63,477 nucleotides of DNA from Thermoanaerobaculia bacterium (GTDB lineage Bacteria > Acidobacteriota > Thermoanaerobaculia > Multivoradales > JAHEKO01). A program made the translations under genes and the position numbers. This document shows positions 1 through 63,477 of the stretch, piece by piece (position 1 is the stretch's first letter; each line of letters opens with the position of its first letter). The stretch covers positions 1-63,477 of the forward strand of contig JBHHWO010000005.1 of assembly GCA_046756565.1 (NCBI GenBank). Reading direction: 5' to 3'. Below the pieces are notes generated by a model. That model saw only the letters and a program-made list of their open reading frames with translations, did no database searches and was not told the DNA's origin.

Positions 1-62
1 TGCGGCCGCGCGCTTGGACTAGGATCGTGATCCGCGACAACACGTCACCAAAGGAGATCCCG

Positions 63-1262
63 ATGCTCGCTGAACGCATACCCGATATTCAGAAGGCCCT
101 CGCCGAGATGGGCGTCGACGGTTGGCTCTTCTCCTGCTTTCAGCACAGCGATCCGGTGAGTCTCGAGCTACTGGGGCTAACCGGCGATCACCTGGTGACC
201 CGGCGCTGCTACTACCTGATCCCGACCCAAGGCGAGCCGCGGCGGCTGATGCACAGGCTCGAGCCGAAGATGCTGGGACATCTTGCCGGCATCGAGAGCT
301 TCTATCTGACCTGGAAGGAGCATCGTCATGCGATGGCGGAACTGCTCGACGGCTGCACCCGGGTGGCGGCGCAGTACTCCCCCGACAATGCCCTGCCGGC
401 GGTGTCGCGGCTCGACGCCGGTACGGTGGAGCTTCTTTCGGGCCTTGGGGTCACGGTCGCCTCGTCGGCCGATCTGGTGCAGAAGTTCGCGGCGGTCTGG
501 TCCGACGAGCAGCTCGAAAGCCACCGGCGCGCGAACACTCACCTTCACGAGATCGTGAAGATGGCCTTCGATCTCGTCGCGCACAAGCTCAAGGACGGCG
601 AGGAACCCCAGGAGTACGCGATCCAGCAATACATCCTGGAGCAATTCGAAAACCGGGGCATGTGGACGGAATCACCGCCGATCGTGGGCGTCAACGAGCA
701 CAGCGCGGATCCTCACTACCAGCCGGGGCCGGATCTCTCGACCGCGATCAAGAAGGGCGACCTTCTCTTGATCGACCTGTGGGCCAAAGAAAAGCCCGAG
801 GTATTCGGAGCAGGAGCCGTTTACGGCGACATCACCTGGTGCGGGGTGTGTCGAGCCGAGCCGACCGAGCGTGAAGTCGAGCTCTGGACGACGGCGGTGG
901 CGGCGCGCGACGCCGGCTGGCAGCTGGTCGCCGACAACTTCCCGCACACGACGGTGCGCGGGTTCGAGGTCGACGACGCCACCCGGGAAGTTATCGAGGC
1001 CGCGGGGCTCGGGGAGTGGTTCATCCACAGGACGGGCCATTCGATCGGCATCCAGGACCACGGCCAGGGCGCCAACATGGACAACCTCGAGACCCACGAC
1101 ACCCGGCCGCTCGAGCCGATGACCGGGTTTTCGATCGAGCCCGGAATCTACCTTCCCGGCGAGTTCGGGGTGCGCACCGAGATCAACGTGGCGCTGACGC
1201 GCGAGGCCGCCGAGATCACGGGTGCGGAGCCGCAGGTGGACCTGCTGCGGTTGCTGGCGTAG
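63..1262 (+). CDS. Xaa-Pro aminopeptidase, M24 family
   Basis: M24 metal ligands visible: IDLW, GDIT, HRTGH, SIEPG, RTE. AAGGAG RBS precedes ATG 63. Confidence 0.88.
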   Translation: MLAERIPDIQKALAEMGVDGWLFSCFQHSDPVSLELLGLTGDHLVTRRCYYLIPTQGEPRRLMHRLEPKMLGHLAGIESFYLTWKEHRHAMAELLDGCTRVAAQYSPDNALPAVSRLDAGTVELLSGLGVTVASSADLVQKFAAVWSDEQLESHRRANTHLHEIVKMAFDLVAHKLKDGEEPQEYAIQQYILEQFENRGMWTESPPIVGVNEHSADPHYQPGPDLSTAIKKGDLLLIDLWAKEKPEVFGAGAVYGDITWCGVCRAEPTEREVELWTTAVAARDAGWQLVADNFPHTTVRGFEVDDATREVIEAAGLGEWFIHRTGHSIGIQDHGQGANMDNLETHDTRPLEPMTGFSIEPGIYLPGEFGVRTEINVALTREAAEITGAEPQVDLLRLLA

Positions 1263-1293
1263 ACGAAGGACGGCCACCACCCTTCCCCCACCC

Positions 1294-1462
1294 CGTCATC
1301 CTGAGCGTCAGCGAAGGATCCCGACAAGTACGAGCCGACACCGCAGCCGGTGCGGCGACACGAGATTCTTCGCTTCGCTCAGAATGACAATGGGGGATCC
1401 AGACCCTCCGCTTCGCTCAGAATGACAATGGGGTCCATACCCTCCGCTGCGCTCAGAATGAC
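1294..1462. repeat. CGTC-tagged REP-like palindrome pair plus two extra tandem right arms
   Basis: Left arm CGTCATCCTGAGCGTCAGCGAAGGATC at 1294; inverted arm GAGATTCTTCGCTTCGCTCAGAATGAC at 1362-1388; CGCT(T/G)CGCTCAGAATGAC repeated at 1409 and 1445. Lies between convergent genes. Confidence 0.85.
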
Positions 1463-1480
1463 AAACGGGTCCCGGCTCCT

Positions 1481-1993
1481 CTACCCCGCCTCTTTGGCCG
1501 CGTAGAGCATCTTGCGCATGGAGGGGTAGCCCCTTTCGGTACGCAGAACCCCGATCTGGCCGATGTGGTACGACTCGTGCCACGCGATGAAGGACAGCCG
1601 GCCGCGCAGGGTCTGGTCCGGAGTCGGGAAGCCGCCGTCGTCGGCAGCCAGCGCATCTTCATCCGACAGCGAATCCAGGGCCGCATGGAGTTTCTCGGCT
1701 CCGGCGTCCCAGCCGGCGCGCAGCTCGGCGATCGGCGGGTAGGCCGAGGCGTCCTTCGACCCTACGCCGGAGCCGTAGAGCTCGGCGTACGGGTTCTCCT
1801 CGACGGTGCCCAGGAGCTTCATGAGCCCGTAGCGCGAGGACGAGATGTGCCCGACGATGTATGAGATCGAGCTGCCGTCGCCGCCCTTGAGCCGCCAGCC
1901 GGCGTCCTCGTCGGTGAGATCGGAGAGCCCGATCGAGAGCATCTGCGAATTGAACCTGAACTGCGTCTCCGCGGCGAGGATGAGATCACTCAT
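1481..1993 (-). CDS. DinB family protein
   Basis: VGHI and HESYHIGQI motifs give the DinB/YfiT His triad; 170 aa. Confidence 0.85.
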   Translation of the reverse strand: MSDLILAAETQFRFNSQMLSIGLSDLTDEDAGWRLKGGDGSSISYIVGHISSSRYGLMKLLGTVEENPYAELYGSGVGSKDASAYPPIAELRAGWDAGAEKLHAALDSLSDEDALAADDGGFPTPDQTLRGRLSFIAWHESYHIGQIGVLRTERGYPSMRKMLYAAKEAG

Positions 1994-2016
1994 AGCGTAC
2001 TCCTATTTGATCGCGC

Positions 2017-2499
2017 CTATTTGATGGCTCCGGCGCGTCCGCAGACACGGCGCAAGAGCCCGGTCTGGCCGACGTGGTAAGCCTGATGGAAGGCGGTCAG
2101 GCCGGCGAGCGACCCTACCGTCTCGTCGGGGTTGTTGGTCGGTGAATAGGGCGCGGGCGCTGCGAGCTCCTCGGCGGTCAACACCCTCAAGCGCTCGACG
2201 ACGCGGCCGTGCGCGGTGCCGAAGTCTGCGAGAAGCTGGTCGAAGGCGACGGCCCGGTCCGCGCTTATCGGCTCGGATCCGCGCTTGTAGTCCTCGTTCT
2301 GTTCGTCGGTCCAGACTTTCTCGCCGCCGATCGCCCCGAGCAGACTGTTGTAGGCGGACACCAGGTGGCCGACCACCCAGTTGAGGCTGTTGCCACCGGG
2401 CTCTGGCGAGCGGAGGCTGTCTTCGTGACTGAGGCCGTCGACGTTGGCGTGTAGCACCAGATTGGCGGCTTCGAGTTGACTGGCGAGCGCGTGCTGCAT
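2017..2499 (-). CDS. DinB family protein
   Basis: NSLNWVVGHL and HQAYHVGQ motifs. Start placed at ATG 2499 after an AAAGGGG RBS. Confidence 0.85.
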   Translation of the reverse strand: MQHALASQLEAANLVLHANVDGLSHEDSLRSPEPGGNSLNWVVGHLVSAYNSLLGAIGGEKVWTDEQNEDYKRGSEPISADRAVAFDQLLADFGTAHGRVVERLRVLTAEELAAPAPYSPTNNPDETVGSLAGLTAFHQAYHVGQTGLLRRVCGRAGAIK

Positions 2500-2501
2500 G
2501 G

Positions 2502-2936
2502 CTACCCCTTTCTGATTTGGATCTGGGTCTCCTCCCCCAGGGCGTCGAGCACCCGTCGAAAACCGGTCAGATCTCGTGGTTTGACGCGCGCAATCACGTT
2601 TTCGTCGAACTTCTCGACGACCTTGCGCGCCTGGCGCCCGACGCGGGTGCCTTCGGTCGTCGTGGCAATCAAGAACCCTCGTCGATCCTCGGGATCGATC
2701 GAGCGCTCGATCCAACCACGGCGCTCCAGGCGATCCAGGAGGCTGGTGAGGGTAGACGGCTTGTGCCCGAACACCTTGCGCAGCTCGGCGATCTTCGACG
2801 GCCCGTAGGCCGCGACGAAGGCGAGCAGGTGGCCGTCCTTTCCTTCGAGACCCTGAGCGCGAACCTTGTCCCCGAGGTGAAGGCTCATCTGCCGCATGGC
2901 TTTGTGCATCGGCGAGACGATCTGTAGCGGCTTCAT
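2502..2936 (-). CDS. MarR family transcriptional regulator
   Basis: wHTH signature STLTSLLDRLERRGWIERSIDPEDRR. Confidence 0.9.
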   Translation of the reverse strand: MKPLQIVSPMHKAMRQMSLHLGDKVRAQGLEGKDGHLLAFVAAYGPSKIAELRKVFGHKPSTLTSLLDRLERRGWIERSIDPEDRRGFLIATTTEGTRVGRQARKVVEKFDENVIARVKPRDLTGFRRVLDALGEETQIQIRKG

Positions 2937-2995
2937 GCCGTAATTATTACGTATCCGTGTTATACGATGCCGTATTATCTACACTCGTACAAATT
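2937..2995 (-). promoter_or_regulatory. AT-rich marR promoter/operator region
   Basis: Perfect IR ATACG-atgc-CGTAT at 2962-2975 and a related box TACG-tatc-CGTG at 2948-2959, directly upstream of marR. Confidence 0.5.
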
Positions 2996-3036
2996 TCTCA
3001 AGGGGGACGCATCGTCATCCCGAGCGCTCTCGCACC

Positions 3037-6000
3037 CTATCCTTCCAGCGCCGCTCGCAGTCTCTCGCGGAGAACGTCCAGCAGGTAGGGTTTTTGGACG
3101 AAGCCGGCGACGCCGCTCTCTTCGAACCGACTCGAAGTGGCCTCCTCGTTGTAACCACTGGAAAGGAGGACCTTCGCGTCCTTCTTGATCCGTCGAATCT
3201 CGGCAAAGGTCTCCTGTCCACCCATGCGAGGCATCGCCAGATCGAGAACGACCAGGACGATGTCGTCGGCCCGGTCTCTGAAGATCTCCAGGGCCTCGAC
3301 ACCGTCCGCCGCCGTGAGAACGGAAAAACCCAGAACCTTCAGCATTCTGCTCCCAACGATGCGAACCACTTCTTCGTCGTCGACCAGCAGCACCGTGCCA
3401 TCTCCGGTCCAGGCCGAATCTGTAGCGATCCGGTCCTGCCGTTTCGAAACGGGTTTTCCGCAGCCCGGAAAGAGCACACTGACCCGGGTGCCGCATCCCG
3501 GCTCACTTTCCACTTCGATCGCCCCGCTGTGACCCCTGACGATCCCGAGCACTGCGGCCAGACCCAGACCTCGTCCGGTGAACTTCGTGGTGAAGAACGG
3601 GTCGAAGATCCTCTCCCGGGTTTCTTCATCCATCCCACCGCCGGTGTCGGTGATCTCTACGAATACGTAGTCACCCTGGGGCAGCTCTCGAGCATCAGGC
3701 GAAAGCGGCTGCGAATCAGCCTTGTATTCGATCTGCCCTGTCCTGACGGCAACGACACCCGAGGCGTCGCCGATGGCCTCGGCGCCGTTGGTGATCAAGT
3801 TCAGTACCACCTGCCGAAGCTGCGTGGGATCGGCTTCGACCGATGGAAGATTCTCTCCGAGGTCGTACTCGACCTTCACCTTCTTGGACACTGCCACCTC
3901 GACCAGCTGAGCCGTTTCAGCGACGAGATCAGAGAGGTCGACCTCCTCGATCACGAACTTGCCACGGCCCGAGTACGCCAGGAGCTGGTTGGCCAGATCG
4001 GCCGCACGTTGCGCCGAGACCTCGATGTCTTTCACGTGCGCGCGCGCCGGCACGGACGGCGCCAGTTCCGCGAGGGCCACGCTGGCATTGCTCAGAACGC
4101 CGACCAGCACGTTGTTGAAATCGTGAGCGATCCCTCCGGCAAGAACCCCGAGACTCTCGAGCTTCTGTGCTTGCTGGACCTTTGTTTCGAGCTTGATTCG
4201 CTCTTCTTCTGCCTTCTTGCGCTCCGTGATGTCCTGGACCATGCCGATCGCGAAGAGCGGCTCTCCCTCCGGATCACGCACCAGCGACACGGTCAGGTAT
4301 CCCCAAATCGTCTCGCCGCTTTTCGTGGTGTAACGCTTTTCCATCTCGTAGTGGGGCAGCGTCCCTGCGGTCAGTTTCCGGAACTGCTGCAGGTCGGCAT
4401 CGACATCCTCGGGATGAGTGAACTCGGCGAACTTCATGGCGGCCAGCTCCTCGCCGCTGTAGCCCAGCATTCTCTGCAGAGCCGCATTCGAGATCGAAGG
4501 GTGCTCGTCCGCATCGACCACCGCCACACCAACCGCGGCGTTCTCGAAGACCGCTCGAAACTGTTCTTCGCTCGCGCTCAAGGCCGCTTCCGCCCTTTCC
4601 CGTTCGAGAATCTCCCGGCGCAGCTCCTCGTTGGAGCTCTCCATCGTCGATGCTCGTCCGGCGACGACCAGCAGAAACGCGCCAAGCAGGCTGGTGAAGA
4701 ACAGGCCGCCGGCAAGAATGGCCCAGACCTTGCCCCACTGCGCTCCCGATGTGTATCCGGGACCGGGCCGGAATCGGGCCGTCCAGCGGCGCCCTCCGAT
4801 CTCGAGGTCGGTCGACCAGACGAGCCTGGCCGGGACACCGGCCGCTTGATGCGAGGTGCGATCGCTGTAGAGCACCCGGGCGTTCTCCGGATCGGAGGTA
4901 TCGATGATCTCGTACTCGATGTCCTCTCCCTGAAAGGACGCGAAGGCCTCCTCCACCATCTGCTCGGCGACGAACACTGCCGATACGAAGGAGTGGAGGT
5001 TGCGTCGCCGTCGATCAGGTGTGTCGTGGAGCGAGCCTCTGCGGTAGATGGGCGCAATGAACAGGAAGCCCGGCTTTCCCTCGCCTTTCTGAACCAGGAA
5101 GATCGGAGGCGTGGCGACGGTCTGCCCGGTGTCACGTGCCTCCGCCAGAGCTCGCGCTCGGGCCGGGTCCGACGCCAGATCGAAGCCAAGCGCTTCCTCG
5201 TTGCCCTCATAGGGCTCCAGGTAGAAGACGACCACGTACTCGTCCCTGTCCTGCGCCGCCACCATTTCCCCTTCGGCGTTTCGCTCGGTGATGCGGAATT
5301 CGGCAAACCTATCCTGGCGCACCGCCTCCTCGACGGAATCTCGGCGATCTCTGGGCACCAGAGCATTCCAGCTCAGGCCGTGAAGGTCGGGATGGCGCTC
5401 GAACGCCTCCTGGACGAAGACCTGAAACTCGTCTCGATCGATCTGGTCTCTGATCGCGTAGAGACTCACGATCGACTGAGTGATGTCGCGCTTGGACAGG
5501 ACGGTCTGCTCGAGCGTCCGGGCCATGATCTCGGCACGCCGCTGGAACTCGGCCTGCTCTCTGCCAAGGTCCCCAGAGCGAGCGTCGAGATAGCCGAGCA
5601 CGGTGATCACGACAGCGGCCGCGACCGGTAGCGAGACGAAGAATCGCCTTCTCCGGCTCGCCCGGTGTAGCTCCATGCCCCACGCGGTGGCCAGAGGAAT
5701 GACCACCAACACCCCGATGGAATCACCCAGCCACCAAGTGCCCCAGCTTCGAAGGAGATCGGTTCGCTCGATGCTGCCAGTCAGAAGCAGGCTGCCGACA
5801 CCGATGGTCGCGCTGGTCAAGCAAGCCAGCGGCCCACCGAGGACCGTCGTCGCGGCGACTCTGTCCAAGCGATCGAAGCTACTCGGGAAGCCGACAAAGC
5901 GTCGAACCAGGTATGCACCCACGACCGCCTGCAAGGCCGCACCTCCGGCCACGCTTGCGGATAGAGCGATCGACAGAAGAGTCGTGCCGAGGCTCGTGGA

Positions 6001-6246
6001 GTCGAACGAGGTCGAAACAACGACCAGAAGAGCCCCGATAAAAACGCCAGACCATAGGCGGAATCCGAACAAGAGGATTCCCGCGAGGGCAATGCCGGCA
6101 GGAGGCCAAAGAGCCATCGCATAGCCGGGTGGGATCTCCAAGAAGAGAGTCAGCCTACCGACGGCGAAATACACTGCCGCGATTCCGGCGATCTTCGCAA
6201 TCGAACCCAACGCCGGAGACTCGGGCTTCCTCTGAGTCTCTCCCAT
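3037..6246 (-). CDS. Hybrid sensor histidine kinase (MASE1-CHASE-PAS-HisKA-HATPase-REC)
   Basis: WPPAGIA and WWLGD (MASE1); ALGFDL (CHASE); THPED (PAS); AHDFNN H-box; DTGGGM and GRGLGL G-boxes; VDDE and DLAMP receiver. Confidence 0.92.
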
Positions 6247-6344
6247 GTCTTCCGTGGAACCTTGTTCTTACTATATCGTTGGTGGTGGGTGAGCATGTCG
6301 GCAGCGCATCCTCTCCGCGGCGGCAATGAAGTAGGGTCGCCGAA

Positions 6345-7139
6345 GTGACGCACGAGCTTCCGCCTGCGGGTCGACCGCCCGGCGTGTTGGATCTTCTCGA
6401 GAGCACGGACGAACACCCCCTCGATCCCGCCTGGCGCGCGGACGCGCTCGGCCGCAGCCGGCACAGCCGGCTGGCGGACGAGGTCCGCAATCGAGTCGAC
6501 GATTCGGACCCCGGCCGGGCGGAGCTGGTCTGCGCGCGAATCGCCCGTGAAGCACTCGGCGACTACGCGCCGGCCCTGATCCTGCTGTCGAAGGAGAGGC
6601 GCCGGCGGGCCCAGGCGCTCGCGGCCTGGACGGCAACGCTCTTCGATCTCGCGCTCCGGCCGGGCCTGGCGGGTCTCGACGGTGACCGCTTGGCCCAGAT
6701 CAACGCTTGGGAGTTCCAGACCGAGGAAGCGCTCGAAGGCGATCCGCCGGGCCAGCCGGTGTTCGTGATGCTCGCGCGGGTCGGCGAGGGCGAGCCATGG
6801 CCAAGAGAAGCGCTGGATCGGATCGTTGCAGCGGCAAGGAGAGTGGCGATGAGCGGAGGAGACGTCGACGCCGACACCGCGGAGGCGATAGTCGAAGCGC
6901 TGTGCGGGACCGGGTCGGCAGCGCCAGAGATCCGCGAAGCCCTCGTACCCCTCGTCGAAGCGGCGTTGAGTTCAAAGCTCGACGTGTCGTCGGTCGACCT
7001 CACGTTTGCACCGCTCGGATGGCGACACGCGGCAGGCTACGTGCGGCGGGTATGTGAACTGCACTTCGCCGGGGAACGGCAGCTCGGCGTGAAGAGACGG
7101 CTGGCGTTGCTGGCTGCGTCGGTGTTGAGGCCGCGGTAG
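6345..7139 (+). CDS. Degenerate squalene/phytoene synthase (HpnC-like) protein
   Basis: Segment ALILLSKERRRRAQALAAW...RLAQINAWE...PVFVML resembles the SQS/PSY N-terminus, but no DDxxD motif is present. TAGGGT box 7 nt before GTG. Confidence 0.5.
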   Translation: MTHELPPAGRPPGVLDLLESTDEHPLDPAWRADALGRSRHSRLADEVRNRVDDSDPGRAELVCARIAREALGDYAPALILLSKERRRRAQALAAWTATLFDLALRPGLAGLDGDRLAQINAWEFQTEEALEGDPPGQPVFVMLARVGEGEPWPREALDRIVAAARRVAMSGGDVDADTAEAIVEALCGTGSAAPEIREALVPLVEAALSSKLDVSSVDLTFAPLGWRHAAGYVRRVCELHFAGERQLGVKRRLALLAASVLRPR

Positions 7140-7255
7140 GCGAGGAGCTCCCGACGCTCGCGGATCCAACGGCTCACACCGGGGCACGACGCGACCTGAG
7201 GAGGATTCACGCTGCGCGAGGCGTCAGCCGGAGCCGGCTGCACTTCCTTCCGGCG

Positions 7256-7642
7256 TCAATCGGCGTAGAACTGGCCGATCTTCTCCACGACCCGATCGCC
7301 GGCGTAGTACACGGTACGCATTCGATAGTGGGTATCACCCGGACTCAGACTCCAGCGGTCCGCCCGGTTCCAGTCGATCCGCTCAGCGGTCCAGGTCGCC
7401 AGCGGCTCGCCGAGGAGGGTGTGGACTTCGTCGCGAGTCATGCCGGCTTCGACCCGCCGGAAGGCTTCGGCCGTGTAGCCGTCGGCGAAGACGGTGTCTT
7501 CGCCGAAGAGAACGCCGTTGAGGAATCCGTTGCCGCCGTCGATCGCCCATTCGGCCACGCCGGGCGCCGCCCGGACCGCGAGGGCGGCCACGAGGGCGAG
7601 CGCGAGAACGGCAACGATGGCGCGCGAGATTCTCTTCGGCAT
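7256..7642 (-). CDS. Exported SmpA/BamE-like domain protein
   Basis: Signal peptide, then FRRVEAGMTRDEVHTLLGEP motif. Confidence 0.6.
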   Translation of the reverse strand: MPKRISRAIVAVLALALVAALAVRAAPGVAEWAIDGGNGFLNGVLFGEDTVFADGYTAEAFRRVEAGMTRDEVHTLLGEPLATWTAERIDWNRADRWSLSPGDTHYRMRTVYYAGDRVVEKIGQFYAD

Positions 7643-7718
7643 TCCGTGAGGAAAGAAAGCAAGAAACGAGCCGAGGGGGCCGTGTCGAGCCGATGCGAGC
7701 GAAGCGGATCTCTCTCGA

Positions 7719-7807
7719 GGGATTCTTCGCTGCGCTCAGAATGATGGGGTGGGGCGACGGCCGACACCCTTCGCTACGCTCGAGGGCAGGCTCCGGTCGG
7801 CCCCTAC
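7719..7807. repeat. Composite REP cluster (CGTC-type arm, GTAG-type palindrome, nested arm)
   Basis: GGGATTCTTCGCTGCGCTCAGAATGA at 7719-7744; GTGGGGCGACGG...GGTCGGCCCCTAC at 7749-7807 enclosing CCCTTCGCTACGCTCGAGGGCAGGCT at 7767-7792. Confidence 0.65.
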
Positions 7808-7887
7808 AACCGGGGTTTCAGGCAGGCCAGCGGTCGTTCTAGCGGCCTAGCTCAGTCCAGGCCGGCCGCGTCCCGAACGCATCAGGC

Positions 7888-8559
7888 CTACGAGGCCGTT
7901 TCGGGCTCGACCAGGATCTTGACGGCGGCTCGCAGGCCCAGGCTCATGCTCTCACCGTTCGCCACCACCAAAGCGATCGAGTCTGCCGCGCGATCGAGCT
8001 CAACGACACGAAGCCGGCTCCCCAGCGTGACGCCTTCGCGCTCGAGCAGCTTCAGGAACTCAGCGCTCTGGTCGAGGACACGGGCGACGACTACGCTGTC
8101 GCCGGGCTGGGCGCGCGCCAGGGACAAGTGGTCCATCGTCGCAACCTCTCCACCCGCCGTCGGAATGGGATCGCCGTGGGGATCGACCGTCGGCCGACCC
8201 AGCATTTCGTCCATGAGCTCGACCAGCCGGTCCGAGATCGCATGTTCCAGCCGCTCGGCTTCGGTGTGCACCTCGCTCCAGTCCATGCCCATGACTTGGA
8301 CCAGGAACAGCTCGATCAGGCGATGCCGGCGCAGCACGTGGAGAGCCAGCTGGCGGCCCGAGTCGGTCAGCAGTACTCCGCTGTAGGGCTCGTAGTCGAC
8401 CAGGCCACTGTCGGCCAGGGTCTTGACCATGGTGGTTACCGTCCCGGGCGTCAGTTCCAGAGCCGAGGCAATCCGGCCCATTCCGACCCGTTTGCCCGGT
8501 CGGCGCTGCTCCTCGAGCGAGATCTGCTTGAGGTAGTCCTCGACGGTGCTCGTCGCCAT
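7888..8559 (-). CDS. DtxR/MntR family metal-dependent regulator with C-terminal FeoA domain
   Basis: EDYLK, RRHRLIE, EAERLEHAIS and DPHGDPIP motifs. Start ATG 8559. Confidence 0.92.
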   Translation of the reverse strand: MATSTVEDYLKQISLEEQRRPGKRVGMGRIASALELTPGTVTTMVKTLADSGLVDYEPYSGVLLTDSGRQLALHVLRRHRLIELFLVQVMGMDWSEVHTEAERLEHAISDRLVELMDEMLGRPTVDPHGDPIPTAGGEVATMDHLSLARAQPGDSVVVARVLDQSAEFLKLLEREGVTLGSRLRVVELDRAADSIALVVANGESMSLGLRAAVKILVEPETAS

Positions 8560-8570
8560 GGAGGGCGAGT

Positions 8571-9302
8571 TTAGCTCGCCGCAAGCGATTCGCCCGGCTC
8601 GAGCGCGACGACCTGGCACTCGACGGCCCGCGCGGCGACTTCGTCCCGAAAGGCGTCCACGGTGCCGGTGAGAACCGGGAAGGTACCGAAGTGAATCGGC
8701 ACCACCCTCGACAGGCCCAGAAACTCGCAGGCCAGGGCGGCGGTTCGCGGCCCCATGGTGAACAGATCGCCGATCGGCAGAAATCCCAGGCTCGGCGTGT
8801 AGAGGTCGGCGATCAGCTTCATATCCGAAAAGACCGCGGTGTCTCCCGCGTGGTAGAAGCTGAATCCCTCGGAGGTCCTCACGCAATAGCCGGATGCCGA
8901 CCCGCCGTCGAGGATGTTCGCGCCGTCGGTCTCGATGAGGCCGGACGAGTGATCGGCGCGCACCATAGTGACCTCGAGTCCGAGGACCTGTTGCGCGCCG
9001 CCGAGTCCCATGGGCGCCAGGTTGCCGACTCCCTTGCTCTCGAGCCAGGCACAGACCTCATAGCTCGCCACGACCTTCTTGGGACTGTGGCGCTTCGCCA
9101 GCGCCACCGCGTCGCCCATATGGTCCATGTGCGCGTGAGTGATGAGCATAGCGTCGATCTTCTCGATCTCGTGAAGCGACTCGGGGCACATGGGATTGCC
9201 CTCGACCCAGGGGTCGATCATCACGAAGCGACCGTCGCCGGTGCGGACTCCGACCGTCGAGTGGCCGTAGTAGAGAAAAGTGGGGCGGGCGGGCTCGGAC
9301 AT
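8571..9302 (-). CDS. Metal-dependent hydrolase, MBL fold (UPF0173-like)
   Basis: YGHST, THAHMDH, HAGDT, LPIGD and PIHFGTFP motifs. GGAGG RBS before ATG 9302. Confidence 0.9.
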   Translation of the reverse strand: MSEPARPTFLYYGHSTVGVRTGDGRFVMIDPWVEGNPMCPESLHEIEKIDAMLITHAHMDHMGDAVALAKRHSPKKVVASYEVCAWLESKGVGNLAPMGLGGAQQVLGLEVTMVRADHSSGLIETDGANILDGGSASGYCVRTSEGFSFYHAGDTAVFSDMKLIADLYTPSLGFLPIGDLFTMGPRTAALACEFLGLSRVVPIHFGTFPVLTGTVDAFRDEVAARAVECQVVALEPGESLAAS

Positions 9303-9386
9303 GTGAATACCTCCTGTGGCTAGACCCCGATCGTACGTCCGGCGACGGTCGGCGTCACCACGCGAGCGGGTGGGAAGCCGCTCGCG

Positions 9387-9413
9387 GGGATTCCTCGCTG
9401 CGCTCGGAATGAC
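9387..9413. repeat. REP-like arm (same family as 1362)
   Basis: GGGATTCCTCGCTGCGCTCGGAATGAC, preceded by hairpin CGCGAGCGG-N8-CCGCTCGCG at 9361-9386. Confidence 0.75.
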
Positions 9414-9486
9414 AAATGCGGGAGCGAGCCGGTCTCGAGCGGTGGGCGGCACATCTCTTGCTGCCTGTTCCTCTAGAACATGAGTG

Positions 9487-9654
9487 CTAGTGTCCTGTCC
9501 CAGTGATTCGCTACACAAATCTCGGGCCTTTCTGCACGCTGCCGGCGTTGCCACTCCTCAACATAGGCCCAGCTATGCTTGCGTCGTGGGCGCCTTGGCA
9601 GCGCACACCATGACCTCGAGCCTTATGCACCGAATCACTGGGACAGGACACTAG
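9487..9654. mobile_element. MITE-like element A, copy 1 (168 bp including CTAG ends)
   Basis: Perfect 24-bp terminal IR CTAGTGTCCTGTCCCAGTGATTCG. Identical to 50052-50219 except one base. No credible ORF. Confidence 0.88.
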
Positions 9655-9663
9655 ATTTCCGTC

Positions 9664-11010
9664 GTGCTGACGTTTGCGTCACTGCTACTCGGCCTCACCT
9701 TGGGAGTTCAGGGGATCGAGATCCTGGCCGAGGACGAAATCGTGTCGGTCGAGGTGTTCCTGGACGGAGCCAGCCAAGGGCGCCTGACCGACCGGCCGTA
9801 CCTGATCGAGTGCGACTTCGGCGAGGAGCTGGCGCCCCACGAGCTGGTGGCGGTCGGCTATGACGGAGAGGGCAAGCCGCTGGCTAGAGCCGTGCAGTGG
9901 ATCAATCTGCCGCGCCAGCCGGCAGAGATTACCGCGATCTTCGAGCAGGGCTCCGGGCCGTCGACCGGTCTCGTCGCGAGACTCCGATGGGCGGCCCTCG
10001 CAGAAACCGAGGCGCCGGTGGCGAGGGCGTGGTTCGACGGCGCCGAGCTGGTGGTCGAGAACCCCGAGTCGATCGTCTTGCCGAGCCACGATCCCGAGCA
10101 GCTCCACTTCTTTCGGGCCGAGCTCACCTTCCCCGGACGGGTGGTCTCGAGCTTCGAGGCGACGCTTGGTGGAACCTACGCGGAGAACGTGAGAACCGAG
10201 TTGACGGCGGTTCTGCTTCGGCTCGGCCGCAGGAAGGAGCCGAGCATCGCGGAGCTTCAGGGCGCACTGACCAAAGCTGGCGTCGCGCTCGACGTGGTCG
10301 CGGTCGACAAGCCGCCGGCCCAGATCGTGGTCGTCCGCGACCGGGCACTCGACGAGGAGTTCGCGATGCTCGAATCGCAGCGAAGCTTCGGCACCGCCCT
10401 GATGGGTCGTCTCGGGTCCCTGAGCCCGGTCGGCCCAAGCTACTCCAACGCGGCCACCCGCGTCGATCGCATCATGGCGAAGCACATGTCGGACTGGCGA
10501 CTCGAGTTCCTGTGGCCGGTGCCCGAGCGGCGCCTTGGGAGCGCCGGCCGCGAGTTCGATCTCTTTTCGCACTCGCCGGAGCTGGGGCCGGATGACGGCT
10601 CGCTCTACGCCTTTCTGACCCGGATCGACTTTCCGGCCCACCTCACCGGCCCCCAACGTCTGGCCGACAGCCTGGCGGTGGCCGGCCTGTCGGCGGCGGC
10701 CCTCGGAGGCCGCCGCACTGCGGTCTTGATTCTGGGCAGGGAGGCCGACGACGCCAGCGGATTGAGCGTCGATCTGGTGCGACGGTATCTTGGGCAGATC
10801 CAGGTGCCGCTCGAGGTCTGGACCACCGCCAAGAAGGGCGTCACATCCTGGGGCAAGGCCGACCGGATCCTGCCGAGGGCCCGCCTGGACTCCGAATGGC
10901 GGTCTCTGCTCGAGGATCTCAGCCGCCAGAGGATCACCTGGGTGCGCGGCAGTCATCTACCGCAATCGATCGAGCTGGCTCCGATCAAGGGCGTCGAACT
11001 GGTCCGTTAG
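9664..11010 (+). CDS. Hypothetical exported protein (possible Ig-like N-terminus and degenerate VWA-like C-terminus)
   Basis: Long ORF with hydrophobic N-terminus; TAGATT box 6 nt before GTG. Domain guess is weak. Confidence 0.55.
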   Translation: MLTFASLLLGLTLGVQGIEILAEDEIVSVEVFLDGASQGRLTDRPYLIECDFGEELAPHELVAVGYDGEGKPLARAVQWINLPRQPAEITAIFEQGSGPSTGLVARLRWAALAETEAPVARAWFDGAELVVENPESIVLPSHDPEQLHFFRAELTFPGRVVSSFEATLGGTYAENVRTELTAVLLRLGRRKEPSIAELQGALTKAGVALDVVAVDKPPAQIVVVRDRALDEEFAMLESQRSFGTALMGRLGSLSPVGPSYSNAATRVDRIMAKHMSDWRLEFLWPVPERRLGSAGREFDLFSHSPELGPDDGSLYAFLTRIDFPAHLTGPQRLADSLAVAGLSAAALGGRRTAVLILGREADDASGLSVDLVRRYLGQIQVPLEVWTTAKKGVTSWGKADRILPRARLDSEWRSLLEDLSRQRITWVRGSHLPQSIELAPIKGVELVR

Positions 11011-11014
11011 GCGG

Positions 11015-12298
11015 ATGAGCCGATTCCTCCTCCTCCTTGTCCTCGCGACCCTGGCCGGCGGCTCGCTGGCTCAGGACCAGCCGTCCGATGAGAGCCAGGG
11101 GACGACCGAGGAGATTCTCGGCAAGCGCTCGTCGATCTCGTTCGAGGCCGCTCCAGCCGAGGCTCTGGCCGTCGCGGCCGGCGCGCGGCTTCATGTCGAG
11201 CCCAAAGCCGAGTCGGCGGTCCTCGCGACCGTCCGCGTCGATCTCGAGCTCGAGGTCTTGAGCCGCGACGGTGACTGGGCCGAGGTGCGCTACCAGTCTT
11301 GGCAGGGCTGGGTGCTCGCGAGCCCGGAAGTCTCCAAACGCAGCCTTCTGGATCGGCGCGGCTGGGTGGTCGAAGTGGACGAGAGCGGCACGCGGCGTTT
11401 CGCCGAGGCGCCAACGTTTTCTCCCGAGCTCACCGCCCCGCGGCTCATGCGCCTGCGCGAGTTCCTCGCCGAAAATGAGCGCGTGCTCGAGCTCGGTTCC
11501 TACACCCTCTACACCGACGTTCGCAACGATTCGTGGCTCGAGAGCCTCATACCCACGGTGGCTGCTCTCGACGAGATCTACCGCACCCGCTTCGGGCTGG
11601 AGCTCGACGAGGCCGAGAAACAGTCGATCGTACTGTTCGCCCGCGAGGCGACCTACCGCGCCTACGAAAAGGAAGTTCCCGAGATCTCCAAGCTGGCCAC
11701 TCTCGGACACCAGAGTCACGGCGTCGCGGTGACCTTCGTCGGCAGCCGGAGCACCGATCAGATCCGAAGGATCCTCCTCCACGAGCTCACCCATCTGCTC
11801 AACCGCCGCGCTCTGCCTCTGGTACTACCGAGCTGGCTGGAAGAAGGTCTCGCCGAGGACCTGTCGTTCAGCCGGGTCGATGACAGCGGACGCATCCTGG
11901 CGGGGACCGTCACCGGCCGGCGGCAGCGAACCTTGACCGAAAGCCGGATCTCGGGCGGCTTCGCGTCACTTGCTACCTTGCTGCGCCGCTACCGCCGTCC
12001 GAGCTGGCCGCGCGTGACGACACTCGTAGACACCCACTGGGAGCGATTCGTCCAGCCCGGTGCACGCACCAGCTTCTATACCCAGGCCGCTTTCTTTCTG
12101 CGTTTCCTGATCGACGGGCGCGACGGTCTGCTGGCAGACGGCTTTCGCAAGTATCTACGACTGGTCGCCGAGGAGGGCCCGGAGCGGGCCGATCTCTGGA
12201 CCAGCCTGGACGCGCCCAAGGAAGACATCGAGAAGGCCTACGACATCTGGATCTGGAACCAGGGGCGCTTCTACGGAGCGGTGTCGGAGCGGCGGTAA
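11015..12298 (+). CDS. Exported SH3-domain, HEXXH zinc metallopeptidase-like protein (DUF1570/MA-like)
   Basis: Signal peptide; GDWAEVRYQSWQGWV (SH3b-like); HELTH followed by WLEEGLAE. Confidence 0.7.
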   Translation: MSRFLLLLVLATLAGGSLAQDQPSDESQGTTEEILGKRSSISFEAAPAEALAVAAGARLHVEPKAESAVLATVRVDLELEVLSRDGDWAEVRYQSWQGWVLASPEVSKRSLLDRRGWVVEVDESGTRRFAEAPTFSPELTAPRLMRLREFLAENERVLELGSYTLYTDVRNDSWLESLIPTVAALDEIYRTRFGLELDEAEKQSIVLFAREATYRAYEKEVPEISKLATLGHQSHGVAVTFVGSRSTDQIRRILLHELTHLLNRRALPLVLPSWLEEGLAEDLSFSRVDDSGRILAGTVTGRRQRTLTESRISGGFASLATLLRRYRRPSWPRVTTLVDTHWERFVQPGARTSFYTQAAFFLRFLIDGRDGLLADGFRKYLRLVAEEGPERADLWTSLDAPKEDIEKAYDIWIWNQGRFYGAVSERR

Positions 12299-12364
12299 CG
12301 CCGCGCGCAACGTACCCGGTCGAAGGGTTCCTTTCGGCACTGCATCTGATAAAAAAAGGATATC

Positions 12365-13168
12365 GTGAGCACGCTCGCCCCAGCCTCTACCGAAACCCTC
12401 ATCCACTCCACGGCTTCTATCGCGTCTACAGCCGAGCTCGGCGCGGGCGTGCGGATCGGCCCGTTCGCGGTGATCGAGGACCATGTAGTGATCGGGGCCG
12501 GGACCGTGGTGGACGCGCATGCGGTGATCCGGCCGTTCGTCAGGATGGGGGCCCGGAACCGCGTGCACACGAACGCCGTCCTGGGCGGCGAGCCGCAGCA
12601 CGTGGATTTCGCCGGCCAGGAGACCGGCCTCGTGATCGGAGACGACAATCAGTTTCGCGAGGCGGTCACCGTGCACCGGTCGATGAGTCCCGACGAGCCC
12701 ACCCGCATCGGCAGCCGCTGCATGCTCATGGTCAACGCCCACGTCGGACACGACTGCCACCTGGGCGACAGGGTGATCCTCACGAACGATGTCAACCTCG
12801 GCGGACACGTTACCGCCGGCGACGGTGTCCTAATGGGAGGTATGGCCCAGGTCCATCAGTTCGTCCGCGTCGGCACCTGCACGATGGTCTCGGGATCGAC
12901 GTCACTGGCGCGCGACGCGCTGCCCTACTCCTTCATGTGGGGAATCCTCGCCCGGCACTACCGGTTGAACACCATCGGTCTGCGCCGCAGCGGCATCAAG
13001 GGCGAGCGCTACAAGGCGCTCGAAAAAGCCTTCCGGGCGCTACGCAATGGCGACCCGATCGACGACCTCCCAGCGACGGAAGAGGTGTGTCACTTGAAAG
13101 AGTGGCTCGCCCTGCCGTCTAAGCGCGGTCTCGCCGGCTTCGCCAAGCGCGGCGAATCGGCGGAATAG
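12365..13168 (+). CDS. lpxA: Acyl-ACP--UDP-N-acetylglucosamine O-acyltransferase (LpxA family)
   Basis: Hexapeptide repeats; AHVGHDC, GHV, VHQFVR and LNTIGLRR motifs. Confidence 0.88.
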   Translation: MSTLAPASTETLIHSTASIASTAELGAGVRIGPFAVIEDHVVIGAGTVVDAHAVIRPFVRMGARNRVHTNAVLGGEPQHVDFAGQETGLVIGDDNQFREAVTVHRSMSPDEPTRIGSRCMLMVNAHVGHDCHLGDRVILTNDVNLGGHVTAGDGVLMGGMAQVHQFVRVGTCTMVSGSTSLARDALPYSFMWGILARHYRLNTIGLRRSGIKGERYKALEKAFRALRNGDPIDDLPATEEVCHLKEWLALPSKRGLAGFAKRGESAE

Positions 13169-13221
13169 GCCACACATCCGGGCGCTCCGAGGGCTGGTAG
13201 GCGTCTGTCGCCTCCTCGCCT

Positions 13222-13304
13222 TCATTCTGAGCTCAGCGAAGGATCTCGCCGTGCGATCCGTGCCAACCGACACTTCGGGATTCCTCGCATCCGCTCGGAA
13301 TGAC
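13222..13304. repeat. REP-like inverted pair
   Basis: TCATTCTGAGCTCAGCGAAGGATCT ... GGGATTCCTCGCATCCGCTCGGAATGAC, between convergent genes. Confidence 0.8.
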
Positions 13305-13335
13305 TCTGCGGATGGCTTCGCGACCCGCGGTGGAG

Positions 13336-13899
13336 CTACCAGGTCAGCATCAAGCCCAGCGCCCCCGCCGGACCGGCGAAGTCCGACTGGAAGTCGGCGG
13401 AGCCGAAGTCGTTGAAGGTGACCTCGAGCTTGGCACTCCGGTACATCGCTTCGGCGAAAAAGCCGAGCCGCTCGCCGACGGCGGCATCGAGACCCACCAC
13501 CGCGTAGTAGCCGAACTCGTCGTCGACCTCCGGTCCGCCGGCAAACGGCCTCAGCCCCCCCTCGAACTGGGCGTCGGCGAACACGAAGGAGCCGCCCAAC
13601 CCCAGGTAGGGCTGCGCTTTCCCGTTTTCATTGAAGTGCCAGGCCAGGCCGAGATCGACGGGAGTCGCCTCGAGGCGAAACAAAGCGCCGCTGGCGACCT
13701 GAGCGAACTCGTCGAAGAACGAGGCGCGAACCTCGAAGTCGAAGTTCTCGCCCACGTCCATGCCCAATCGAATCGTGAACCCCTCGTCGCTGTCTGCCTG
13801 TTCGGTGTCCCAGGTGGCGATGCCCACGCCGATTCCACCCGCCCAGGCCGGAACGGACATCAACAGAGCCAAACCGACGATGACTGCTAGCTTTTTCAT
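13336..13899 (-). CDS. Small outer-membrane beta-barrel protein (OmpW/OMP_b-brl-like)
   Basis: Signal peptide ending AWA; QPYLGLG; alternating beta-strand pattern; C-terminal Trp; GGGAGG RBS. Confidence 0.8.
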   Translation of the reverse strand: MKKLAVIVGLALLMSVPAWAGGIGVGIATWDTEQADSDEGFTIRLGMDVGENFDFEVRASFFDEFAQVASGALFRLEATPVDLGLAWHFNENGKAQPYLGLGGSFVFADAQFEGGLRPFAGGPEVDDEFGYYAVVGLDAAVGERLGFFAEAMYRSAKLEVTFNDFGSADFQSDFAGPAGALGLMLTW

Positions 13900-14133
13900 C
13901 TCAACCTCCCTTGGTTCCGTACGCGGATGTCCGGCTACGTCCAGCCAGGGGGTGTTTCCGGACCGATTCGTGCCTAACTATGCATCACCAATAGTACTTT
14001 ATGTCAAGGGCATGGGGGACACCTTTCCCATCACTCTTTGGAAACGGGCGTTGGCGGCGATCGGCAGGCCAATCCTTCAGGGGGACGGCTCGGGACGGCA
14101 GAAAGCGGGCCCAAGGCCCGCGCAGAGTCGGCG

Positions 14134-14997
14134 TCAAGCTCCTGGCAGGATGCCCCGAACCTCCGGGAACCTGTCGGCGATCTGGCGCGGGGTGAGCGAC
14201 GCCGGGTTCTTGCGCAGCAGCTTGAGGATCGACTTGGCCGCCTTGCCACTGCCCCGCTTGGAGATCAGCGCATCGGCGGCCCGGTAGTAGGCCCCTTCGG
14301 TGGCCAGACGGGAGCGCCACGTCGGCTCCCCGGTCGGGTCGGGATCCGCCTCGATCGAGTAGACCCTGCGGATGTCTCCAAGCGAGAGCGGCTCGTGGCG
14401 GTGTGATGCCGCCAGGGCCACCACATGTGCCGCCAGGTTGAGGACGTCCGGGTTCGCGCCCGAGTACCCGGCACGCTCGAGAAGCGCTCGGGCCGCGACT
14501 CCCTGCGCCAGAAGATCGGCGAGCAGCAGGCTCGAGGCCTCGGCCTTCGAGCCGTGCAGGGGATGCCCCTCGATCTGGGGAAGGCCGCCGCCGAGGAGCT
14601 GCTGCCAGAAGAGAACCGTCCGCTGATCGCCCCAGGCCGAAAGCGCAATCTCGCCATTCAACAGGCGCGCCGGCAATCCGTAGGGCACCGCCAGCTCGAG
14701 CGCCTCCCAATCGGTGCGGGACAGCAGCACAACCGAGAGCGGCACCGCTTCGCCGTACCATTTGGCGAAGTCCTCGGCCAGGAGCGCGAAGCGGAACTGG
14801 ACGTGGGATGCGCGGTCGAGCGCGCCGGGTGAATAGCGCACCAGCGCCCGCAGGTCGCCGACGTCGAGGAGATACGGAAGCGGCTTGGCCTGATTGCCCT
14901 GCGCGCGCGACGGCGGTTCGGCCGAAACCAAAACGAGCGTGGCCACCAGAGTGGCAATCGAGGCGAAGAGCGAGGCGAACCGCGGGCGTCGTTCCAC
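14134..14997 (-). CDS. Hypothetical exported protein
   Basis: 287-aa ORF with signal peptide; TAAACT box 6 nt before GTG. Confidence 0.6.
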   Translation of the reverse strand: MERRPRFASLFASIATLVATLVLVSAEPPSRAQGNQAKPLPYLLDVGDLRALVRYSPGALDRASHVQFRFALLAEDFAKWYGEAVPLSVVLLSRTDWEALELAVPYGLPARLLNGEIALSAWGDQRTVLFWQQLLGGGLPQIEGHPLHGSKAEASSLLLADLLAQGVAARALLERAGYSGANPDVLNLAAHVVALAASHRHEPLSLGDIRRVYSIEADPDPTGEPTWRSRLATEGAYYRAADALISKRGSGKAAKSILKLLRKNPASLTPRQIADRFPEVRGILPGA

Positions 14998-15024
14998 CGG
15001 CCGAGTTTAGCTAACATACGTTCC
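14998..15024. promoter_or_regulatory. Back-to-back -10 boxes of a divergent gene pair
   Basis: AGTTTA-GC-TAACAT: TAAACT (-) is 6 nt from GTG 14997 and TAACAT (+) is 7 nt from ATG 15025. No SD on either side. Confidence 0.6.
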
Positions 15025-16056
15025 ATGAAGGCCTTTCGGATCGAAAAACATGGCGGCCCCGAGGTCTTGCGGTGGGTCGATGAGCCGACACCCGAGCCGG
15101 CCGCCGACGAAGTCCTGGTCAGGGTGCGGGCCTGCGCCCTCAACCGTCTCGATCTCTGGGTCAGGAACGGCGTCGAGGGGCACAAGTTCCCGCTGCCACT
15201 GATTCCGGGATCGGAAGTGGCCGGCGAGATCGCGGCGGTTGGATCCGCGGTCGAGGGCCTCGAGGTCGGCGCCGACACCCTGGTGGCGCCGGGAGTGTCG
15301 TGCGGAGTCTGCGATCGCTGTGCCGACGGCGACGACATGCTCTGCTCGCGGTACGGCATTCTGGGGGAGCACCGCGACGGCGGCTACGCGGAGTACCTAA
15401 GCGTGCCCCGGCGCAACATTCTGCCGCTGCCGAAGGGTCTCACCCACGCCGAAGCGGCGGCGATCCCGCTGGTCTTTCTGACCGCCTGGCACATGCTCGC
15501 CGAGCGAGCCCGACTCCAGCCGCTGGAAGACATCCTCGTTCACGCCGCGGGTTCGGGCGTCTCGAGCGCGGGAATCCAGATCGCGAAGCTCCTGGGGGCT
15601 CGGCACATCTTCGCGACGGCTTCGAGCGAAGACAAGCTCGAGCGCGCCCGAGCGCTCGGGGCGACCCACACGATCGACTACACCAACGAGGATTTCGCCC
15701 AGGTCGTCCGCGAGGCCACCGGCGGCAAGGGCGTCGAGGTGGTTCTCGACCACGTCGGTGGCAGGACCTTCGAGGACAGCTTCAAGGCCATGGCCTGGGC
15801 CGGGCGGATCGTGATCTGTGGGTCGACGACCGACCATCTCGCCCGCATCAATCTGCGAGCCGTGTTCTACAAGAGCCTCTCCGTGCTGGGCTCGACGATG
15901 GGCCGGCAATCCGAGCTCCGGCACCTGTTGCGCTTCGTCGAAGGCGGCCAGCTGGCGCCGGTGATCGACCGCACTGTGCCGCTCGCGCACGCGCCCGAAG
16001 CCCAACGAATGCTCGAAGCGCGCGAGGTCTTCGGCAAGATCGTGCTCACAACTTAG
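15025..16056 (+). CDS. Zinc-binding alcohol dehydrogenase / quinone oxidoreductase (MDR)
   Basis: LNRLD, GSEVAG, CGVCDRC..C zinc site, AAGSGV nucleotide loop, GKIVL C-terminus. Confidence 0.9.
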   Translation: MKAFRIEKHGGPEVLRWVDEPTPEPAADEVLVRVRACALNRLDLWVRNGVEGHKFPLPLIPGSEVAGEIAAVGSAVEGLEVGADTLVAPGVSCGVCDRCADGDDMLCSRYGILGEHRDGGYAEYLSVPRRNILPLPKGLTHAEAAAIPLVFLTAWHMLAERARLQPLEDILVHAAGSGVSSAGIQIAKLLGARHIFATASSEDKLERARALGATHTIDYTNEDFAQVVREATGGKGVEVVLDHVGGRTFEDSFKAMAWAGRIVICGSTTDHLARINLRAVFYKSLSVLGSTMGRQSELRHLLRFVEGGQLAPVIDRTVPLAHAPEAQRMLEAREVFGKIVLTT

Positions 16057-18908
16057 TGTCGACGCCCGCGCCGAGAGTCGCGCTCGCAGCGGCCGTGATT
16101 CTCTCCGGCTCGGCGGCTCTGGTCTACGAAGTCGTCTGGAGTCGCCAGCTCTCGGTGTTCCTGGGGATCACGATTCGTGCCGAAGCGGTCGTTCTGGCGG
16201 CGTTCATGATCGGGCTCACGCTGGGCAGCCGATACCTCGGCACGCTCGCCGACAAAGCCGGGCGGCCGCTGGCGCTGTTTGCCGGCCTCGAGTCCGCTAT
16301 CGGCGCCTACGGTCTGGTGAGCGCTTTCCTTCTGCCGGCGCTGGCGCCCTGGTACGCCCGCATCGCGAGCCCGCTCGAGCTCTCGACCGCGTCGGGAGAC
16401 CTCACCCGCTTCGCGGTCGCGGCCGTGGCACTCCTCTTGCCGACCTTCTTGATGGGGGGAACGATTCCGGCTCTGGTGCGCGGCCTGCTGGAGCGTGAGG
16501 AGACCGGCGAAAGCTCCGTCGGCGCGGTCGTCGGCCGGGTCTACGCCCTCAACACGCTCGGCGCGGCGCTGGGAGCGTTCGCGGCCGGATTCCTCTTGCT
16601 ACCCGCGCTCGGCACAACATGGACATTGCTCGCCGCCGCGGCGATCAACCTGCTGGTAGCGATCGCGGCAGGTCTAGCGAGCCGCGGCGAATCCGGAGGC
16701 GCGACCCCAGCCGACCGCGGCGCCCGGTCGGAGGCGGCGGACCCGTCTGTTCGGCCCGACCGGCAGGCCACGCTGATCGGATTCGGGATCTTCGGGGCCG
16801 CGGCGCTTGCGATCCAGCTGGGCTGGGTCCAGGCGCTGAGTCAAATCCTGGGCTCGAGCGTCTATGCCTTCGCGCTGACACTGTCGGGCTACCTCGCGGG
16901 CCTGGCGCTCGGGGGCTTCGCCTTCACGCTCTGGACGACGCGCCGGCGACCACCTCCGGCACTCGGCGCCTGGATCGCGACGGCCGCCGGCGTGGCCGTC
17001 GTTCTCGGACTCGTCGGTTTCGATCGGTTGCCGCGGCTCTTTCTCATGGCATTTCGTTGGAACCTCGAGACCCGGTTGGGCTGGCTGGTGGCGTTCTCGT
17101 TTCTGGTCGCGTGGTGCCTGATGCTCGTCCCCACGACCCTGTTCGGTTTTCTGTCCCCGCTCCTGGCCAACGACTGCGCCCGACGGCGGTCGGTCGGGCG
17201 CGACGTCGGCGCCGCCTACGCCGTCAACACGGCCGGCACCACGGCCGGGGTCATGTTCGCCGGCTTCTGGCTGTTGCCCCAGGTCGGCCTCCAGAACACG
17301 CTGCTGCTCGGTTCCCTGGGCCTGGTCGTTTGCGGATCGGTTCTGCTGCTCGCCCGCCGGCCGCGACCCGGGCGCGCCCGTGCCAAGGCGTTCGTGCTTT
17401 CGGCCGTGTTTCTCGCCGCCATCGCACTGGCACCGCGATGGGATCCGGCCCTCACGACCAGTGGGCCGTTCATCAACGCCAGCCGCATACTCGACTTGCC
17501 CGACGGCGAGGATTTCCGGGCGGCGATGCGCGACCGGAATCGAGTTCTCTACTACGCGGAGAGTGCGGTCGGCTCGGTCTCGGTACGAGACGTAGGCGCT
17601 GATCGGTTGCTGGTGATCAACGGCAAGACCGACGGCAGCCGACTCGGCGATCGGCGCACCCAGCTCGCGCTCGGCCACCTGCCGGCGCTGCTCCATCCCG
17701 AGCCCGAAGAGGTGCTGGTCGTCGGCTTCGGCACCGGCATGACTCCGGCCGCGGTTTCGGCCCACCCCGAAGTCCGCCGAATCGACGTCATCGAGATCTC
17801 GCCCGAGGTGATCGAAGCGTCCAGGTACTTTGCCGCCGAAAATCGAAGCGTTCTGTTCGACCCTCGGCTGCGCCTCCACGATGCCGACGCCCGCAACTTC
17901 CTGCTCGCCAGCCCGGATCACTGGGACCTGATCATCTCGGAGCCGTCGAACCCGTGGATCAGGGGCGTTGCGAACCTGTTCACCCTCGAGTACTTCGAAC
18001 TGGCTCGCGGACACCTGGCTCCCGGTGGGGTCATGGGCCAGTGGTTCCAGAGCTACGGAATGTCGAGCGACGATCTGCGCTCTATCGTCCGTACCTTTAC
18101 CGACGTCTTCGCCTACGTGACCGTCTGGTCGCCCCAACCCGGGGACCTGATCCTGGTCGGCAGCGAGGCGCCGCACGCGTTCGAGGCGAGCCGGTTGCTC
18201 CGGATCGAGCGACTGCCCGAGATCGCGCAGGACCTCGACGCGGCGGGCTGGCAAGGCGCCGACTCGTTCGTCCGCATGCTGCTGCAGGATGCGGCAACCA
18301 GTGCCACTTTCGGCAAGGAGGTGCCCGCCAACACCGACGAGCGACCCCGGGTCGAGTTCAACGCTCCGCGGCATCTGTACCGGGAGACCACCTTCGACAA
18401 CCTGCTCGGCCTGATCGAACATGCCTCCGAGCGGCAGGCGGTCGCGCCGCTGGCGGGAAGCCTCGATCCGGAATCTGGCGGAATCGGTCGCACGGGACCC
18501 GGCGTTCCGGCCACAATAGTCCCCGAGGTCAGGGTGCGCTGGTCGGCGCTGCGTTCCGCCGACCCGACGCCGCTTCCGACCCTGGTCGTGAATCTGCGCA
18601 CCGTCGTCCGCGTGTGGACGCGAGCCGGAGAGGTGGAGGTCGAGGTACTTCGCGAGGCCGAATCTCTCGATCGCACCCGGCTCGAAGAGCGCATCGAGAG
18701 CCTGACCGAAGGACCGATCGAGTCGTGGGCGGCGGGCGGGCTCACGGATGGTACGCCGGTTCTGGTCGGAAGGACAAGAGACGGGTCCGAGGCCGGCCTC
18801 GCGTGGGGGTGCCCGAGTTGGCAGGAGTCGAGGCGGCTGTATGTCGCCGTCGCGGCGCCGGAGGTGGTCGACCGGGTGATGGAGACGGTGCTGTGTGTAG
18901 ACGGATGA
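16056..18908 (+). CDS. Fused MFS-like membrane domain / spermidine-synthase-like SAM-binding protein
   Basis: SGSAALVYEVVWSR and YALNTLG membrane repeats; VGFGTG, EIS, DARN and ISEPSNPW. GTG overlaps the upstream TAG. Confidence 0.85.
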   Translation: MSTPAPRVALAAAVILSGSAALVYEVVWSRQLSVFLGITIRAEAVVLAAFMIGLTLGSRYLGTLADKAGRPLALFAGLESAIGAYGLVSAFLLPALAPWYARIASPLELSTASGDLTRFAVAAVALLLPTFLMGGTIPALVRGLLEREETGESSVGAVVGRVYALNTLGAALGAFAAGFLLLPALGTTWTLLAAAAINLLVAIAAGLASRGESGGATPADRGARSEAADPSVRPDRQATLIGFGIFGAAALAIQLGWVQALSQILGSSVYAFALTLSGYLAGLALGGFAFTLWTTRRRPPPALGAWIATAAGVAVVLGLVGFDRLPRLFLMAFRWNLETRLGWLVAFSFLVAWCLMLVPTTLFGFLSPLLANDCARRRSVGRDVGAAYAVNTAGTTAGVMFAGFWLLPQVGLQNTLLLGSLGLVVCGSVLLLARRPRPGRARAKAFVLSAVFLAAIALAPRWDPALTTSGPFINASRILDLPDGEDFRAAMRDRNRVLYYAESAVGSVSVRDVGADRLLVINGKTDGSRLGDRRTQLALGHLPALLHPEPEEVLVVGFGTGMTPAAVSAHPEVRRIDVIEISPEVIEASRYFAAENRSVLFDPRLRLHDADARNFLLASPDHWDLIISEPSNPWIRGVANLFTLEYFELARGHLAPGGVMGQWFQSYGMSSDDLRSIVRTFTDVFAYVTVWSPQPGDLILVGSEAPHAFEASRLLRIERLPEIAQDLDAAGWQGADSFVRMLLQDAATSATFGKEVPANTDERPRVEFNAPRHLYRETTFDNLLGLIEHASERQAVAPLAGSLDPESGGIGRTGPGVPATIVPEVRVRWSALRSADPTPLPTLVVNLRTVVRVWTRAGEVEVEVLREAESLDRTRLEERIESLTEGPIESWAAGGLTDGTPVLVGRTRDGSEAGLAWGCPSWQESRRLYVAVAAPEVVDRVMETVLCVDG

Positions 18909-19060
18909 GGTTCCATAACCGTCTCCCTTCGCTCGGCGCGAGGGTAGCCTCCGTCCCGCCGCTACCTACCCGGCTTTTCTCGTAGCGGCAAGGAGCGCGT
19001 CGACGACGGCGAGGCGGCAGGCAATCCGCGCAGGGGGCTGATGGCGATACACTTCTCCCC

Positions 19061-19852
19061 GTGCTCAACGAAGATCTGACGGATCGTGTCGCGCTGGTTA
19101 CCGGGGCGTCGAGCGGCCTGGGTTTCGCGGCGGCCGCGGCTCTGGCGAGGAGAGGTGCCCGCGTGGCGATCTCCAGCCGCGGCGGTGCCAAGCTGAAGCG
19201 CGCCGAGGAAGTGCTGAGCCGGACGGCGCCCGAGGTGGTCGCCTATCCGGCAGACGTGCGCAAGCCCGAGGCCCTCGAGGACCTGGTGTCGGACACAGAA
19301 GAGACCCTGGGGCCTGTGGACATCCTGGTCGCCAACGGCGGCGGCCCCCGGGTCAAGCCGGCCGCCGAGCTCGACGACGCCGACTGGGAGGAAGCGCTAC
19401 CGCTCGTATTCCTTTTCATCCCGAGGCTGTGCAGGCTGGTGCTCCCAGGGATGCTGCGACGAGGCTGGGGACGGATCGTCGCGATCAACTCGGTTTCGAC
19501 CAAGCAGCCGATTCCGGATCTGGCCATCTCGAACACTCTGCGCCCGGCGGTCGTCGGGTATCTCAAGACGCTCTCTCAGGAGGTCGCGAACAAAGGCGTG
19601 ACGGTCAACGCGGTGCTACCCGGCTACACAAAGACCGCGCGTCAGCTCGAGATCGCCGAGGGCGTGGCGGCGCAGCGCGGAGTCGCGGTCAAGGACATCC
19701 TGGCGGAGCGCGGAGCCGACTTCCCGATCAACCGGATGGCGGAGCCGGAGGAGATCGGAGAGGTCGTGGGGTTCCTGTGCAGCCCTGCGGCTTCGTACAT
19801 GACCGGACAGTCGATCACGGTCGACGGCGGCTACGCGCGCAGCCTCCTCTAG
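19061..19852 (+). CDS. SDR family oxidoreductase
   Basis: TGASSGLG, DILVANGGG, SNTLR variant active site, TGQSITVDGG. Confidence 0.9.
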   Translation: MLNEDLTDRVALVTGASSGLGFAAAAALARRGARVAISSRGGAKLKRAEEVLSRTAPEVVAYPADVRKPEALEDLVSDTEETLGPVDILVANGGGPRVKPAAELDDADWEEALPLVFLFIPRLCRLVLPGMLRRGWGRIVAINSVSTKQPIPDLAISNTLRPAVVGYLKTLSQEVANKGVTVNAVLPGYTKTARQLEIAEGVAAQRGVAVKDILAERGADFPINRMAEPEEIGEVVGFLCSPAASYMTGQSITVDGGYARSLL

Positions 19853-19858
19853 CACTTC

Positions 19859-21337
19859 ATGGTGACCACGGGAACGCCCTGGTGGCGGCGAGACTGGCGC
19901 AGCGAACCGCCCGAGGAGCTGGCTCTGTCGATCGTGGTGCCGGTCTACAACGAACGCTACCTGGCGGCGATACTGCTGAAGCGCCTGTTCGAGCTCGAGC
20001 TTCCCTACGTCTCCCGTTTTGAGATCCTGGTGGTCGACGACGGTTCCACCGACGGCACGAGCGCGCTTCTCACGGAGGTCGCAGCGGCCAACCCCGAGCG
20101 CATGCGGCTGACGCTGCACCAAGAGAACCAGGGCAAGGGCGCCGCGATCCGTACCGGAATCGAGCAAGCGACCGGAGACCTGATCGTGATCCAGGACGCC
20201 GACCTCGAATACGACCCGCGCGATCTCGCCCGGCTGATCGAACCGTTCATCCAGGACGGCGCCGACGTCGTCTACGGCTCGCGGTTCCTGTCCGCCGAGC
20301 GCCGGCGGGTGCTCTATTTCCGCCACGAGCTCGGCAACCGGCTGATCACCTTCATGAGCAACTGTTTCACGGATCTCAATCTCACTGACGTCGAGACCTG
20401 CTACAAGATGTTCCGCGCGCCACTTCTCCAGTCGCTGCCGCTGCGCTCGAACGACTTCGCGGTCGAGATCGAAGTCACCGCGAAGATCGCCAAGCGGCGC
20501 TGGGTGTTGTACGAGGTGCCGATCTCCTACAGCGGCCGGACCTATCGCGAGGGCAAGAAGATCGGACCCGGAGACGGCTTCCGGGCGCTGTGGGCGGTGC
20601 TCAAGTTCTGGGTGGTCGACGACCTCTACAAGCAAGACGCCTACGGCGGCAACATCCTCCACAACCTGGAGCGCGCCCAGCGCTTCAACGGCTGGATGGC
20701 GAGTGCGCTCGAGCCGTGGATCGGCAGCCGGGTGCTCGAGATCGGCGCAGGTATCGGCAACATCACCGGCTGGATGATCCCTCGCGACCGCTACGTCGCG
20801 AGCGATATCAACGAGAACTACCTCCACTACCTGACCAACTTCGCGGGCGGCAAGCCCTACCTGGACGTGGCGCGGGTGGACCTCGAAGACACCGAGACGT
20901 TTGCCGCGCTCGGAGCCGATTTCGATACCGTGCTCTGTCTCAACGTCCTGGAGCACGTCCGGGATCCTCTGGCGGCGCTTCGCAACATCTACTCGATACT
21001 CGAGCCCGGGGGCCGCGCGGTGATCTACGTTCCCGCCGGCCAGTGGCTCTATTCGTCCCTCGACGACGCGCTCGAGCACCGCTGCCGCTACGGCCGCGAC
21101 CAGCTCCGCGAAGAGCTCGAAAGCTGCGGCTTCGAGGTGGAGCATCTCCAGAGCTTCAATCGGGCTTCGCTTCCCGGATGGCTGTGGAACGGCAAGCTCC
21201 TCCGGCGGCGCGGCTTCAGCCGGATCCAGCTCAAGCTCTTCGACGTGATGGTCCCGATCCTGTCGCGGGTGGACAGGTTGATCCCCTGGCCCGGCCTGGG
21301 CCTGATCGCAGTTGGGAAGAAGACCGATCCGGCTTGA
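19859..21337 (+). CDS. Dpm1-like GT2 glycosyltransferase fused to a class I SAM methyltransferase
   Basis: VPVYNE, VDDGSTD, NQGKG, QDADLEY and DVETCYK, then LEIGAGIG and NVLEH. Confidence 0.88.
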   Translation: MVTTGTPWWRRDWRSEPPEELALSIVVPVYNERYLAAILLKRLFELELPYVSRFEILVVDDGSTDGTSALLTEVAAANPERMRLTLHQENQGKGAAIRTGIEQATGDLIVIQDADLEYDPRDLARLIEPFIQDGADVVYGSRFLSAERRRVLYFRHELGNRLITFMSNCFTDLNLTDVETCYKMFRAPLLQSLPLRSNDFAVEIEVTAKIAKRRWVLYEVPISYSGRTYREGKKIGPGDGFRALWAVLKFWVVDDLYKQDAYGGNILHNLERAQRFNGWMASALEPWIGSRVLEIGAGIGNITGWMIPRDRYVASDINENYLHYLTNFAGGKPYLDVARVDLEDTETFAALGADFDTVLCLNVLEHVRDPLAALRNIYSILEPGGRAVIYVPAGQWLYSSLDDALEHRCRYGRDQLREELESCGFEVEHLQSFNRASLPGWLWNGKLLRRRGFSRIQLKLFDVMVPILSRVDRLIPWPGLGLIAVGKKTDPA

Positions 21338-21368
21338 CCGGTATCGGAACGACGATCACAATACCGAT

Positions 21369-21390
21369 CGAGACGCTCGCGTCTCGTTTT
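21369..21390 (+). terminator. Putative intrinsic terminator
   Basis: CGAGACG-ctcg-CGTCTCG stem followed by TTTT. Confidence 0.5.
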
Positions 21391-21420
21391 CCCCTGCAAG
21401 CCCAGGTTTCAGCCGACCTC

Positions 21421-22119
21421 ATGCGCCACTTCTTGCGAAGACTCGGGCTGCTGCCCTATTTGCTGAGCGGACGGCCGGTCTTCAACGGGCCGCTCTACCG
21501 CGAGGCGGAGCTGGCTCGGCTGGCGAACCTGTTCGCGCATGCCGACCTCGATCGCTGGCGAGGGCTTCGAGTGCTCGAGGTCGGAGCCGGCCTCGGACAT
21601 CTGGGTGACGCGCTTCGCCAGGTCGGTTTCGACGTCACCTCGAGCGACGGCCGGCCCGAGCATGTCGAGAAGATGCGTGCCGCGGGCAAGGAGGCGGTGG
21701 TCATCGACCTGGACGCCATCGAACCCGAACAGCTGACCGGCTACGACCTGGTTCTCTCGTTCGGCGTCCTCTATCACCTGGCGGAGCCGGAGCGGTTTCT
21801 GAACCTGTGCGGCGAGCATGCGCGCGTGCTGCTCCTCGAAACGGCGGTCCTGGACCGAACCGAACCGGTCCTGCAGATGGTCCGCGAATCCCGCGGCCGC
21901 CGCGGCCAGGATCAGGCGCTGGACTCGAAGGCGTGCCGGCCGAGTCCGGCCTGGGTCGAAGAGACCTGTCGCACCGCCGGCTTCGATTCGGTCCGCGACA
22001 TCTCGACGCCACTCGCCAACTGGAGCGTCGGTATCTTCGACTGGGAAGCCCGCGACGACGGTAGCTTCAAACGCGACGGCCTCAACTTCAGGAAGATGTG
22101 GATCTGCGAGAAGACATGA
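21421..22119 (+). CDS. Class I SAM-dependent methyltransferase
   Basis: VLEVGAGLG and FGVLYHL motifs. Start ATG 21421. Confidence 0.85.
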   Translation: MRHFLRRLGLLPYLLSGRPVFNGPLYREAELARLANLFAHADLDRWRGLRVLEVGAGLGHLGDALRQVGFDVTSSDGRPEHVEKMRAAGKEAVVIDLDAIEPEQLTGYDLVLSFGVLYHLAEPERFLNLCGEHARVLLLETAVLDRTEPVLQMVRESRGRRGQDQALDSKACRPSPAWVEETCRTAGFDSVRDISTPLANWSVGIFDWEARDDGSFKRDGLNFRKMWICEKT

Positions 22120-24314
22120 AGCAGGTAGTGCGCAGGGTCATCGACCGCAAAGGCCGAATCAAGGTCCTGGAACTGCCCGACGCGCACCTCGGAGCGGACC
22201 AGGTTCTGGTCGAGAGCCACTTCTCACTGATCAGCTCCGGAACCGAGCTCAGCACGATCAGGAAGACGCCGGCCGAGCTGGTACGCCAAACGGTCGCCGA
22301 CCCGTGGATGCGGGACGTGGTCAAGCAGACCATCCTCTCGGCCGGCCTGTCGCAAACCGCCGGACGAGTCTGGCAGGAGCTGATCATGCCCCGTGAGATC
22401 GGCTATAGCGGCGCCGGCCGGGTGCTCGCCCTGGGCGATGACGTCGAGGGGTTCCGGGTGGGCGACAAGGTGGCCTATGCGGCGACCGGACACGCCGAAG
22501 TCGTGGCCCCGACGATCAATCACATTGTGCCGGTGCCCGAGAGCGTCGACCTTCGTCACGCGGCGTTCGTCACCGTGGGCGGGATCGCTCTGCACGCCGT
22601 CCGCCGCGCCGAGGTCGAGCTCGGCGAGACCGTGGTCGTCTACGGCCTGGGCCTGATCGGGCAGATCTGCGCGATGATCGCCAAGGCCGCCGGCGCCGTC
22701 GTCATCGGAATCGACATCTCGGCCGAACGCCTGGCCACTGCGAGAAGCGCGGGCGTCGACGTCACGCTCGACCCGGCCGACGACGACGTCTCGCGCCGGG
22801 TCATGGACGCGACCGCCAAGAACGGCGCCGACAAGACGATCATCTGCGCGAGCTCGAGCTCTTCGGAGATCATCAACTCGGCGATGGAAATCACGCGTCG
22901 CCAGGGAGTCGTGGTGATCGTCGGCTACGTCAAGCTGGATATCCATCCCAAGAACTTCCTGTACCGGGAGATCGACCTGCGCTACTCACGCGCCTACGGT
23001 CCCGGGAGCTACCACCGGGCGTACGAGAACCGGAGCGTCGACTACCCCTTCGCCTACGTGCGTTGGACCGAGAAGCGCAATCTCGCCGAAGTTATCCGGC
23101 TGATCGGCAGCGGCGACCTGAATCTGGAGAGCCTGATCGGTGCGAGCTATCCGATCGACCGGGCGCAAGACGCCTTCACCGCGATTGCCGAAGGGAAGCT
23201 GGGAGGGATCGCCGCACTTCTCGAGTACGACGGCCTCGAATCCGGCGACGACAGACGAACGGTCCCGGTCCGGCCTCGCCCCAAGGCCGGCGGCAAGGTC
23301 GGGATCTCGATCATCGGAGTCGGCAATCACGTCCTCGGCCACCACCTGCCCCACCTAAAATCGATCGAGGGCGTGGAGATCCGCGGGCTGGCGTCGGCCA
23401 CGGGCAAGAACGCCGCCATGGTCGCCGAACGCTATGGGGCGACGACCATCACGACCGACGTCGACGAGCTGCTCGCGGACCCGGACACCGACGGAGTCCT
23501 GATCTGCTCGAGCCAGCCGGAGCACTTCGGCCATCTCCGTGCCGCGATCGCGGCGGGCAAGGCAGTCTACGTCGAAAAGCCCATGGTCACGAGGCTGGAT
23601 CAGTTCACCCAGATCGCGCGTTTGATGTCCCAGGACCCGGTGCCGTTCACCCTGGGCTTGAACCGCCGCTATTCGCCGATGGTTGCAAAACTCCGAGAAC
23701 TCCTGACCGAGCCCATCGAGACGGTGAGTTATCAGGTCAACCTGCCGTTCGTGCCACCCGACCACTGGTCGCTGGACGAGGTGGACGGCGCCGGGCGTCT
23801 GATCGCGGAGGGCGAGCATTTTCTCGATGTCTGCAACCTGCTCGTGGGCACGCAGCCGCTCACTGTCTACGCCCGGTCTCTGGGCGAGGCGCCCGACGAT
23901 CTGCGCGCACTCTGCAACTGCGCACTCACGGTGCACTACGACGGTGCTGTCGCGAACGTGGTCATCAACGAGTCCGCTGCTGCGGGAGTGCCGCGCGAGC
24001 GGGTGACGGTCACCGCCAAGGGTCAGACCGCCACTCTGGAGGACTTCGCCGAGCTCGAATATCGCGGCAGACGCAAGAAGAGCCTCGGCCGGAGCACCAA
24101 CAAGCAGATGGGACACGCGGAAGCGCTGTCGGCCTTCGTGGGCCATCTGCGCGGTGCAACCGGCGGCCCCGAGATGCTCGATTGGGAGGGCGCGCGCCGG
24201 GCGACGGCCACGATCTTCGCCGCCCAGGAGAGCATCCGCTCCGGCCAGCCGGTCGATCTCCGGGTGTTCATGAACGCGCTTCTCTCGGACGACTCGGCTC
24301 AAGACGACGGCTAG
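22116..24314 (+). CDS. Bi-domain oxidoreductase (MDR plus Gfo/Idh/MocA)
   Basis: SLISSGTE, GYSGAG, GLGLIG, YGPGSY and RWTE, then IIGVG, EKP and EGEHF. ATGA overlap with the upstream gene. Confidence 0.88.
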   Translation: MKQVVRRVIDRKGRIKVLELPDAHLGADQVLVESHFSLISSGTELSTIRKTPAELVRQTVADPWMRDVVKQTILSAGLSQTAGRVWQELIMPREIGYSGAGRVLALGDDVEGFRVGDKVAYAATGHAEVVAPTINHIVPVPESVDLRHAAFVTVGGIALHAVRRAEVELGETVVVYGLGLIGQICAMIAKAAGAVVIGIDISAERLATARSAGVDVTLDPADDDVSRRVMDATAKNGADKTIICASSSSSEIINSAMEITRRQGVVVIVGYVKLDIHPKNFLYREIDLRYSRAYGPGSYHRAYENRSVDYPFAYVRWTEKRNLAEVIRLIGSGDLNLESLIGASYPIDRAQDAFTAIAEGKLGGIAALLEYDGLESGDDRRTVPVRPRPKAGGKVGISIIGVGNHVLGHHLPHLKSIEGVEIRGLASATGKNAAMVAERYGATTITTDVDELLADPDTDGVLICSSQPEHFGHLRAAIAAGKAVYVEKPMVTRLDQFTQIARLMSQDPVPFTLGLNRRYSPMVAKLRELLTEPIETVSYQVNLPFVPPDHWSLDEVDGAGRLIAEGEHFLDVCNLLVGTQPLTVYARSLGEAPDDLRALCNCALTVHYDGAVANVVINESAAAGVPRERVTVTAKGQTATLEDFAELEYRGRRKKSLGRSTNKQMGHAEALSAFVGHLRGATGGPEMLDWEGARRATATIFAAQESIRSGQPVDLRVFMNALLSDDSAQDDG

Positions 24315-24318
24315 GACG

Positions 24319-25290
24319 ATGGCGGAGAGCGCCGAGCCCGCGGATGCCAGCTCGGGCCGAAGACCCACGCAATGGTGGCGTTGGGTTCTGGGCCTCGGGA
24401 TCCTCGCCACGATGATCGGAGTCGTCGGACCGGGTCAGCTGTTCGAGACGTTCGCCCGCATCGATCCCGGGCCGGCGATCGCGGTGATCGGCCTGTCGCT
24501 GGTCTGGCTCGGACTCGCCGGCCTCAACGTCTGGGTCCTCCTTCGCCCGATGACTCCGATCCGGCTATCGGTCTTTCTGCCGGTCTACGCAACCAGCTGG
24601 GCCGCCTCGCAGCTTCTGCCGGGCCAGCTCGGCGACGCCACCCAGGTGTTGTTGCTCCGAAAGCACGGCGTCCCCGCGGCTCAGAGCGGCGCCGCGTATC
24701 TGGTCGACAAGGCGGCGAGCTTCGCCTGGATGTCGCTGGTGGCGCTCTACGGCGTCGGCCGCTACACGCCGGGACTGAGCGAACGCCTGGACACAGCCCG
24801 CTTGGCGACATTCTTACTTGCCGGCGTCGTGGCGGTCGGACTCGGGATCGTCGTGGCACTCAGGCTTCCCGCCCGAGACGGCGGGCTCGCCGCTCGCCTG
24901 CAGGGCCTCCTGCGGCACACGCTCGCGGAGCTCGGCGGCATGCGCGGGCATCCTGGCGCGCTGGCACTGAACCTCTCCCTGACCCTGATCAAATGGGCGG
25001 TGATGGCCGCGATGTACGTCGGCGCGTTTCGCGCCTTCGGCACCGTAATCGCCGTCGAGCCGGCGGCGATCGTCCCGGTGATGAGCTCGCTGGTCGGTTA
25101 TCTGCCGATCACGGTGGGCGGCGCTGGAACGATGGAGATCACCGGGATCTATCTCTTCGGCCGGCTGGGAATCGAGGCGGCAACGGTGCTGGCGGTGTAT
25201 CTCTTCTTTCGGGTCGAGCTCCTGGTAATCGCCCTGCTCTTGGCGATCGTCGGAGGCGGTCCCGGCACCGGTTCGGCACGTGGCGGCTAG
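24319..25290 (+). CDS. Flippase-like membrane protein (LPG_synthase_TM/YbhN)
   Basis: Multi-pass hydrophobic protein with LPGQLGD and PITVGGAGTME motifs. Confidence 0.8.
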   Translation: MAESAEPADASSGRRPTQWWRWVLGLGILATMIGVVGPGQLFETFARIDPGPAIAVIGLSLVWLGLAGLNVWVLLRPMTPIRLSVFLPVYATSWAASQLLPGQLGDATQVLLLRKHGVPAAQSGAAYLVDKAASFAWMSLVALYGVGRYTPGLSERLDTARLATFLLAGVVAVGLGIVVALRLPARDGGLAARLQGLLRHTLAELGGMRGHPGALALNLSLTLIKWAVMAAMYVGAFRAFGTVIAVEPAAIVPVMSSLVGYLPITVGGAGTMEITGIYLFGRLGIEAATVLAVYLFFRVELLVIALLLAIVGGGPGTGSARGG

Positions 25291-25353
25291 AGCCGTTGGT
25301 CACCCGCTTTCTGCTAGGGTAAATCGTCTGCCCGACTCCTCCGGAAACCTCGA

Positions 25354-26679
25354 TTGAATCGAAAGTTTTTCTCGCTGCTGGCCCTGACTGCGGTCCTGGC
25401 CGCCTGCGGCCGATCGGACACGCCGCGCCTGTTCTTCCTGGGCATAGACGGCGCCTCGTGGGTGGTCATGGGCCCGATGCTCGATGCCGGAGAGCTGCCG
25501 AATTTCGCGCGGCTGCGTCGCGAGGGCGCGGTGATGCCGGACTTCGAGACCATGGAGCCGACCTCGAGTCCGGTGGTGTGGACGACAGTGGCCACCGGAA
25601 GGGATCCCGAGGACCACGGCATTGGCGGCTTCACCGATACCTTGCCGTCCGGTGACGTGATCCCGGTCTCCGGAAACTCCCGCAAGTCCAAGGCGATCTG
25701 GGAGATCGCCACCGAGCGCGGCAAGAGCGTCGGCGTCATCGGCTGGTGGGCGAGCTGGCCGGCCGAGGAGGTCAACGGCTACGTGATCAGCGATCACGCC
25801 AACCCGGCGCTATCCGAGCTGTTTCTCAAGGACAGGCGCTACTGGACCGCGGATCCCGAGGAACTCGCCAAGCTCCGCCGGGACTTCTATCCCCTGGACA
25901 TCGCGCCAACGCTCGCTGCCAGCTGGCTCGACAAGGACGAGTTCCCGTTCGAGGACGTGCAGCTCCGCTCGAAGATCAGCGACGAACAGGTCAAGCGCCT
26001 GCAATGGGCACCGTGGAACCAGCGCACCTACTACTCCTTCTGGAAGACCGTCTACACGATCGACTTCCCGCTCTTCCGGATCGCGATGGACCTCCTCGAG
26101 GAGCGGCCTGTGGACCTGCAGATGCTGTATCTGCGAGGACCGGATCCGGTGCAGCACTACGCCTGGCATCTGGTCGAGCCCGAGAAGTTCGTGCGCCAGT
26201 CGCAGAACTACGAGCGCGATCGAGGACTGGTCGAGGGGGTCTATCGCTATCTCGACGGCTTCCTGGGCGAGCTCCTGGACCGCCTCGACCCCAACACCTG
26301 GCTCATCGTGGCTTCGGACCACGGCGCCGAGCCGCGCGAAGACTCGATGGAACCTGGCACCGGCGGACGCCCAGGCACCCACGGCAGGGACGCCAGGGGC
26401 GTTCTCTTTCTGTGGGGACCGCACGTGCGCGAGGGTATGACGCTGGACAGGGGGACTCCCTGGGACCTGATGCCGACGATGGCCTGGCTGCTGGACCTGC
26501 CGGTGTCGGCCGAGCTGCCGGGCAACAGTCTGACCGAGGCTTTCGAGACGGAGTTCGTCGATCGAAAACCGGTGAAGATGACAGGAGGCTACGGTCCGAG
26601 GGAAGCTCTCCCGAGTCTCACCTCGGACGTCGACGAGAAGATGCTCGAGAGCCTGCGGGCGCTGGGCTACATCGACTAG
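25354..26679 (+). CDS. Alkaline phosphatase / phosphodiesterase superfamily lipoprotein
   Basis: Lipobox LAAC; GIDG, SPVVWTTVATG, DPVQH, SDHG; C-terminal LRALGYI. Confidence 0.85.
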   Translation: MNRKFFSLLALTAVLAACGRSDTPRLFFLGIDGASWVVMGPMLDAGELPNFARLRREGAVMPDFETMEPTSSPVVWTTVATGRDPEDHGIGGFTDTLPSGDVIPVSGNSRKSKAIWEIATERGKSVGVIGWWASWPAEEVNGYVISDHANPALSELFLKDRRYWTADPEELAKLRRDFYPLDIAPTLAASWLDKDEFPFEDVQLRSKISDEQVKRLQWAPWNQRTYYSFWKTVYTIDFPLFRIAMDLLEERPVDLQMLYLRGPDPVQHYAWHLVEPEKFVRQSQNYERDRGLVEGVYRYLDGFLGELLDRLDPNTWLIVASDHGAEPREDSMEPGTGGRPGTHGRDARGVLFLWGPHVREGMTLDRGTPWDLMPTMAWLLDLPVSAELPGNSLTEAFETEFVDRKPVKMTGGYGPREALPSLTSDVDEKMLESLRALGYID

Positions 26680-26718
26680 TGACCGCTTCGGCCTGAAGTC
26701 CGGCACGGGCACGCGACC

Positions 26719-27765
26719 ATGCGATTCGCCATCGACATCCTCCACCCGGCTCACGTTCACTTCTTTCGCAACTTCATCGGTGAGATGACCGGCCGCGGCC
26801 ACGAGTTCCTGGTCACGGTGCGCGAGAAGGAGTTCACGGGTGAGCTCCTCGATGGATACGGCATCGAGCATGTCTCGATCAGCAGACAGGCGCGTGGCAG
26901 CTTGGGCTTGGCCAAGGAGCTCGCGCTGCGGACCTGGAAGTTCCGCGGTCTGGCGAAGCGGTTCGGAGCCGACTTCCTGCTCGGCATCATGGGGCCCACG
27001 ATCGCACTGGCCGGCAAAACCCTGTCCTCCAAGACGGTGGTCTTCTATGACACCGAGATGGCCACGGTCACCAACTGGTTCGCCTACCCGCTCGCCGACG
27101 CGGTGGTGACGCCCACCTGCTACTCCGGCAAGGTTGGCGGCAATCACGTCACCTACTCCGGCTATCACGAACTCGCCTACCTGCACCCCGACCGCTTCAC
27201 CCCCGACCGCCGGGTGCTCGCAGACGCGGGGCTCGACGGCGAGCTGCCGATCTACGTGGTCCGTTTCGTCTCGTGGGAAGCGAGTCACGACATCGGCGAG
27301 AAGGGCTTCTCGATCGCTCAAAAGCGGCGGCTGATCGAGCTCTTGAGTACGCGTGGCCAGGTACTGCTGACGTCGGAAGGGCCGCTTCCGGAGGGACTCG
27401 AGAGCTACCGGTCCCGCGTGCCGATCGGGGACATCCATCATGCACTCGCGTGTGCGGATCTTCTGGTCGGCGAGAGCGCGACGATGGCTTCGGAGGCCGC
27501 GGTTCTGGGCACCCATGCCCTGTTCGTGTCAAAGACCGGCCGCGGCTACACCGACGAGCAGGAGCGCGACTACGGGCTGGTGCACAACTTCAGCGATGCC
27601 GAGGCCGAGAAAGCTCTCGCCGAGGTGGAGACTCTGCTGGCTCTCGGAGATCTCAAGGGAGATGCCAGCAGGAGAAGAGAGCGGCTGCTCGCGGACAAGA
27701 TCGACGTCACCGGTTGGATGGTGGACTACTTCGAGCGGGATGCGCGGAGCCCGCAGCGTTCATGA
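26719..27765 (+). CDS. DUF354 family protein (GT-B-like)
   Basis: HPAHVHFF, YHELAYLHP and GESATMASEAAVLG motifs. Confidence 0.85.
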   Translation: MRFAIDILHPAHVHFFRNFIGEMTGRGHEFLVTVREKEFTGELLDGYGIEHVSISRQARGSLGLAKELALRTWKFRGLAKRFGADFLLGIMGPTIALAGKTLSSKTVVFYDTEMATVTNWFAYPLADAVVTPTCYSGKVGGNHVTYSGYHELAYLHPDRFTPDRRVLADAGLDGELPIYVVRFVSWEASHDIGEKGFSIAQKRRLIELLSTRGQVLLTSEGPLPEGLESYRSRVPIGDIHHALACADLLVGESATMASEAAVLGTHALFVSKTGRGYTDEQERDYGLVHNFSDAEAEKALAEVETLLALGDLKGDASRRRERLLADKIDVTGWMVDYFERDARSPQRS

Positions 27766-27914
27766 CCGCTCGAGCAGATCGTCGAAAGCGTCCGTCGGAT
27801 CGGACCGAGCGGAGAGTCGAGCGACGCGGGCATACTTGCGGTATGTCGAGGAGCGAGACGCGAGTACCGGGCCGAGGCGACGGGCGATCTCGACTGGATG
27901 CCGAGCGGCCCATG
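27761..27914 (+). repeat. Long-hairpin intergenic element sharing the MITE core
   Basis: Nested stems CCGCTCG/CGAGCGG, GTCGA/TCGAC and CGTCCGTCG/CGACGGGCG; core CGACG..GCATAC-N5-GTATGTCGAGGAG..ACGC; bounded by CATG on both sides. Confidence 0.6.
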
Positions 27915-27928
27915 GATGCCGCGGGCTA

Positions 27929-29878
27929 ATGTGCGGGATCGCGGGCTACACCGGAGCCGAAGAGGCCGGACTCCTGCGCCGGATGACCGACGCGATCCGC
28001 CATCGCGGGCCGGACGCCGAGGGCTTCCTCGAGCACTGCGACATACACCTCGGCTGCCGCCGGCTGCGGGTAATCGATCTCCCGGGCGGTGATCAGCCGA
28101 TCTTCAACGAAGATCGAACCATCGGCGTCGTCTACAACGGCGAGATCTACAACTACCGCGAGCTGCGGGCAGAGCTTCGCGAGCGCGGCCACGAGCTGTC
28201 CACGAAATCCGACACCGAATGCATCGTCCATCTCTACGAGGACGAGGGCCCCGACTGTTGCCGGCGTCTCGAAGGCATGTTCGCCTTCGCTCTCCTCGAC
28301 ATGCGCCGGCCGGAGAGCCCGAAGCTTCTGATCGCGCGCGATCAGGTCGGGATCAAGCCGCTCGTCTACCACTGGGACGGCCGGCGTCTGGTGTTCGCCT
28401 CCGAGGCCAAGAGCGTTCTCCTCCACCCGTCGGTTTCGGCCGAGCTCGACGCGGATGCCCTCCACCAGCTCCTCAACGTCCGTTTCGTTGCCGCCCCCCA
28501 GACGATGTTCCTGGGCATTCGACAGCTTCCGCCGGGCCACTACCTGACACTGACAAACGGCCTCCTGGAGGAGCGCCGGTATCACCAATGGAGTTTCCAA
28601 AGCCACGGCGGATCGAGCTTCGATGGCTCCCGTGAAGATGCGGCCGAGGGGTTCCTCGAGTCGCTGGCGCGCTGCCTCGACCGGCAGATGGTCGCAGATG
28701 TGCCGCTCGGGATTTTTCTGTCGGGCGGTCTCGACTCGAGCGCGCTTCTGGCCGGCGCGCGGCGCGCGGGCCATTCGGGCCGGCTCGAGACGTTCACCCT
28801 CGGCTTCAACGAGCCCACCGACGAGCTGGGTGATGCCGAGCTCGTCGCGCGGCACTTCGACACCGAGCACCACCCCACCAGCCTCTCGGCCGAGCCGCTC
28901 GCGCTCTTCCCACGCATCGTTCACCACGCCGAGATGCCCAAGGTCAATGCCGCCCAGGGTTATTACCTGTCGCGGTTCGCCCGAAAACGGGTCACGGTGG
29001 CGCTGTCCGGCCTCGGCGGCGACGAGCTCTTCCTGGGCTACGACATCTACCGGTATCTGGAACCGGGCAGGTTCCTGGTCGACGGACCGCTCGCTCCGGT
29101 TCTGGCCCTGGCCCGGCCGCTCTTCGACGGCATGGCGAGGTTATTCGACCGCCTCTCCGGGCCTCGCGGCGAGAATCCGCGCCGCATGATCGAGCTGCTG
29201 GCGTCGGCGGACGATCCGATGCGCTACTACCTGACCCTACGAAACAGCTGGGACCTGGGGGATGCTACGGCCGGCAAGCTCTACCGAGGCGGCTGGCGGT
29301 CGCGGATCGGCCGGACTACGCGCCAGGCCCTCGAGCCCTACTTCGATCGGCCTGACCTGCCCGTGGTGGAACAGGTTCAGTGGGCCGAGTTCCGCGCCAA
29401 GATGGTCGACGACTTCCTGCTCAATGAAGATCGCATGTCGATGGCGAGCTCCCTCGAGGTCCGGGTTCCCCTCCTCGACGTGGACATGGTCGACTTCGCC
29501 TTCTCGCTCCCGCTGGCCCTCAGATTCGAGGGTCGGCGCAACAAGCCGGTCATGAAGCGCGCCTTGAGCCCGCTTCTGCCGCCCGAGATCCTACGCAAGA
29601 AGAAATGGGGATTCACCTTCAATCCGTACGAGCAGTTCCGCAAAGACCTGGGCGCGGTGTGCGAGCGAGAGCTGACCCGAAGCTTCATCGAGGCCCAAGG
29701 GGTCTTTCGCTACGAATTCGTGCGCCGTATCCTGGAGGCCAAGCCGTCGCCGCTCCTGCGCTGGCATTACTTCATGCTCTGGCAGATCCTGGGCCTGAAG
29801 TTCTGGCAGGAGCTGTTCCTCGAGGGGACAGGATACGAGGAGATCGAAGACCGCATCCGGCGGGAGTCGGCCGCGTGA
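27929..29878 (+). CDS. asnB: Asparagine synthase-family glutamine amidotransferase
   Basis: MCGIAG N-terminus; HRGPD, YNGEIYN, LSGGLDS, SGLGGDE and SLEVRVP motifs. Confidence 0.92.
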   Translation: MCGIAGYTGAEEAGLLRRMTDAIRHRGPDAEGFLEHCDIHLGCRRLRVIDLPGGDQPIFNEDRTIGVVYNGEIYNYRELRAELRERGHELSTKSDTECIVHLYEDEGPDCCRRLEGMFAFALLDMRRPESPKLLIARDQVGIKPLVYHWDGRRLVFASEAKSVLLHPSVSAELDADALHQLLNVRFVAAPQTMFLGIRQLPPGHYLTLTNGLLEERRYHQWSFQSHGGSSFDGSREDAAEGFLESLARCLDRQMVADVPLGIFLSGGLDSSALLAGARRAGHSGRLETFTLGFNEPTDELGDAELVARHFDTEHHPTSLSAEPLALFPRIVHHAEMPKVNAAQGYYLSRFARKRVTVALSGLGGDELFLGYDIYRYLEPGRFLVDGPLAPVLALARPLFDGMARLFDRLSGPRGENPRRMIELLASADDPMRYYLTLRNSWDLGDATAGKLYRGGWRSRIGRTTRQALEPYFDRPDLPVVEQVQWAEFRAKMVDDFLLNEDRMSMASSLEVRVPLLDVDMVDFAFSLPLALRFEGRRNKPVMKRALSPLLPPEILRKKKWGFTFNPYEQFRKDLGAVCERELTRSFIEAQGVFRYEFVRRILEAKPSPLLRWHYFMLWQILGLKFWQELFLEGTGYEEIEDRIRRESAA

Positions 29879-31080
29879 GCGAGGCGACGTCCCACGAACG
29901 GGTCGCCGAGGTCCTCGAGGCGACGTTGGCCTACTCCCGGGCCGAGGGCTACGCCGGCTACAACAAGCACGATGGGCTCAACAGCCCGATCCTGGCCCCG
30001 ATTCTGGGGTGGGCCAAGTGGCCTCGGCTGGCGGGAACGCAGCTGGTCATGCGGTTTCCCTGGAATCTGCGGCCGGCTCTGCGAGTCCCCAAGACGCGGA
30101 ACGCCAAGGGCCAGGGGCTGTTCGCGAGCGCGTATCTCGATCTCTGGGAACGGCGCGCCCGTAGCGAAGACCTCGATCGGGCGATCGAGCGTCTCGATTG
30201 GCTCCTCGAGCATCCCGCGGCGGGCTTCCCGGGTATGTCCTGGGGGTATCCCTACCCGTGGCAGGACGTCGGCTTCTATGCCCCGAAGCTCTTTCCGAAT
30301 CGAGTCGTGACCTGCTGGATCGGCTTCGCCCTCGTCGCGGCGGCCAGAGCGACCGGCGAGCAGCGTTACCTCGATGCGCTGCCCCGCATTGCCGAGTTCC
30401 TGACCACGACACCGAACGTGCTTGAAGACAACTCCCGCATGAAATGCTACAGCTACGTCCCGGATCCGCGAGTCACCTGGGCGGTGATGGACGTGCCGGC
30501 CCTGGTCGGGGCGTTTCTGGCCGAGGCGGCCGGCATCGTCGATCTCCAAGCTGCCAGCGAAGCCACCAGACTCCTGAACTGGGTCGCCGACAAGCAGACC
30601 GACTACGGCGCCTGGCACTACACGCACCCGCCCGGCGATTCCCACATCGTTCACGACAACTACCATTCGGCGATCATCCTCGACTGCTTCGACCGTTACC
30701 GCGAAGCCACCGGCGACGACCGCTTCGACGAGGTGTACCGCCAAGGGCTGCGCTTTTACAGCGACGAGCTGGTCTCCGCCGAGGGGGCGCCGCGGTGGAT
30801 GAGTGACCGCGAGCATCCCTACGACATCCACGGCGCGGCGTCGGGCATCCTCTGCCTCGCTCGCGCCGGTCGACGGTTCCCCGGGTACCGCGAGCTCGCC
30901 GAGCGAATGGTCTCCTGGACCCTCCGGCACATGTACGACCCGAGGGGGTATTTCTACTACCAAAAGCGGCCCGGGGGCACCCGCAGGTTTCTCCTCATGC
31001 GCTGGGCCAACGCCTGGATGAGCCACGCGCTGGCGTACTATCTGCGGGCGACCGGCGGCTCGGTCGTAAACACCCAATGA
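29875..31080 (+). CDS. Polysaccharide-locus alpha/alpha-toroid hypothetical protein
   Basis: DGLNSP, WGYPYPWQ, DNYH, PYDIH, GYFYYQ and MRWANAWM motifs, as seen in glycan-cluster proteins. GTGA overlap. Confidence 0.65.
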   Translation: MSEATSHERVAEVLEATLAYSRAEGYAGYNKHDGLNSPILAPILGWAKWPRLAGTQLVMRFPWNLRPALRVPKTRNAKGQGLFASAYLDLWERRARSEDLDRAIERLDWLLEHPAAGFPGMSWGYPYPWQDVGFYAPKLFPNRVVTCWIGFALVAAARATGEQRYLDALPRIAEFLTTTPNVLEDNSRMKCYSYVPDPRVTWAVMDVPALVGAFLAEAAGIVDLQAASEATRLLNWVADKQTDYGAWHYTHPPGDSHIVHDNYHSAIILDCFDRYREATGDDRFDEVYRQGLRFYSDELVSAEGAPRWMSDREHPYDIHGAASGILCLARAGRRFPGYRELAERMVSWTLRHMYDPRGYFYYQKRPGGTRRFLLMRWANAWMSHALAYYLRATGGSVVNTQ

Positions 31081-31895
31081 GTGCTCGCTCTTTCAGCTTT
31101 CCGCTCGGCCTGGACTCCAAGATCTCCGGACCCGAGCGCCTCTATATCCGGGTCTTCGGCACCCCGATCCTGGGACTGAGAATCCGGGCGCGATATCTCC
31201 TGCCGGTGCTTCGTGACCTCGAGCGAGAACCATTCCGGGTGATCGCCGATGCCGGGAGCGGTCGAGGACTGTTCGCTCTCCATCTCGCGCGGCGCTTCCC
31301 CGAGGCACAAGTCACCGGATTGGACATCGACGAGGATCAGGTCGAACGCAACAACTCGATCGCTACGCGGCTCGGGTACGGGAACTGCTCCTTCCGGATC
31401 CAGGACGTGACACGCCTCGACGAGGGCCCACCGTCCGACTTCATTCTCTCGACCGACAACCTCGAGCACCTCGAAGACGACCGCCGGCAGTGTGGGGTGT
31501 TCTTCAGATCGCTCGAGCCCGGAGGCCGGATCCTCATCCACACGCCGCACGAGACCCGCAAGGTCTTCGGGCTGAAGCGGCAGAACTTCATGGGCATCGA
31601 GGGACACGTACGCCCCGGCTACACGGTGCCGGGACTCTCCGCGATGCTCGAAGAAGCGGGCTTCGAGATAGAGCAGGGCTTCCACAGCTACGGCTCGTTC
31701 GAGACGCTGGCCAACGACATCTCGTATTTGATTACCGGCGGCCGCGAGAAGAGAAGATGGCTTTACGCGGCGGCCTTTCCAGGGCTGCTCCTGCTGTCTC
31801 GGCTCGGCCGCCTCTCCAAGCCCCGCGAAGGCAGCGGCGTCGTGATCCTGGCCCGCAAGCCGAAGTCGGAACCGGCATCGGTGGCGCGGACGTGA
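31077..31895 (+). CDS. Class I SAM-dependent methyltransferase
   Basis: DAGSGRG, DNLEH and GHVRPGY motifs. Confidence 0.85.
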   Translation: MSARSFSFPLGLDSKISGPERLYIRVFGTPILGLRIRARYLLPVLRDLEREPFRVIADAGSGRGLFALHLARRFPEAQVTGLDIDEDQVERNNSIATRLGYGNCSFRIQDVTRLDEGPPSDFILSTDNLEHLEDDRRQCGVFFRSLEPGGRILIHTPHETRKVFGLKRQNFMGIEGHVRPGYTVPGLSAMLEEAGFEIEQGFHSYGSFETLANDISYLITGGREKRRWLYAAAFPGLLLLSRLGRLSKPREGSGVVILARKPKSEPASVART

Positions 31896-32659
31896 GCAGC
31901 GATCTCCAGCGTGTTCGTTCCTTCTGGGAAGACCACGTCAACAACGAGTACTACACTCGACACGCTCGCGGCTCGAGGGCGTACTTCGCCGAGATCGAGC
32001 GCCGGCGCTACAAGTTCCACTACCACCTCCCGGAGCTCTTCGAGCGGATCCGGTCACACGGGACCGAAGGCAAGCGGCTGCTGGAGATCGGCTGTGGGAT
32101 CGGGATCGATACGCTGCGGCTCGCCAAGCTCGGATTCCGAGAGGTCGTGGCGGCGGACCTGACCGAGACCGCCATAGCGATCGCCTCCAAGCGCGCCCGA
32201 CATGAGGGTATCGCCAATGTCCGGTTCGTAACCGCCAACGCGGAAAGCCTCGAGTTTTCGGAGGGCGCCTTCGATGCGATCTATTCGTTCGGAGTCATCC
32301 ATCACACCGCCGACATCGGCCGGGCGGTCGCGGAGATCCACCGTGTGCTGGCTCCCGGAGGACGGGCCTACGTGATGATCTACCACCGTCGCAGCCTGGT
32401 CGCCGCCGTTCATGAACTGTTTCGGCTGCCCTACGAATCGCCGAAGGATCTCGAGGACGAGTGCCCAGTGGTGCTGCGCCACTCCAGGGCCGAAGCCGAG
32501 CATCTCTTCGGCGACTTCGACCGGGTCGAGATCCACGCCGACTACCCCTTCACCTACGGCATGCGTTTCGTCTCGTGGGCGGTCCCGAAGGCGCTCCAGC
32601 GCGGCCTCGGCCGGCTCATCGGCTGGCACCTCATGATCGAGGCGAGCAAAACCGTCTAG
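31892..32659 (+). CDS. Class I SAM-dependent methyltransferase
   Basis: LEIGCGIG, SFGVIHH and HRVLAPGG motifs. GTGA overlap. Confidence 0.88.
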   Translation: MSSDLQRVRSFWEDHVNNEYYTRHARGSRAYFAEIERRRYKFHYHLPELFERIRSHGTEGKRLLEIGCGIGIDTLRLAKLGFREVVAADLTETAIAIASKRARHEGIANVRFVTANAESLEFSEGAFDAIYSFGVIHHTADIGRAVAEIHRVLAPGGRAYVMIYHRRSLVAAVHELFRLPYESPKDLEDECPVVLRHSRAEAEHLFGDFDRVEIHADYPFTYGMRFVSWAVPKALQRGLGRLIGWHLMIEASKTV

Positions 32660-32670
32660 CTCGGCGACCG

Positions 32671-33468
32671 CTACGGCTTTTCGAAGACGTAGCCGACGCG
32701 GCGACCGAAATAGCCCGCGGTTCTCAGCGCCGCGAAGACCGCCTTCGCCGGCCAGCGAACGAAGAACGGATACCCGTCCAGCCATACGTCGGGAGGCGAG
32801 ATGCTGGACGCGAAGCGCTTCGGCACCAACCCGGCCTGGCGGCCCATGCGCCGGATCTCCAGCGGCGAGAAAAGATGGACGTAGCCGTAGTGCAGCGCGT
32901 CGTCTCGCCTCATCTTCCAGATTCCAGCGGCGTACGGCAGGCACCACCAGTTGGGCACGGTAACCACTACGTGCCCGCCGGAGCGAGTCGTACGCGCCAT
33001 TTCGTCGATCGAGGCCTGGCGGGCTTCCGGCGTGGGCAGATGGTCGACGGTGGACATCGACACCGAAAGATCGAAGCCGCCGTCTTCGAACGGCAGCGCG
33101 GTGGCGTCCGCATATTGAAACTCGAACTTGCGTGCCAGGTCGGGATGAAGCTCCTCGTCCACGATCTCCCGGGCGACGTCCAGTGATTCCTGACTGATGT
33201 CGATCGAGATCCAGTGCTCGACCTTCCGCGCGTAGTAGATCTCGTCGACCGGGAACGAGCAGCCGATATTGAGAATCCTCTTGCCGTGGACTCCGACATG
33301 CTCCATGAGTGTGTAGTCGCTCCGCATCTTCGAGTACATGTAGGTGTACTGGTCCCGGGGATCGTCGTCTCGGAACTTGTAGGCCATCTGCTCATAGGCC
33401 TCGAGCGCGGCCGGGGCGATGGAGCCGCGTGCCTGTCCGTTCTCGAGAGAGGTGCTCTGGTCAGTCAT
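32671..33468 (-). CDS. Class I SAM-dependent methyltransferase
   Basis: LNIGCS (variant motif I), IDIS, DATALPFEDGGFD. Confidence 0.82.
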   Translation of the reverse strand: MTDQSTSLENGQARGSIAPAALEAYEQMAYKFRDDDPRDQYTYMYSKMRSDYTLMEHVGVHGKRILNIGCSFPVDEIYYARKVEHWISIDISQESLDVAREIVDEELHPDLARKFEFQYADATALPFEDGGFDLSVSMSTVDHLPTPEARQASIDEMARTTRSGGHVVVTVPNWWCLPYAAGIWKMRRDDALHYGYVHLFSPLEIRRMGRQAGLVPKRFASSISPPDVWLDGYPFFVRWPAKAVFAALRTAGYFGRRVGYVFEKP

Positions 33469-34435
33469 CCAATTTGCTCCGCCGCGTCGCCGACTGATTG
33501 GCGAGCTCGAGCTTGCGGACCTTTTCGAGCAGCGACTCGATCAACTTTCGGTTCGAGTCGATCAGGTCGGCGACCAGCCCGACCGTGAAGGTCGTGAAGC
33601 CGATGAGAATCAGGACTCCGCCCAGGATCAGGGACTGGAGATGACCACCGCCGCCGTCGGTGAAGTAAAAGTAGAGAAAACGAGCTACCGGCACGAGGCC
33701 GGCTACGAAGATCACCGTTCCGACAAAAGTGAACACCTTGAGCGGCTGATACATCGTATAGCTGCGAACCATCGTGGTCACCGAACGAACCACGAACTGG
33801 GGAATGCTCTTGGACAGCCGGGACGGCCTGACGTCGGGGTTGACCCCGATCGGCACCGAGACCACGGCCATGCCGTCGTGACCCGCCTGAATCACGGTTT
33901 CGATCGTGTAGCTGAAGCTGGTGACGATGTTGAGCTTGAGCGCCGCGGAGCGCGACAGGGCGCGGAAGCCCGATACGGCGTCCGGAACCTTGGTCCCGGA
34001 GAGCCGGCGCACGACCCCGCTACCGAGCCGCTGGAGCAGCTTCTTGATCCAGGAAAAACCGGCGATCGTGCCGGTCTGGCGGTCCCCGATGACGACGTCG
34101 GCACGGCCCTCGAGAATCGGCTGAACCAGCTTGGGAATGTCCGCTCCCACGTACTGGTTGTCCGCGTCGGTGTTGACGATGATGTCGGCGCCAAGCTCGA
34201 GGCAGGTGTCGAGACCGGTCCGAAACGCACGGGCGAGCCCTCTGTTCTTGGTGTGCCGAACGACGTGGTCGGCACCAGCTTCGCGGGCGACCGTCTCTGT
34301 GCCGTCACTGCTGCCGTCGTCGACCACGAGCACGCGAACGCTCTCCACACCCGGGATCTCACGAGGGATATCCGCAATCGCGGCCGGCAGGCTTCCAGCT
34401 TCGTTATAGGCAGGGATCTGAACGATGAGGTTCAC
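33461..34435 (-). CDS. Dpm1-like GT2 glycosyltransferase with two C-terminal TM helices
   Basis: IPAYNEA, VDDGSSD, DADNQY and DAVSGFRA motifs. Start placed at GTG 34435. Confidence 0.88.
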   Translation of the reverse strand: MNLIVQIPAYNEAGSLPAAIADIPREIPGVESVRVLVVDDGSSDGTETVAREAGADHVVRHTKNRGLARAFRTGLDTCLELGADIIVNTDADNQYVGADIPKLVQPILEGRADVVIGDRQTGTIAGFSWIKKLLQRLGSGVVRRLSGTKVPDAVSGFRALSRSAALKLNIVTSFSYTIETVIQAGHDGMAVVSVPIGVNPDVRPSRLSKSIPQFVVRSVTTMVRSYTMYQPLKVFTFVGTVIFVAGLVPVARFLYFYFTDGGGGHLQSLILGGVLILIGFTTFTVGLVADLIDSNRKLIESLLEKVRKLELANQSATRRSKLDD

Positions 34436-34546
34436 GGGCGGCAGTGATCCTAGCAGTGCCGGGTCCGCGTGAGCCAGCAAGCCAGGTAGGCGATCACCCC
34501 CTGCTGCTACCATCCGAAGGCACGCTCGGAGTAGTGTCCAACGCTC

Positions 34547-37510
34547 GTGCGGACCCGACCTACGATCTCGATGCAGCGCACCGTAGCCAGACGCTGGCTT
34601 GCAGCCCTTCTGCTCACGAGCGCCCTTCTGAACGCGACCCCCTTGTGGTGGGGGCTGCCCGCCGATCCCGGCTGGGCCTTCGACGAGATTACTCCCAGGA
34701 ACGTGGCCGGAGCCTGGCCGGCGCGCTACCCGCCTGGCCATCGCTATGTTCTCGCAGGCCTGTATGGACCGCTCGAGTCTCTCTACGACGCCGGTCTTCT
34801 GAGGGGTGACCCCTACCAGGGAAGGTTTCTGGCCGGGCGAGCGCTCTCGGTCCTGATGGCGACTCTGACCGTTCTGCTGGCCTATCGCGTCGCTCGGACG
34901 CTACACGTGCGGCGCCGGGGGGCGCTCCTGGGGGCGGCCCTTCTGGCGCTCGGACCGACGTTCGTTTACTACGCCAAAACCGCGAACCTCGATGCTCCCT
35001 ATCTGTTCTGGTTCGCCCTCGCGCTGCTCCTCTTCGTGAGGGCGCTTCGAAAGCGCAGAGCGGTCGACTTCGCTCTCTTCGCCGCCACCGGCGTCTTCAG
35101 TTTCTGCACCAAAGACCAAGCCGCGTTTCTGTACGTCCTGACGCCGGTCGCTCTACTCACACCGCTGGTCGCCGAGCGCGCTCGAGCGGGCTCGGCTCGA
35201 ACGCGAGCGCTTATTGCTACGCTCCTCGATCCGCGCATGTTGATCGCGGCGGCCGCGGCGCTCGGCACGTTTGCCCTGGTCTACAAAGGCGTCTTCGGAG
35301 CAAGGGAATTCGAACGACACTTCGAGCTTCTGACCACCGCCGACTACGAAGCCGGACGCCAACACGCGAACGCCATCGCGGGATACGCCTCGTTTACATG
35401 GCAATCGGTCGTCAACCTGTGGTTCGTGATGAGCGGCCCGGCGTGTCTGGCCGCCGTCGTGGGGCTGTGGCTGGCTCTCGTCTCCAAGCCGCGTCCATCG
35501 TTGATGCTGGCGCCGCTCCTCCTAGTGGTGCCCTACCAGATCGGCCTGATGGTCTTCGTAGGTCTCGCCTACGATCGCCATCTACTGCCGATCGCGCTCG
35601 TGGCGGCCGTCTTCGGCGGCGTGGCGCTCGACCGGCTACTCTCCTGGGAGAGCCTCCCCAGAGCTCTGAGGCGAGCCGCGGTCGCCTTCGTTCTCATCCT
35701 GGCGTTCGCGCGTGCGGCGTCCTTCGACGCCATGATGGCGGCCGACCCTCGTTACTCGGCGGAGGCCTGGATCGAGGAGCTCGATCCGGAAACCAGAATC
35801 GTAGGCCTGGGCCACGAGCCCTCCCTTCCTCGCGGCATCTCGACCATCACCCACCCTTTCCAGCCCGAGTTCGTCGGCCGCATTCGGCTTCTGCCCGGGG
35901 CCTTTCACGATTGCTGGACGCTGCGCGCGTTGGACGCGGAGTGGATCGTGCCGAGTCACGCGAGCCAGCTCGAGGGACCCGGAGTCAACTACGAACCGGC
36001 CAAGCGATTTGCGAACCCGTTCGCGAATCGGCTGAACCGTACCGGCGGAGCGGTCACCAACCTCGACAAGATCCCACGCAACGTCACGATCTGGAGGCGA
36101 AACGACGACCCCTGCCTCGAGCGCAGTGACATCGGGCGCTTGCTCGCAGCGCTGGCGGGCGGGTCCGAGAGCTGGACTTCGGGGACCGCTCAACGGGCGG
36201 TGGCGGCCGGCGGCCCGGGCAGGGAATTGGGCTCGAACCGGATGCGAGTCTTGCGAGCCACTCGGGATCTGCGCACCCGAGGCGTCGACCCGATCGGGAT
36301 TCTGGTCGACAACCGCGCCGCCTACCCTCGCTCGTTCGAGCTCGAGCTCGCGACCGCGGCCCCTGGTGACGTGTACCCGATCCAGGTGTCCATTCGCGGC
36401 GCGGCCGGAACCGAGCGTCACGCATTGATCGCACCGGGCAAGACCTGGGTTTCGCTACCGGTCGCCGCGCCGGGCGGACTCGAGCTGTTCGTGCTCTCGT
36501 CCGACAAAGAGTGGATCAACAGCGCCCGCGACCCGCGGTTGGTGGGTCCAAAACTGACCGAGGCACCCGGCCTCGTCGGGGAGCGGCGCGCCTTCTTGCG
36601 AGAGCTCTCGGGCCTCGCTGACGGGTCGCTCGAGATCAACCCCGCACTGGTGGCCGACAGCGTCCTCACCGCCGGCCGGCCGTGGACCGAGGACCTCGCC
36701 ACGGCCGGGCTGAGCACCCACCAAAGACTCACGACGATCGCCGCGGTCGCCGCCCGCAATCCGAGCGAGATCGATCGCGCGGTCGACATTCGCCTCGGGC
36801 TACCGTCGCCCGAGACCCCAACGCCGACCATCATCGCGCTCGGGGGCGTCCCCCGGCGGACCAGCGGGGGCGCCGCTGCAATGAGTGCCCGAGGCAGGAC
36901 TCGCGGGATCCGGCTCGGCACCGTACCGGCCGGCACAAATCGGCTCTTCCTGTTGCAGCCGACCCACACCGCCGGACCGGCACCGAAGCTACTCGAGTTG
37001 CAGTGGCGCCCAGCCGAGACGCGCGAAGCGCTCCATCGGCGCATGGCGGAGCTGCAGACGGCCGGCGCGGCCGAGCGCGATCTCTTCGTCCGCGAGGTGC
37101 GTCAGGGACTCTACGAGGGCGTCTCGGTCAACGACTCCAGTACCGGAAGTGGGTCCGATTTCTACCTCGGCGCATCCAGCGACAACTGGATCGGAGCGGC
37201 ACAGCCCGCCGGTCTGGTGCTCACGAACCCCGCGCAGCGGACCATGGCCGCCTGGATCGACCTCGTTTGTCCGAAAGCGCCGGCGGCCCGGGGCATCCGG
37301 GCCTTCGTCGACGGTGGTGAGTCGGTGCGCTCGATCACTTGCGACCAGCCGGGCCGTATCCGGGTTCCGATCGGCACCGTGGGCGGCGGCCTGGATCGAC
37401 TCGTGCTGATCTGGACCGACCGGACTTGGAGTCCGGGCCCGAGCGATCCCCGCTCGCTCGCCGTTCAGATTCCGCGCGTGCGGTGGCGACGAAACGAGGG
37501 CGACAAGTAG
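34547..37510 (+). CDS. GT-C (ArnT/PMT_2-like) glycosyltransferase with long repeated extracytoplasmic tail
   Basis: FDE first-loop motif; YPP, GRALS, ANLD, TK and RHLLP motifs; many TM helices. Start may be ATG 34571. Confidence 0.8.
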   Translation: MRTRPTISMQRTVARRWLAALLLTSALLNATPLWWGLPADPGWAFDEITPRNVAGAWPARYPPGHRYVLAGLYGPLESLYDAGLLRGDPYQGRFLAGRALSVLMATLTVLLAYRVARTLHVRRRGALLGAALLALGPTFVYYAKTANLDAPYLFWFALALLLFVRALRKRRAVDFALFAATGVFSFCTKDQAAFLYVLTPVALLTPLVAERARAGSARTRALIATLLDPRMLIAAAAALGTFALVYKGVFGAREFERHFELLTTADYEAGRQHANAIAGYASFTWQSVVNLWFVMSGPACLAAVVGLWLALVSKPRPSLMLAPLLLVVPYQIGLMVFVGLAYDRHLLPIALVAAVFGGVALDRLLSWESLPRALRRAAVAFVLILAFARAASFDAMMAADPRYSAEAWIEELDPETRIVGLGHEPSLPRGISTITHPFQPEFVGRIRLLPGAFHDCWTLRALDAEWIVPSHASQLEGPGVNYEPAKRFANPFANRLNRTGGAVTNLDKIPRNVTIWRRNDDPCLERSDIGRLLAALAGGSESWTSGTAQRAVAAGGPGRELGSNRMRVLRATRDLRTRGVDPIGILVDNRAAYPRSFELELATAAPGDVYPIQVSIRGAAGTERHALIAPGKTWVSLPVAAPGGLELFVLSSDKEWINSARDPRLVGPKLTEAPGLVGERRAFLRELSGLADGSLEINPALVADSVLTAGRPWTEDLATAGLSTHQRLTTIAAVAARNPSEIDRAVDIRLGLPSPETPTPTIIALGGVPRRTSGGAAAMSARGRTRGIRLGTVPAGTNRLFLLQPTHTAGPAPKLLELQWRPAETREALHRRMAELQTAGAAERDLFVREVRQGLYEGVSVNDSSTGSGSDFYLGASSDNWIGAAQPAGLVLTNPAQRTMAAWIDLVCPKAPAARGIRAFVDGGESVRSITCDQPGRIRVPIGTVGGGLDRLVLIWTDRTWSPGPSDPRSLAVQIPRVRWRRNEGDK

Positions 37511-37519
37511 ACCGTTCGG

Positions 37520-37999
37520 TTACCAGGCCTTCCAGTCCTCCGGCTCGCTCTGAGCCGGCGTCTCGATGTCCGCGTCCACAGCGGGCTCCCGAGCAGGCTC
37601 GGCGACCGCCTTCTTCGGTCGGCTTCGGCGCCGTATCGCCCTTGCCGGCTTGCTGACGGCTCTTGCGGTTATCTTCCGCGCCGCCTTACGGCCTGGCACC
37701 CGGCGAACCGTCGACCCGCCGGCGGTCTCGGTCACCTCCGAAAGCCATCCGAGGGTCGACTCCAGAGTCTCGGAGTTCAGGCTGTAGAAGCGCTCCCGCC
37801 CCGATCGCTCTTCGCGGACCAGCGTGCCCTCGCGCAGGATCCTGAGATGCTTCGAGACCGCCGGCCGGCTGATCGAGGGAAAGTGGCCGGCGATCATCCG
37901 AACCGGTAACGGGCCGGCGGCGAGCAGATTCACGATCTCGCGCCGGGTGGGATCCGAAAGCCCACGAAAGGGGTCAGTGATGTCGACGGGCGCCGGCAC
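37520..37999 (-). CDS. ArsR/SmtB family regulator
   Basis: LSDPTRREI, SRPAVSKHLRILRE and GRERFY motifs; charged low-complexity tail. Confidence 0.88.
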   Translation of the reverse strand: MPAPVDITDPFRGLSDPTRREIVNLLAAGPLPVRMIAGHFPSISRPAVSKHLRILREGTLVREERSGRERFYSLNSETLESTLGWLSEVTETAGGSTVRRVPGRKAARKITARAVSKPARAIRRRSRPKKAVAEPAREPAVDADIETPAQSEPEDWKAW

Positions 38000-38039
38000 G
38001 CCCCGAGTATAGAACCGAGTTCGGTAACTGTCGAGTTAC

Positions 38040-38786
38040 CTAATGAGCCCCTGCGGGCGAGTTTTCGAACAGAAAGAGGCGCCCTGCAGGCTCGAAGCCC
38101 AGTTCGCCGGCCAGGGTCCTGGATGCGACGTTCCAGGAGTGCGCGCCCCAGACCGCCGACTTGCCACGAGAGCGCATTCGATCTGCCAGGAATCCGACCG
38201 TGGCCGCCGCCAGGCCGCGGCGGCGATAACCCTCGGCGGTGTTGATCGAGATGTCCCACAGCGTGTCGGTCTCGCACGCGACGTAGCAGAAGGACACCGC
38301 CCGTCCGTCGACCCAGGCCGCGGCCAGGTCTGTGCGCTCGAGAGCCTCCCAGAGCTCGTCCGCGAGCGGACCCGGCAGGTGCTCGAGATCCGCTGCGGTG
38401 GCGGCGCCAGGCAGCCGGATGTCGGCCCCAGAGACTCTCTCAGGTGTCGAGAGGCCGCCCGCCGGCTCGCGAAAGATGTCGGCCTCGGTCGCGTTCCAGG
38501 TTGCGAGGGCCAACCGGGCATCGGATGTGAAGCCCTTCGGAATCACCACCGCCCATTCTCCGGACTCTTGGTGACCGCCGATGTCCGAGAATGCTTCGAG
38601 CACCAGCGCTTCGGAGGCCGCGCCGCCGATACCCCCGAGCCGGAGCCGGTCCGATCGGATCGCGTACCCGCGCTCGTCGCCGAACAGTCGGCACTCTCGA
38701 TCCAGCAGTGCCGCTCGCGCTTCGATCCAGACCGGATGATCGGGAACGATCTCGAGCAGTACCTGTCTTAGCCGATCGGTACACAT
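38040..38786 (-). CDS. GNAT family acetyltransferase
   Basis: TAEGYRRRGLA acetyl-CoA motif and NVAS..LA..LGF. Start ATG 38786 after TG-C-TAGGTT. Confidence 0.82.
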   Translation of the reverse strand: MCTDRLRQVLLEIVPDHPVWIEARAALLDRECRLFGDERGYAIRSDRLRLGGIGGAASEALVLEAFSDIGGHQESGEWAVVIPKGFTSDARLALATWNATEADIFREPAGGLSTPERVSGADIRLPGAATAADLEHLPGPLADELWEALERTDLAAAWVDGRAVSFCYVACETDTLWDISINTAEGYRRRGLAAATVGFLADRMRSRGKSAVWGAHSWNVASRTLAGELGFEPAGRLFLFENSPAGAH

Positions 38787-38838
38787 GAGCGGCAACCTAG
38801 CACTCACGCGGGGTTTCGGCGTCGGATACCATCGCGCG

Positions 38839-39822
38839 ATGGGATCCGCTCTCGGGCTCGTGTGCATCGGCCTCGCAATCGCCGGCGGCTGCCGACAGGC
38901 GCCCTCCCTCGAGGCCGCCGCGAGTCCGAGCGGGTCTCCCACTGCCAAGGCAAGACCGTTCGTGCGCGTGCTCGGCTCGGTTCAGGACGGCGGCTTTCCG
39001 CATGCCGCGTGCAACGGCGAAGCCTGCCGGAGAGCGCGCTCCGAAGCCAACCCGCGATACATCGCCAGCGTCGCCCTTGTGCTGCCCGAATCCGGGAAAG
39101 TCTACCTCTTCGACGCGACGCCGGACGTGCGCGAGCAGCTCGGGCTTCTCGACGACGTACGCGGTTCACTGCCCAACGGGGTCGACCGCGATCCGGTCGA
39201 CGGCATCTTTCTCAGCCACGCCCACATGGGCCACTACCTCGGCCTCGCGTTCTTCGGCTACGAAGCGGTACACACTCGGGAAATGCCGCTCTATGTGACT
39301 CCCAGCATGGCGTCGTTCTTGAGCGAGAACGGCCCCTGGAGTCAGCTGGTCGGTAAGGACAACGTCTATATCCAGGAGATTCCTTCGGGCGCCAAGGTCG
39401 AGCTCGAGGAGGGTATCTCGGTGACCATGGTGCCGTCGCCGCATCGGGAGGAGTACTCCGATACGGTCGGATTCCTGATCCGGAGCCCGGAGCGTGGAGT
39501 ACTGTTCGTACCGGACACCGACGCCTGGCGGCATTGGTCACCCACGATCGAGGACTGGCTGGCGCAAGCCGACGTCGCCCTCCTCGACGGCACATTCTTC
39601 TCCCGGGACGAGCTTCCCAACCGGTCGATCGCCGAGATCGGTCACCCGCTGGTCACCGAGACGCTCGAGCGGTTCGAGGATCTGGTCTCCGGCGGCAAAG
39701 AGATTCTCTTCACCCACATGAACCACTCGAATCCGATCCTCCTCGACAACTCGAGCGAGGCTCGAAGGGTCACGGACGCCGGTTTCGAGATCGCGCGCGA
39801 AGGTATGGAGTTCGGCCTGTGA
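38839..39822 (+). CDS. MBL-fold metallohydrolase, PqqB-like, probable lipoprotein
   Basis: GSVQDGGFPH, DATPD, SHAHMGHY, LDGTF and THMNHSN motifs; AGGC lipobox-like. Confidence 0.8.
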   Translation: MGSALGLVCIGLAIAGGCRQAPSLEAAASPSGSPTAKARPFVRVLGSVQDGGFPHAACNGEACRRARSEANPRYIASVALVLPESGKVYLFDATPDVREQLGLLDDVRGSLPNGVDRDPVDGIFLSHAHMGHYLGLAFFGYEAVHTREMPLYVTPSMASFLSENGPWSQLVGKDNVYIQEIPSGAKVELEEGISVTMVPSPHREEYSDTVGFLIRSPERGVLFVPDTDAWRHWSPTIEDWLAQADVALLDGTFFSRDELPNRSIAEIGHPLVTETLERFEDLVSGGKEILFTHMNHSNPILLDNSSEARRVTDAGFEIAREGMEFGL

Positions 39823-40541
39823 GCGACGCCGACGAAGCCCTCTACTTCCGGCAGCTCCTCGCCGGGCGACAGGTGGCGACCACGCACCCGGTCGCCGGGC
39901 AGATGGCCAACTTCATGTATCTGCTGGGCGACGTCGAGACTCGGAAAGCGTTCATCGTGGATCCCGCGTGGGATGTCCAGAGCCTGATCGACACCGCGAG
40001 TGCTGACGGCTACGAGATCGCCGGCGCCCTGGTGACCCATTACCATCCGGACCATGTCGGCGGAGATCTCTTCGGGCTCTCGGTCGAGGGTCTGGCGCGC
40101 CTCCTCGAACACAAGGGCGTTCCGGTCTACGTCAACAAGAACGAAGCCGATGGCTTGATGCAAGTGACCGGACTCTCGGAGTCGGATCTGCGCCGCGTGG
40201 AGAGTGACGAAACGGTCACCATCGGCAAGATCCCGATTCGCTGCCTTCATACGCCCGGACACACACCGGGCAGCCAGTGCTTTCTGATCGGCGACCGGCT
40301 GGTCGCTGGCGACACCCTGTTCGTTCAGGGCTGTGGCCGCGTAGATCTCCCGGGCGGGAATCCCGACCAGATGTACGAGAGCCTCACCCAGAAGCTGGCC
40401 AAGCTCCCGGTCGAGACGGTGCTTTACCCCGGGCACCACTACGGCCCGACCGAGACCTCGACGATCGGTGCGGAGCTCGACAACAACGTCTATCTCAAGA
40501 TCAAGAGCTTGGAGGATTGGCGGCAGCTGATGGGGCGGTAG
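39819..40541 (+). CDS. MBL-fold hydrolase, glyoxalase II-like
   Basis: THYHPDH, HTPGHTPGS, GDTLF, GCGR and PGHHY motifs. GTGA overlap. Confidence 0.88.
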   Translation: MSDADEALYFRQLLAGRQVATTHPVAGQMANFMYLLGDVETRKAFIVDPAWDVQSLIDTASADGYEIAGALVTHYHPDHVGGDLFGLSVEGLARLLEHKGVPVYVNKNEADGLMQVTGLSESDLRRVESDETVTIGKIPIRCLHTPGHTPGSQCFLIGDRLVAGDTLFVQGCGRVDLPGGNPDQMYESLTQKLAKLPVETVLYPGHHYGPTETSTIGAELDNNVYLKIKSLEDWRQLMGR

Positions 40542-40757
40542 AGGGGCAGCGAAGCTAGCCGTGTCTGGGGCCCGCGTCGGCGGATCGACTCCGTCGAGTG
40601 CGGCACGAGACGACCGACCGAGGGACGCGACACCGGGGTCTTGGCCTGCAATGCACTGATCGGCGAATCGAAGCCGGTCGGCTGGTTCGTGACAAATGGC
40701 GCCTGTGGTTGAGCCGACCTCTCTCGACCCACCCCTTGACACCACCAACCGAACATT

Positions 40758-40790
40758 GAAACATACGTTTGATTCAAACGTACGATTGAA
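40758..40790 (+). promoter_or_regulatory. Tandem TetR (PsrA-like) operator
   Basis: GAAAC-atac-GTTTG at 40758-40771 and CAAAC-gtac-GATTG at 40775-40788, just before the AGGAGG RBS. Confidence 0.65.
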
Positions 40791-40804
40791 TCAGGAGGCA
40801 ACGT

Positions 40805-41500
40805 ATGGCAGAGACCCTCGAGACCAAGACACCGACCGAGACACCGGCCGGGCACGAGGCGGGCCGTGCCTCGGACACCCGGACCAAGCTCCTGGACACA
40901 GCGGAGCATCTGTTCGCCCACGAAGGGGTCGATCGAGCCTCTTTGCGCTCGATCACGCAGGCGGCCGGGGCCAATCTGGCCGCGGTCCACTACCACTTCG
41001 GCTCGAAAGAGGCCCTGGTCCGCGAGGTGCTGGCGCGGCGCCTGAGTCCGCTCAACCGGCGCCGGCTCGAGCTCCTCGACGAAGTCGAGCGAGCGAGCGA
41101 AAGCCCCGCACTCGAGGCGATCGTGCACGCCTTCGTGCGGCCGGCCTTGGAGATGGTTCAAAGGGAGCGCGGCGGGCACGCGTTCGCCCGCTTCGTCTGC
41201 CGCACCTTTACCGAGCCCGACGAGGGGTTTCGTGACCTGGTCATGGACCAATTTCGCGAAATCGCCGATCGGTTTTCGGCCGCGCTACATCGCGCGCTCC
41301 CGGACCTACCGCGTGAGGAGCTCTTCTGGCGCTTTCATTTCATGGTCGGCTCGATGGTCCACACGGCCGGCATGGGCTTCGTCGCTCACCGCCTTTCCGG
41401 CGGGCTCTGCGACCCGACCGACGTCGACGGACTCGTCGACCGGCTGGTCGCGTTCCTGAGCGGCGGTCTTCAGGCGGAGACGAGCTCCCGTGCGAGCTAA
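40805..41500 (+). CDS. TetR family regulator (PsrA-like)
   Basis: SLRSITQAAGANLAAVHYHFGSKE HTH; WRFHFMVG C-terminal motif. Confidence 0.9.
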   Translation: MAETLETKTPTETPAGHEAGRASDTRTKLLDTAEHLFAHEGVDRASLRSITQAAGANLAAVHYHFGSKEALVREVLARRLSPLNRRRLELLDEVERASESPALEAIVHAFVRPALEMVQRERGGHAFARFVCRTFTEPDEGFRDLVMDQFREIADRFSAALHRALPDLPREELFWRFHFMVGSMVHTAGMGFVAHRLSGGLCDPTDVDGLVDRLVAFLSGGLQAETSSRAS

Positions 41501-43013
41501 TCTTCTGCTTGCTTCGCTCTTCGCTCTGGTGAGCTGCGCCGGCGCTCAGGCTCCCGAGACGGCAGGCACCACGGCCGCGCTCGCTCCTGAGCAATGGCAG
41601 GCCGCGACGGGCGCGGATACCGCCGACCCGGCCGGGGCGGGAGTCGACGCCATGTGGTGGCAGGGGTTCGAAGATCCCCGGCTCGACCGACTGATCGAGA
41701 TCGCGCTCGAGTCGAACCGCGATCTCCGGTCGGCGGCCGCCCGGCTCGACGCCGCCTTCGCGCAGGCGCGCATCGCCGGAGCCCAGCTCAAACCGCAAGC
41801 AGGGCTTTCGGTGAACGGGAACCGGAGCAGACAGAACTTCATCGGTCTGCCGATTCCGGGTGCCGAGGGCGGGGTCCTGAGCAACACTTCGACCAGCATC
41901 GGCGCCGTGCTCAACGTGTCGTGGGAAGTCGATCTCTGGGGGCGGGTTCGGGCCGGCCGAGACGCCGCCGAGAGTCGCGCCGAGGCCGCGCTGTTCGATC
42001 TGGCAGGCGCCGGCCTGTCGGTCTCGGGGCAGGTCGCCAAGGCATGGTTCGCGTTTCTCGAGAGCGCCAGCCAGGTGGATCTGGCCGCCGAGACGCTCGA
42101 CAACCGGAGACGAGTCCGGGAGCGGATCGAGCGCCGGTACCGGTCCGGGCTGCGCACCGCGCTGGAGCTGAGACTGGCGATCTCAAACGAAGAGAACTCG
42201 GCCGCCGTTCTCGCCGGCCGCGAGCGCCTGCACGACCTGACTCGCCGCCAACTCGAGGCGCTGCTCGCCCGGGAGCCCAGCGCTCTGGCGCTTCTGGACG
42301 AGGTCGAGTCCGGCACCGCGGAGCTCCCGGACCTGCCGCGGCCGCCGATGCCGGACCTGCCGATCGACGCCCTGCGACGGCGTCCCGACCTGCGTGCCTC
42401 GGAGAGCCGCCTTGCCGCGGCCGGCCTCGACGTCGCGGCCGCGCGCCGCATGCTCTATCCGCAGTTGACCCTGACCGGCTCGACCGGCAGGTCCAGCAAT
42501 CAACTCGAAGACCTCGTGGAGAGCGACTTCTCGATCTGGAGCGTTGCCGCGGGAATCCTGCAGCCATTGTTCCAAGGCGGCCGTCTGCGGGCGGGCGTCG
42601 ACCTGGCCAAAGCCGGCCGGCGCGATCTCCTGGCCCGACATGAGGGCGCCGTCATTCGAGCGATCACCGACGTTGAGGGCCAGCTCGCGGCCGACGGCCT
42701 TCTTGCCAGCCAGTACGCCGCGACCAAGGCCGCGACCGAAGCCGCCACCGCCGCTCGCGACCTCGCCGAGAACCGCTACTTCGCCGGCCTCTCGGACTAC
42801 CTGGCGGTTCTGGCGGCGGAGGCCAGCGCGACCACTGCCGCGAGCCAACTTCTCGACATCGAACGGCAGCGGCTCGGCCAACGGGTCGACCTCTACCTCG
42901 CGCTCGGAGGCGGTCTGCCACTGCCTCCGAGCACTGAAGACAATCCCGGGGATCCGGGCCGGGCCGTTGCCGACCTGGCGGAGCCCGCGGAAGACACCGA
43001 GGATCTGAAATGA
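41490..43013 (+). CDS. RND efflux outer-membrane lipoprotein (NodT/OprM family)
   Basis: Lipobox LVSC; WWQGF.DP.L, SWEVDLWG, RRPD and LYLALGGG motifs. Confidence 0.92.
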   Translation: MRANLLLASLFALVSCAGAQAPETAGTTAALAPEQWQAATGADTADPAGAGVDAMWWQGFEDPRLDRLIEIALESNRDLRSAAARLDAAFAQARIAGAQLKPQAGLSVNGNRSRQNFIGLPIPGAEGGVLSNTSTSIGAVLNVSWEVDLWGRVRAGRDAAESRAEAALFDLAGAGLSVSGQVAKAWFAFLESASQVDLAAETLDNRRRVRERIERRYRSGLRTALELRLAISNEENSAAVLAGRERLHDLTRRQLEALLAREPSALALLDEVESGTAELPDLPRPPMPDLPIDALRRRPDLRASESRLAAAGLDVAAARRMLYPQLTLTGSTGRSSNQLEDLVESDFSIWSVAAGILQPLFQGGRLRAGVDLAKAGRRDLLARHEGAVIRAITDVEGQLAADGLLASQYAATKAATEAATAARDLAENRYFAGLSDYLAVLAAEASATTAASQLLDIERQRLGQRVDLYLALGGGLPLPPSTEDNPGDPGRAVADLAEPAEDTEDLK

Positions 43014-44200
43014 CGAAACGATTCCGAGTCCTGCTGCCGATTCTCGTGATCCTGGGCAGCGTCGCCGTGGCCGCGATGATCGTCCGGGCGAGACCGGCGG
43101 TCGAACGCATCGAGGCGCGGGCGCAGCCCCCGCTCGTCCGCGTGATTCAGGTCACGCGCGAGGCGATACCCCTCAACGTGACCTCGAGCGGGGTCGTCAA
43201 GGCCGCCTCGCAATCGACCCTGGTGGCCCAGGTCGGTGCGCGAGTCGCGAGCCTCTCGGCCGACTTCGCCGAGGGATCCTTTTTTCGGAAGGGCCAGGTG
43301 CTGGCCCGTCTCGATCCCCGCGATTTCGAGCTTGCAGTGACCCAGGCCGAAGCGCGGGTGGCGCAAGCCGAGGTGCAACTCGAGCGCGAGCAGGCCGAGG
43401 TCGAGATGGCGATCGAGGAGTGGACCGAGCTGGGGTCGGGAGAGCCAGCGACCCTGGTCCTCCGAGAGCCGCAACTCGCTCAGGCCAGGGCGGAGGTCAA
43501 GGCTTCTCGAGCCAGCCTCGAGCAAGCGCGGCTGCAGCTCGAACGCTCGGTGATCCGGGCACCGTACGCGGGTCGCGTCCAGAGGAAGCTCGTCGACGTC
43601 GGCCAGTACGTGAATCCGGGCAGTCCACTGGCGGAGGTCTACTCCACAGATCGTGCCGAAATCGATCTGAAAGTCCCCCAGGACGAGCTGGCGTTTCTCC
43701 AGGTGTCTCTGGGAAGGCCAAGCGGCCCTCAGCCGGCGGTGAGACTCAACGGCCGGATCGGGACGACATCCGTTTCCTGGCCCGCGCGGATCGTGCGCAC
43801 GGGAAGCCAGATCGATCCGCAAACGCGCATGGTCTCGTTGATCGCAGAGATCGACGATCCGTTCTCTCTCGCAGACAGTCATACCGCCCCGCTGCCGATG
43901 GGCCTGTATCTGGACGCGGAGATAGCCGGCAGAACGGCCGACGACGCGATTGCGCTACCGCGCGCGGCCCTGCGGGACGATTACCGCGTCCTCGTGGTCG
44001 ACCCGGACAATCGGCTCGATATCCGCGACGTCGAGATTCTGAGGATCGGCACGCGTGAGGTGGTCGTCACCGCCGGACTCGAGAGCGGCGAGCAGGTTTG
44101 TATCTCGCCGCTGACGGCGGTTATCGAAGGCATGAGGGTGCGCGTCCAGAGCACCGACGAGCCGGTTCGGACCGCCACGCCAAAAGGAGATCTGTCGTGA
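43010..44200 (+). CDS. RND periplasmic adaptor (MFP)
   Basis: N-terminal TM; GQVLARLD, IRAPYAG and DPQTR motifs. Confidence 0.9.
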   Translation: MTKRFRVLLPILVILGSVAVAAMIVRARPAVERIEARAQPPLVRVIQVTREAIPLNVTSSGVVKAASQSTLVAQVGARVASLSADFAEGSFFRKGQVLARLDPRDFELAVTQAEARVAQAEVQLEREQAEVEMAIEEWTELGSGEPATLVLREPQLAQARAEVKASRASLEQARLQLERSVIRAPYAGRVQRKLVDVGQYVNPGSPLAEVYSTDRAEIDLKVPQDELAFLQVSLGRPSGPQPAVRLNGRIGTTSVSWPARIVRTGSQIDPQTRMVSLIAEIDDPFSLADSHTAPLPMGLYLDAEIAGRTADDAIALPRAALRDDYRVLVVDPDNRLDIRDVEILRIGTREVVVTAGLESGEQVCISPLTAVIEGMRVRVQSTDEPVRTATPKGDLS

Positions 44201-47200
44201 ACGGCGCGATCCGATGGTTCGCCCGCAACGGTGTGGCCGCCAACCTGTTGATGGTCTTCATCATCGTCACCGGCTTGATGACGGTCTTCGGCATCAAGCG
44301 GGAGGTTTTCCCTGAGTTCTCGATCGACATGATCACGATCGCGGTTCCCTACCCCGGCGCCGCGCCCGAAGAAGTCGAAGAGGGCGTCGTGGTCCGAGTC
44401 GAAGAGGCGATTCAGGATCTCGCCGGAATCGACGACATACGCTCCACCGCCTCGGAGAACGCCGCGGCGATCGTGGTCGAGGCCATGGACGGCGCCGACA
44501 TCGAGCGCCTTCTGAACGACATTAAGGCCCGCGTGGACGCGATCGACACGTTTCCCGATGAGGCCGAGGAGCCGATCATCGAAGAGGTCATTCGACGCAC
44601 CCAGGTCATCGAAGTGGCGGTCTCGGGCGATGCGGATGAGCGCTCGCTCAAGCGACTCGGCGAGCGCGTACGCGACGATCTTTCCAACCTGCCCGCGATT
44701 ACCCAGGTGGAGTTGGTTGCCGCTCGCGCCTACGAGATCTCGATCGAGGTCAGTGAGCAGGATCTTCGCAGTTACGGCCTGACCTTCGACGAGGTCGCGT
44801 CCGCGGTACGCCGGTACTCGCTCGATCTGCCCGGGGGCAGGATTCGCAGTCGCGACGGCGAGATTCTCCTGCGAACCGAGGGACAGGCGTACGACCGGGC
44901 CGAGTTCGCGCGCGTACCACGTCGCCAACGTGGTCGATGGCTTCGCCGACACCGATCTCTGGGCGCGATTCAATGGCCGCCCTGCGGTGGTCGTGCAGGT
45001 CTTCCGCGTCGGTGAGCAGAGCGCCCTCGAGGTGGCCGACGCGGTCAAGAGCTATGTCGCCGGCGCACGGCGGAGAATGCCCGAAGGGATCTTTCTCGAG
45101 ACCTGGCGGGACGAGACAGTGGTGCTGCGCGGCAGGCTCGAGCTGCTCACCAGGAACGGCCTCGCCGGCTTTGCTCTGGTGCTCCTGGTGCTGTCCTTGT
45201 TTCTGAAGCTGCGGTTGGCCGGCTGGGTGTCGGTCGGCATTCCAATCTCGTTTCTCGGCGCCGTGCTGTTCATGCCCGTGAACGACGTATCGCTCAATGT
45301 CATTTCCCTGTTCGCATTCATCGTCGTTCTCGGCATCGTCGTCGACGACGCCATCATCGTCGGCGAGAACATTTACACCGAGTACCAGTCCGGCCTCGAG
45401 GGCCTGGAGGCGGCGGAGGCCGGCGCTCTGGAAGTAGCCAAGCCGGTGGTCTTCGCCGTTCTGACCAGTGTCGCCGCCTTCTCTCCCCTCTTGGCGGTGT
45501 CGACCACCATGGGCAAGATCATGCGGGTGGTCCCGGTCATCGTGATCGCGACGCTCCTTTTCTCGCTCATCGAGTCGCTGTTCATTCTGCCCAACCATCT
45601 CTCCCATCTGAAGCACCCCAAGCCCGGGGAAGACCGGGAGCGGGGTCCCTGGAGCCGCCTCCAGCGCCGCCTGAGCACCGGGCTCGAGAGGCTGATCGAG
45701 ACAACCTACCGGCCGACTCTCAAGTGGGCTATTCGCTGGCGCTACGCGACCGTGGCGATCGGTGTCGCCGGGCTGATCGTGACCTTCGCGGTGGTCCGAG
45801 GCGGATGGGTCAAGTTCAGCTTCTTTCCGGACGTCGAGGCCGACAACACGGCGGCGATGCTGACCATGCCACAGGGAACTCCGGCCGAGGTCACCGCCGA
45901 CGGCGTCGAGCGGCTCGAGGCCGCGGCGCTCGAGCTCGCCGCCGAGATCGAAAACGAGACCGGAGACCGGGCGATCCGCCACGTACTATCCTCGGTGGGC
46001 GATCAACCCTACCGGGCCGCTCAGAACCGCGGTGTGACAGGCAGCGCGAGCTTCGATGCTCCTCACCTCGGAGAGGTCACACTCGAGCTGCAGCCAGCGG
46101 AGGAGCGATCGATCTCATCGACCGAGATCGCCGACCGCTGGCGCGGCAAAGTCGGTGAGATCCCGGACGTGGTCGAGCTGACCTACAGCTCGTCGATCTT
46201 CAGCTCGGGCGACGCCATCAACGTCGAGCTCTTCGGCCCCGATCTCGGCCATCTGACCGAGGTGGCACGAACACTCAAGGGCGAGCTGGCGGCTTACCCC
46301 GGCGTTCGCGACATCGCCGATTCGTTTCGAGCCGGCAAGCGGGAGATAGAACTCGAGCTCACTCGCGAGGCGGAACTCGCGGGCCTGAGCCAGGTCGACC
46401 TGGCTCGGCAGGTGCGTCAGGCGTTTTACGGCGAAGAGGCCCAACGCATCCAGCGTGGCCGCGATGACGTCAAGGTGATGGTCCGCTACCCCGAGGGAGA
46501 CCGCAAGTCGCTCGCGGATCTCGAGTTGATGAGGATTCGCAACCCCGAGGGAGCGGAGGTGCCACTGGCGTCGGCGGCGAGGACCAGCATGAGCCGCGGG
46601 CCGGCCGCGATCAACCGCACCAATCGCAACCGGGTCGTCAACGTGACCGCGGACGTCGACGCGGAGATCGCGAATGCCAACGAGATCATCGCCGACCTCG
46701 ACAACCGGGTGCTGCCGGGCGTTCTCGCGGACTACCCCGAGATCCGCTTCTCCTTCGAAGGCGAGCAGGAAGAGCAGCGCCAGACCATGCAGGATCTTTT
46801 TCGCGGCTTCGCAGTCGCGCTCCTGGTGATCTACGGCCTCCTGGCGATTCCGTTTCGCTCCTACCTGCAGCCACTCATCGTGATGAGCGCGATTCCGTTC
46901 GGACTGATCGGAGCAGTCTGGGGACACGTGCTGATGGGATTGGATCTGGCGATCCTCTCGATGTTCGGCATCGTTGCCCTTACCGGGGTGGTGGTCAACG
47001 ACAGCCTGGTGCTGGTCGCCTTCATCAACCGATCGACCCGCCGCGGCTCGACTCTGCGCGAAGCCATCGAGCACGCCGGCGTCGCTCGATTCCGGCCGAT
47101 TCTCTTGACCTCTCTCACCACCTTCGCCGGGCTGACGCCGCTGCTGCTCGAGAAGAGCATGCAGGCGCAGTTCTTGATCCCGATGGCTGTTTCGTTGGCT

Positions 47201-47341
47201 TTCGGTGTGCTGTTTGCTACATTTATTACGCTCATTCTCGTTCCGGCCCTGTACTCGATCGTCGAGGACGTACGCGAGGGTCTTTCCAGGTTCGTCTCGG
47301 CGGACCGCGAGGCGGGCGACGCACGGGAGGTCACCGCGTAG
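44197..47341 (+). pseudogene. RND (AcrB/D/F family) permease split by an apparent internal deletion/frameshift near 44917-44921
   Basis: The N-terminal part (NGVAANLLM...AEFARVP) and the C-terminal part (VANVVDGF...GIVVDDAIIVGEN...RFRPILLTSLTT) are in different frames. Span of 3145 nt is not a multiple of 3. Confidence 0.8.
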
Positions 47342-47360
47342 CGAGCGAGGCACGACGATC

Positions 47361-48764
47361 ATGGAGATCCAGGGAAGACGAGCGACCGACGCCCTCCGGG
47401 CTGTCGACGGCGTGGTCGATTCGTACCTGCGGCACAGCAACCTGGGTGGCCGACGGATCGCCAACCTGGCGGCGACCATCGCGATCGAAAACTCCGGAGC
47501 CGGCTGGGGCTCGCTGCTTCTGAACGACGGCGAGGGCCTCAACCCCACGCTGGCGATTCAAGACGATCTCACCGCCGCGGACGCGGTCTTCGAAGGTGAT
47601 GACGAGACCTATCTGCGTCGCGCCGAGGACACAGCCGAGCTGGTGGTCGCTGAGGGACGCATCGCCGCCCCGATCGTCCTCGACGGCCGGGTCAAAGGCG
47701 TCCTCTACCTGCGCAACTTCGACCAGCCGCCGAGCGAAGCGGTTCAGAAGCTAGCCAACAGCGTCGCCACGCGTATCGCGAGCCTGCTCAAGAACGCCGA
47801 GCTGCTCGAGGCTCTGGATCGAACCAAGGACGACATCCACGCGCTGGCCCAGTTGAGCGAGAGCTTCGCCGCCGGCCAACTGGGCAGCGATCAGCTCGAA
47901 GAGACCGTCATCAGAGCGACCAGTGGCACCCGCAGCGACGGTGGCGTGATCGGCCTGTTCTCCAGGGAAGGACGACTCGACGAGCGCTTCACGACCGGAT
48001 TCGACGGCCAAGGCTTGATCGACGAGCTGCTTTCGGGAGAGGTCACACCGGAGGACCTGTCGATCGTCGAGAGTGGCCTGCCGGGGTCCGTGATCTTCGA
48101 GCCGCTCTCGCCGGACGTGCTCCACCGGCGCTCGAAGGGCAAGGCCGGAGGGTTTCTCGCGGTCTACCGGGATGTCTCAGTGCCTTACCGTCTGTCGGAG
48201 GGCTCCTTCATTCGCGCAATCGCCAACCTGCTCTCCGGTGCGCTGGCGCGCCGGGACTATTTCCGCCAGGCTTCCGAGGACGCGCTGACCTCCACCGGAT
48301 CGCGGTTCGCGCTTCAACTCGAGCTGGCCGAGGCGGAGGCGCGCAGCCTGAAGACCGGTCTGCCGTTCACCATCCTGCTCGCCGACATCGACCAGTTCAA
48401 GGAGATCAACGACGACTACGGCCACTTGGTCGGGGACGAGGTCTTGAAAGACGTTGCCGAAGTTCTCCGTTGCCGTCTCCGGTCTCTCGACTCGGTTTCA
48501 CGCTACGGCGGCGACGAGTTCGTCGTGCTGTTGCCGGACACGCGCCTGGAGCCCGCGACCGGGTTGGCGCAGGAGCTTCGCGAGTTGGTGGAGGCGAAGA
48601 GCTTCGCAGCGCTCGCCGACTCGGTCACGATCTCGATGGGAGTCGCCGAATACGGCACCGGACACACCGCGGCCGAGACGCTGCGGCGAGCAGACCTCGC
48701 GCTCTACCAGTCCAAGCAGCAGGGCAGGAACCGGGTCACCCAGTACAGCAGCGATTTGGAATGA
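47361..48764 (+). CDS. Diguanylate cyclase with GAF-like sensor region
   Basis: [24 protein letters not shown]-site, RYGGDEF and GRNR motifs. Confidence 0.9.
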
Positions 48765-49555
48765 GGCCCTATCTCGAACTTCTCGAGCGTATTCTCGAAG
48801 AGGGCACGGACCGACCCGACAGGACAGGCACCGGTACCCGCAGTGTGTTCGGACACCAGATGCGTTTCGCGCTCGAAGACGGTTTCCCACTGCTGACGAC
48901 CAAGAAGCTCCACCTGCGATCCATCGTCCACGAGTTGCTTTGGTTTGTTCGGGGCGACACCAATATCGCGTACCTCAGAGACAACGGCGTCAAGATCTGG
49001 GACGCCTGGGCGGACGCCGACGGCGAGCTCGGCCCCGTGTACGGCGCCCAATGGCGCTCGTGGCGCACCGCCGAGGGCGGCACCGTCGACCAGATCGAGA
49101 GGCTCGTCCACGACCTGCGCGAGAATCCCGACTCGCGCCGCCATATCGTGAGCGCGTGGAACGTCGGCGAGATCGACAAGATGGCGCTGCCTCCCTGCCA
49201 TGCGCTGTTTCAGTTCTACGTCGCCGAGGGTCGCCTTTCGTGCCAGCTCTACCAGCGTAGCGCCGACGTCTTCCTGGGCGTGCCGTTCAACATCGCGTCA
49301 TACGCGCTGCTGACGTTGATGATCGCCCGCACTGTCGAGCTGGAGCCCGGGGACCTCGTCCTCACCCTGGGCGACGCCCACCTCTACTTCAACCACTTCG
49401 ACCAGGCGCGAGCTCAGCTGGCGCGCGAGCCACGAGCCAGACCGGTCATGCGGCTCAACCCCGAAGTACGATCGGTTTTCGACTTCACCTACGAAGACTT
49501 CACTCTCGAGGACTACGATCCCCATCCCCACATCAAGGCGCCGATCTCGGTTTGA
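48761..49555 (+). CDS. thyA: Thymidylate synthase
   Basis: DRTGTG, LGPVYG, SRR, LPPCH and [18 protein letters not shown] motifs; 264 aa. Confidence 0.98.
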
Positions 49556-50055
49556 GGCTGTCGATCATCGTCGCGGTCGCCGAGAACGGCGTCATCGGCA
49601 GGGACAATCGAATCCCGTGGCGGCTTTCGGCCGATCTCAAGCGCTTCCGGTCGCTCACCACGGGACATTATCTGCTCATGGGTCGCTCGACCTTCGAGTC
49701 GATTGGCCGGCCACTTCCCGGGCGGACCACGATCGTCCTGAGTCGCGGAACGCCGGAGCTGCCCGGGAGCGTCCTACTCGCCGGAAGCCTGCCGGAAGCC
49801 GTGGCGATGGCGAAAGAGTCCGGGGAGACCGAGGCCTTCGTGGCCGGGGGGGCTGCGATCTACCGGGAAGCGCTGACGATCGCCGATCTCCTCTATCTCA
49901 CCCGCGTGGCCGGCGACTACGAAGGCGATACGTTCTTCCCGGATTGGTCCAAGAAGGGCTGGAATCTGTTCGCGATCGAGACGTGCCCTCACAAAGAAGG
50001 CGAGCCGGCTGCGGTATTCGAGGTTTGGAGACGACGTCGGGGACACCTATCCTAG
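49552..50055 (+). CDS. folA: Dihydrofolate reductase
   Basis: [33 protein letters not shown] and GDTFFP motifs. Confidence 0.96.
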
Positions 50056-50219
50056 TGTCCTGTCCCAGTGATTCGCTACACAAATCTCGGGCCTTTCTGC
50101 ACGCTGCCGGCGTTGCCACTCCTCAACATAGGCCCAGCTATGCTTGCGTCGTGGGCGCCTTGGCAGCGCACACCATGACCTCGAGCCTTATGCACCGAAC
50201 CACTGGGACAGGACACTAG
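50052..50219. mobile_element. MITE-like element A, copy 2
   Basis: Matches 9487-9654 at 167/168 positions. Left CTAG contains the folA stop codon. Confidence 0.88.
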
Positions 50220-50243
50220 GTGTCCCCTCCCGACCTGGTGCGA

Positions 50244-51323
50244 TCAGAATCCGCGCCGCACCGCCCAATGCAGCGTCAGGTCCGGCCCGTTCTCGAAATG
50301 CGCGACGTTCTCGGTCACGGCCGCGGTCATCCCGTACTTGCCGAGCCGCCATTGGAGGCCACCCGAGAGCTGCCAGATCTCGGAGTGCAGATCCTCGATC
50401 CGGATCCCGTCGAGGGGCGAGCCGGCGATCATCAACTGGACCACCCAGGAGACGCGGCGCCAACGCCGCTCCCAACCGGCGTAGATCCCGGGAATGAGGC
50501 GCTCGCCGAGTCCGAGGAGCTTCCACTCGCCCAGGTAGCGGAGGTTGAGGGCCGCGAAGCGGCAGCTGCGCCGTTTGCACCTCGAGACCTGTGCCTGTCC
50601 CGCGACGTCCACCGAGCCGCTGCTCCCGAATCGCTCGTCGTCGCCGAGTGGCAGCTTGATTGCGGCATCCCAGATCAGACGTCGCTCGTTCTTCGCGAGC
50701 CGTCGCTGTCCGCGGATGGCAAGCAGCGGGTCCGCCAGATCCAGGGACTGCTTCGGGTCCCGCAAGAGGTCGCCCTCCTCGAGCTGCAGGAAGACCGCCC
50801 GCTGGTCCTTGGGCACTCCGAGGCGCCCGTCCTGGTCGAACCCGGCGACGTCGTGGAACTCCTCCAAGAGTCCGTCCATCCACCCACCCTGGATCTCCAG
50901 GAACGGCAGCCGCACCTCGAGCTCGAGACCGTTCCCGAGTCCACGCCGTAATCGCAGCTCGGTGCGCAGGGACTCCCCGTCGATGAAGAAAAGCGGCTCG
51001 CCGTTCTCGCTTTCGCGCTCGACGCGAGCCAGAAACTCCGGGGTCACGGGCAGGCGCTCGGTGCGAGCCTCGAGCGCGCGCTGCACCGACTCCGAACGCG
51101 CAAAGGTGTTGGCCATCGAGACCATCACCTCGGCCTGCCAGGAGCCGGCCTCGAGCAGATCCAGCGGCAACGGCTCGACGGGCATGGCTCCGCCGGTAAG
51201 GAGAAACTGATCCGAAAGCCGGAGCGGCCCGGTGAACTCGAAATCCTCCGCCGCCGGGGCTCGGGACGCAAAGACCAGGACCAGCCCCACCAGGCACGCG
51301 AACCGGGTCGCCGACTTCCTCAC
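50244..51323 (-). CDS. Putative outer-membrane protein (DUF3187-like)
   Basis: Signal peptide; GGWMDGLLEEFHD..G, KLPLGD..FGSSG and terminal Phe. Start uncertain. Confidence 0.65.
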   Translation of the reverse strand: MRKSATRFACLVGLVLVFASRAPAAEDFEFTGPLRLSDQFLLTGGAMPVEPLPLDLLEAGSWQAEVMVSMANTFARSESVQRALEARTERLPVTPEFLARVERESENGEPLFFIDGESLRTELRLRRGLGNGLELEVRLPFLEIQGGWMDGLLEEFHDVAGFDQDGRLGVPKDQRAVFLQLEEGDLLRDPKQSLDLADPLLAIRGQRRLAKNERRLIWDAAIKLPLGDDERFGSSGSVDVAGQAQVSRCKRRSCRFAALNLRYLGEWKLLGLGERLIPGIYAGWERRWRRVSWVVQLMIAGSPLDGIRIEDLHSEIWQLSGGLQWRLGKYGMTAAVTENVAHFENGPDLTLHWAVRRGF

Positions 51324-51330
51324 GACCTGG

Positions 51331-51828
51331 TCAGCTGCCGGCGGACCTAAGATGCTCCAGCACCGCCTCGGCACTAGAAACGCCGATCTCGCGTCCGGGC
51401 TCGACGCCTAGATACTCGACCACTCCGTCGCGCACCACGGCTGCGTAGCGACGGCTTCTGACCCCGAGTCCGATAGCCGATAGATCGAGCGCCAGGCCCA
51501 AGCCGTCGGCGAGCTCGCCGTTGCCGTCCGCCAGGAAGCTCACGCACTCCGCAGCCCCGCGGTCGCGACCCCACGCATCCATCACGAAGGCGTCGTTGAC
51601 TGCGACGCATGCGAGCTCGTCGACGCCGGCTTCGCGCAAGGCATCCGCAGAGGCCAGGAACCCCGGCAGGTGGACGTCCGAACACGCCGGCGTGAAGGCG
51701 CCCGGGACCGCAAAGAGCACCACTGTCCTAGCGGCGAAGAACTCGAGGGTCGAGACCGGCTCCACGCCTTCCGCGGTCTTCCGCCTCAGCGTCACGTCCG
51801 GAATCGAGCTGCCTGTCGCGAAAGTCAT
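51331..51828 (-). CDS. Peroxiredoxin, Prx5 type
   Basis: PGAFTPACS..HLPG, VNDAFVM.AW and RSRRY motifs. AGGAG RBS. Confidence 0.93.
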   Translation of the reverse strand: MTFATGSSIPDVTLRRKTAEGVEPVSTLEFFAARTVVLFAVPGAFTPACSDVHLPGFLASADALREAGVDELACVAVNDAFVMDAWGRDRGAAECVSFLADGNGELADGLGLALDLSAIGLGVRSRRYAAVVRDGVVEYLGVEPGREIGVSSAEAVLEHLRSAGS

Positions 51829-51910
51829 CCACTCTCCTGTTTCCAGGCCGCAGAGTGTATACGAGATGGTTTCGGGCTCGGTTCGGGGCCGGAGCGGATA
51901 AAATGTCCCG

Positions 51911-52966
51911 GTGAGAGAACTAGAGCATCTCATTCAGTCCTGGGACGGTATCGGCGTCCTGACGCGGTACGACGAGCCCACGGGTACCTGGATCTTCATC
52001 TGCATTCACGACAACTCCCTGGGAGCCGCGACCGGAGGCACGCGGATCCGGACCTACCCCACGCCTGCCGACGCACTTCGTGACGGCATGCGGCTGGCCG
52101 AGGGAATGACCCACAAGTGGGCGGCTGTGGATCTCGGCTTCGGCGGAGCCAAGGCGGTGCTGGCTGTGCCCGGCCCGATCGCCGGCGACGAGCGGCGCGG
52201 GCTGCTTCAGCGCTACGCCGGCCTGATCGAGATCCTGGGTGGCTCCTTCCTGACCGGCGAGGACATGGGCATCACGTCGGAGGACATGGAGTTCATATCC
52301 CGGCACACGAGCTATCTTCACGGCTTCGATGAGCACGGCAAGAAGGTGGACCCGAGCCCGTTTACGGCGCGCGGGGTCGTCACCGGAATCAAGGCCTCGC
52401 TCGCCCATCGCTACGGTGACGACTCGATCTCCGGCAAACGCGTGCTCGTCCAGGGTACAGGCAACGTCGGTGGACACCTCGTGCGGATGCTGGCCGAAGA
52501 GGGCGCCGAGATTCTGGTCGAGGACATCGACCGCGACCGAGCCCAGAGCCTCGCCGACGAGGTCGGCGCCCGAGTGATCGACAACGGCGACACCTACTCG
52601 ACCGAATGCGATGTCTTTGCGCCGTGCGCGATCGGAGCGATCCTCAACCAGGACACGATTCCGAAACTCGCCTGCCCGATCGTCGCCGGCTCGGCCAACA
52701 ACCAGCTGGCCGAGCATGACGACGTCGAGCGGCTGCGCGAGCGCGGCATCCTGTACGCGCCCGACTACATCGTCAACGCCGGCGGCGCCATCTCCTTCGC
52801 CCACATCGGCCGCGGGATCACCGCCCGCGATCGCCTGTTCGAGAAGGTCGACTCGATCGGATCGACGCTCGCCGAGATCCTCGCCGAAGCCGACGAGCGC
52901 GGCGAATCTTCTCTGGATGCCGCCGACCGCCGGGTGGCTCGGGTTCTGGCGCGCGCGCGGGCCTGA
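51911..52966 (+). CDS. Leu/Phe/Val dehydrogenase
   Basis: GGTR, GMTHK, GGAK, GEDMG, QGTGNVG, GSANNQL and PDYIVNAGG motifs. Confidence 0.92.
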   Translation: MRELEHLIQSWDGIGVLTRYDEPTGTWIFICIHDNSLGAATGGTRIRTYPTPADALRDGMRLAEGMTHKWAAVDLGFGGAKAVLAVPGPIAGDERRGLLQRYAGLIEILGGSFLTGEDMGITSEDMEFISRHTSYLHGFDEHGKKVDPSPFTARGVVTGIKASLAHRYGDDSISGKRVLVQGTGNVGGHLVRMLAEEGAEILVEDIDRDRAQSLADEVGARVIDNGDTYSTECDVFAPCAIGAILNQDTIPKLACPIVAGSANNQLAEHDDVERLRERGILYAPDYIVNAGGAISFAHIGRGITARDRLFEKVDSIGSTLAEILAEADERGESSLDAADRRVARVLARARA

Positions 52967-52982
52967 TCCCTCTCGTTTCGGC

Positions 52983-53008
52983 GGGATTTCTCGCTCCGCT
53001 CGGAATGA
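52983..53008. repeat. REP-like arm (same family as 1362)
   Basis: GGGATTTCTCGCTCCGCTCGGAATGA. Confidence 0.7.
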
Positions 53009-53205
53009 TCCGTTGTTGCGGCCTAGCTCTGTCTGGGCCGTCTCCGCCTCGAAGTGCGAAACACTGTCGGCTCGGAGACCCAGCGTTTCAGATCAGGGCG
53101 CCCAATCCGGGTCCGCTCCAGCGAAGAAAATCGTGTCGATCCATGGCACACATGCGCCCGATACTACCCAATCCCGAGGTCTCTCCAGCCACGTATAGTC
53201 CGGGC

Positions 53206-54294
53206 ATGAAGGGGTCGGCGACCAGGTGCGCGGAGCTGTTATGCGCGGGCGTGATCGGGCTCCTTTGGGTCGGCTGCCTGCCCAAGTCACACACGGCGTT
53301 CCGGCTCCAGCCTCGCGGGCCGGAACCGCCTGGGGCCGCTGCCCTCCGGAGCGAAATCCTCGAGAGCCGTCCGCACGCGGCCGAGACGATCGATCACTGG
53401 ATTCGCGAGGCGGGCGGATACGCGGAGCACCGGCTCTCGTTCGCTTCGATCGGCTACAACGCGCAGCACCAGAATCTCGTCGAAGCGACCTACTTCGAGC
53501 GGCGCACTCCGGGCCGGAAGGCCCTGGTGATCATTCTGCCGATCTGGGGCAGCTCCTCGTACCCCGGTCGCGCTCTCCTGCGCCAACTTCGCCGAGACGA
53601 CGCAGTCGGAGACATGAGTTTTCTGCTCATTCACGGGCGCGAGTACCTTTTCGACTGGGAGGGAATGGCTCGGGCCTCTTCCGAGGCCGCGCTTCGCGGA
53701 ACGCTCGCGACCTCGGTGGAAGCGATGCTCAACTCGATTCAGGACGCTCGCCGGCTCTTGACTTGGGCGGTCGAGCGGCCCGAGGTGGATCCAAGCCGCA
53801 TCGCGATCGCGGGCTTCAGCTCTGGCGCGATCGTCGCGGCGATCACGATGGGGGTCGACCGGAGGATCGGAACCGGCGTGTTCGTCATGGGCGGGGCCGA
53901 CCCTCACGAGATCTTCTCGACCTGCTCGAGCCATGCCCGCACGAGCAGGGAGGCAGTCCGCCGCAACCTGGGATGGTCGCTCGACCAGTTCAGGGCGACG
54001 CTCGAAGGACCGCTCTCGGCCATCAACCCCCGGCATTACGTCTCGTCGATCGATCCGGCCAATGTCCTGGTGGTCGAGGCCTCGGCCGACCGTTGCATCG
54101 GCGACAATCCCAGGCGCGAATTCTGGACCGCTCTCGGCCGGCCCGAGAAGATCTCGGTACTGGGCGGCCATCGCCACTCCTTCCTCTCGATGACACCGCT
54201 CGGCCGTCACTGGACGACCCGCCGGATCTCCGAGTTCTTGCGGCGAAAGCTCGCCGCGCGCCCGATGGACTCCGTGCCGATCGCGGCCCGCTAG
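53206..54294 (+). CDS. Alpha/beta hydrolase, probable lipoprotein
   Basis: GFSSG nucleophile elbow, D in ADRC, GGH; VGC lipobox-like; TATAGT 6 nt before ATG 53206. Confidence 0.75.
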   Translation: MKGSATRCAELLCAGVIGLLWVGCLPKSHTAFRLQPRGPEPPGAAALRSEILESRPHAAETIDHWIREAGGYAEHRLSFASIGYNAQHQNLVEATYFERRTPGRKALVIILPIWGSSSYPGRALLRQLRRDDAVGDMSFLLIHGREYLFDWEGMARASSEAALRGTLATSVEAMLNSIQDARRLLTWAVERPEVDPSRIAIAGFSSGAIVAAITMGVDRRIGTGVFVMGGADPHEIFSTCSSHARTSREAVRRNLGWSLDQFRATLEGPLSAINPRHYVSSIDPANVLVVEASADRCIGDNPRREFWTALGRPEKISVLGGHRHSFLSMTPLGRHWTTRRISEFLRRKLAARPMDSVPIAAR

Positions 54295-54456
54295 TGTCCC
54301 GTGCGGTAAGTTCGTTGCCACACCGAGAGCGGTGAAGCGTGCGCTGGGCAAGGCGCGACGACTGAGAATATCGGGCATATTCGACAGAGGAGCAACGCCG
54401 CCCAGCGGAATGCAGCACCGCTCGAATGTAAAGGAACTTGCCGCACGGGACACTAG
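54291..54456. mobile_element. MITE-like element B (166 bp), divergent relative of element A in opposite orientation
   Basis: 23-bp terminal IR CTAGTGTCCCGTGCGG(T/C)AAGTTC with one mismatch. Each CTAG contains the stop codon of a flanking convergent gene. Confidence 0.85.
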
Positions 54457-56084
54457 GGAACCGAGGCGTCGGAGGGCGCCTCTGCGCTCGGGGCGACCAT
54501 AGCGCCGGAGAGGCTTCTGCCGTCGATCTCGGTGGGCGGCGTCACTCCGGTCCACTCGGCAAGAGTCGGAGCGATGTCGACGGTGGAGACCGGATAGGAA
54601 TTCCGGCCCGGTTCGCCGCCAGGCCACATCAGCACCAGCGGAACATGGGTGTCGTAGCGATGGGGCGTGCCATGAGACGAAGCGCTCGAAGCGGTCGCCA
54701 GGAAGTACGGCTCCCACTCCACGAGGAGGTCGGGACTCCGTGCGGCGAAATAGCTGCGCGCGAACCGCCGCTGCATCGGGTCGTCGCCTTCCGAGGAAAG
54801 CTCTTCGGCGAGCCAGACTTTCGATACCGACGGACAGACTTCTAGAAGCGCCCGGGCTCGCTCTTTCACCTCGTCCAGCGAGACCTGCGAGCCTTCGGGT
54901 AGCGGCGAGAAGAAGAGACCGGGCCGAAACCAGTCGCCGGCCCCGAACTCGGTGTCGAGGGCGGCGTCGACAGCCTGAAAACAGCGAATCTCCTCGAACC
55001 CGACCCGGGAGCCGGGGAGTCCGCCCTCGGCGCGCTTTTCCGGAATCGGCACCGAGCCGTGGTCGCTGGTGAGGACCACCGCCACGCGATCCATGCCGAT
55101 GGACTGGTCGAGCCAGTCGAAGAAGCTGCCCAACTCCCGATCCAGGCGCACGAGGATGTCGAAAAACTCGCGGCTCCAAGGGCCGTGGCCATGGCCAACC
55201 GAATCCGTCGTCGAAAAACCGAGAGCGAGCAGGTCGGGATACGAATCGCGCCCCAGGCTCTCGGCTTCGATCACTCCCCGCGCCAGCCGGAGAAGGTACT
55301 CGTCGAGCCAAGGCGAGTCGAACAGCTCACCGAAGAAGAACTCTCCGGGCACCGGCGACAATCCGCCGATCGGGTGCGGGAAGTCCTCTTCGAGTGGGCC
55401 GAGATCGTACTGATCCACGCCCATTCCAGCCAGCACTTCCGGATCGAAGGCGAGAGGCTCCCAGAGGCGGCCATAGGTCGACGCCAGAAAGCCCTCGGCA
55501 TTGGCCTGCTCGAGCCAGCGCGGGTTGTCCTCGTGGTAATAGTCCGACGAGGTGAACGTACCGTCCCAGTCGTACCAGTAGGCGCCGTCGGCCCGGTGGC
55601 CACCCATCAGGATCGCCGACCGATCCTTGGCGCTCATCGAGTAGACACGGCTCGGGCGATAGGTGGCCTTGAGCCAATCGCCGAAGGAGGAACATTCGAG
55701 TCGAGCCGGCGAGCGCCGGTTGCGCTCGTCCTCGGCCGAATACACCTCCAGGCCGGTGGCGCGATCGAACCAGTAGTTGGAAATGACGCCGTGACTCGAG
55801 GGATGACACCCCGTTACGATGCTGGCGTGTCCGGGAGCGGTGCTGGTTCCCGCGTGGGCATGATGCGCTTCGCCGAAGACGACCCCCTCGTCAAGGAGTC
55901 GGCGAATTCCGCCCTCGAAGGCGTCATTGAGACGGACCAGATGATCCGCTCCGAGCTGATCCACGACCACGAGGAGAATCAGCCCGGGGGCATTCTCTGG
56001 CGGCTCCGGAGCCGGCCAGGGGCAGGCCGCCAGCATGCCCGCGGACAGCAGGAGGGCGGCGCGTTTCGCTAGATTCCTGCCCAT
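54453..56084 (-). CDS. Alkaline phosphatase, PafA-like lipoprotein
   Basis: Lipobox LAAC; VVDQ, TSTAPGHA, SAKDRSA, D..GH..GP, SDHG and HGTPHRYD motifs. Confidence 0.88.
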   Translation of the reverse strand: MGRNLAKRAALLLSAGMLAACPWPAPEPPENAPGLILLVVVDQLGADHLVRLNDAFEGGIRRLLDEGVVFGEAHHAHAGTSTAPGHASIVTGCHPSSHGVISNYWFDRATGLEVYSAEDERNRRSPARLECSSFGDWLKATYRPSRVYSMSAKDRSAILMGGHRADGAYWYDWDGTFTSSDYYHEDNPRWLEQANAEGFLASTYGRLWEPLAFDPEVLAGMGVDQYDLGPLEEDFPHPIGGLSPVPGEFFFGELFDSPWLDEYLLRLARGVIEAESLGRDSYPDLLALGFSTTDSVGHGHGPWSREFFDILVRLDRELGSFFDWLDQSIGMDRVAVVLTSDHGSVPIPEKRAEGGLPGSRVGFEEIRCFQAVDAALDTEFGAGDWFRPGLFFSPLPEGSQVSLDEVKERARALLEVCPSVSKVWLAEELSSEGDDPMQRRFARSYFAARSPDLLVEWEPYFLATASSASSHGTPHRYDTHVPLVLMWPGGEPGRNSYPVSTVDIAPTLAEWTGVTPPTEIDGRSLSGAMVAPSAEAPSDASVP

Positions 56085-56088
56085 CCCG

Positions 56089-57174
56089 CTAGCCCTCAGA
56101 ATCGGCGAGTATACAGTCCCCCCAGATCGCCTCCAGCAGGCGCCGATCGCGTTCGTCAGGCGGCAAGCCCGCAAGGCAGCCGGCACTCTCGTAGAACCGC
56201 TCGAAATCTCCGCTCGCGGCCCGAAACAGATCCTGGAAGGCATCGAGGCGCTCGCGGTAGAAACCGATCGCCGCCAGATCCGCGTTGTTGAGATCACGCC
56301 CGATCCAGCCGGCGAACGCTCCGGTGCGATCCGGATCACTCGTTTCCAGATTGCGCAAGAACTCGGCAAAGTGCTCGGCCTTTCGCGCCCTCCTGGCGGA
56401 CTCGCCCATCTCCGAGTCGGCATAGAGCGCTTCCAGCCGGATACGGAGACGCTCCACGCCGGCGTACGCATGGTCGAGCCTCCGGAGCGAGTGCTCGTAG
56501 TCCGCAACTTCGGTATCTACCTCTGCGGACGTTGCTTCCAGCCAACGACGGACTCCGGCGCGCTCGACCGCGGTCGCGAACGACTCGTTGAAGACGGTAT
56601 CGCCCTTGACGTAGATCCGAGAATGCGCCAACTCGTGAAACAGCAGACCGGCAAGATCGCGATCCGGATCGAAAATGAAGGTATTGAGCAGCGGATCGCC
56701 GAACCAGCCGAGGCTCGAGAAGGCGCGCACGCCGCCCACTGCGGCGTCGAGACCCTCGTTGCGAAGGCTCCCGGCGAACCGGTCGGCCCGATCGGGGTCG
56801 AAGAAGCCACGGTAGCCGACGCAGCCGGCGATCGGAAAGCACCAGGTCCGCGGCTCGAGGCTGAACTCGGGCGTCGCCACCACGGTCCAGACCGCGTACG
56901 GCCGCTCGAGGTCGAGGTACTTCCCGTACCTCTTGCCGACCGGAAGCAGCAACCGGGTCTCGGCGAACTCGAGCAGCGCTCGCGCGGCCTGCAGCTTGCC
57001 TCGGAGCTCTCCCGGCGTGGCGGAATCCTCCAGGAGCCGCTCGACCTTCTCTCCGCGGGCCACCAGGGCGAAGCCGCCCTTGCCGAGATGGGCGTAGTAG
57101 CCGAGCCGGGCGCAACCGGTCAGGCTCGCCACGAGCAGGACCAGACCGGCCAAGGCTGTTCTTGGACAGCGCAA
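56089..57174 (-). CDS. Putative zinc aminopeptidase (DUF2265-like) lipoprotein
   Basis: LTGC lipobox; WCFPIAGCVGYRG, SSLGWFGDP, HELAH and FNESFA motifs. TTG start inferred. Confidence 0.82.
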   Translation of the reverse strand: MRCPRTALAGLVLLVASLTGCARLGYYAHLGKGGFALVARGEKVERLLEDSATPGELRGKLQAARALLEFAETRLLLPVGKRYGKYLDLERPYAVWTVVATPEFSLEPRTWCFPIAGCVGYRGFFDPDRADRFAGSLRNEGLDAAVGGVRAFSSLGWFGDPLLNTFIFDPDRDLAGLLFHELAHSRIYVKGDTVFNESFATAVERAGVRRWLEATSAEVDTEVADYEHSLRRLDHAYAGVERLRIRLEALYADSEMGESARRARKAEHFAEFLRNLETSDPDRTGAFAGWIGRDLNNADLAAIGFYRERLDAFQDLFRAASGDFERFYESAGCLAGLPPDERDRRLLEAIWGDCILADSEG

Positions 57175-57194
57175 GTCGAATACGCTATCCCACG
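57175..57194. promoter_or_regulatory. Coincident divergent -10 boxes
   Basis: TACGCTA at 57181-57187 reads TACGCT (+, 8 nt to ATG 57195) and TAGCGT (-, 7 nt to TTG 57174). Confidence 0.5.
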
Positions 57195-58328
57195 ATGGGC
57201 CGGATTCCGAAACCCGCTCCGGGACTCGCGGTGGACGAGATTCTGACCACCGACCACAGCGCCTGGCTGGAGCGGTCGCGCCCGATCGGCTCATCCCGGG
57301 AGGGTCGCCCCATCCATGGATTCGAGGCCGGCCGAGGCGAACTCCTGATCACTTTGATCGGTGGCTGTCACGCGGATGAGCCGGTCGGCCCGGCACTTCT
57401 CGGCCGTTTGGCCGGTCACCTTTCCGGCCTTCGGTCCGACCACCCGCTGCTTGCCGGGCTCCGCTGGCGAATCGTGCCGCACGTCAACCCGGACGGCGAA
57501 GCCAAGAACGACGTCTGGGCGCGAGATCCGCAACCGCTTCGGGACCATCGCGGAGAGCCGGACCACGGATACGATCTGGCCGGGTACCTCTCCTCGGTGG
57601 TTCGGGAGCTTCCTGGCGACGACATCGAGTTCGGGTTTCCGAGCGGTGCGCAGACCCAGGGAGGCGAGGAAGACCCGATCCGGCCCGAGAATCGAGCGGT
57701 CGCCGAGTTTCTGGCCCCCGGCTCGGCGAGTCAGCATCTCCCCATTTGTCTGCACGGGAGCTTTCACGGCATGGGTTTGGCGCCGGGACCCTGGTTTCTC
57801 ATCGAGCGCTCCTGGATCGATCGGACGACCGATCTCCGCAAGAGCCTCTCCGGCCTGGTTGAAGCCATGGGTTATCGGCTCTTCGACGCCGAGCGGCACG
57901 GCGAAAAAGGCTTCCATCGGATTGAGCCCGGTTTTGCGACGCGGCCCGACTCGCGAGCGATGCGCTATTTCTTCGAGCAACGGGGCGATCCCGACGAGGC
58001 CGCCAAGTTCCGGCCCAGCTCGATGGAGTTCGCCGGAGCCAACGGCGACGACCCCTTGACCTTCGTCACCGAGATGCCGCTCTTTCTCACTCCGTCCCTG
58101 CCGCCCGGGAAGGTCGAGCGGCGGGACCTCGAGGCGGTTCGCAAGATGCTGCTCGAGGCCTTGGCTCGAGGCCCGGCCGAGCTGGACCGGACCGCGGCCG
58201 AGCTCGGCGTCGTGGCGATGCCGATTCGGGACCAGATGGCGCTTCAACTGGCACTTCTACGAGAGGCCCTCCAGGCGATCGAAAGACCGGACCCGGGGAG
58301 GTTTGCCGGGTCCGACCGCCAGGCCTGA
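57195..58328 (+). CDS. M14 family zinc carboxypeptidase
   Basis: IGSSREGRPI, GCHADE, PHVNPDG, SFHG and VTE motifs. Confidence 0.82.
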   Translation: MGRIPKPAPGLAVDEILTTDHSAWLERSRPIGSSREGRPIHGFEAGRGELLITLIGGCHADEPVGPALLGRLAGHLSGLRSDHPLLAGLRWRIVPHVNPDGEAKNDVWARDPQPLRDHRGEPDHGYDLAGYLSSVVRELPGDDIEFGFPSGAQTQGGEEDPIRPENRAVAEFLAPGSASQHLPICLHGSFHGMGLAPGPWFLIERSWIDRTTDLRKSLSGLVEAMGYRLFDAERHGEKGFHRIEPGFATRPDSRAMRYFFEQRGDPDEAAKFRPSSMEFAGANGDDPLTFVTEMPLFLTPSLPPGKVERRDLEAVRKMLLEALARGPAELDRTAAELGVVAMPIRDQMALQLALLREALQAIERPDPGRFAGSDRQA

Positions 58329-58340
58329 TATCGTCCGCCG

Positions 58341-59582
58341 ATGGGCTACCGACCGCTGCCATTTCTTCGCTGCGGCTTGCTCCGATCCGTCGCGCTCGCG
58401 TTGGCGATACTGCTTCTCAGCTACGTCGCCGCCAATGCTCACGGCCAGAAGGGCGCCGCCGAACCCTGGTCGGGCACCGGACACACAGACGGGGCCTTAC
58501 TCCCGGAGGACGGAAGGATACTCGACTTCGAAGCCCAGAACGTGGCGCTGTTGTCGTGGCTCAGCCCCGAAGACATGACGGGTCGGACACAGACCGCGAG
58601 TGACATCTGGGGCTACGTGTCCCCCTCGGGACGCGAGTACGCGATCGTCGGCTTGCAGTTCGGCACTGCGTTCGTCGAGGTCACGAATCCACTGAGTCCC
58701 AAGGTCGTCAAGGTAATAAACGGCCCCATCTCGACTTGGCGAGACATGGCCGTCTACGGTGAGTTCGCATACAGCGTCAATGAAAAGGGCGGTGGGATCC
58801 AGACGATCGACTTGCGCAAGATCGACAAGGGCAAGGTCAAGATCGCCAGCCGGGTCACCGATCTCGGGCTGGCCACGGTTCACAACATCACCGTCAATCC
58901 CGACAGCGGGTACGCCTACTTGAGCGGCTCGAATCTGGCGGGCGGCGGGCTGGTGGCGGTCGATCTCTCGGATCCGGCGAACCCGAGCGTCGTACCGACC
59001 AACTGGCCAACTCACTACGTCCACGACACGCTGGCGGTGTCGTACGCCAAGGGCCGGCACGCCGGACGCGAGATCGTCTATGCCGCTATCGGAAGAGTCG
59101 GGCTGGCGATCATCGACGCCACCGACAAGGCCAACATGTTCACCGTCGGCATTCACGAATACCCCGGTCTGGGGTACTGCCATTCGGTCGCGATCGACCG
59201 CAAGCTCCGCTACCTCTACGTCAACGACGAGTTCGACGAACTGGACGGAAGCGTCGAGACCTCCACGACCTACATATTCAAGATCAAGGACTTCGAGAAC
59301 GCTCGCTACGTGAAGAGCTTCACGACCGGCGCCGGCACCATCGATCACAACAGCATGGTCAGGGGCAAGTGGCTCTACGAAGCCAACTACGAGTCGGGTT
59401 TCAAGGTCTTCCGCGTCAAGAGGCCCAAGGACCCGATCCTCATGGGTTCGTTCGACACCTACCCCGCTGAAGACCACACCGGATTCAACGGCGCCTGGGG
59501 GGTCTTCAGCGATCTTCCGAGCGGCGTGGTGATCGTGTCGGACATCCAGCGCGGCCTGTTCGTGTTCCAGCCGCCGGTCTGA
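58341..59582 (+). CDS. Choice-of-anchor B family / LVIVD-repeat exported protein
   Basis: SDIWG...GREYA, STWRD, HN, YVHD, YCH, DEFDE, IDHN, GAWGV and SDIQRGLF motifs. Confidence 0.82.
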   Translation: MGYRPLPFLRCGLLRSVALALAILLLSYVAANAHGQKGAAEPWSGTGHTDGALLPEDGRILDFEAQNVALLSWLSPEDMTGRTQTASDIWGYVSPSGREYAIVGLQFGTAFVEVTNPLSPKVVKVINGPISTWRDMAVYGEFAYSVNEKGGGIQTIDLRKIDKGKVKIASRVTDLGLATVHNITVNPDSGYAYLSGSNLAGGGLVAVDLSDPANPSVVPTNWPTHYVHDTLAVSYAKGRHAGREIVYAAIGRVGLAIIDATDKANMFTVGIHEYPGLGYCHSVAIDRKLRYLYVNDEFDELDGSVETSTTYIFKIKDFENARYVKSFTTGAGTIDHNSMVRGKWLYEANYESGFKVFRVKRPKDPILMGSFDTYPAEDHTGFNGAWGVFSDLPSGVVIVSDIQRGLFVFQPPV

Positions 59583-59600
59583 TCGCCTCAGCAGGCGATC
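59581..59600. terminator. Hairpin between convergent genes
   Basis: GATCGCCT-cagc-AGGCGATC; no U-tract. Confidence 0.35.
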
Positions 59601-59635
59601 CCAAGACCACGAGGCCCTGGGCCCGTGGGGCCTGC

Positions 59636-60769
59636 TCAACCCATCGGCTGCGGAAGCGAGTAGAAGTAGCCCTGGGCGTACTCGAATCCGGCGCCCAGAC
59701 ACGCCTCGGCTTCGACCTCGGACTCGATGCCCTCGGCGATCGGGACGACGCCGATGGAGCGAGCCGTCGAGACCAAACCGGCGACGAATTGCAGCCGCTC
59801 ATCCGGAGCCCGGTCGAGGTCGCGGATGAGGCTCATGTCGAATTTGAGGTAGTCCGGAGGGACCTCCGCGATCTGCCGCAGGCGGGATTGGCCGGTGCCG
59901 AAGTCGTCGTAGGCAAGCGCGACGTCGAGAGACCGCAGGCCGTCGCGGATCTCGGCGATCCGCCGGCTCCCGGTCACCGCCGCCTCGTGAATCTCGATCG
60001 CGAGCCGGATCTCAGGGAATTGCTCGCGCAGCGACTCGACGGAGCTCAGGAACTGTGACGGTTCCTGAGTTTCGGACGGGTGGGTGTTCATGAAGCAGAT
60101 CGGGTCTCCGGGGAGGGCACGCGCGGCCTGCGCGCCGACCCTGCGGCAGAGCTGGCTCAGCTCGCTCTCCCGGCCCAGCCGCTCGGCGATGTAGAAGAGC
60201 TCGAGCGGCAACGTCTCGAGCCCCCCCAGAAGACCACGCGACAGAAGCTCGTATCCGAGCACCTCGCGGTTCTCCTCCATCTGGTAGAGGGCCTGGAAGT
60301 ACGGGCGGATCGCTTCGCCCTGGATCAGGCTGGTGAACTCGTTCGTGTATTCGTGGAGACGAGTCGCCAGTCTCTCCGTGTCGAGCTCGCGGGTCTCGCC
60401 TTCGTCGGTATCGAGCGGAGGACTGTATACCCCGAGTCGGAAGACCAGGTCCGCGAAGTGGACGATGTCGCCGTCGTTCACCCGCACCGGCTCCCCGAGG
60501 CGATCCGAATTGACATAGGTACCGTTGGTGCTTCCCAGATCTCGGAGCCAGAGCGTTCCGTCCTGCTCGAAGAACTCGGCGTGCCGGTGCGAGACGCTGG
60601 TCGAATAGAGGTAGAGGTCGGCACTGGAGTGACGTCCGACCGTCAGCGGTAGGGATCGGATGATGGTCCGCCACTGCTTCCGGTTTTTGTCGACGAATCC
60701 GACCAGATACCAGTAGGCATCGGAAGGAAGACCTTCGCCCGCCGGGTGGAAGTCACTGGCGCTGCTCAT
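59636..60769 (-). CDS. FHA-EAL domain protein (c-di-GMP phosphodiesterase-like)
   Basis: GR, SVSHRHA and GSTNGT (FHA); ELLSR, EIHE, DDFGTG, KFD, AEGIE and QGY (EAL). Confidence 0.9.
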   Translation of the reverse strand: MSSASDFHPAGEGLPSDAYWYLVGFVDKNRKQWRTIIRSLPLTVGRHSSADLYLYSTSVSHRHAEFFEQDGTLWLRDLGSTNGTYVNSDRLGEPVRVNDGDIVHFADLVFRLGVYSPPLDTDEGETRELDTERLATRLHEYTNEFTSLIQGEAIRPYFQALYQMEENREVLGYELLSRGLLGGLETLPLELFYIAERLGRESELSQLCRRVGAQAARALPGDPICFMNTHPSETQEPSQFLSSVESLREQFPEIRLAIEIHEAAVTGSRRIAEIRDGLRSLDVALAYDDFGTGQSRLRQIAEVPPDYLKFDMSLIRDLDRAPDERLQFVAGLVSTARSIGVVPIAEGIESEVEAEACLGAGFEYAQGYFYSLPQPMG

Positions 60770-60880
60770 CGAATCAACTCGCAACGGCCAGGACGACCGA
60801 TTCGGAGGCCCGCCGCCGCGGCTCTAGGATGCCACATGGCCCGCCGCGGCGGGAGCGACCCAGATCACACTCCAGTCTGC

Positions 60881-60931
60881 TTGACAGCTGCAAGAACATA
60901 TTGTATCCTTTAATCCGGATGAACGGATTAA
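60881..60931 (+). promoter_or_regulatory. Sigma70 promoter and overlapping operator of sahR-ahcY
   Basis: TTGACA (60881) - 17 bp - TATCCT (60904); perfect IR TTAATCCG-gatgaa-CGGATTAA at 60910-60931 spanning ATG 60919. Confidence 0.8.
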
Positions 60932-61890
60932 GCATAAGAGAGCCGTCCGGTCAGCCAGAGCCCGGCGTTCTGGACAGAATGGCGATTCTGGGAGATCCAG
61001 TTCGCTGCCGGATCCTGCTCCTTTGCGAGCAGCAGGAGCTCACCGTCTCCGAGCTTTGCACCGTTCTCCAGCTACCGCAGTCCACGGTCAGCCGGCACCT
61101 CAAGACCCTGCGGGGAGACGGTTGGGTCGAAGCGCGCAAAGAAGCCACCAGCCGACTCTATTCGGCTCGCGAGCGCGGCTCCGAAACCGCCCGCGAGCTC
61201 TGGCGCCTCGTGCGGCGCGAGCTGGCCGCGAGCCCACGCTCGCGGGAAGACCAGCGCCGGCTCCTGACCGTCCTTGCCGAGCGGCCCGGACGCTCGCAGG
61301 CCTTCTTCTCCTCCGCCGCCGGCCGCTGGACGGAAATGCGGCAGGAGCTCTTTGGCCAGCGCTTCGATCTCGAAGCGATGCTGGCTCTCTTGGATCGACA
61401 GTGGACGCTCGCCGACCTCGGCTGCGGCGCGGGCAATCTCGCCGCTGCCCTGGCGCCGCATGTGGCCCGGGTTCTCGCCATAGACGAGTCTCCCGAGATG
61501 CTGAGCGCGGCAGCCGAGCGTCTCTCGGGCCTCGACAACGTCGAGGTGCGGCCCGGCCGTCTCGAGAACCTCCCCATCGGGGATGGAGAGGCCGATGCGG
61601 CGACCATGATGCTCGTGCTTCATCACGTCGCGTCTCCGGAGACCGCGCTCCGAGAAGCGGCCCGTTGCCTGCGCTTCGGAGGCAGGATTCTGGTCGTCGA
61701 CATGCTGCCCCACGAGCGCGAGACGCTGCGCAGCGAGATGGGCCACGTGTGGCTCGGTTTCGAGCGCCGCCGAGTCGAGCAGTGGCTCGACGCCGCAGGG
61801 CTCGGGAACACGCGCTTCGCGACCCTGACACCGCAACAAGACGCAACCGGCCCCTCGCTTTTTGCGGCGAGCGCCGTCAAATCTGAATAG
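60919..61890 (+). CDS. sahR: ArsR HTH plus SAM-binding methyltransferase-fold regulator (SahR/SamR type)
   Basis: LGDPVRCRIL and QSTVSRHLK, then DLGCGAG, VLHH and GHVWLGF; directly upstream of ahcY. Confidence 0.85.
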   Translation: MNGLSIREPSGQPEPGVLDRMAILGDPVRCRILLLCEQQELTVSELCTVLQLPQSTVSRHLKTLRGDGWVEARKEATSRLYSARERGSETARELWRLVRRELAASPRSREDQRRLLTVLAERPGRSQAFFSSAAGRWTEMRQELFGQRFDLEAMLALLDRQWTLADLGCGAGNLAAALAPHVARVLAIDESPEMLSAAAERLSGLDNVEVRPGRLENLPIGDGEADAATMMLVLHHVASPETALREAARCLRFGGRILVVDMLPHERETLRSEMGHVWLGFERRRVEQWLDAAGLGNTRFATLTPQQDATGPSLFAASAVKSE

Positions 61891-61944
61891 GAATCGATTC
61901 GAACCAACCCGCGGCCCGTCGGCCGCACTCGAGGAGAACGCCCC

Positions 61945-63429
61945 ATGACCGTATTGACAGACACCCAGCCCGCGGCCGCAGGAACGGAGGCGCGAGTGCC
62001 GTTCAAGGTCGCCGACCTCGCGCTCGCCGAGCGCGGGCGCAAGGAGATCCGCCTCGCCGAGCAGGAGATGCCCGGCCTGATGGCGTTGCGCGAGAAGTAC
62101 GCCAAGACCAAGCCTCTCTCGGGATCCAAGATCATGGGATCGCTGCACATGACAGTGCAGACCGCGGTCCTGATCGAGACCCTCACCGACCTCGGCGCCG
62201 ACGTGCGCTGGGTCTCCTGCAACATCTTTTCGACCCAGGACCACGCGGCGGCGGCCGTGGTGGTGGGTCGTGAAGGCACAGTCGAAGCCCCGAAGGGCAC
62301 GCCGGTCTTCGCCTGGAAGGGTGAGACTCTCGAGGAGTACTGGTGGTGCACCAAGGAAGCTCTAGTCTGGCCGGACGGCACCGGACCGGATCTCATCGTC
62401 GATGACGGTGGCGACGCCACCCTCTTCGTCCACCGTGCCCACGAATTCGAGAAGGCCGGCGCGGTCCCCGAGTTCGACGCCGACAACGAGCCCGAAGAGT
62501 GGGGCGTCATCCTCGACACCCTCCGCGCCGAGATCGCCAGGCGCCCCGGCGCCTGGTCGGCCGTGGCCGGGGGTATCAAGGGCGTCTCCGAGGAGACCAC
62601 GACGGGAGTGCATCGTCTCTACCAGATGGAGAACGACGGTAGCCTGCTCTTCCCCGCCATCAACGTCAACGACTCGGTCACCAAGTCGAAGTTCGACAAC
62701 ATTTACGGCTGCCGCCACTCCGTGGTCGACGGCCTCAACCGGGCGACCGACGTGATGATCGCGGCCAAGACCGCGGTCGTATGCGGATTCGGCGAAGTCG
62801 GCAAGGGGTGCGCTCAGGCGCTGCGCGGTCAGGGCGCCCGCGTCATCGTGACCGAGATCGACCCCATCTGCGCGCTCCAGGCGGCGATGGAAGGCTACGA
62901 GGTCAACACCCTCGAGAACGTCGTCGAGACCGCGGACATCTTCGTCACCACGACCGGCAATTTCGACATCATCACCGCCGAGCACATGGCGCGGATGAAG
63001 GACAAAGCCATCGTCTCCAACATCGGTCACTTCGACAACGAGATCGACATGGCCGGCTTGAAGAAGATGGAAGGCGTGACCTCGGAGAACATCAAACCGC
63101 AGTACGACGAGTGGATCTTCCCGGATGGGCACTCGGTGCTGATTCTCGCCGAAGGCCGTCTCATGAACCTCGGGTGCGCGACCGGTCATCCATCCTTCGT
63201 GATGTCGGCTTCGTTCACCAACCAGGTGTTGGCGCAGATCGACCTGTGGGCCAACCGCGAGACCTACGACAACAAGGTCATGATGCTGCCGAAGAAGCTC
63301 GACGAGGAAGTCGCTCGGTTGCACCTGGACCAGCTCGGCGTGAAGCTCACGCGGCTGACCAGGGAACAGGCCGACTACATCGGGGTGGATGTGGACGGAC
63401 CGTACAAGCCGGACCACTACCGTTACTAA
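61945..63429 (+). CDS. ahcY: Adenosylhomocysteinase
   Basis: [47 protein letters not shown] and KPDHYRY motifs. Confidence 0.98.
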
Positions 63430-63477
63430 GCGGCATCAAGCCAAAAGCTCAAAACAGAGGCCGGCGCTCCTGCGCCG

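Follow-up and report, generated by a model that had tools for sequence, protein, structure and literature searches.

What is it that recurs when several short intergenic elements with different ends carry the same structured core? The question is raised by a 63,477-nucleotide stretch of DNA from a Thermoanaerobaculia bacterium (hereafter, the window), in which a first-pass annotation had picked out two copies of an element A, one element B and one element C. All four were found where it had placed them, with the motifs that it had quoted, and a crude GC3-based gene call puts each of them between genes. The first copy of A (9487..9654, minus strand) is 168 bp long, with CTAG at both ends and TIRs of about 24 nt, and by the same gene call its flanking ORFs are divergent; the structured core occupies 9535..9606 on the minus strand (covariance model, 64.8 bits, E = 2.5e-14). 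The second copy (50052..50219, minus strand), which is 98% identical to the first over 174 nt, also ends in CTAG on both sides, and the upstream ORF uses its left terminal TAG as stop codon; the core, at 50100..50171 on the minus strand, has the same score and E value. Element B (54291..54456, plus strand; 166 bp) is placed between two convergent ORFs, both of whose stop codons are terminal TAGs of the element, and has its core at 54340..54408 on the plus strand (29.2 bits, E = 4e-5). Element C (27745..27907, plus strand) is an older, diverged MITE-like foldback with approximate bounds, set by similarity to copies in its own genome and in genome G004. It lies in the sense orientation between co-directional genes, with its core at 27798..27876 on the plus strand (31.3 bits, E = 1.2e-5) and its motif blocks at 27822-27861. 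As had been claimed, the ends of A and B have sequence in common only at the tips, CTAGTGTCC, and the ends of C differ from those of both. When the orthologous locus of C was sought in four congeners, the flanks were not alignable at the DNA level.

The core is 70-90 nt long and folds on one strand; a G.U pair and A-rich bulges are conserved in it, and it contains tandem G.A mismatches. Read on the minus strand, the core of A consists of AAGGCG, CGACG, a 6-bp stem, GAGGAG and CAACGC. Its fold comprises an outer helix, an AA bulge, a GGCG:CGCC helix, a CAA bulge, a CCAC:GUGG helix, a purine loop and an apical stem; the purine loop is composed of GA/GA, a C:G pair and G(C)A/GA, and the apical stem above it has 7 bp. 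In B and C the blocks recur around stems that differ in sequence but remain complementary, as the annotation had described. The core of B is compact, with an extra CUG:CAG helix below the apical stem. C keeps the upper module only (GC, GACGCG, stem, GAGGA, GC), with an additional tandem G.A beneath it. The resemblance goes beyond chance: in the window, the covariance model matched these four elements and nothing else below E = 0.09.

The annotation had further argued, from compensatory changes in the stems, that selection acts on a strand-specific fold. We examined this proposal in two alignments, in both of which pairing counts are inflated by fitting to the model structure and by relatedness among the rows. 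In the first, of 48 distinct variants from the element's own genome, 86.9% of cells paired compared to 68.5% in shuffles, with none of 500 shuffles reaching the observed value and slid controls pairing at 22-46%; 23 of the 26 pairs varied on both sides. The second, with 56 distinct rows from other genomes, gave 84.5% against 62.3% in shuffles, and 22 of 26 pairs changed on both sides (a MAFFT whole-element alignment of the other genomes was too ragged for use). The mismatches point to one strand. On the folding strand there were 92 G.U cells against 14 A.C cells, and 108 G.A plus G.G cells against 23 pyrimidine-pyrimidine cells, and the purine strand was the better folder in 46/48 and 44/48 elements, by a margin of 7-9 kcal/mol. 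Unpaired purines were retained at G42 (45/47), A44 (43/47), G85 (46/48), A86 (45/48), G88 (45/47) and A89 (45/48), as was the CAA bulge, both in the own genome (C 33/43, A 39/41, A 37/40) and in other phyla (C 40/46, A 42/45, A 45/45). Pairing above shuffles, the excess of G.U over A.C and the kept purines together support the conclusion that the fold is under selection and strand-specific.

The annotation had also suggested searching the genome with a covariance model and looking for the core in other phyla. In the own genome, the model returned at least 101 matches in about 45 distinct variants; a hand-written descriptor returned 121 matches of 42 distinct kinds, compared to 15 in the reversed genome. 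Within the order, the core was present in 30 of 41 genomes, a count that includes the source genome (G000) and the unpublished G006. An exact 22-base core motif occurred at at least 120 loci in MAGs that carry the labels of about eight phyla: Deltaproteobacteria/Myxococcota, Acidobacteriota, Phycisphaeraceae, Nitrospira, Spirochaetaceae, Sporomusaceae/Carboxydocellales, Gammaproteobacteria and Aegiribacteria. We examined 80 of these loci as a cross-phylum set; the way the search was built leaves their apical stem no room to vary. Core-bearing families have burst to 40-130 copies in several genomes, and G001 holds about 129 copies of its core element. A blastn search of plasmids with a 189-nt element gave no match, and the exact motif had no match in viral contigs. 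The elements account for much of the assembly fragmentation in the source MAG and in related MAGs.

What carries the core? Families A and B, together with a third one, E, consist of type II MITEs (in the sense of PMC10969869) of 166-168 bp with CTAG ends. Their internal sequence is unrelated to the ISs examined (16 loci, below) and has no coding capacity, and copies within each family are almost identical: the 42 complete copies of A fall into 2 sequence variants and the 31 complete copies of B into 5. Reads cover A and B about 30-60 times more deeply than the flanks, and one contig of a sister sample lacks the A copy at 50052. Over its first 24 nt, A is identical to the left end of an IS in the same genome (G000 C123:1184-2381) that encodes a 365-aa DDE_3 and HTH protein. 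B and E show the same kind of match over 16-19 nt of their tips, to ISs of G016 and G007 that likewise encode DDE_3 and HTH proteins. The three IS630-family transposases that correspond to the TIRs of A, B and E are only 39-52% identical to one another; these TIRs come from different IS630 lineages, in line with the earlier proposal that one module sits inside non-autonomous carriers with different ends. When 16 IS loci were examined with the core model, every match fell outside the IS ends. At two loci (L231 and L241) the core adjoins an IS end, and the L231 end abuts an F-type TIR.

The CTAG ends of A, B and E are consistent with TA duplication in a CTAG target. The copies of A and B, gathered by a search pattern with CTAG in it, show no longer duplication in their flanks. 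At the single allele that lacks an A copy, the boundary is a 4-nt repeat instead of a clean TA site; since no clean empty site was seen, we infer TA duplication from knowledge of the family. Some core families end in CTCAG or without CTAG, and it may be that IS630 moves only part of the families. DDE_3 was present in 13 of the 41 genomes versus 30 for the core; many core-rich genomes had none, among them G023 (99% complete, 31 copies). At C174, which holds the other DDE_3 gene of G000, no TIRs could be recognised. We sought a coding parent in G001, in which all six lone ends that were fetched proved to be ordinary 186-bp copies and DDE_3 was absent. Finally, the idea that the tiers of the fold are relics of older nested TIRs was rejected, as the arms do not form inverted repeats on either side of the putative inner CTAG.

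We compared the elements with known systems. Consistent with the absence of a named family in the annotation, Rfam 15 at the gathering score had no match in the window, none on A at E<=10 and none on 16 loci of other genomes at E<=1; a MIR1437 match on B (29.8 bits against a cut-off of 168) reflects a generic long hairpin. Core and TIR strings retrieved only primers and unrelated papers from the full-text literature, and a keyword search, in which PMC11109978 was covered by its main text, yielded no description of the element. The hairpin therefore appears undescribed, as judged by Rfam and the full-text literature. RUP, Nezha, MITEEc1/ERIC and Correia-like elements are IS630/Tc1-mariner-derived type II MITEs, and the present elements resemble this class in being short and non-coding, in sharing TIRs with IS630, in their TA/CTAG ends, and in forming many near-identical copies with long hairpins, mostly at gene ends. 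They differ in that the internal body is conserved rather than the ends, with one strand-specific purine-loop core running across the TIRs of transposases 39-52% identical and across phyla. In these terms they are MITEs with a portable structured core. The name MITEEc1_IS630 is used in 10.1101/2024.01.18.576219.

REPs, as described in the relevant text of Di Nocera et al. 2013 (PMC3733652), are 20-40 bp long, without TIRs, and have a GTAG or CGTC head beside an 8-9-bp stem. The same text describes REP/REPIN sequences as dispersed extragenic palindromes, mostly downstream of genes, that can join as pairs in larger hairpins and for which an action as RNA or ssDNA is proposed (PMC3733652), all of which they have in common with the core elements. 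Read by eye against that text, the core lacks such a head at that position: 5' of its stem, which has 6-7 bp, stands CGCA/GACGCA, and the whole foldback is at least 165 bp long. REPIN/RAYT was likewise rejected for G000: PF01797 (Y1_Tnp) had no match in G000, which is 99.68% complete, and the controls matched. The 'mobile/repeat sequence candidate' MRSC-65-2 shares with our elements a single long stem, strong covariation, dozens of copies per genome, presence in many phyla, an occasional position near transposases and its authors' uncertainty between RNA and DNA, and its main text defines it by repeated UYCCGG (Narunsky et al. 2024, PMC11109978). On the folding strand, UYCCGG was absent from 47 of 48 cross-phylum elements and from all 48 own-genome variants; on the complement it occurred 0 times in 41 of the 48 cross-phylum elements and once in 7. 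With the repeat present 0-1 times, the elements are set apart from MRSC-65-2 by that main-text description.

Two further likenesses concern the fold. Integron attC sites fold as one specific single strand in which unpaired bases are conserved and paired sequence is variable, as in the core, and they stand in cassette arrays beside an integrase, with R/L boxes; the core elements are dispersed, have TIRs and presumably duplicate TA, and the dispersal and the TIRs speak against attC. In a kink-turn, a 3-nt bulge is followed directly by tandem sheared G.A on the bulged strand. Here, by eye, Watson-Crick pairs enclose the tandem GA above and below, and what comes after the CAA bulge is CG instead of GA. 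Compared by eye with consensus sequences, kink-turn, sarcin-ricin-loop, ops/JUMPstart, hairpin-ribozyme and CsrA-site likenesses were all dropped because the matching letters lay in covarying stems or the spacing was wrong. Taken together, the earlier reading is partly supported, namely in its selected strand-specific fold, its different-ended carriers and its lack of an Rfam family. The observation behind it is real and far larger in extent than first noticed; to it can now be added the identity of the carriers, IS630-type type II MITEs, and the spread of the module across phyla.

The orientation of the folding strand was compared with that of genes and with GC skew. Relative to neighboring genes, the folding strand was sense in 15 cases and antisense in 29 in G000, and sense in 13 and antisense in 11 in G016 and G023; this lack of a sense preference fits poorly with a 3'-UTR RNA selected for host benefit. 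Relative to GC skew, the folding strand of old singletons in G000 lay on the negative-skew strand in 25 of 32 cases (p 0.002), and that of the young families did so in 19/33 (A) and 15/25 (B). G016 and G023 together gave 41/60 (p 0.006), with 23/32 among copies between convergent or divergent genes. With dnaA taken as the origin and the terminus set opposite, the figure was only 39/63 (p 0.08). The bias is absent in G035, which has had a recent burst: 47/70 was not significant (348 of 1000 shuffles reached it), and GC skew along its contig C5 is noisy in sampling. The replication-strand bias is modest. Since older copies favor the negative-skew strand, the asymmetry of the fold may matter in DNA. 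These data no more than suggest an orientation effect at the DNA level, which we would read as survivorship, with negative skew presumed to mark the lagging strand in this lineage. The classic work on lagging-strand hairpin deletion is the asymmetric-palindrome experiments, of which an age-dependent orientation bias, if it holds, would be a genome-scale natural counterpart.

The explanation that we favor, and consider somewhat probable as a whole, is that the four elements belong to a large cross-phylum superfamily of type II MITEs, foldbacks of about 165-280 bp, that IS630-family (DDE_3) transposases supplied in trans would mobilize. The TIRs of A, B and E would derive from three such lineages, the core being the heritable body of the element and new TIRs being gained repeatedly. 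The folded single strand may then serve as a recognition platform for a protein and may be retained because it helps the element to persist or to be mobilized. As its mode of action we prefer a transcribed RNA, which is plausible if short of probable: at gene ends it would serve in processing, in stability or in termination, functions that have been reported for ERIC, Correia and REP elements. That it acts in single-stranded DNA or tunes transposition is a more tentative proposition. Action in single-stranded DNA by itself, as a foldback signal in replication-coupled mobilization or as the target of an ssDNA enzyme in the manner of REPIN/RAYT, IS200/IS605 ends or integron attC, seems unlikely. 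The strand-specific fold accommodates two mismatches that are stable in DNA, G.T and sheared G.A, and the absent sense preference and the skew orientation, seen in 25/32 old copies and, with no net direction of transcription, in 23/32, would suit it. Set against this are the missing Y1_Tnp gene in the nearly complete G000, the ends of the elements, which are TIRs of DDE elements that act on double-stranded DNA, and the weakness of the bias when anchored on dnaA. Moreover, the good folder lies mostly on the least template-exposed strand, presumed to be the leading-strand template, and IS200/IS605 elements behave in the opposite way.

We give a lower probability, and regard as distinctly unlikely, a role for the core as a cis-acting internal sequence that improves a very short Tc1/mariner-type substrate, for example by bringing the ends together or binding a host bending factor. 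Such a role would explain why the core is retained at each TIR acquisition, constant as the TIRs change; selection on a selfish element works mainly through mobilization, and the bursts of core families fit as well. Stowaway MITEs carry internal sequence that raises activity with mariner-like transposases, and Correia elements have a central IHF site. Bending of double-stranded DNA or cruciform extrusion, however, gives no reason for one-sided, purine-rich mismatches. It is very unlikely that the core has no function and is simply shared by descent from one old MITE, with hairpin-templated repair keeping the arms complementary and horizontal transfer providing the spread. MITEs are foldbacks by construction, the alignment rows are related and fitted to structure, and the cross-phylum set was chosen by an exact motif, all of which would favor this reading. 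But templated correction would erase asymmetric loops, whereas here both loops (GCA/GA and GA) and both bulges (AA and CAA) persist, in 36-46 of 40-48 rows (the exception is C106, 33/43), the helices adjoining them change on both sides, and the G.U to A.C imbalance is strongly one-sided. In addition, deamination of an exposed strand would, we reason, place G.U on the positive-skew strand, and the observed arrangement is the reverse.

A further reading, possible but doubtful, goes beyond the cross-phylum MITE explanation in treating the core as a class of structured nucleic acid in its own right, found across phyla, seemingly undescribed in Rfam and the full-text literature and recurrently captured by IS630 lineages. 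A 70-90-nt module of stacked G.A and A-bulge motifs would bind a conserved protein or have an activity of its own, and would be taken up because miniature elements succeed with it. Its asymmetry would give a strong fold as RNA or on one DNA strand and a weak one on the strand exposed at the fork.

MITEs are usually defined by their ends, with their interiors treated as junk. In these elements it is the interior that is conserved and covaries, and several TIR types and phyla have it in common. If the core is functional, it would be a structured motif of RNA or ssDNA, new and widespread, whose natural variants number in the thousands and could be analyzed, or, alternatively, a natural tuning cassette for bacterial Tc1/mariner-type mobilization.

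Four intergenic elements in the window carry the core, a hairpin of 70-90 nt on the strand with purine-rich loops (the folding strand): two copies of A (9487-9654 and 50052-50219, both minus), B (54291-54456, plus) and C (27745-27907, plus). All four fell outside genes in a crude, GC3-based gene call. The first-pass annotation had described one core with different ends at these positions, which we confirmed, and the blocks it quoted are present in each element. The A copies are 98% identical across 174 nt. Like B, they are bounded by long terminal inverted repeats. On the folding strand, A, B and C all have the blocks AAGGCG and CGACG before an apical stem, and GAGGAG and (C)AACGC after it; as the annotation had claimed, the stems differ among the three yet remain complementary. 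A covariance model, which it had proposed as a check, gave these four as its only significant sites in the window, with E = 2.5e-14 for both A copies, 1.2e-5 for C and 4e-5 for B, against 0.09 for the next best. B exactly fills the gap between two convergent ORFs, each ORF stopping at one of the terminal TAGs of B, and this implies a former overlap of the two genes within one CTAG. The window also contains an unrelated short REP-like palindromic repeat, GATTC..CGCTGCGCTCAGAATGA-like and 24-36 nt long, at 1356-1465 (three tandem units), 7714-7744, 9382-9412 and 52978-53008, and inverted at 13214-13248; the first A copy has one of these repeats 75 nt upstream.

From the outside in, the fold consists of an outer helix, often with tandem G.A (for example self-pairing GCAGAUGC), an A-rich 5' bulge, a GGCG:CGCC helix, a CAA bulge on the 3' side, a helix of variable sequence, an internal loop with a C:G pair between GA/GA and G(C)A/GA, and an apical stem of 6-7 bp that includes a G.U pair and is capped by a variable loop. 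Among 48 distinct variants of the source genome, pairing was 86.9% compared to 68.5% after shuffling, with two-sided change at 23 of 26 pairs and slid controls at 22-46%. The corresponding values for 56 distinct rows from other genomes, in which the apical helix is constant through the design of the motif search, were 84.5%, 62.3%, 22 of 26 pairs and 24-45%; both sets of figures lean toward structure because the alignments were model-fitted and the rows are related. The mismatches are one-sided: core cells with G.U outnumber those with A.C (92 vs 14), and G.A plus G.G outnumber pyrimidine-pyrimidine (108 vs 23). Together with the covariation, reached by none of 500 shuffles in either set, this bears out the folded, strand-specific core of the first-pass annotation. 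Folding favoured the purine strand by 7-9 kcal/mol, with 46 of 48 and 44 of 48 elements more stable on that strand. The helices turn over next to unpaired G, A and CAA positions that are conserved in 36-46 of 40-48 rows (33 of 43 for C106).

Comparison with Rfam, at gathering and permissive thresholds, gave no true match for the window, A, B or 16 loci elsewhere. A REP/REPIN reading was rejected for the source genome, which at 99.68% completeness has no Y1_Tnp gene, and the core has no GTAG or CGTC head. The nearest counterpart we found in print is a class of "mobile/repeat sequence candidates", exemplified by MRSC-65-2 (PMC11109978). The core elements lack the repeated UYCCGG that the text description of MRSC-65-2 gives as its hallmark; another motif of that paper might be the core.

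The source genome (4.8 Mb, 324 contigs, 65% G+C) holds 42 complete copies of family A (168 bp, two sequence variants) and 31 of family B (166 bp, five variants), along with many copies interrupted by contig ends. In three metagenome runs the read depth of A and B was ~30-60 times that of their flanks. A begins with 24 nt that also form the left terminus of a 1.2-kb element on contig C123 whose 365-aa product has DDE_3 (E = 4.4e-25) and HTH domains, identifying it as an IS630-family insertion sequence. A third family, E (six copies), has terminal repeats of another kind and an unchanged core. Two related genomes contain IS630-family elements that match B and E at the tips, and identity among the three transposases is only 39-52%. 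Thus, as the annotation had proposed, the same module sits in different non-autonomous carriers. In 16 IS loci examined, the core was never inside the IS: matches to R1, a covariance model built on eight variants, lay outside the IS ends. At two loci (L231 and L241) the match adjoins an IS end, which at L231 abuts a terminal repeat of the type found in a fourth family, F. With IS-matching ends and a core that the ISs lack, A, B and E qualify as type II MITEs as defined in PMC10969869, namely elements with terminal repeats alone in common with an IS. The anatomy of the elements, and their mobilization by transposases of the IS630 type, have good support.

Family F is 276 bp long, and its 116 terminal repeats in the source genome lie mostly ~50 nt from contig ends, about 100 of which are concerned. 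F, A and B together probably account for much of the fragmentation of this assembly. The 121 matches to a hand-written descriptor fell into 42 kinds (the reversed genome gave 15 matches), and R1 found at least 101 at E<=1 among 150 scored of 2182 candidates, about 45 of them distinct. Most R1 matches are foldbacks of 150-200 nt with individual ends, often CTAG. The older family to which C belongs is represented in the source genome and by at least seven copies in G004, at 72-74% identity. Across the order, 30 of 41 genomes, a tally that takes in the source genome and the unpublished G006, are R1-positive, with 0 to >100 copies per genome. The exact motif GCAGGCGTAC-N4-7-GTACGTCGAGGA occurs at 120 or more loci, of which 80 were inspected; the MAGs that carry it bear the labels of about eight bacterial phyla, and one locus (L093) falls in a bin labelled Thorarchaeota, most simply through bacterial contamination of that bin. 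The genome of locus L060 (G001) carries ~129 copies of a 186-bp core-bearing element; it has no detectable DDE_3 and fourteen Y1_Tnp-like ORFs, most of 230-300 aa. The motif was not found in the plasmid and viral collections searched.

The ends of A and B read CTAG, in copies gathered with a CTAG-containing pattern, and we infer that insertion duplicates TA. In a sister-sample contig (run X2), position 50062 is directly followed by 50228, and the A copy at 50052 is missing. The join falls within a 4-nt repeat, and to its right the flank is similar to the terminal repeat; instead of a clean empty site, this allele could represent deletion by slippage or an old footprint. A terminal TAG is the stop codon of a gene-like ORF in 31 of 75 A and B copies. 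Genome-wide, 650 of 3354 CTAG sites serve in this way, the total being only about one fifth of that expected by arithmetic from base composition. Pile-ups of elements abutting at one shared CTAG also occur (C105:11399-11728, C15:39872-40037 and C110:15322-15534 in the source genome; L231 around 2072), with full-length IS630 copies directly against MITE ends; in these pile-ups every insertion re-forms its target. Some compact core-bearing elements of G035 (L222, L221) have CTCAG...CTCAG rather than CTAG ends, which hints at another target or at a transposase family besides IS630.

Elements of the source genome lie mostly between convergent (25) rather than divergent (6) genes. Where the neighbours are co-directional, 15 elements have the folding strand in sense and 29 in antisense; in two other genomes combined (G016 and G023) the counts are 13 and 11. 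The best two-breakpoint strand partition accommodates 26 of 32 elements in G016 (111 of 5000 shuffles reach this), 25 of 31 in G023 (264 of 5000) and 47 of 70 in G035, the site of a recent burst (348 of 1000). In G016 and G023 the folding strand is on the negative-skew strand in 41 of 60 elements (p 0.006), or 23 of 32 in convergent and divergent gaps only; with the origin set at dnaA and the terminus opposite, the count is 39 of 63 (p 0.08). In the source genome the folding strand is on the negative-skew strand in 25 of 32 old singletons (p 0.002), 19 of 33 copies of young family A and 15 of 25 of young family B. This pattern is suggestive of survivorship, in which copies with the well-folding strand as lagging-strand template are lost faster, a reading with which the asymmetric-palindrome work of Trinh and Sinden reportedly agrees. 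The strand asymmetry of the core may thus have effects in DNA, and the orientation pattern speaks against a host-beneficial 3'-UTR RNA. We favour a core that acts as a protein-recognized single-strand fold, somewhat more likely as RNA than as ssDNA, which would be retained because it aids the persistence or movement of the element.
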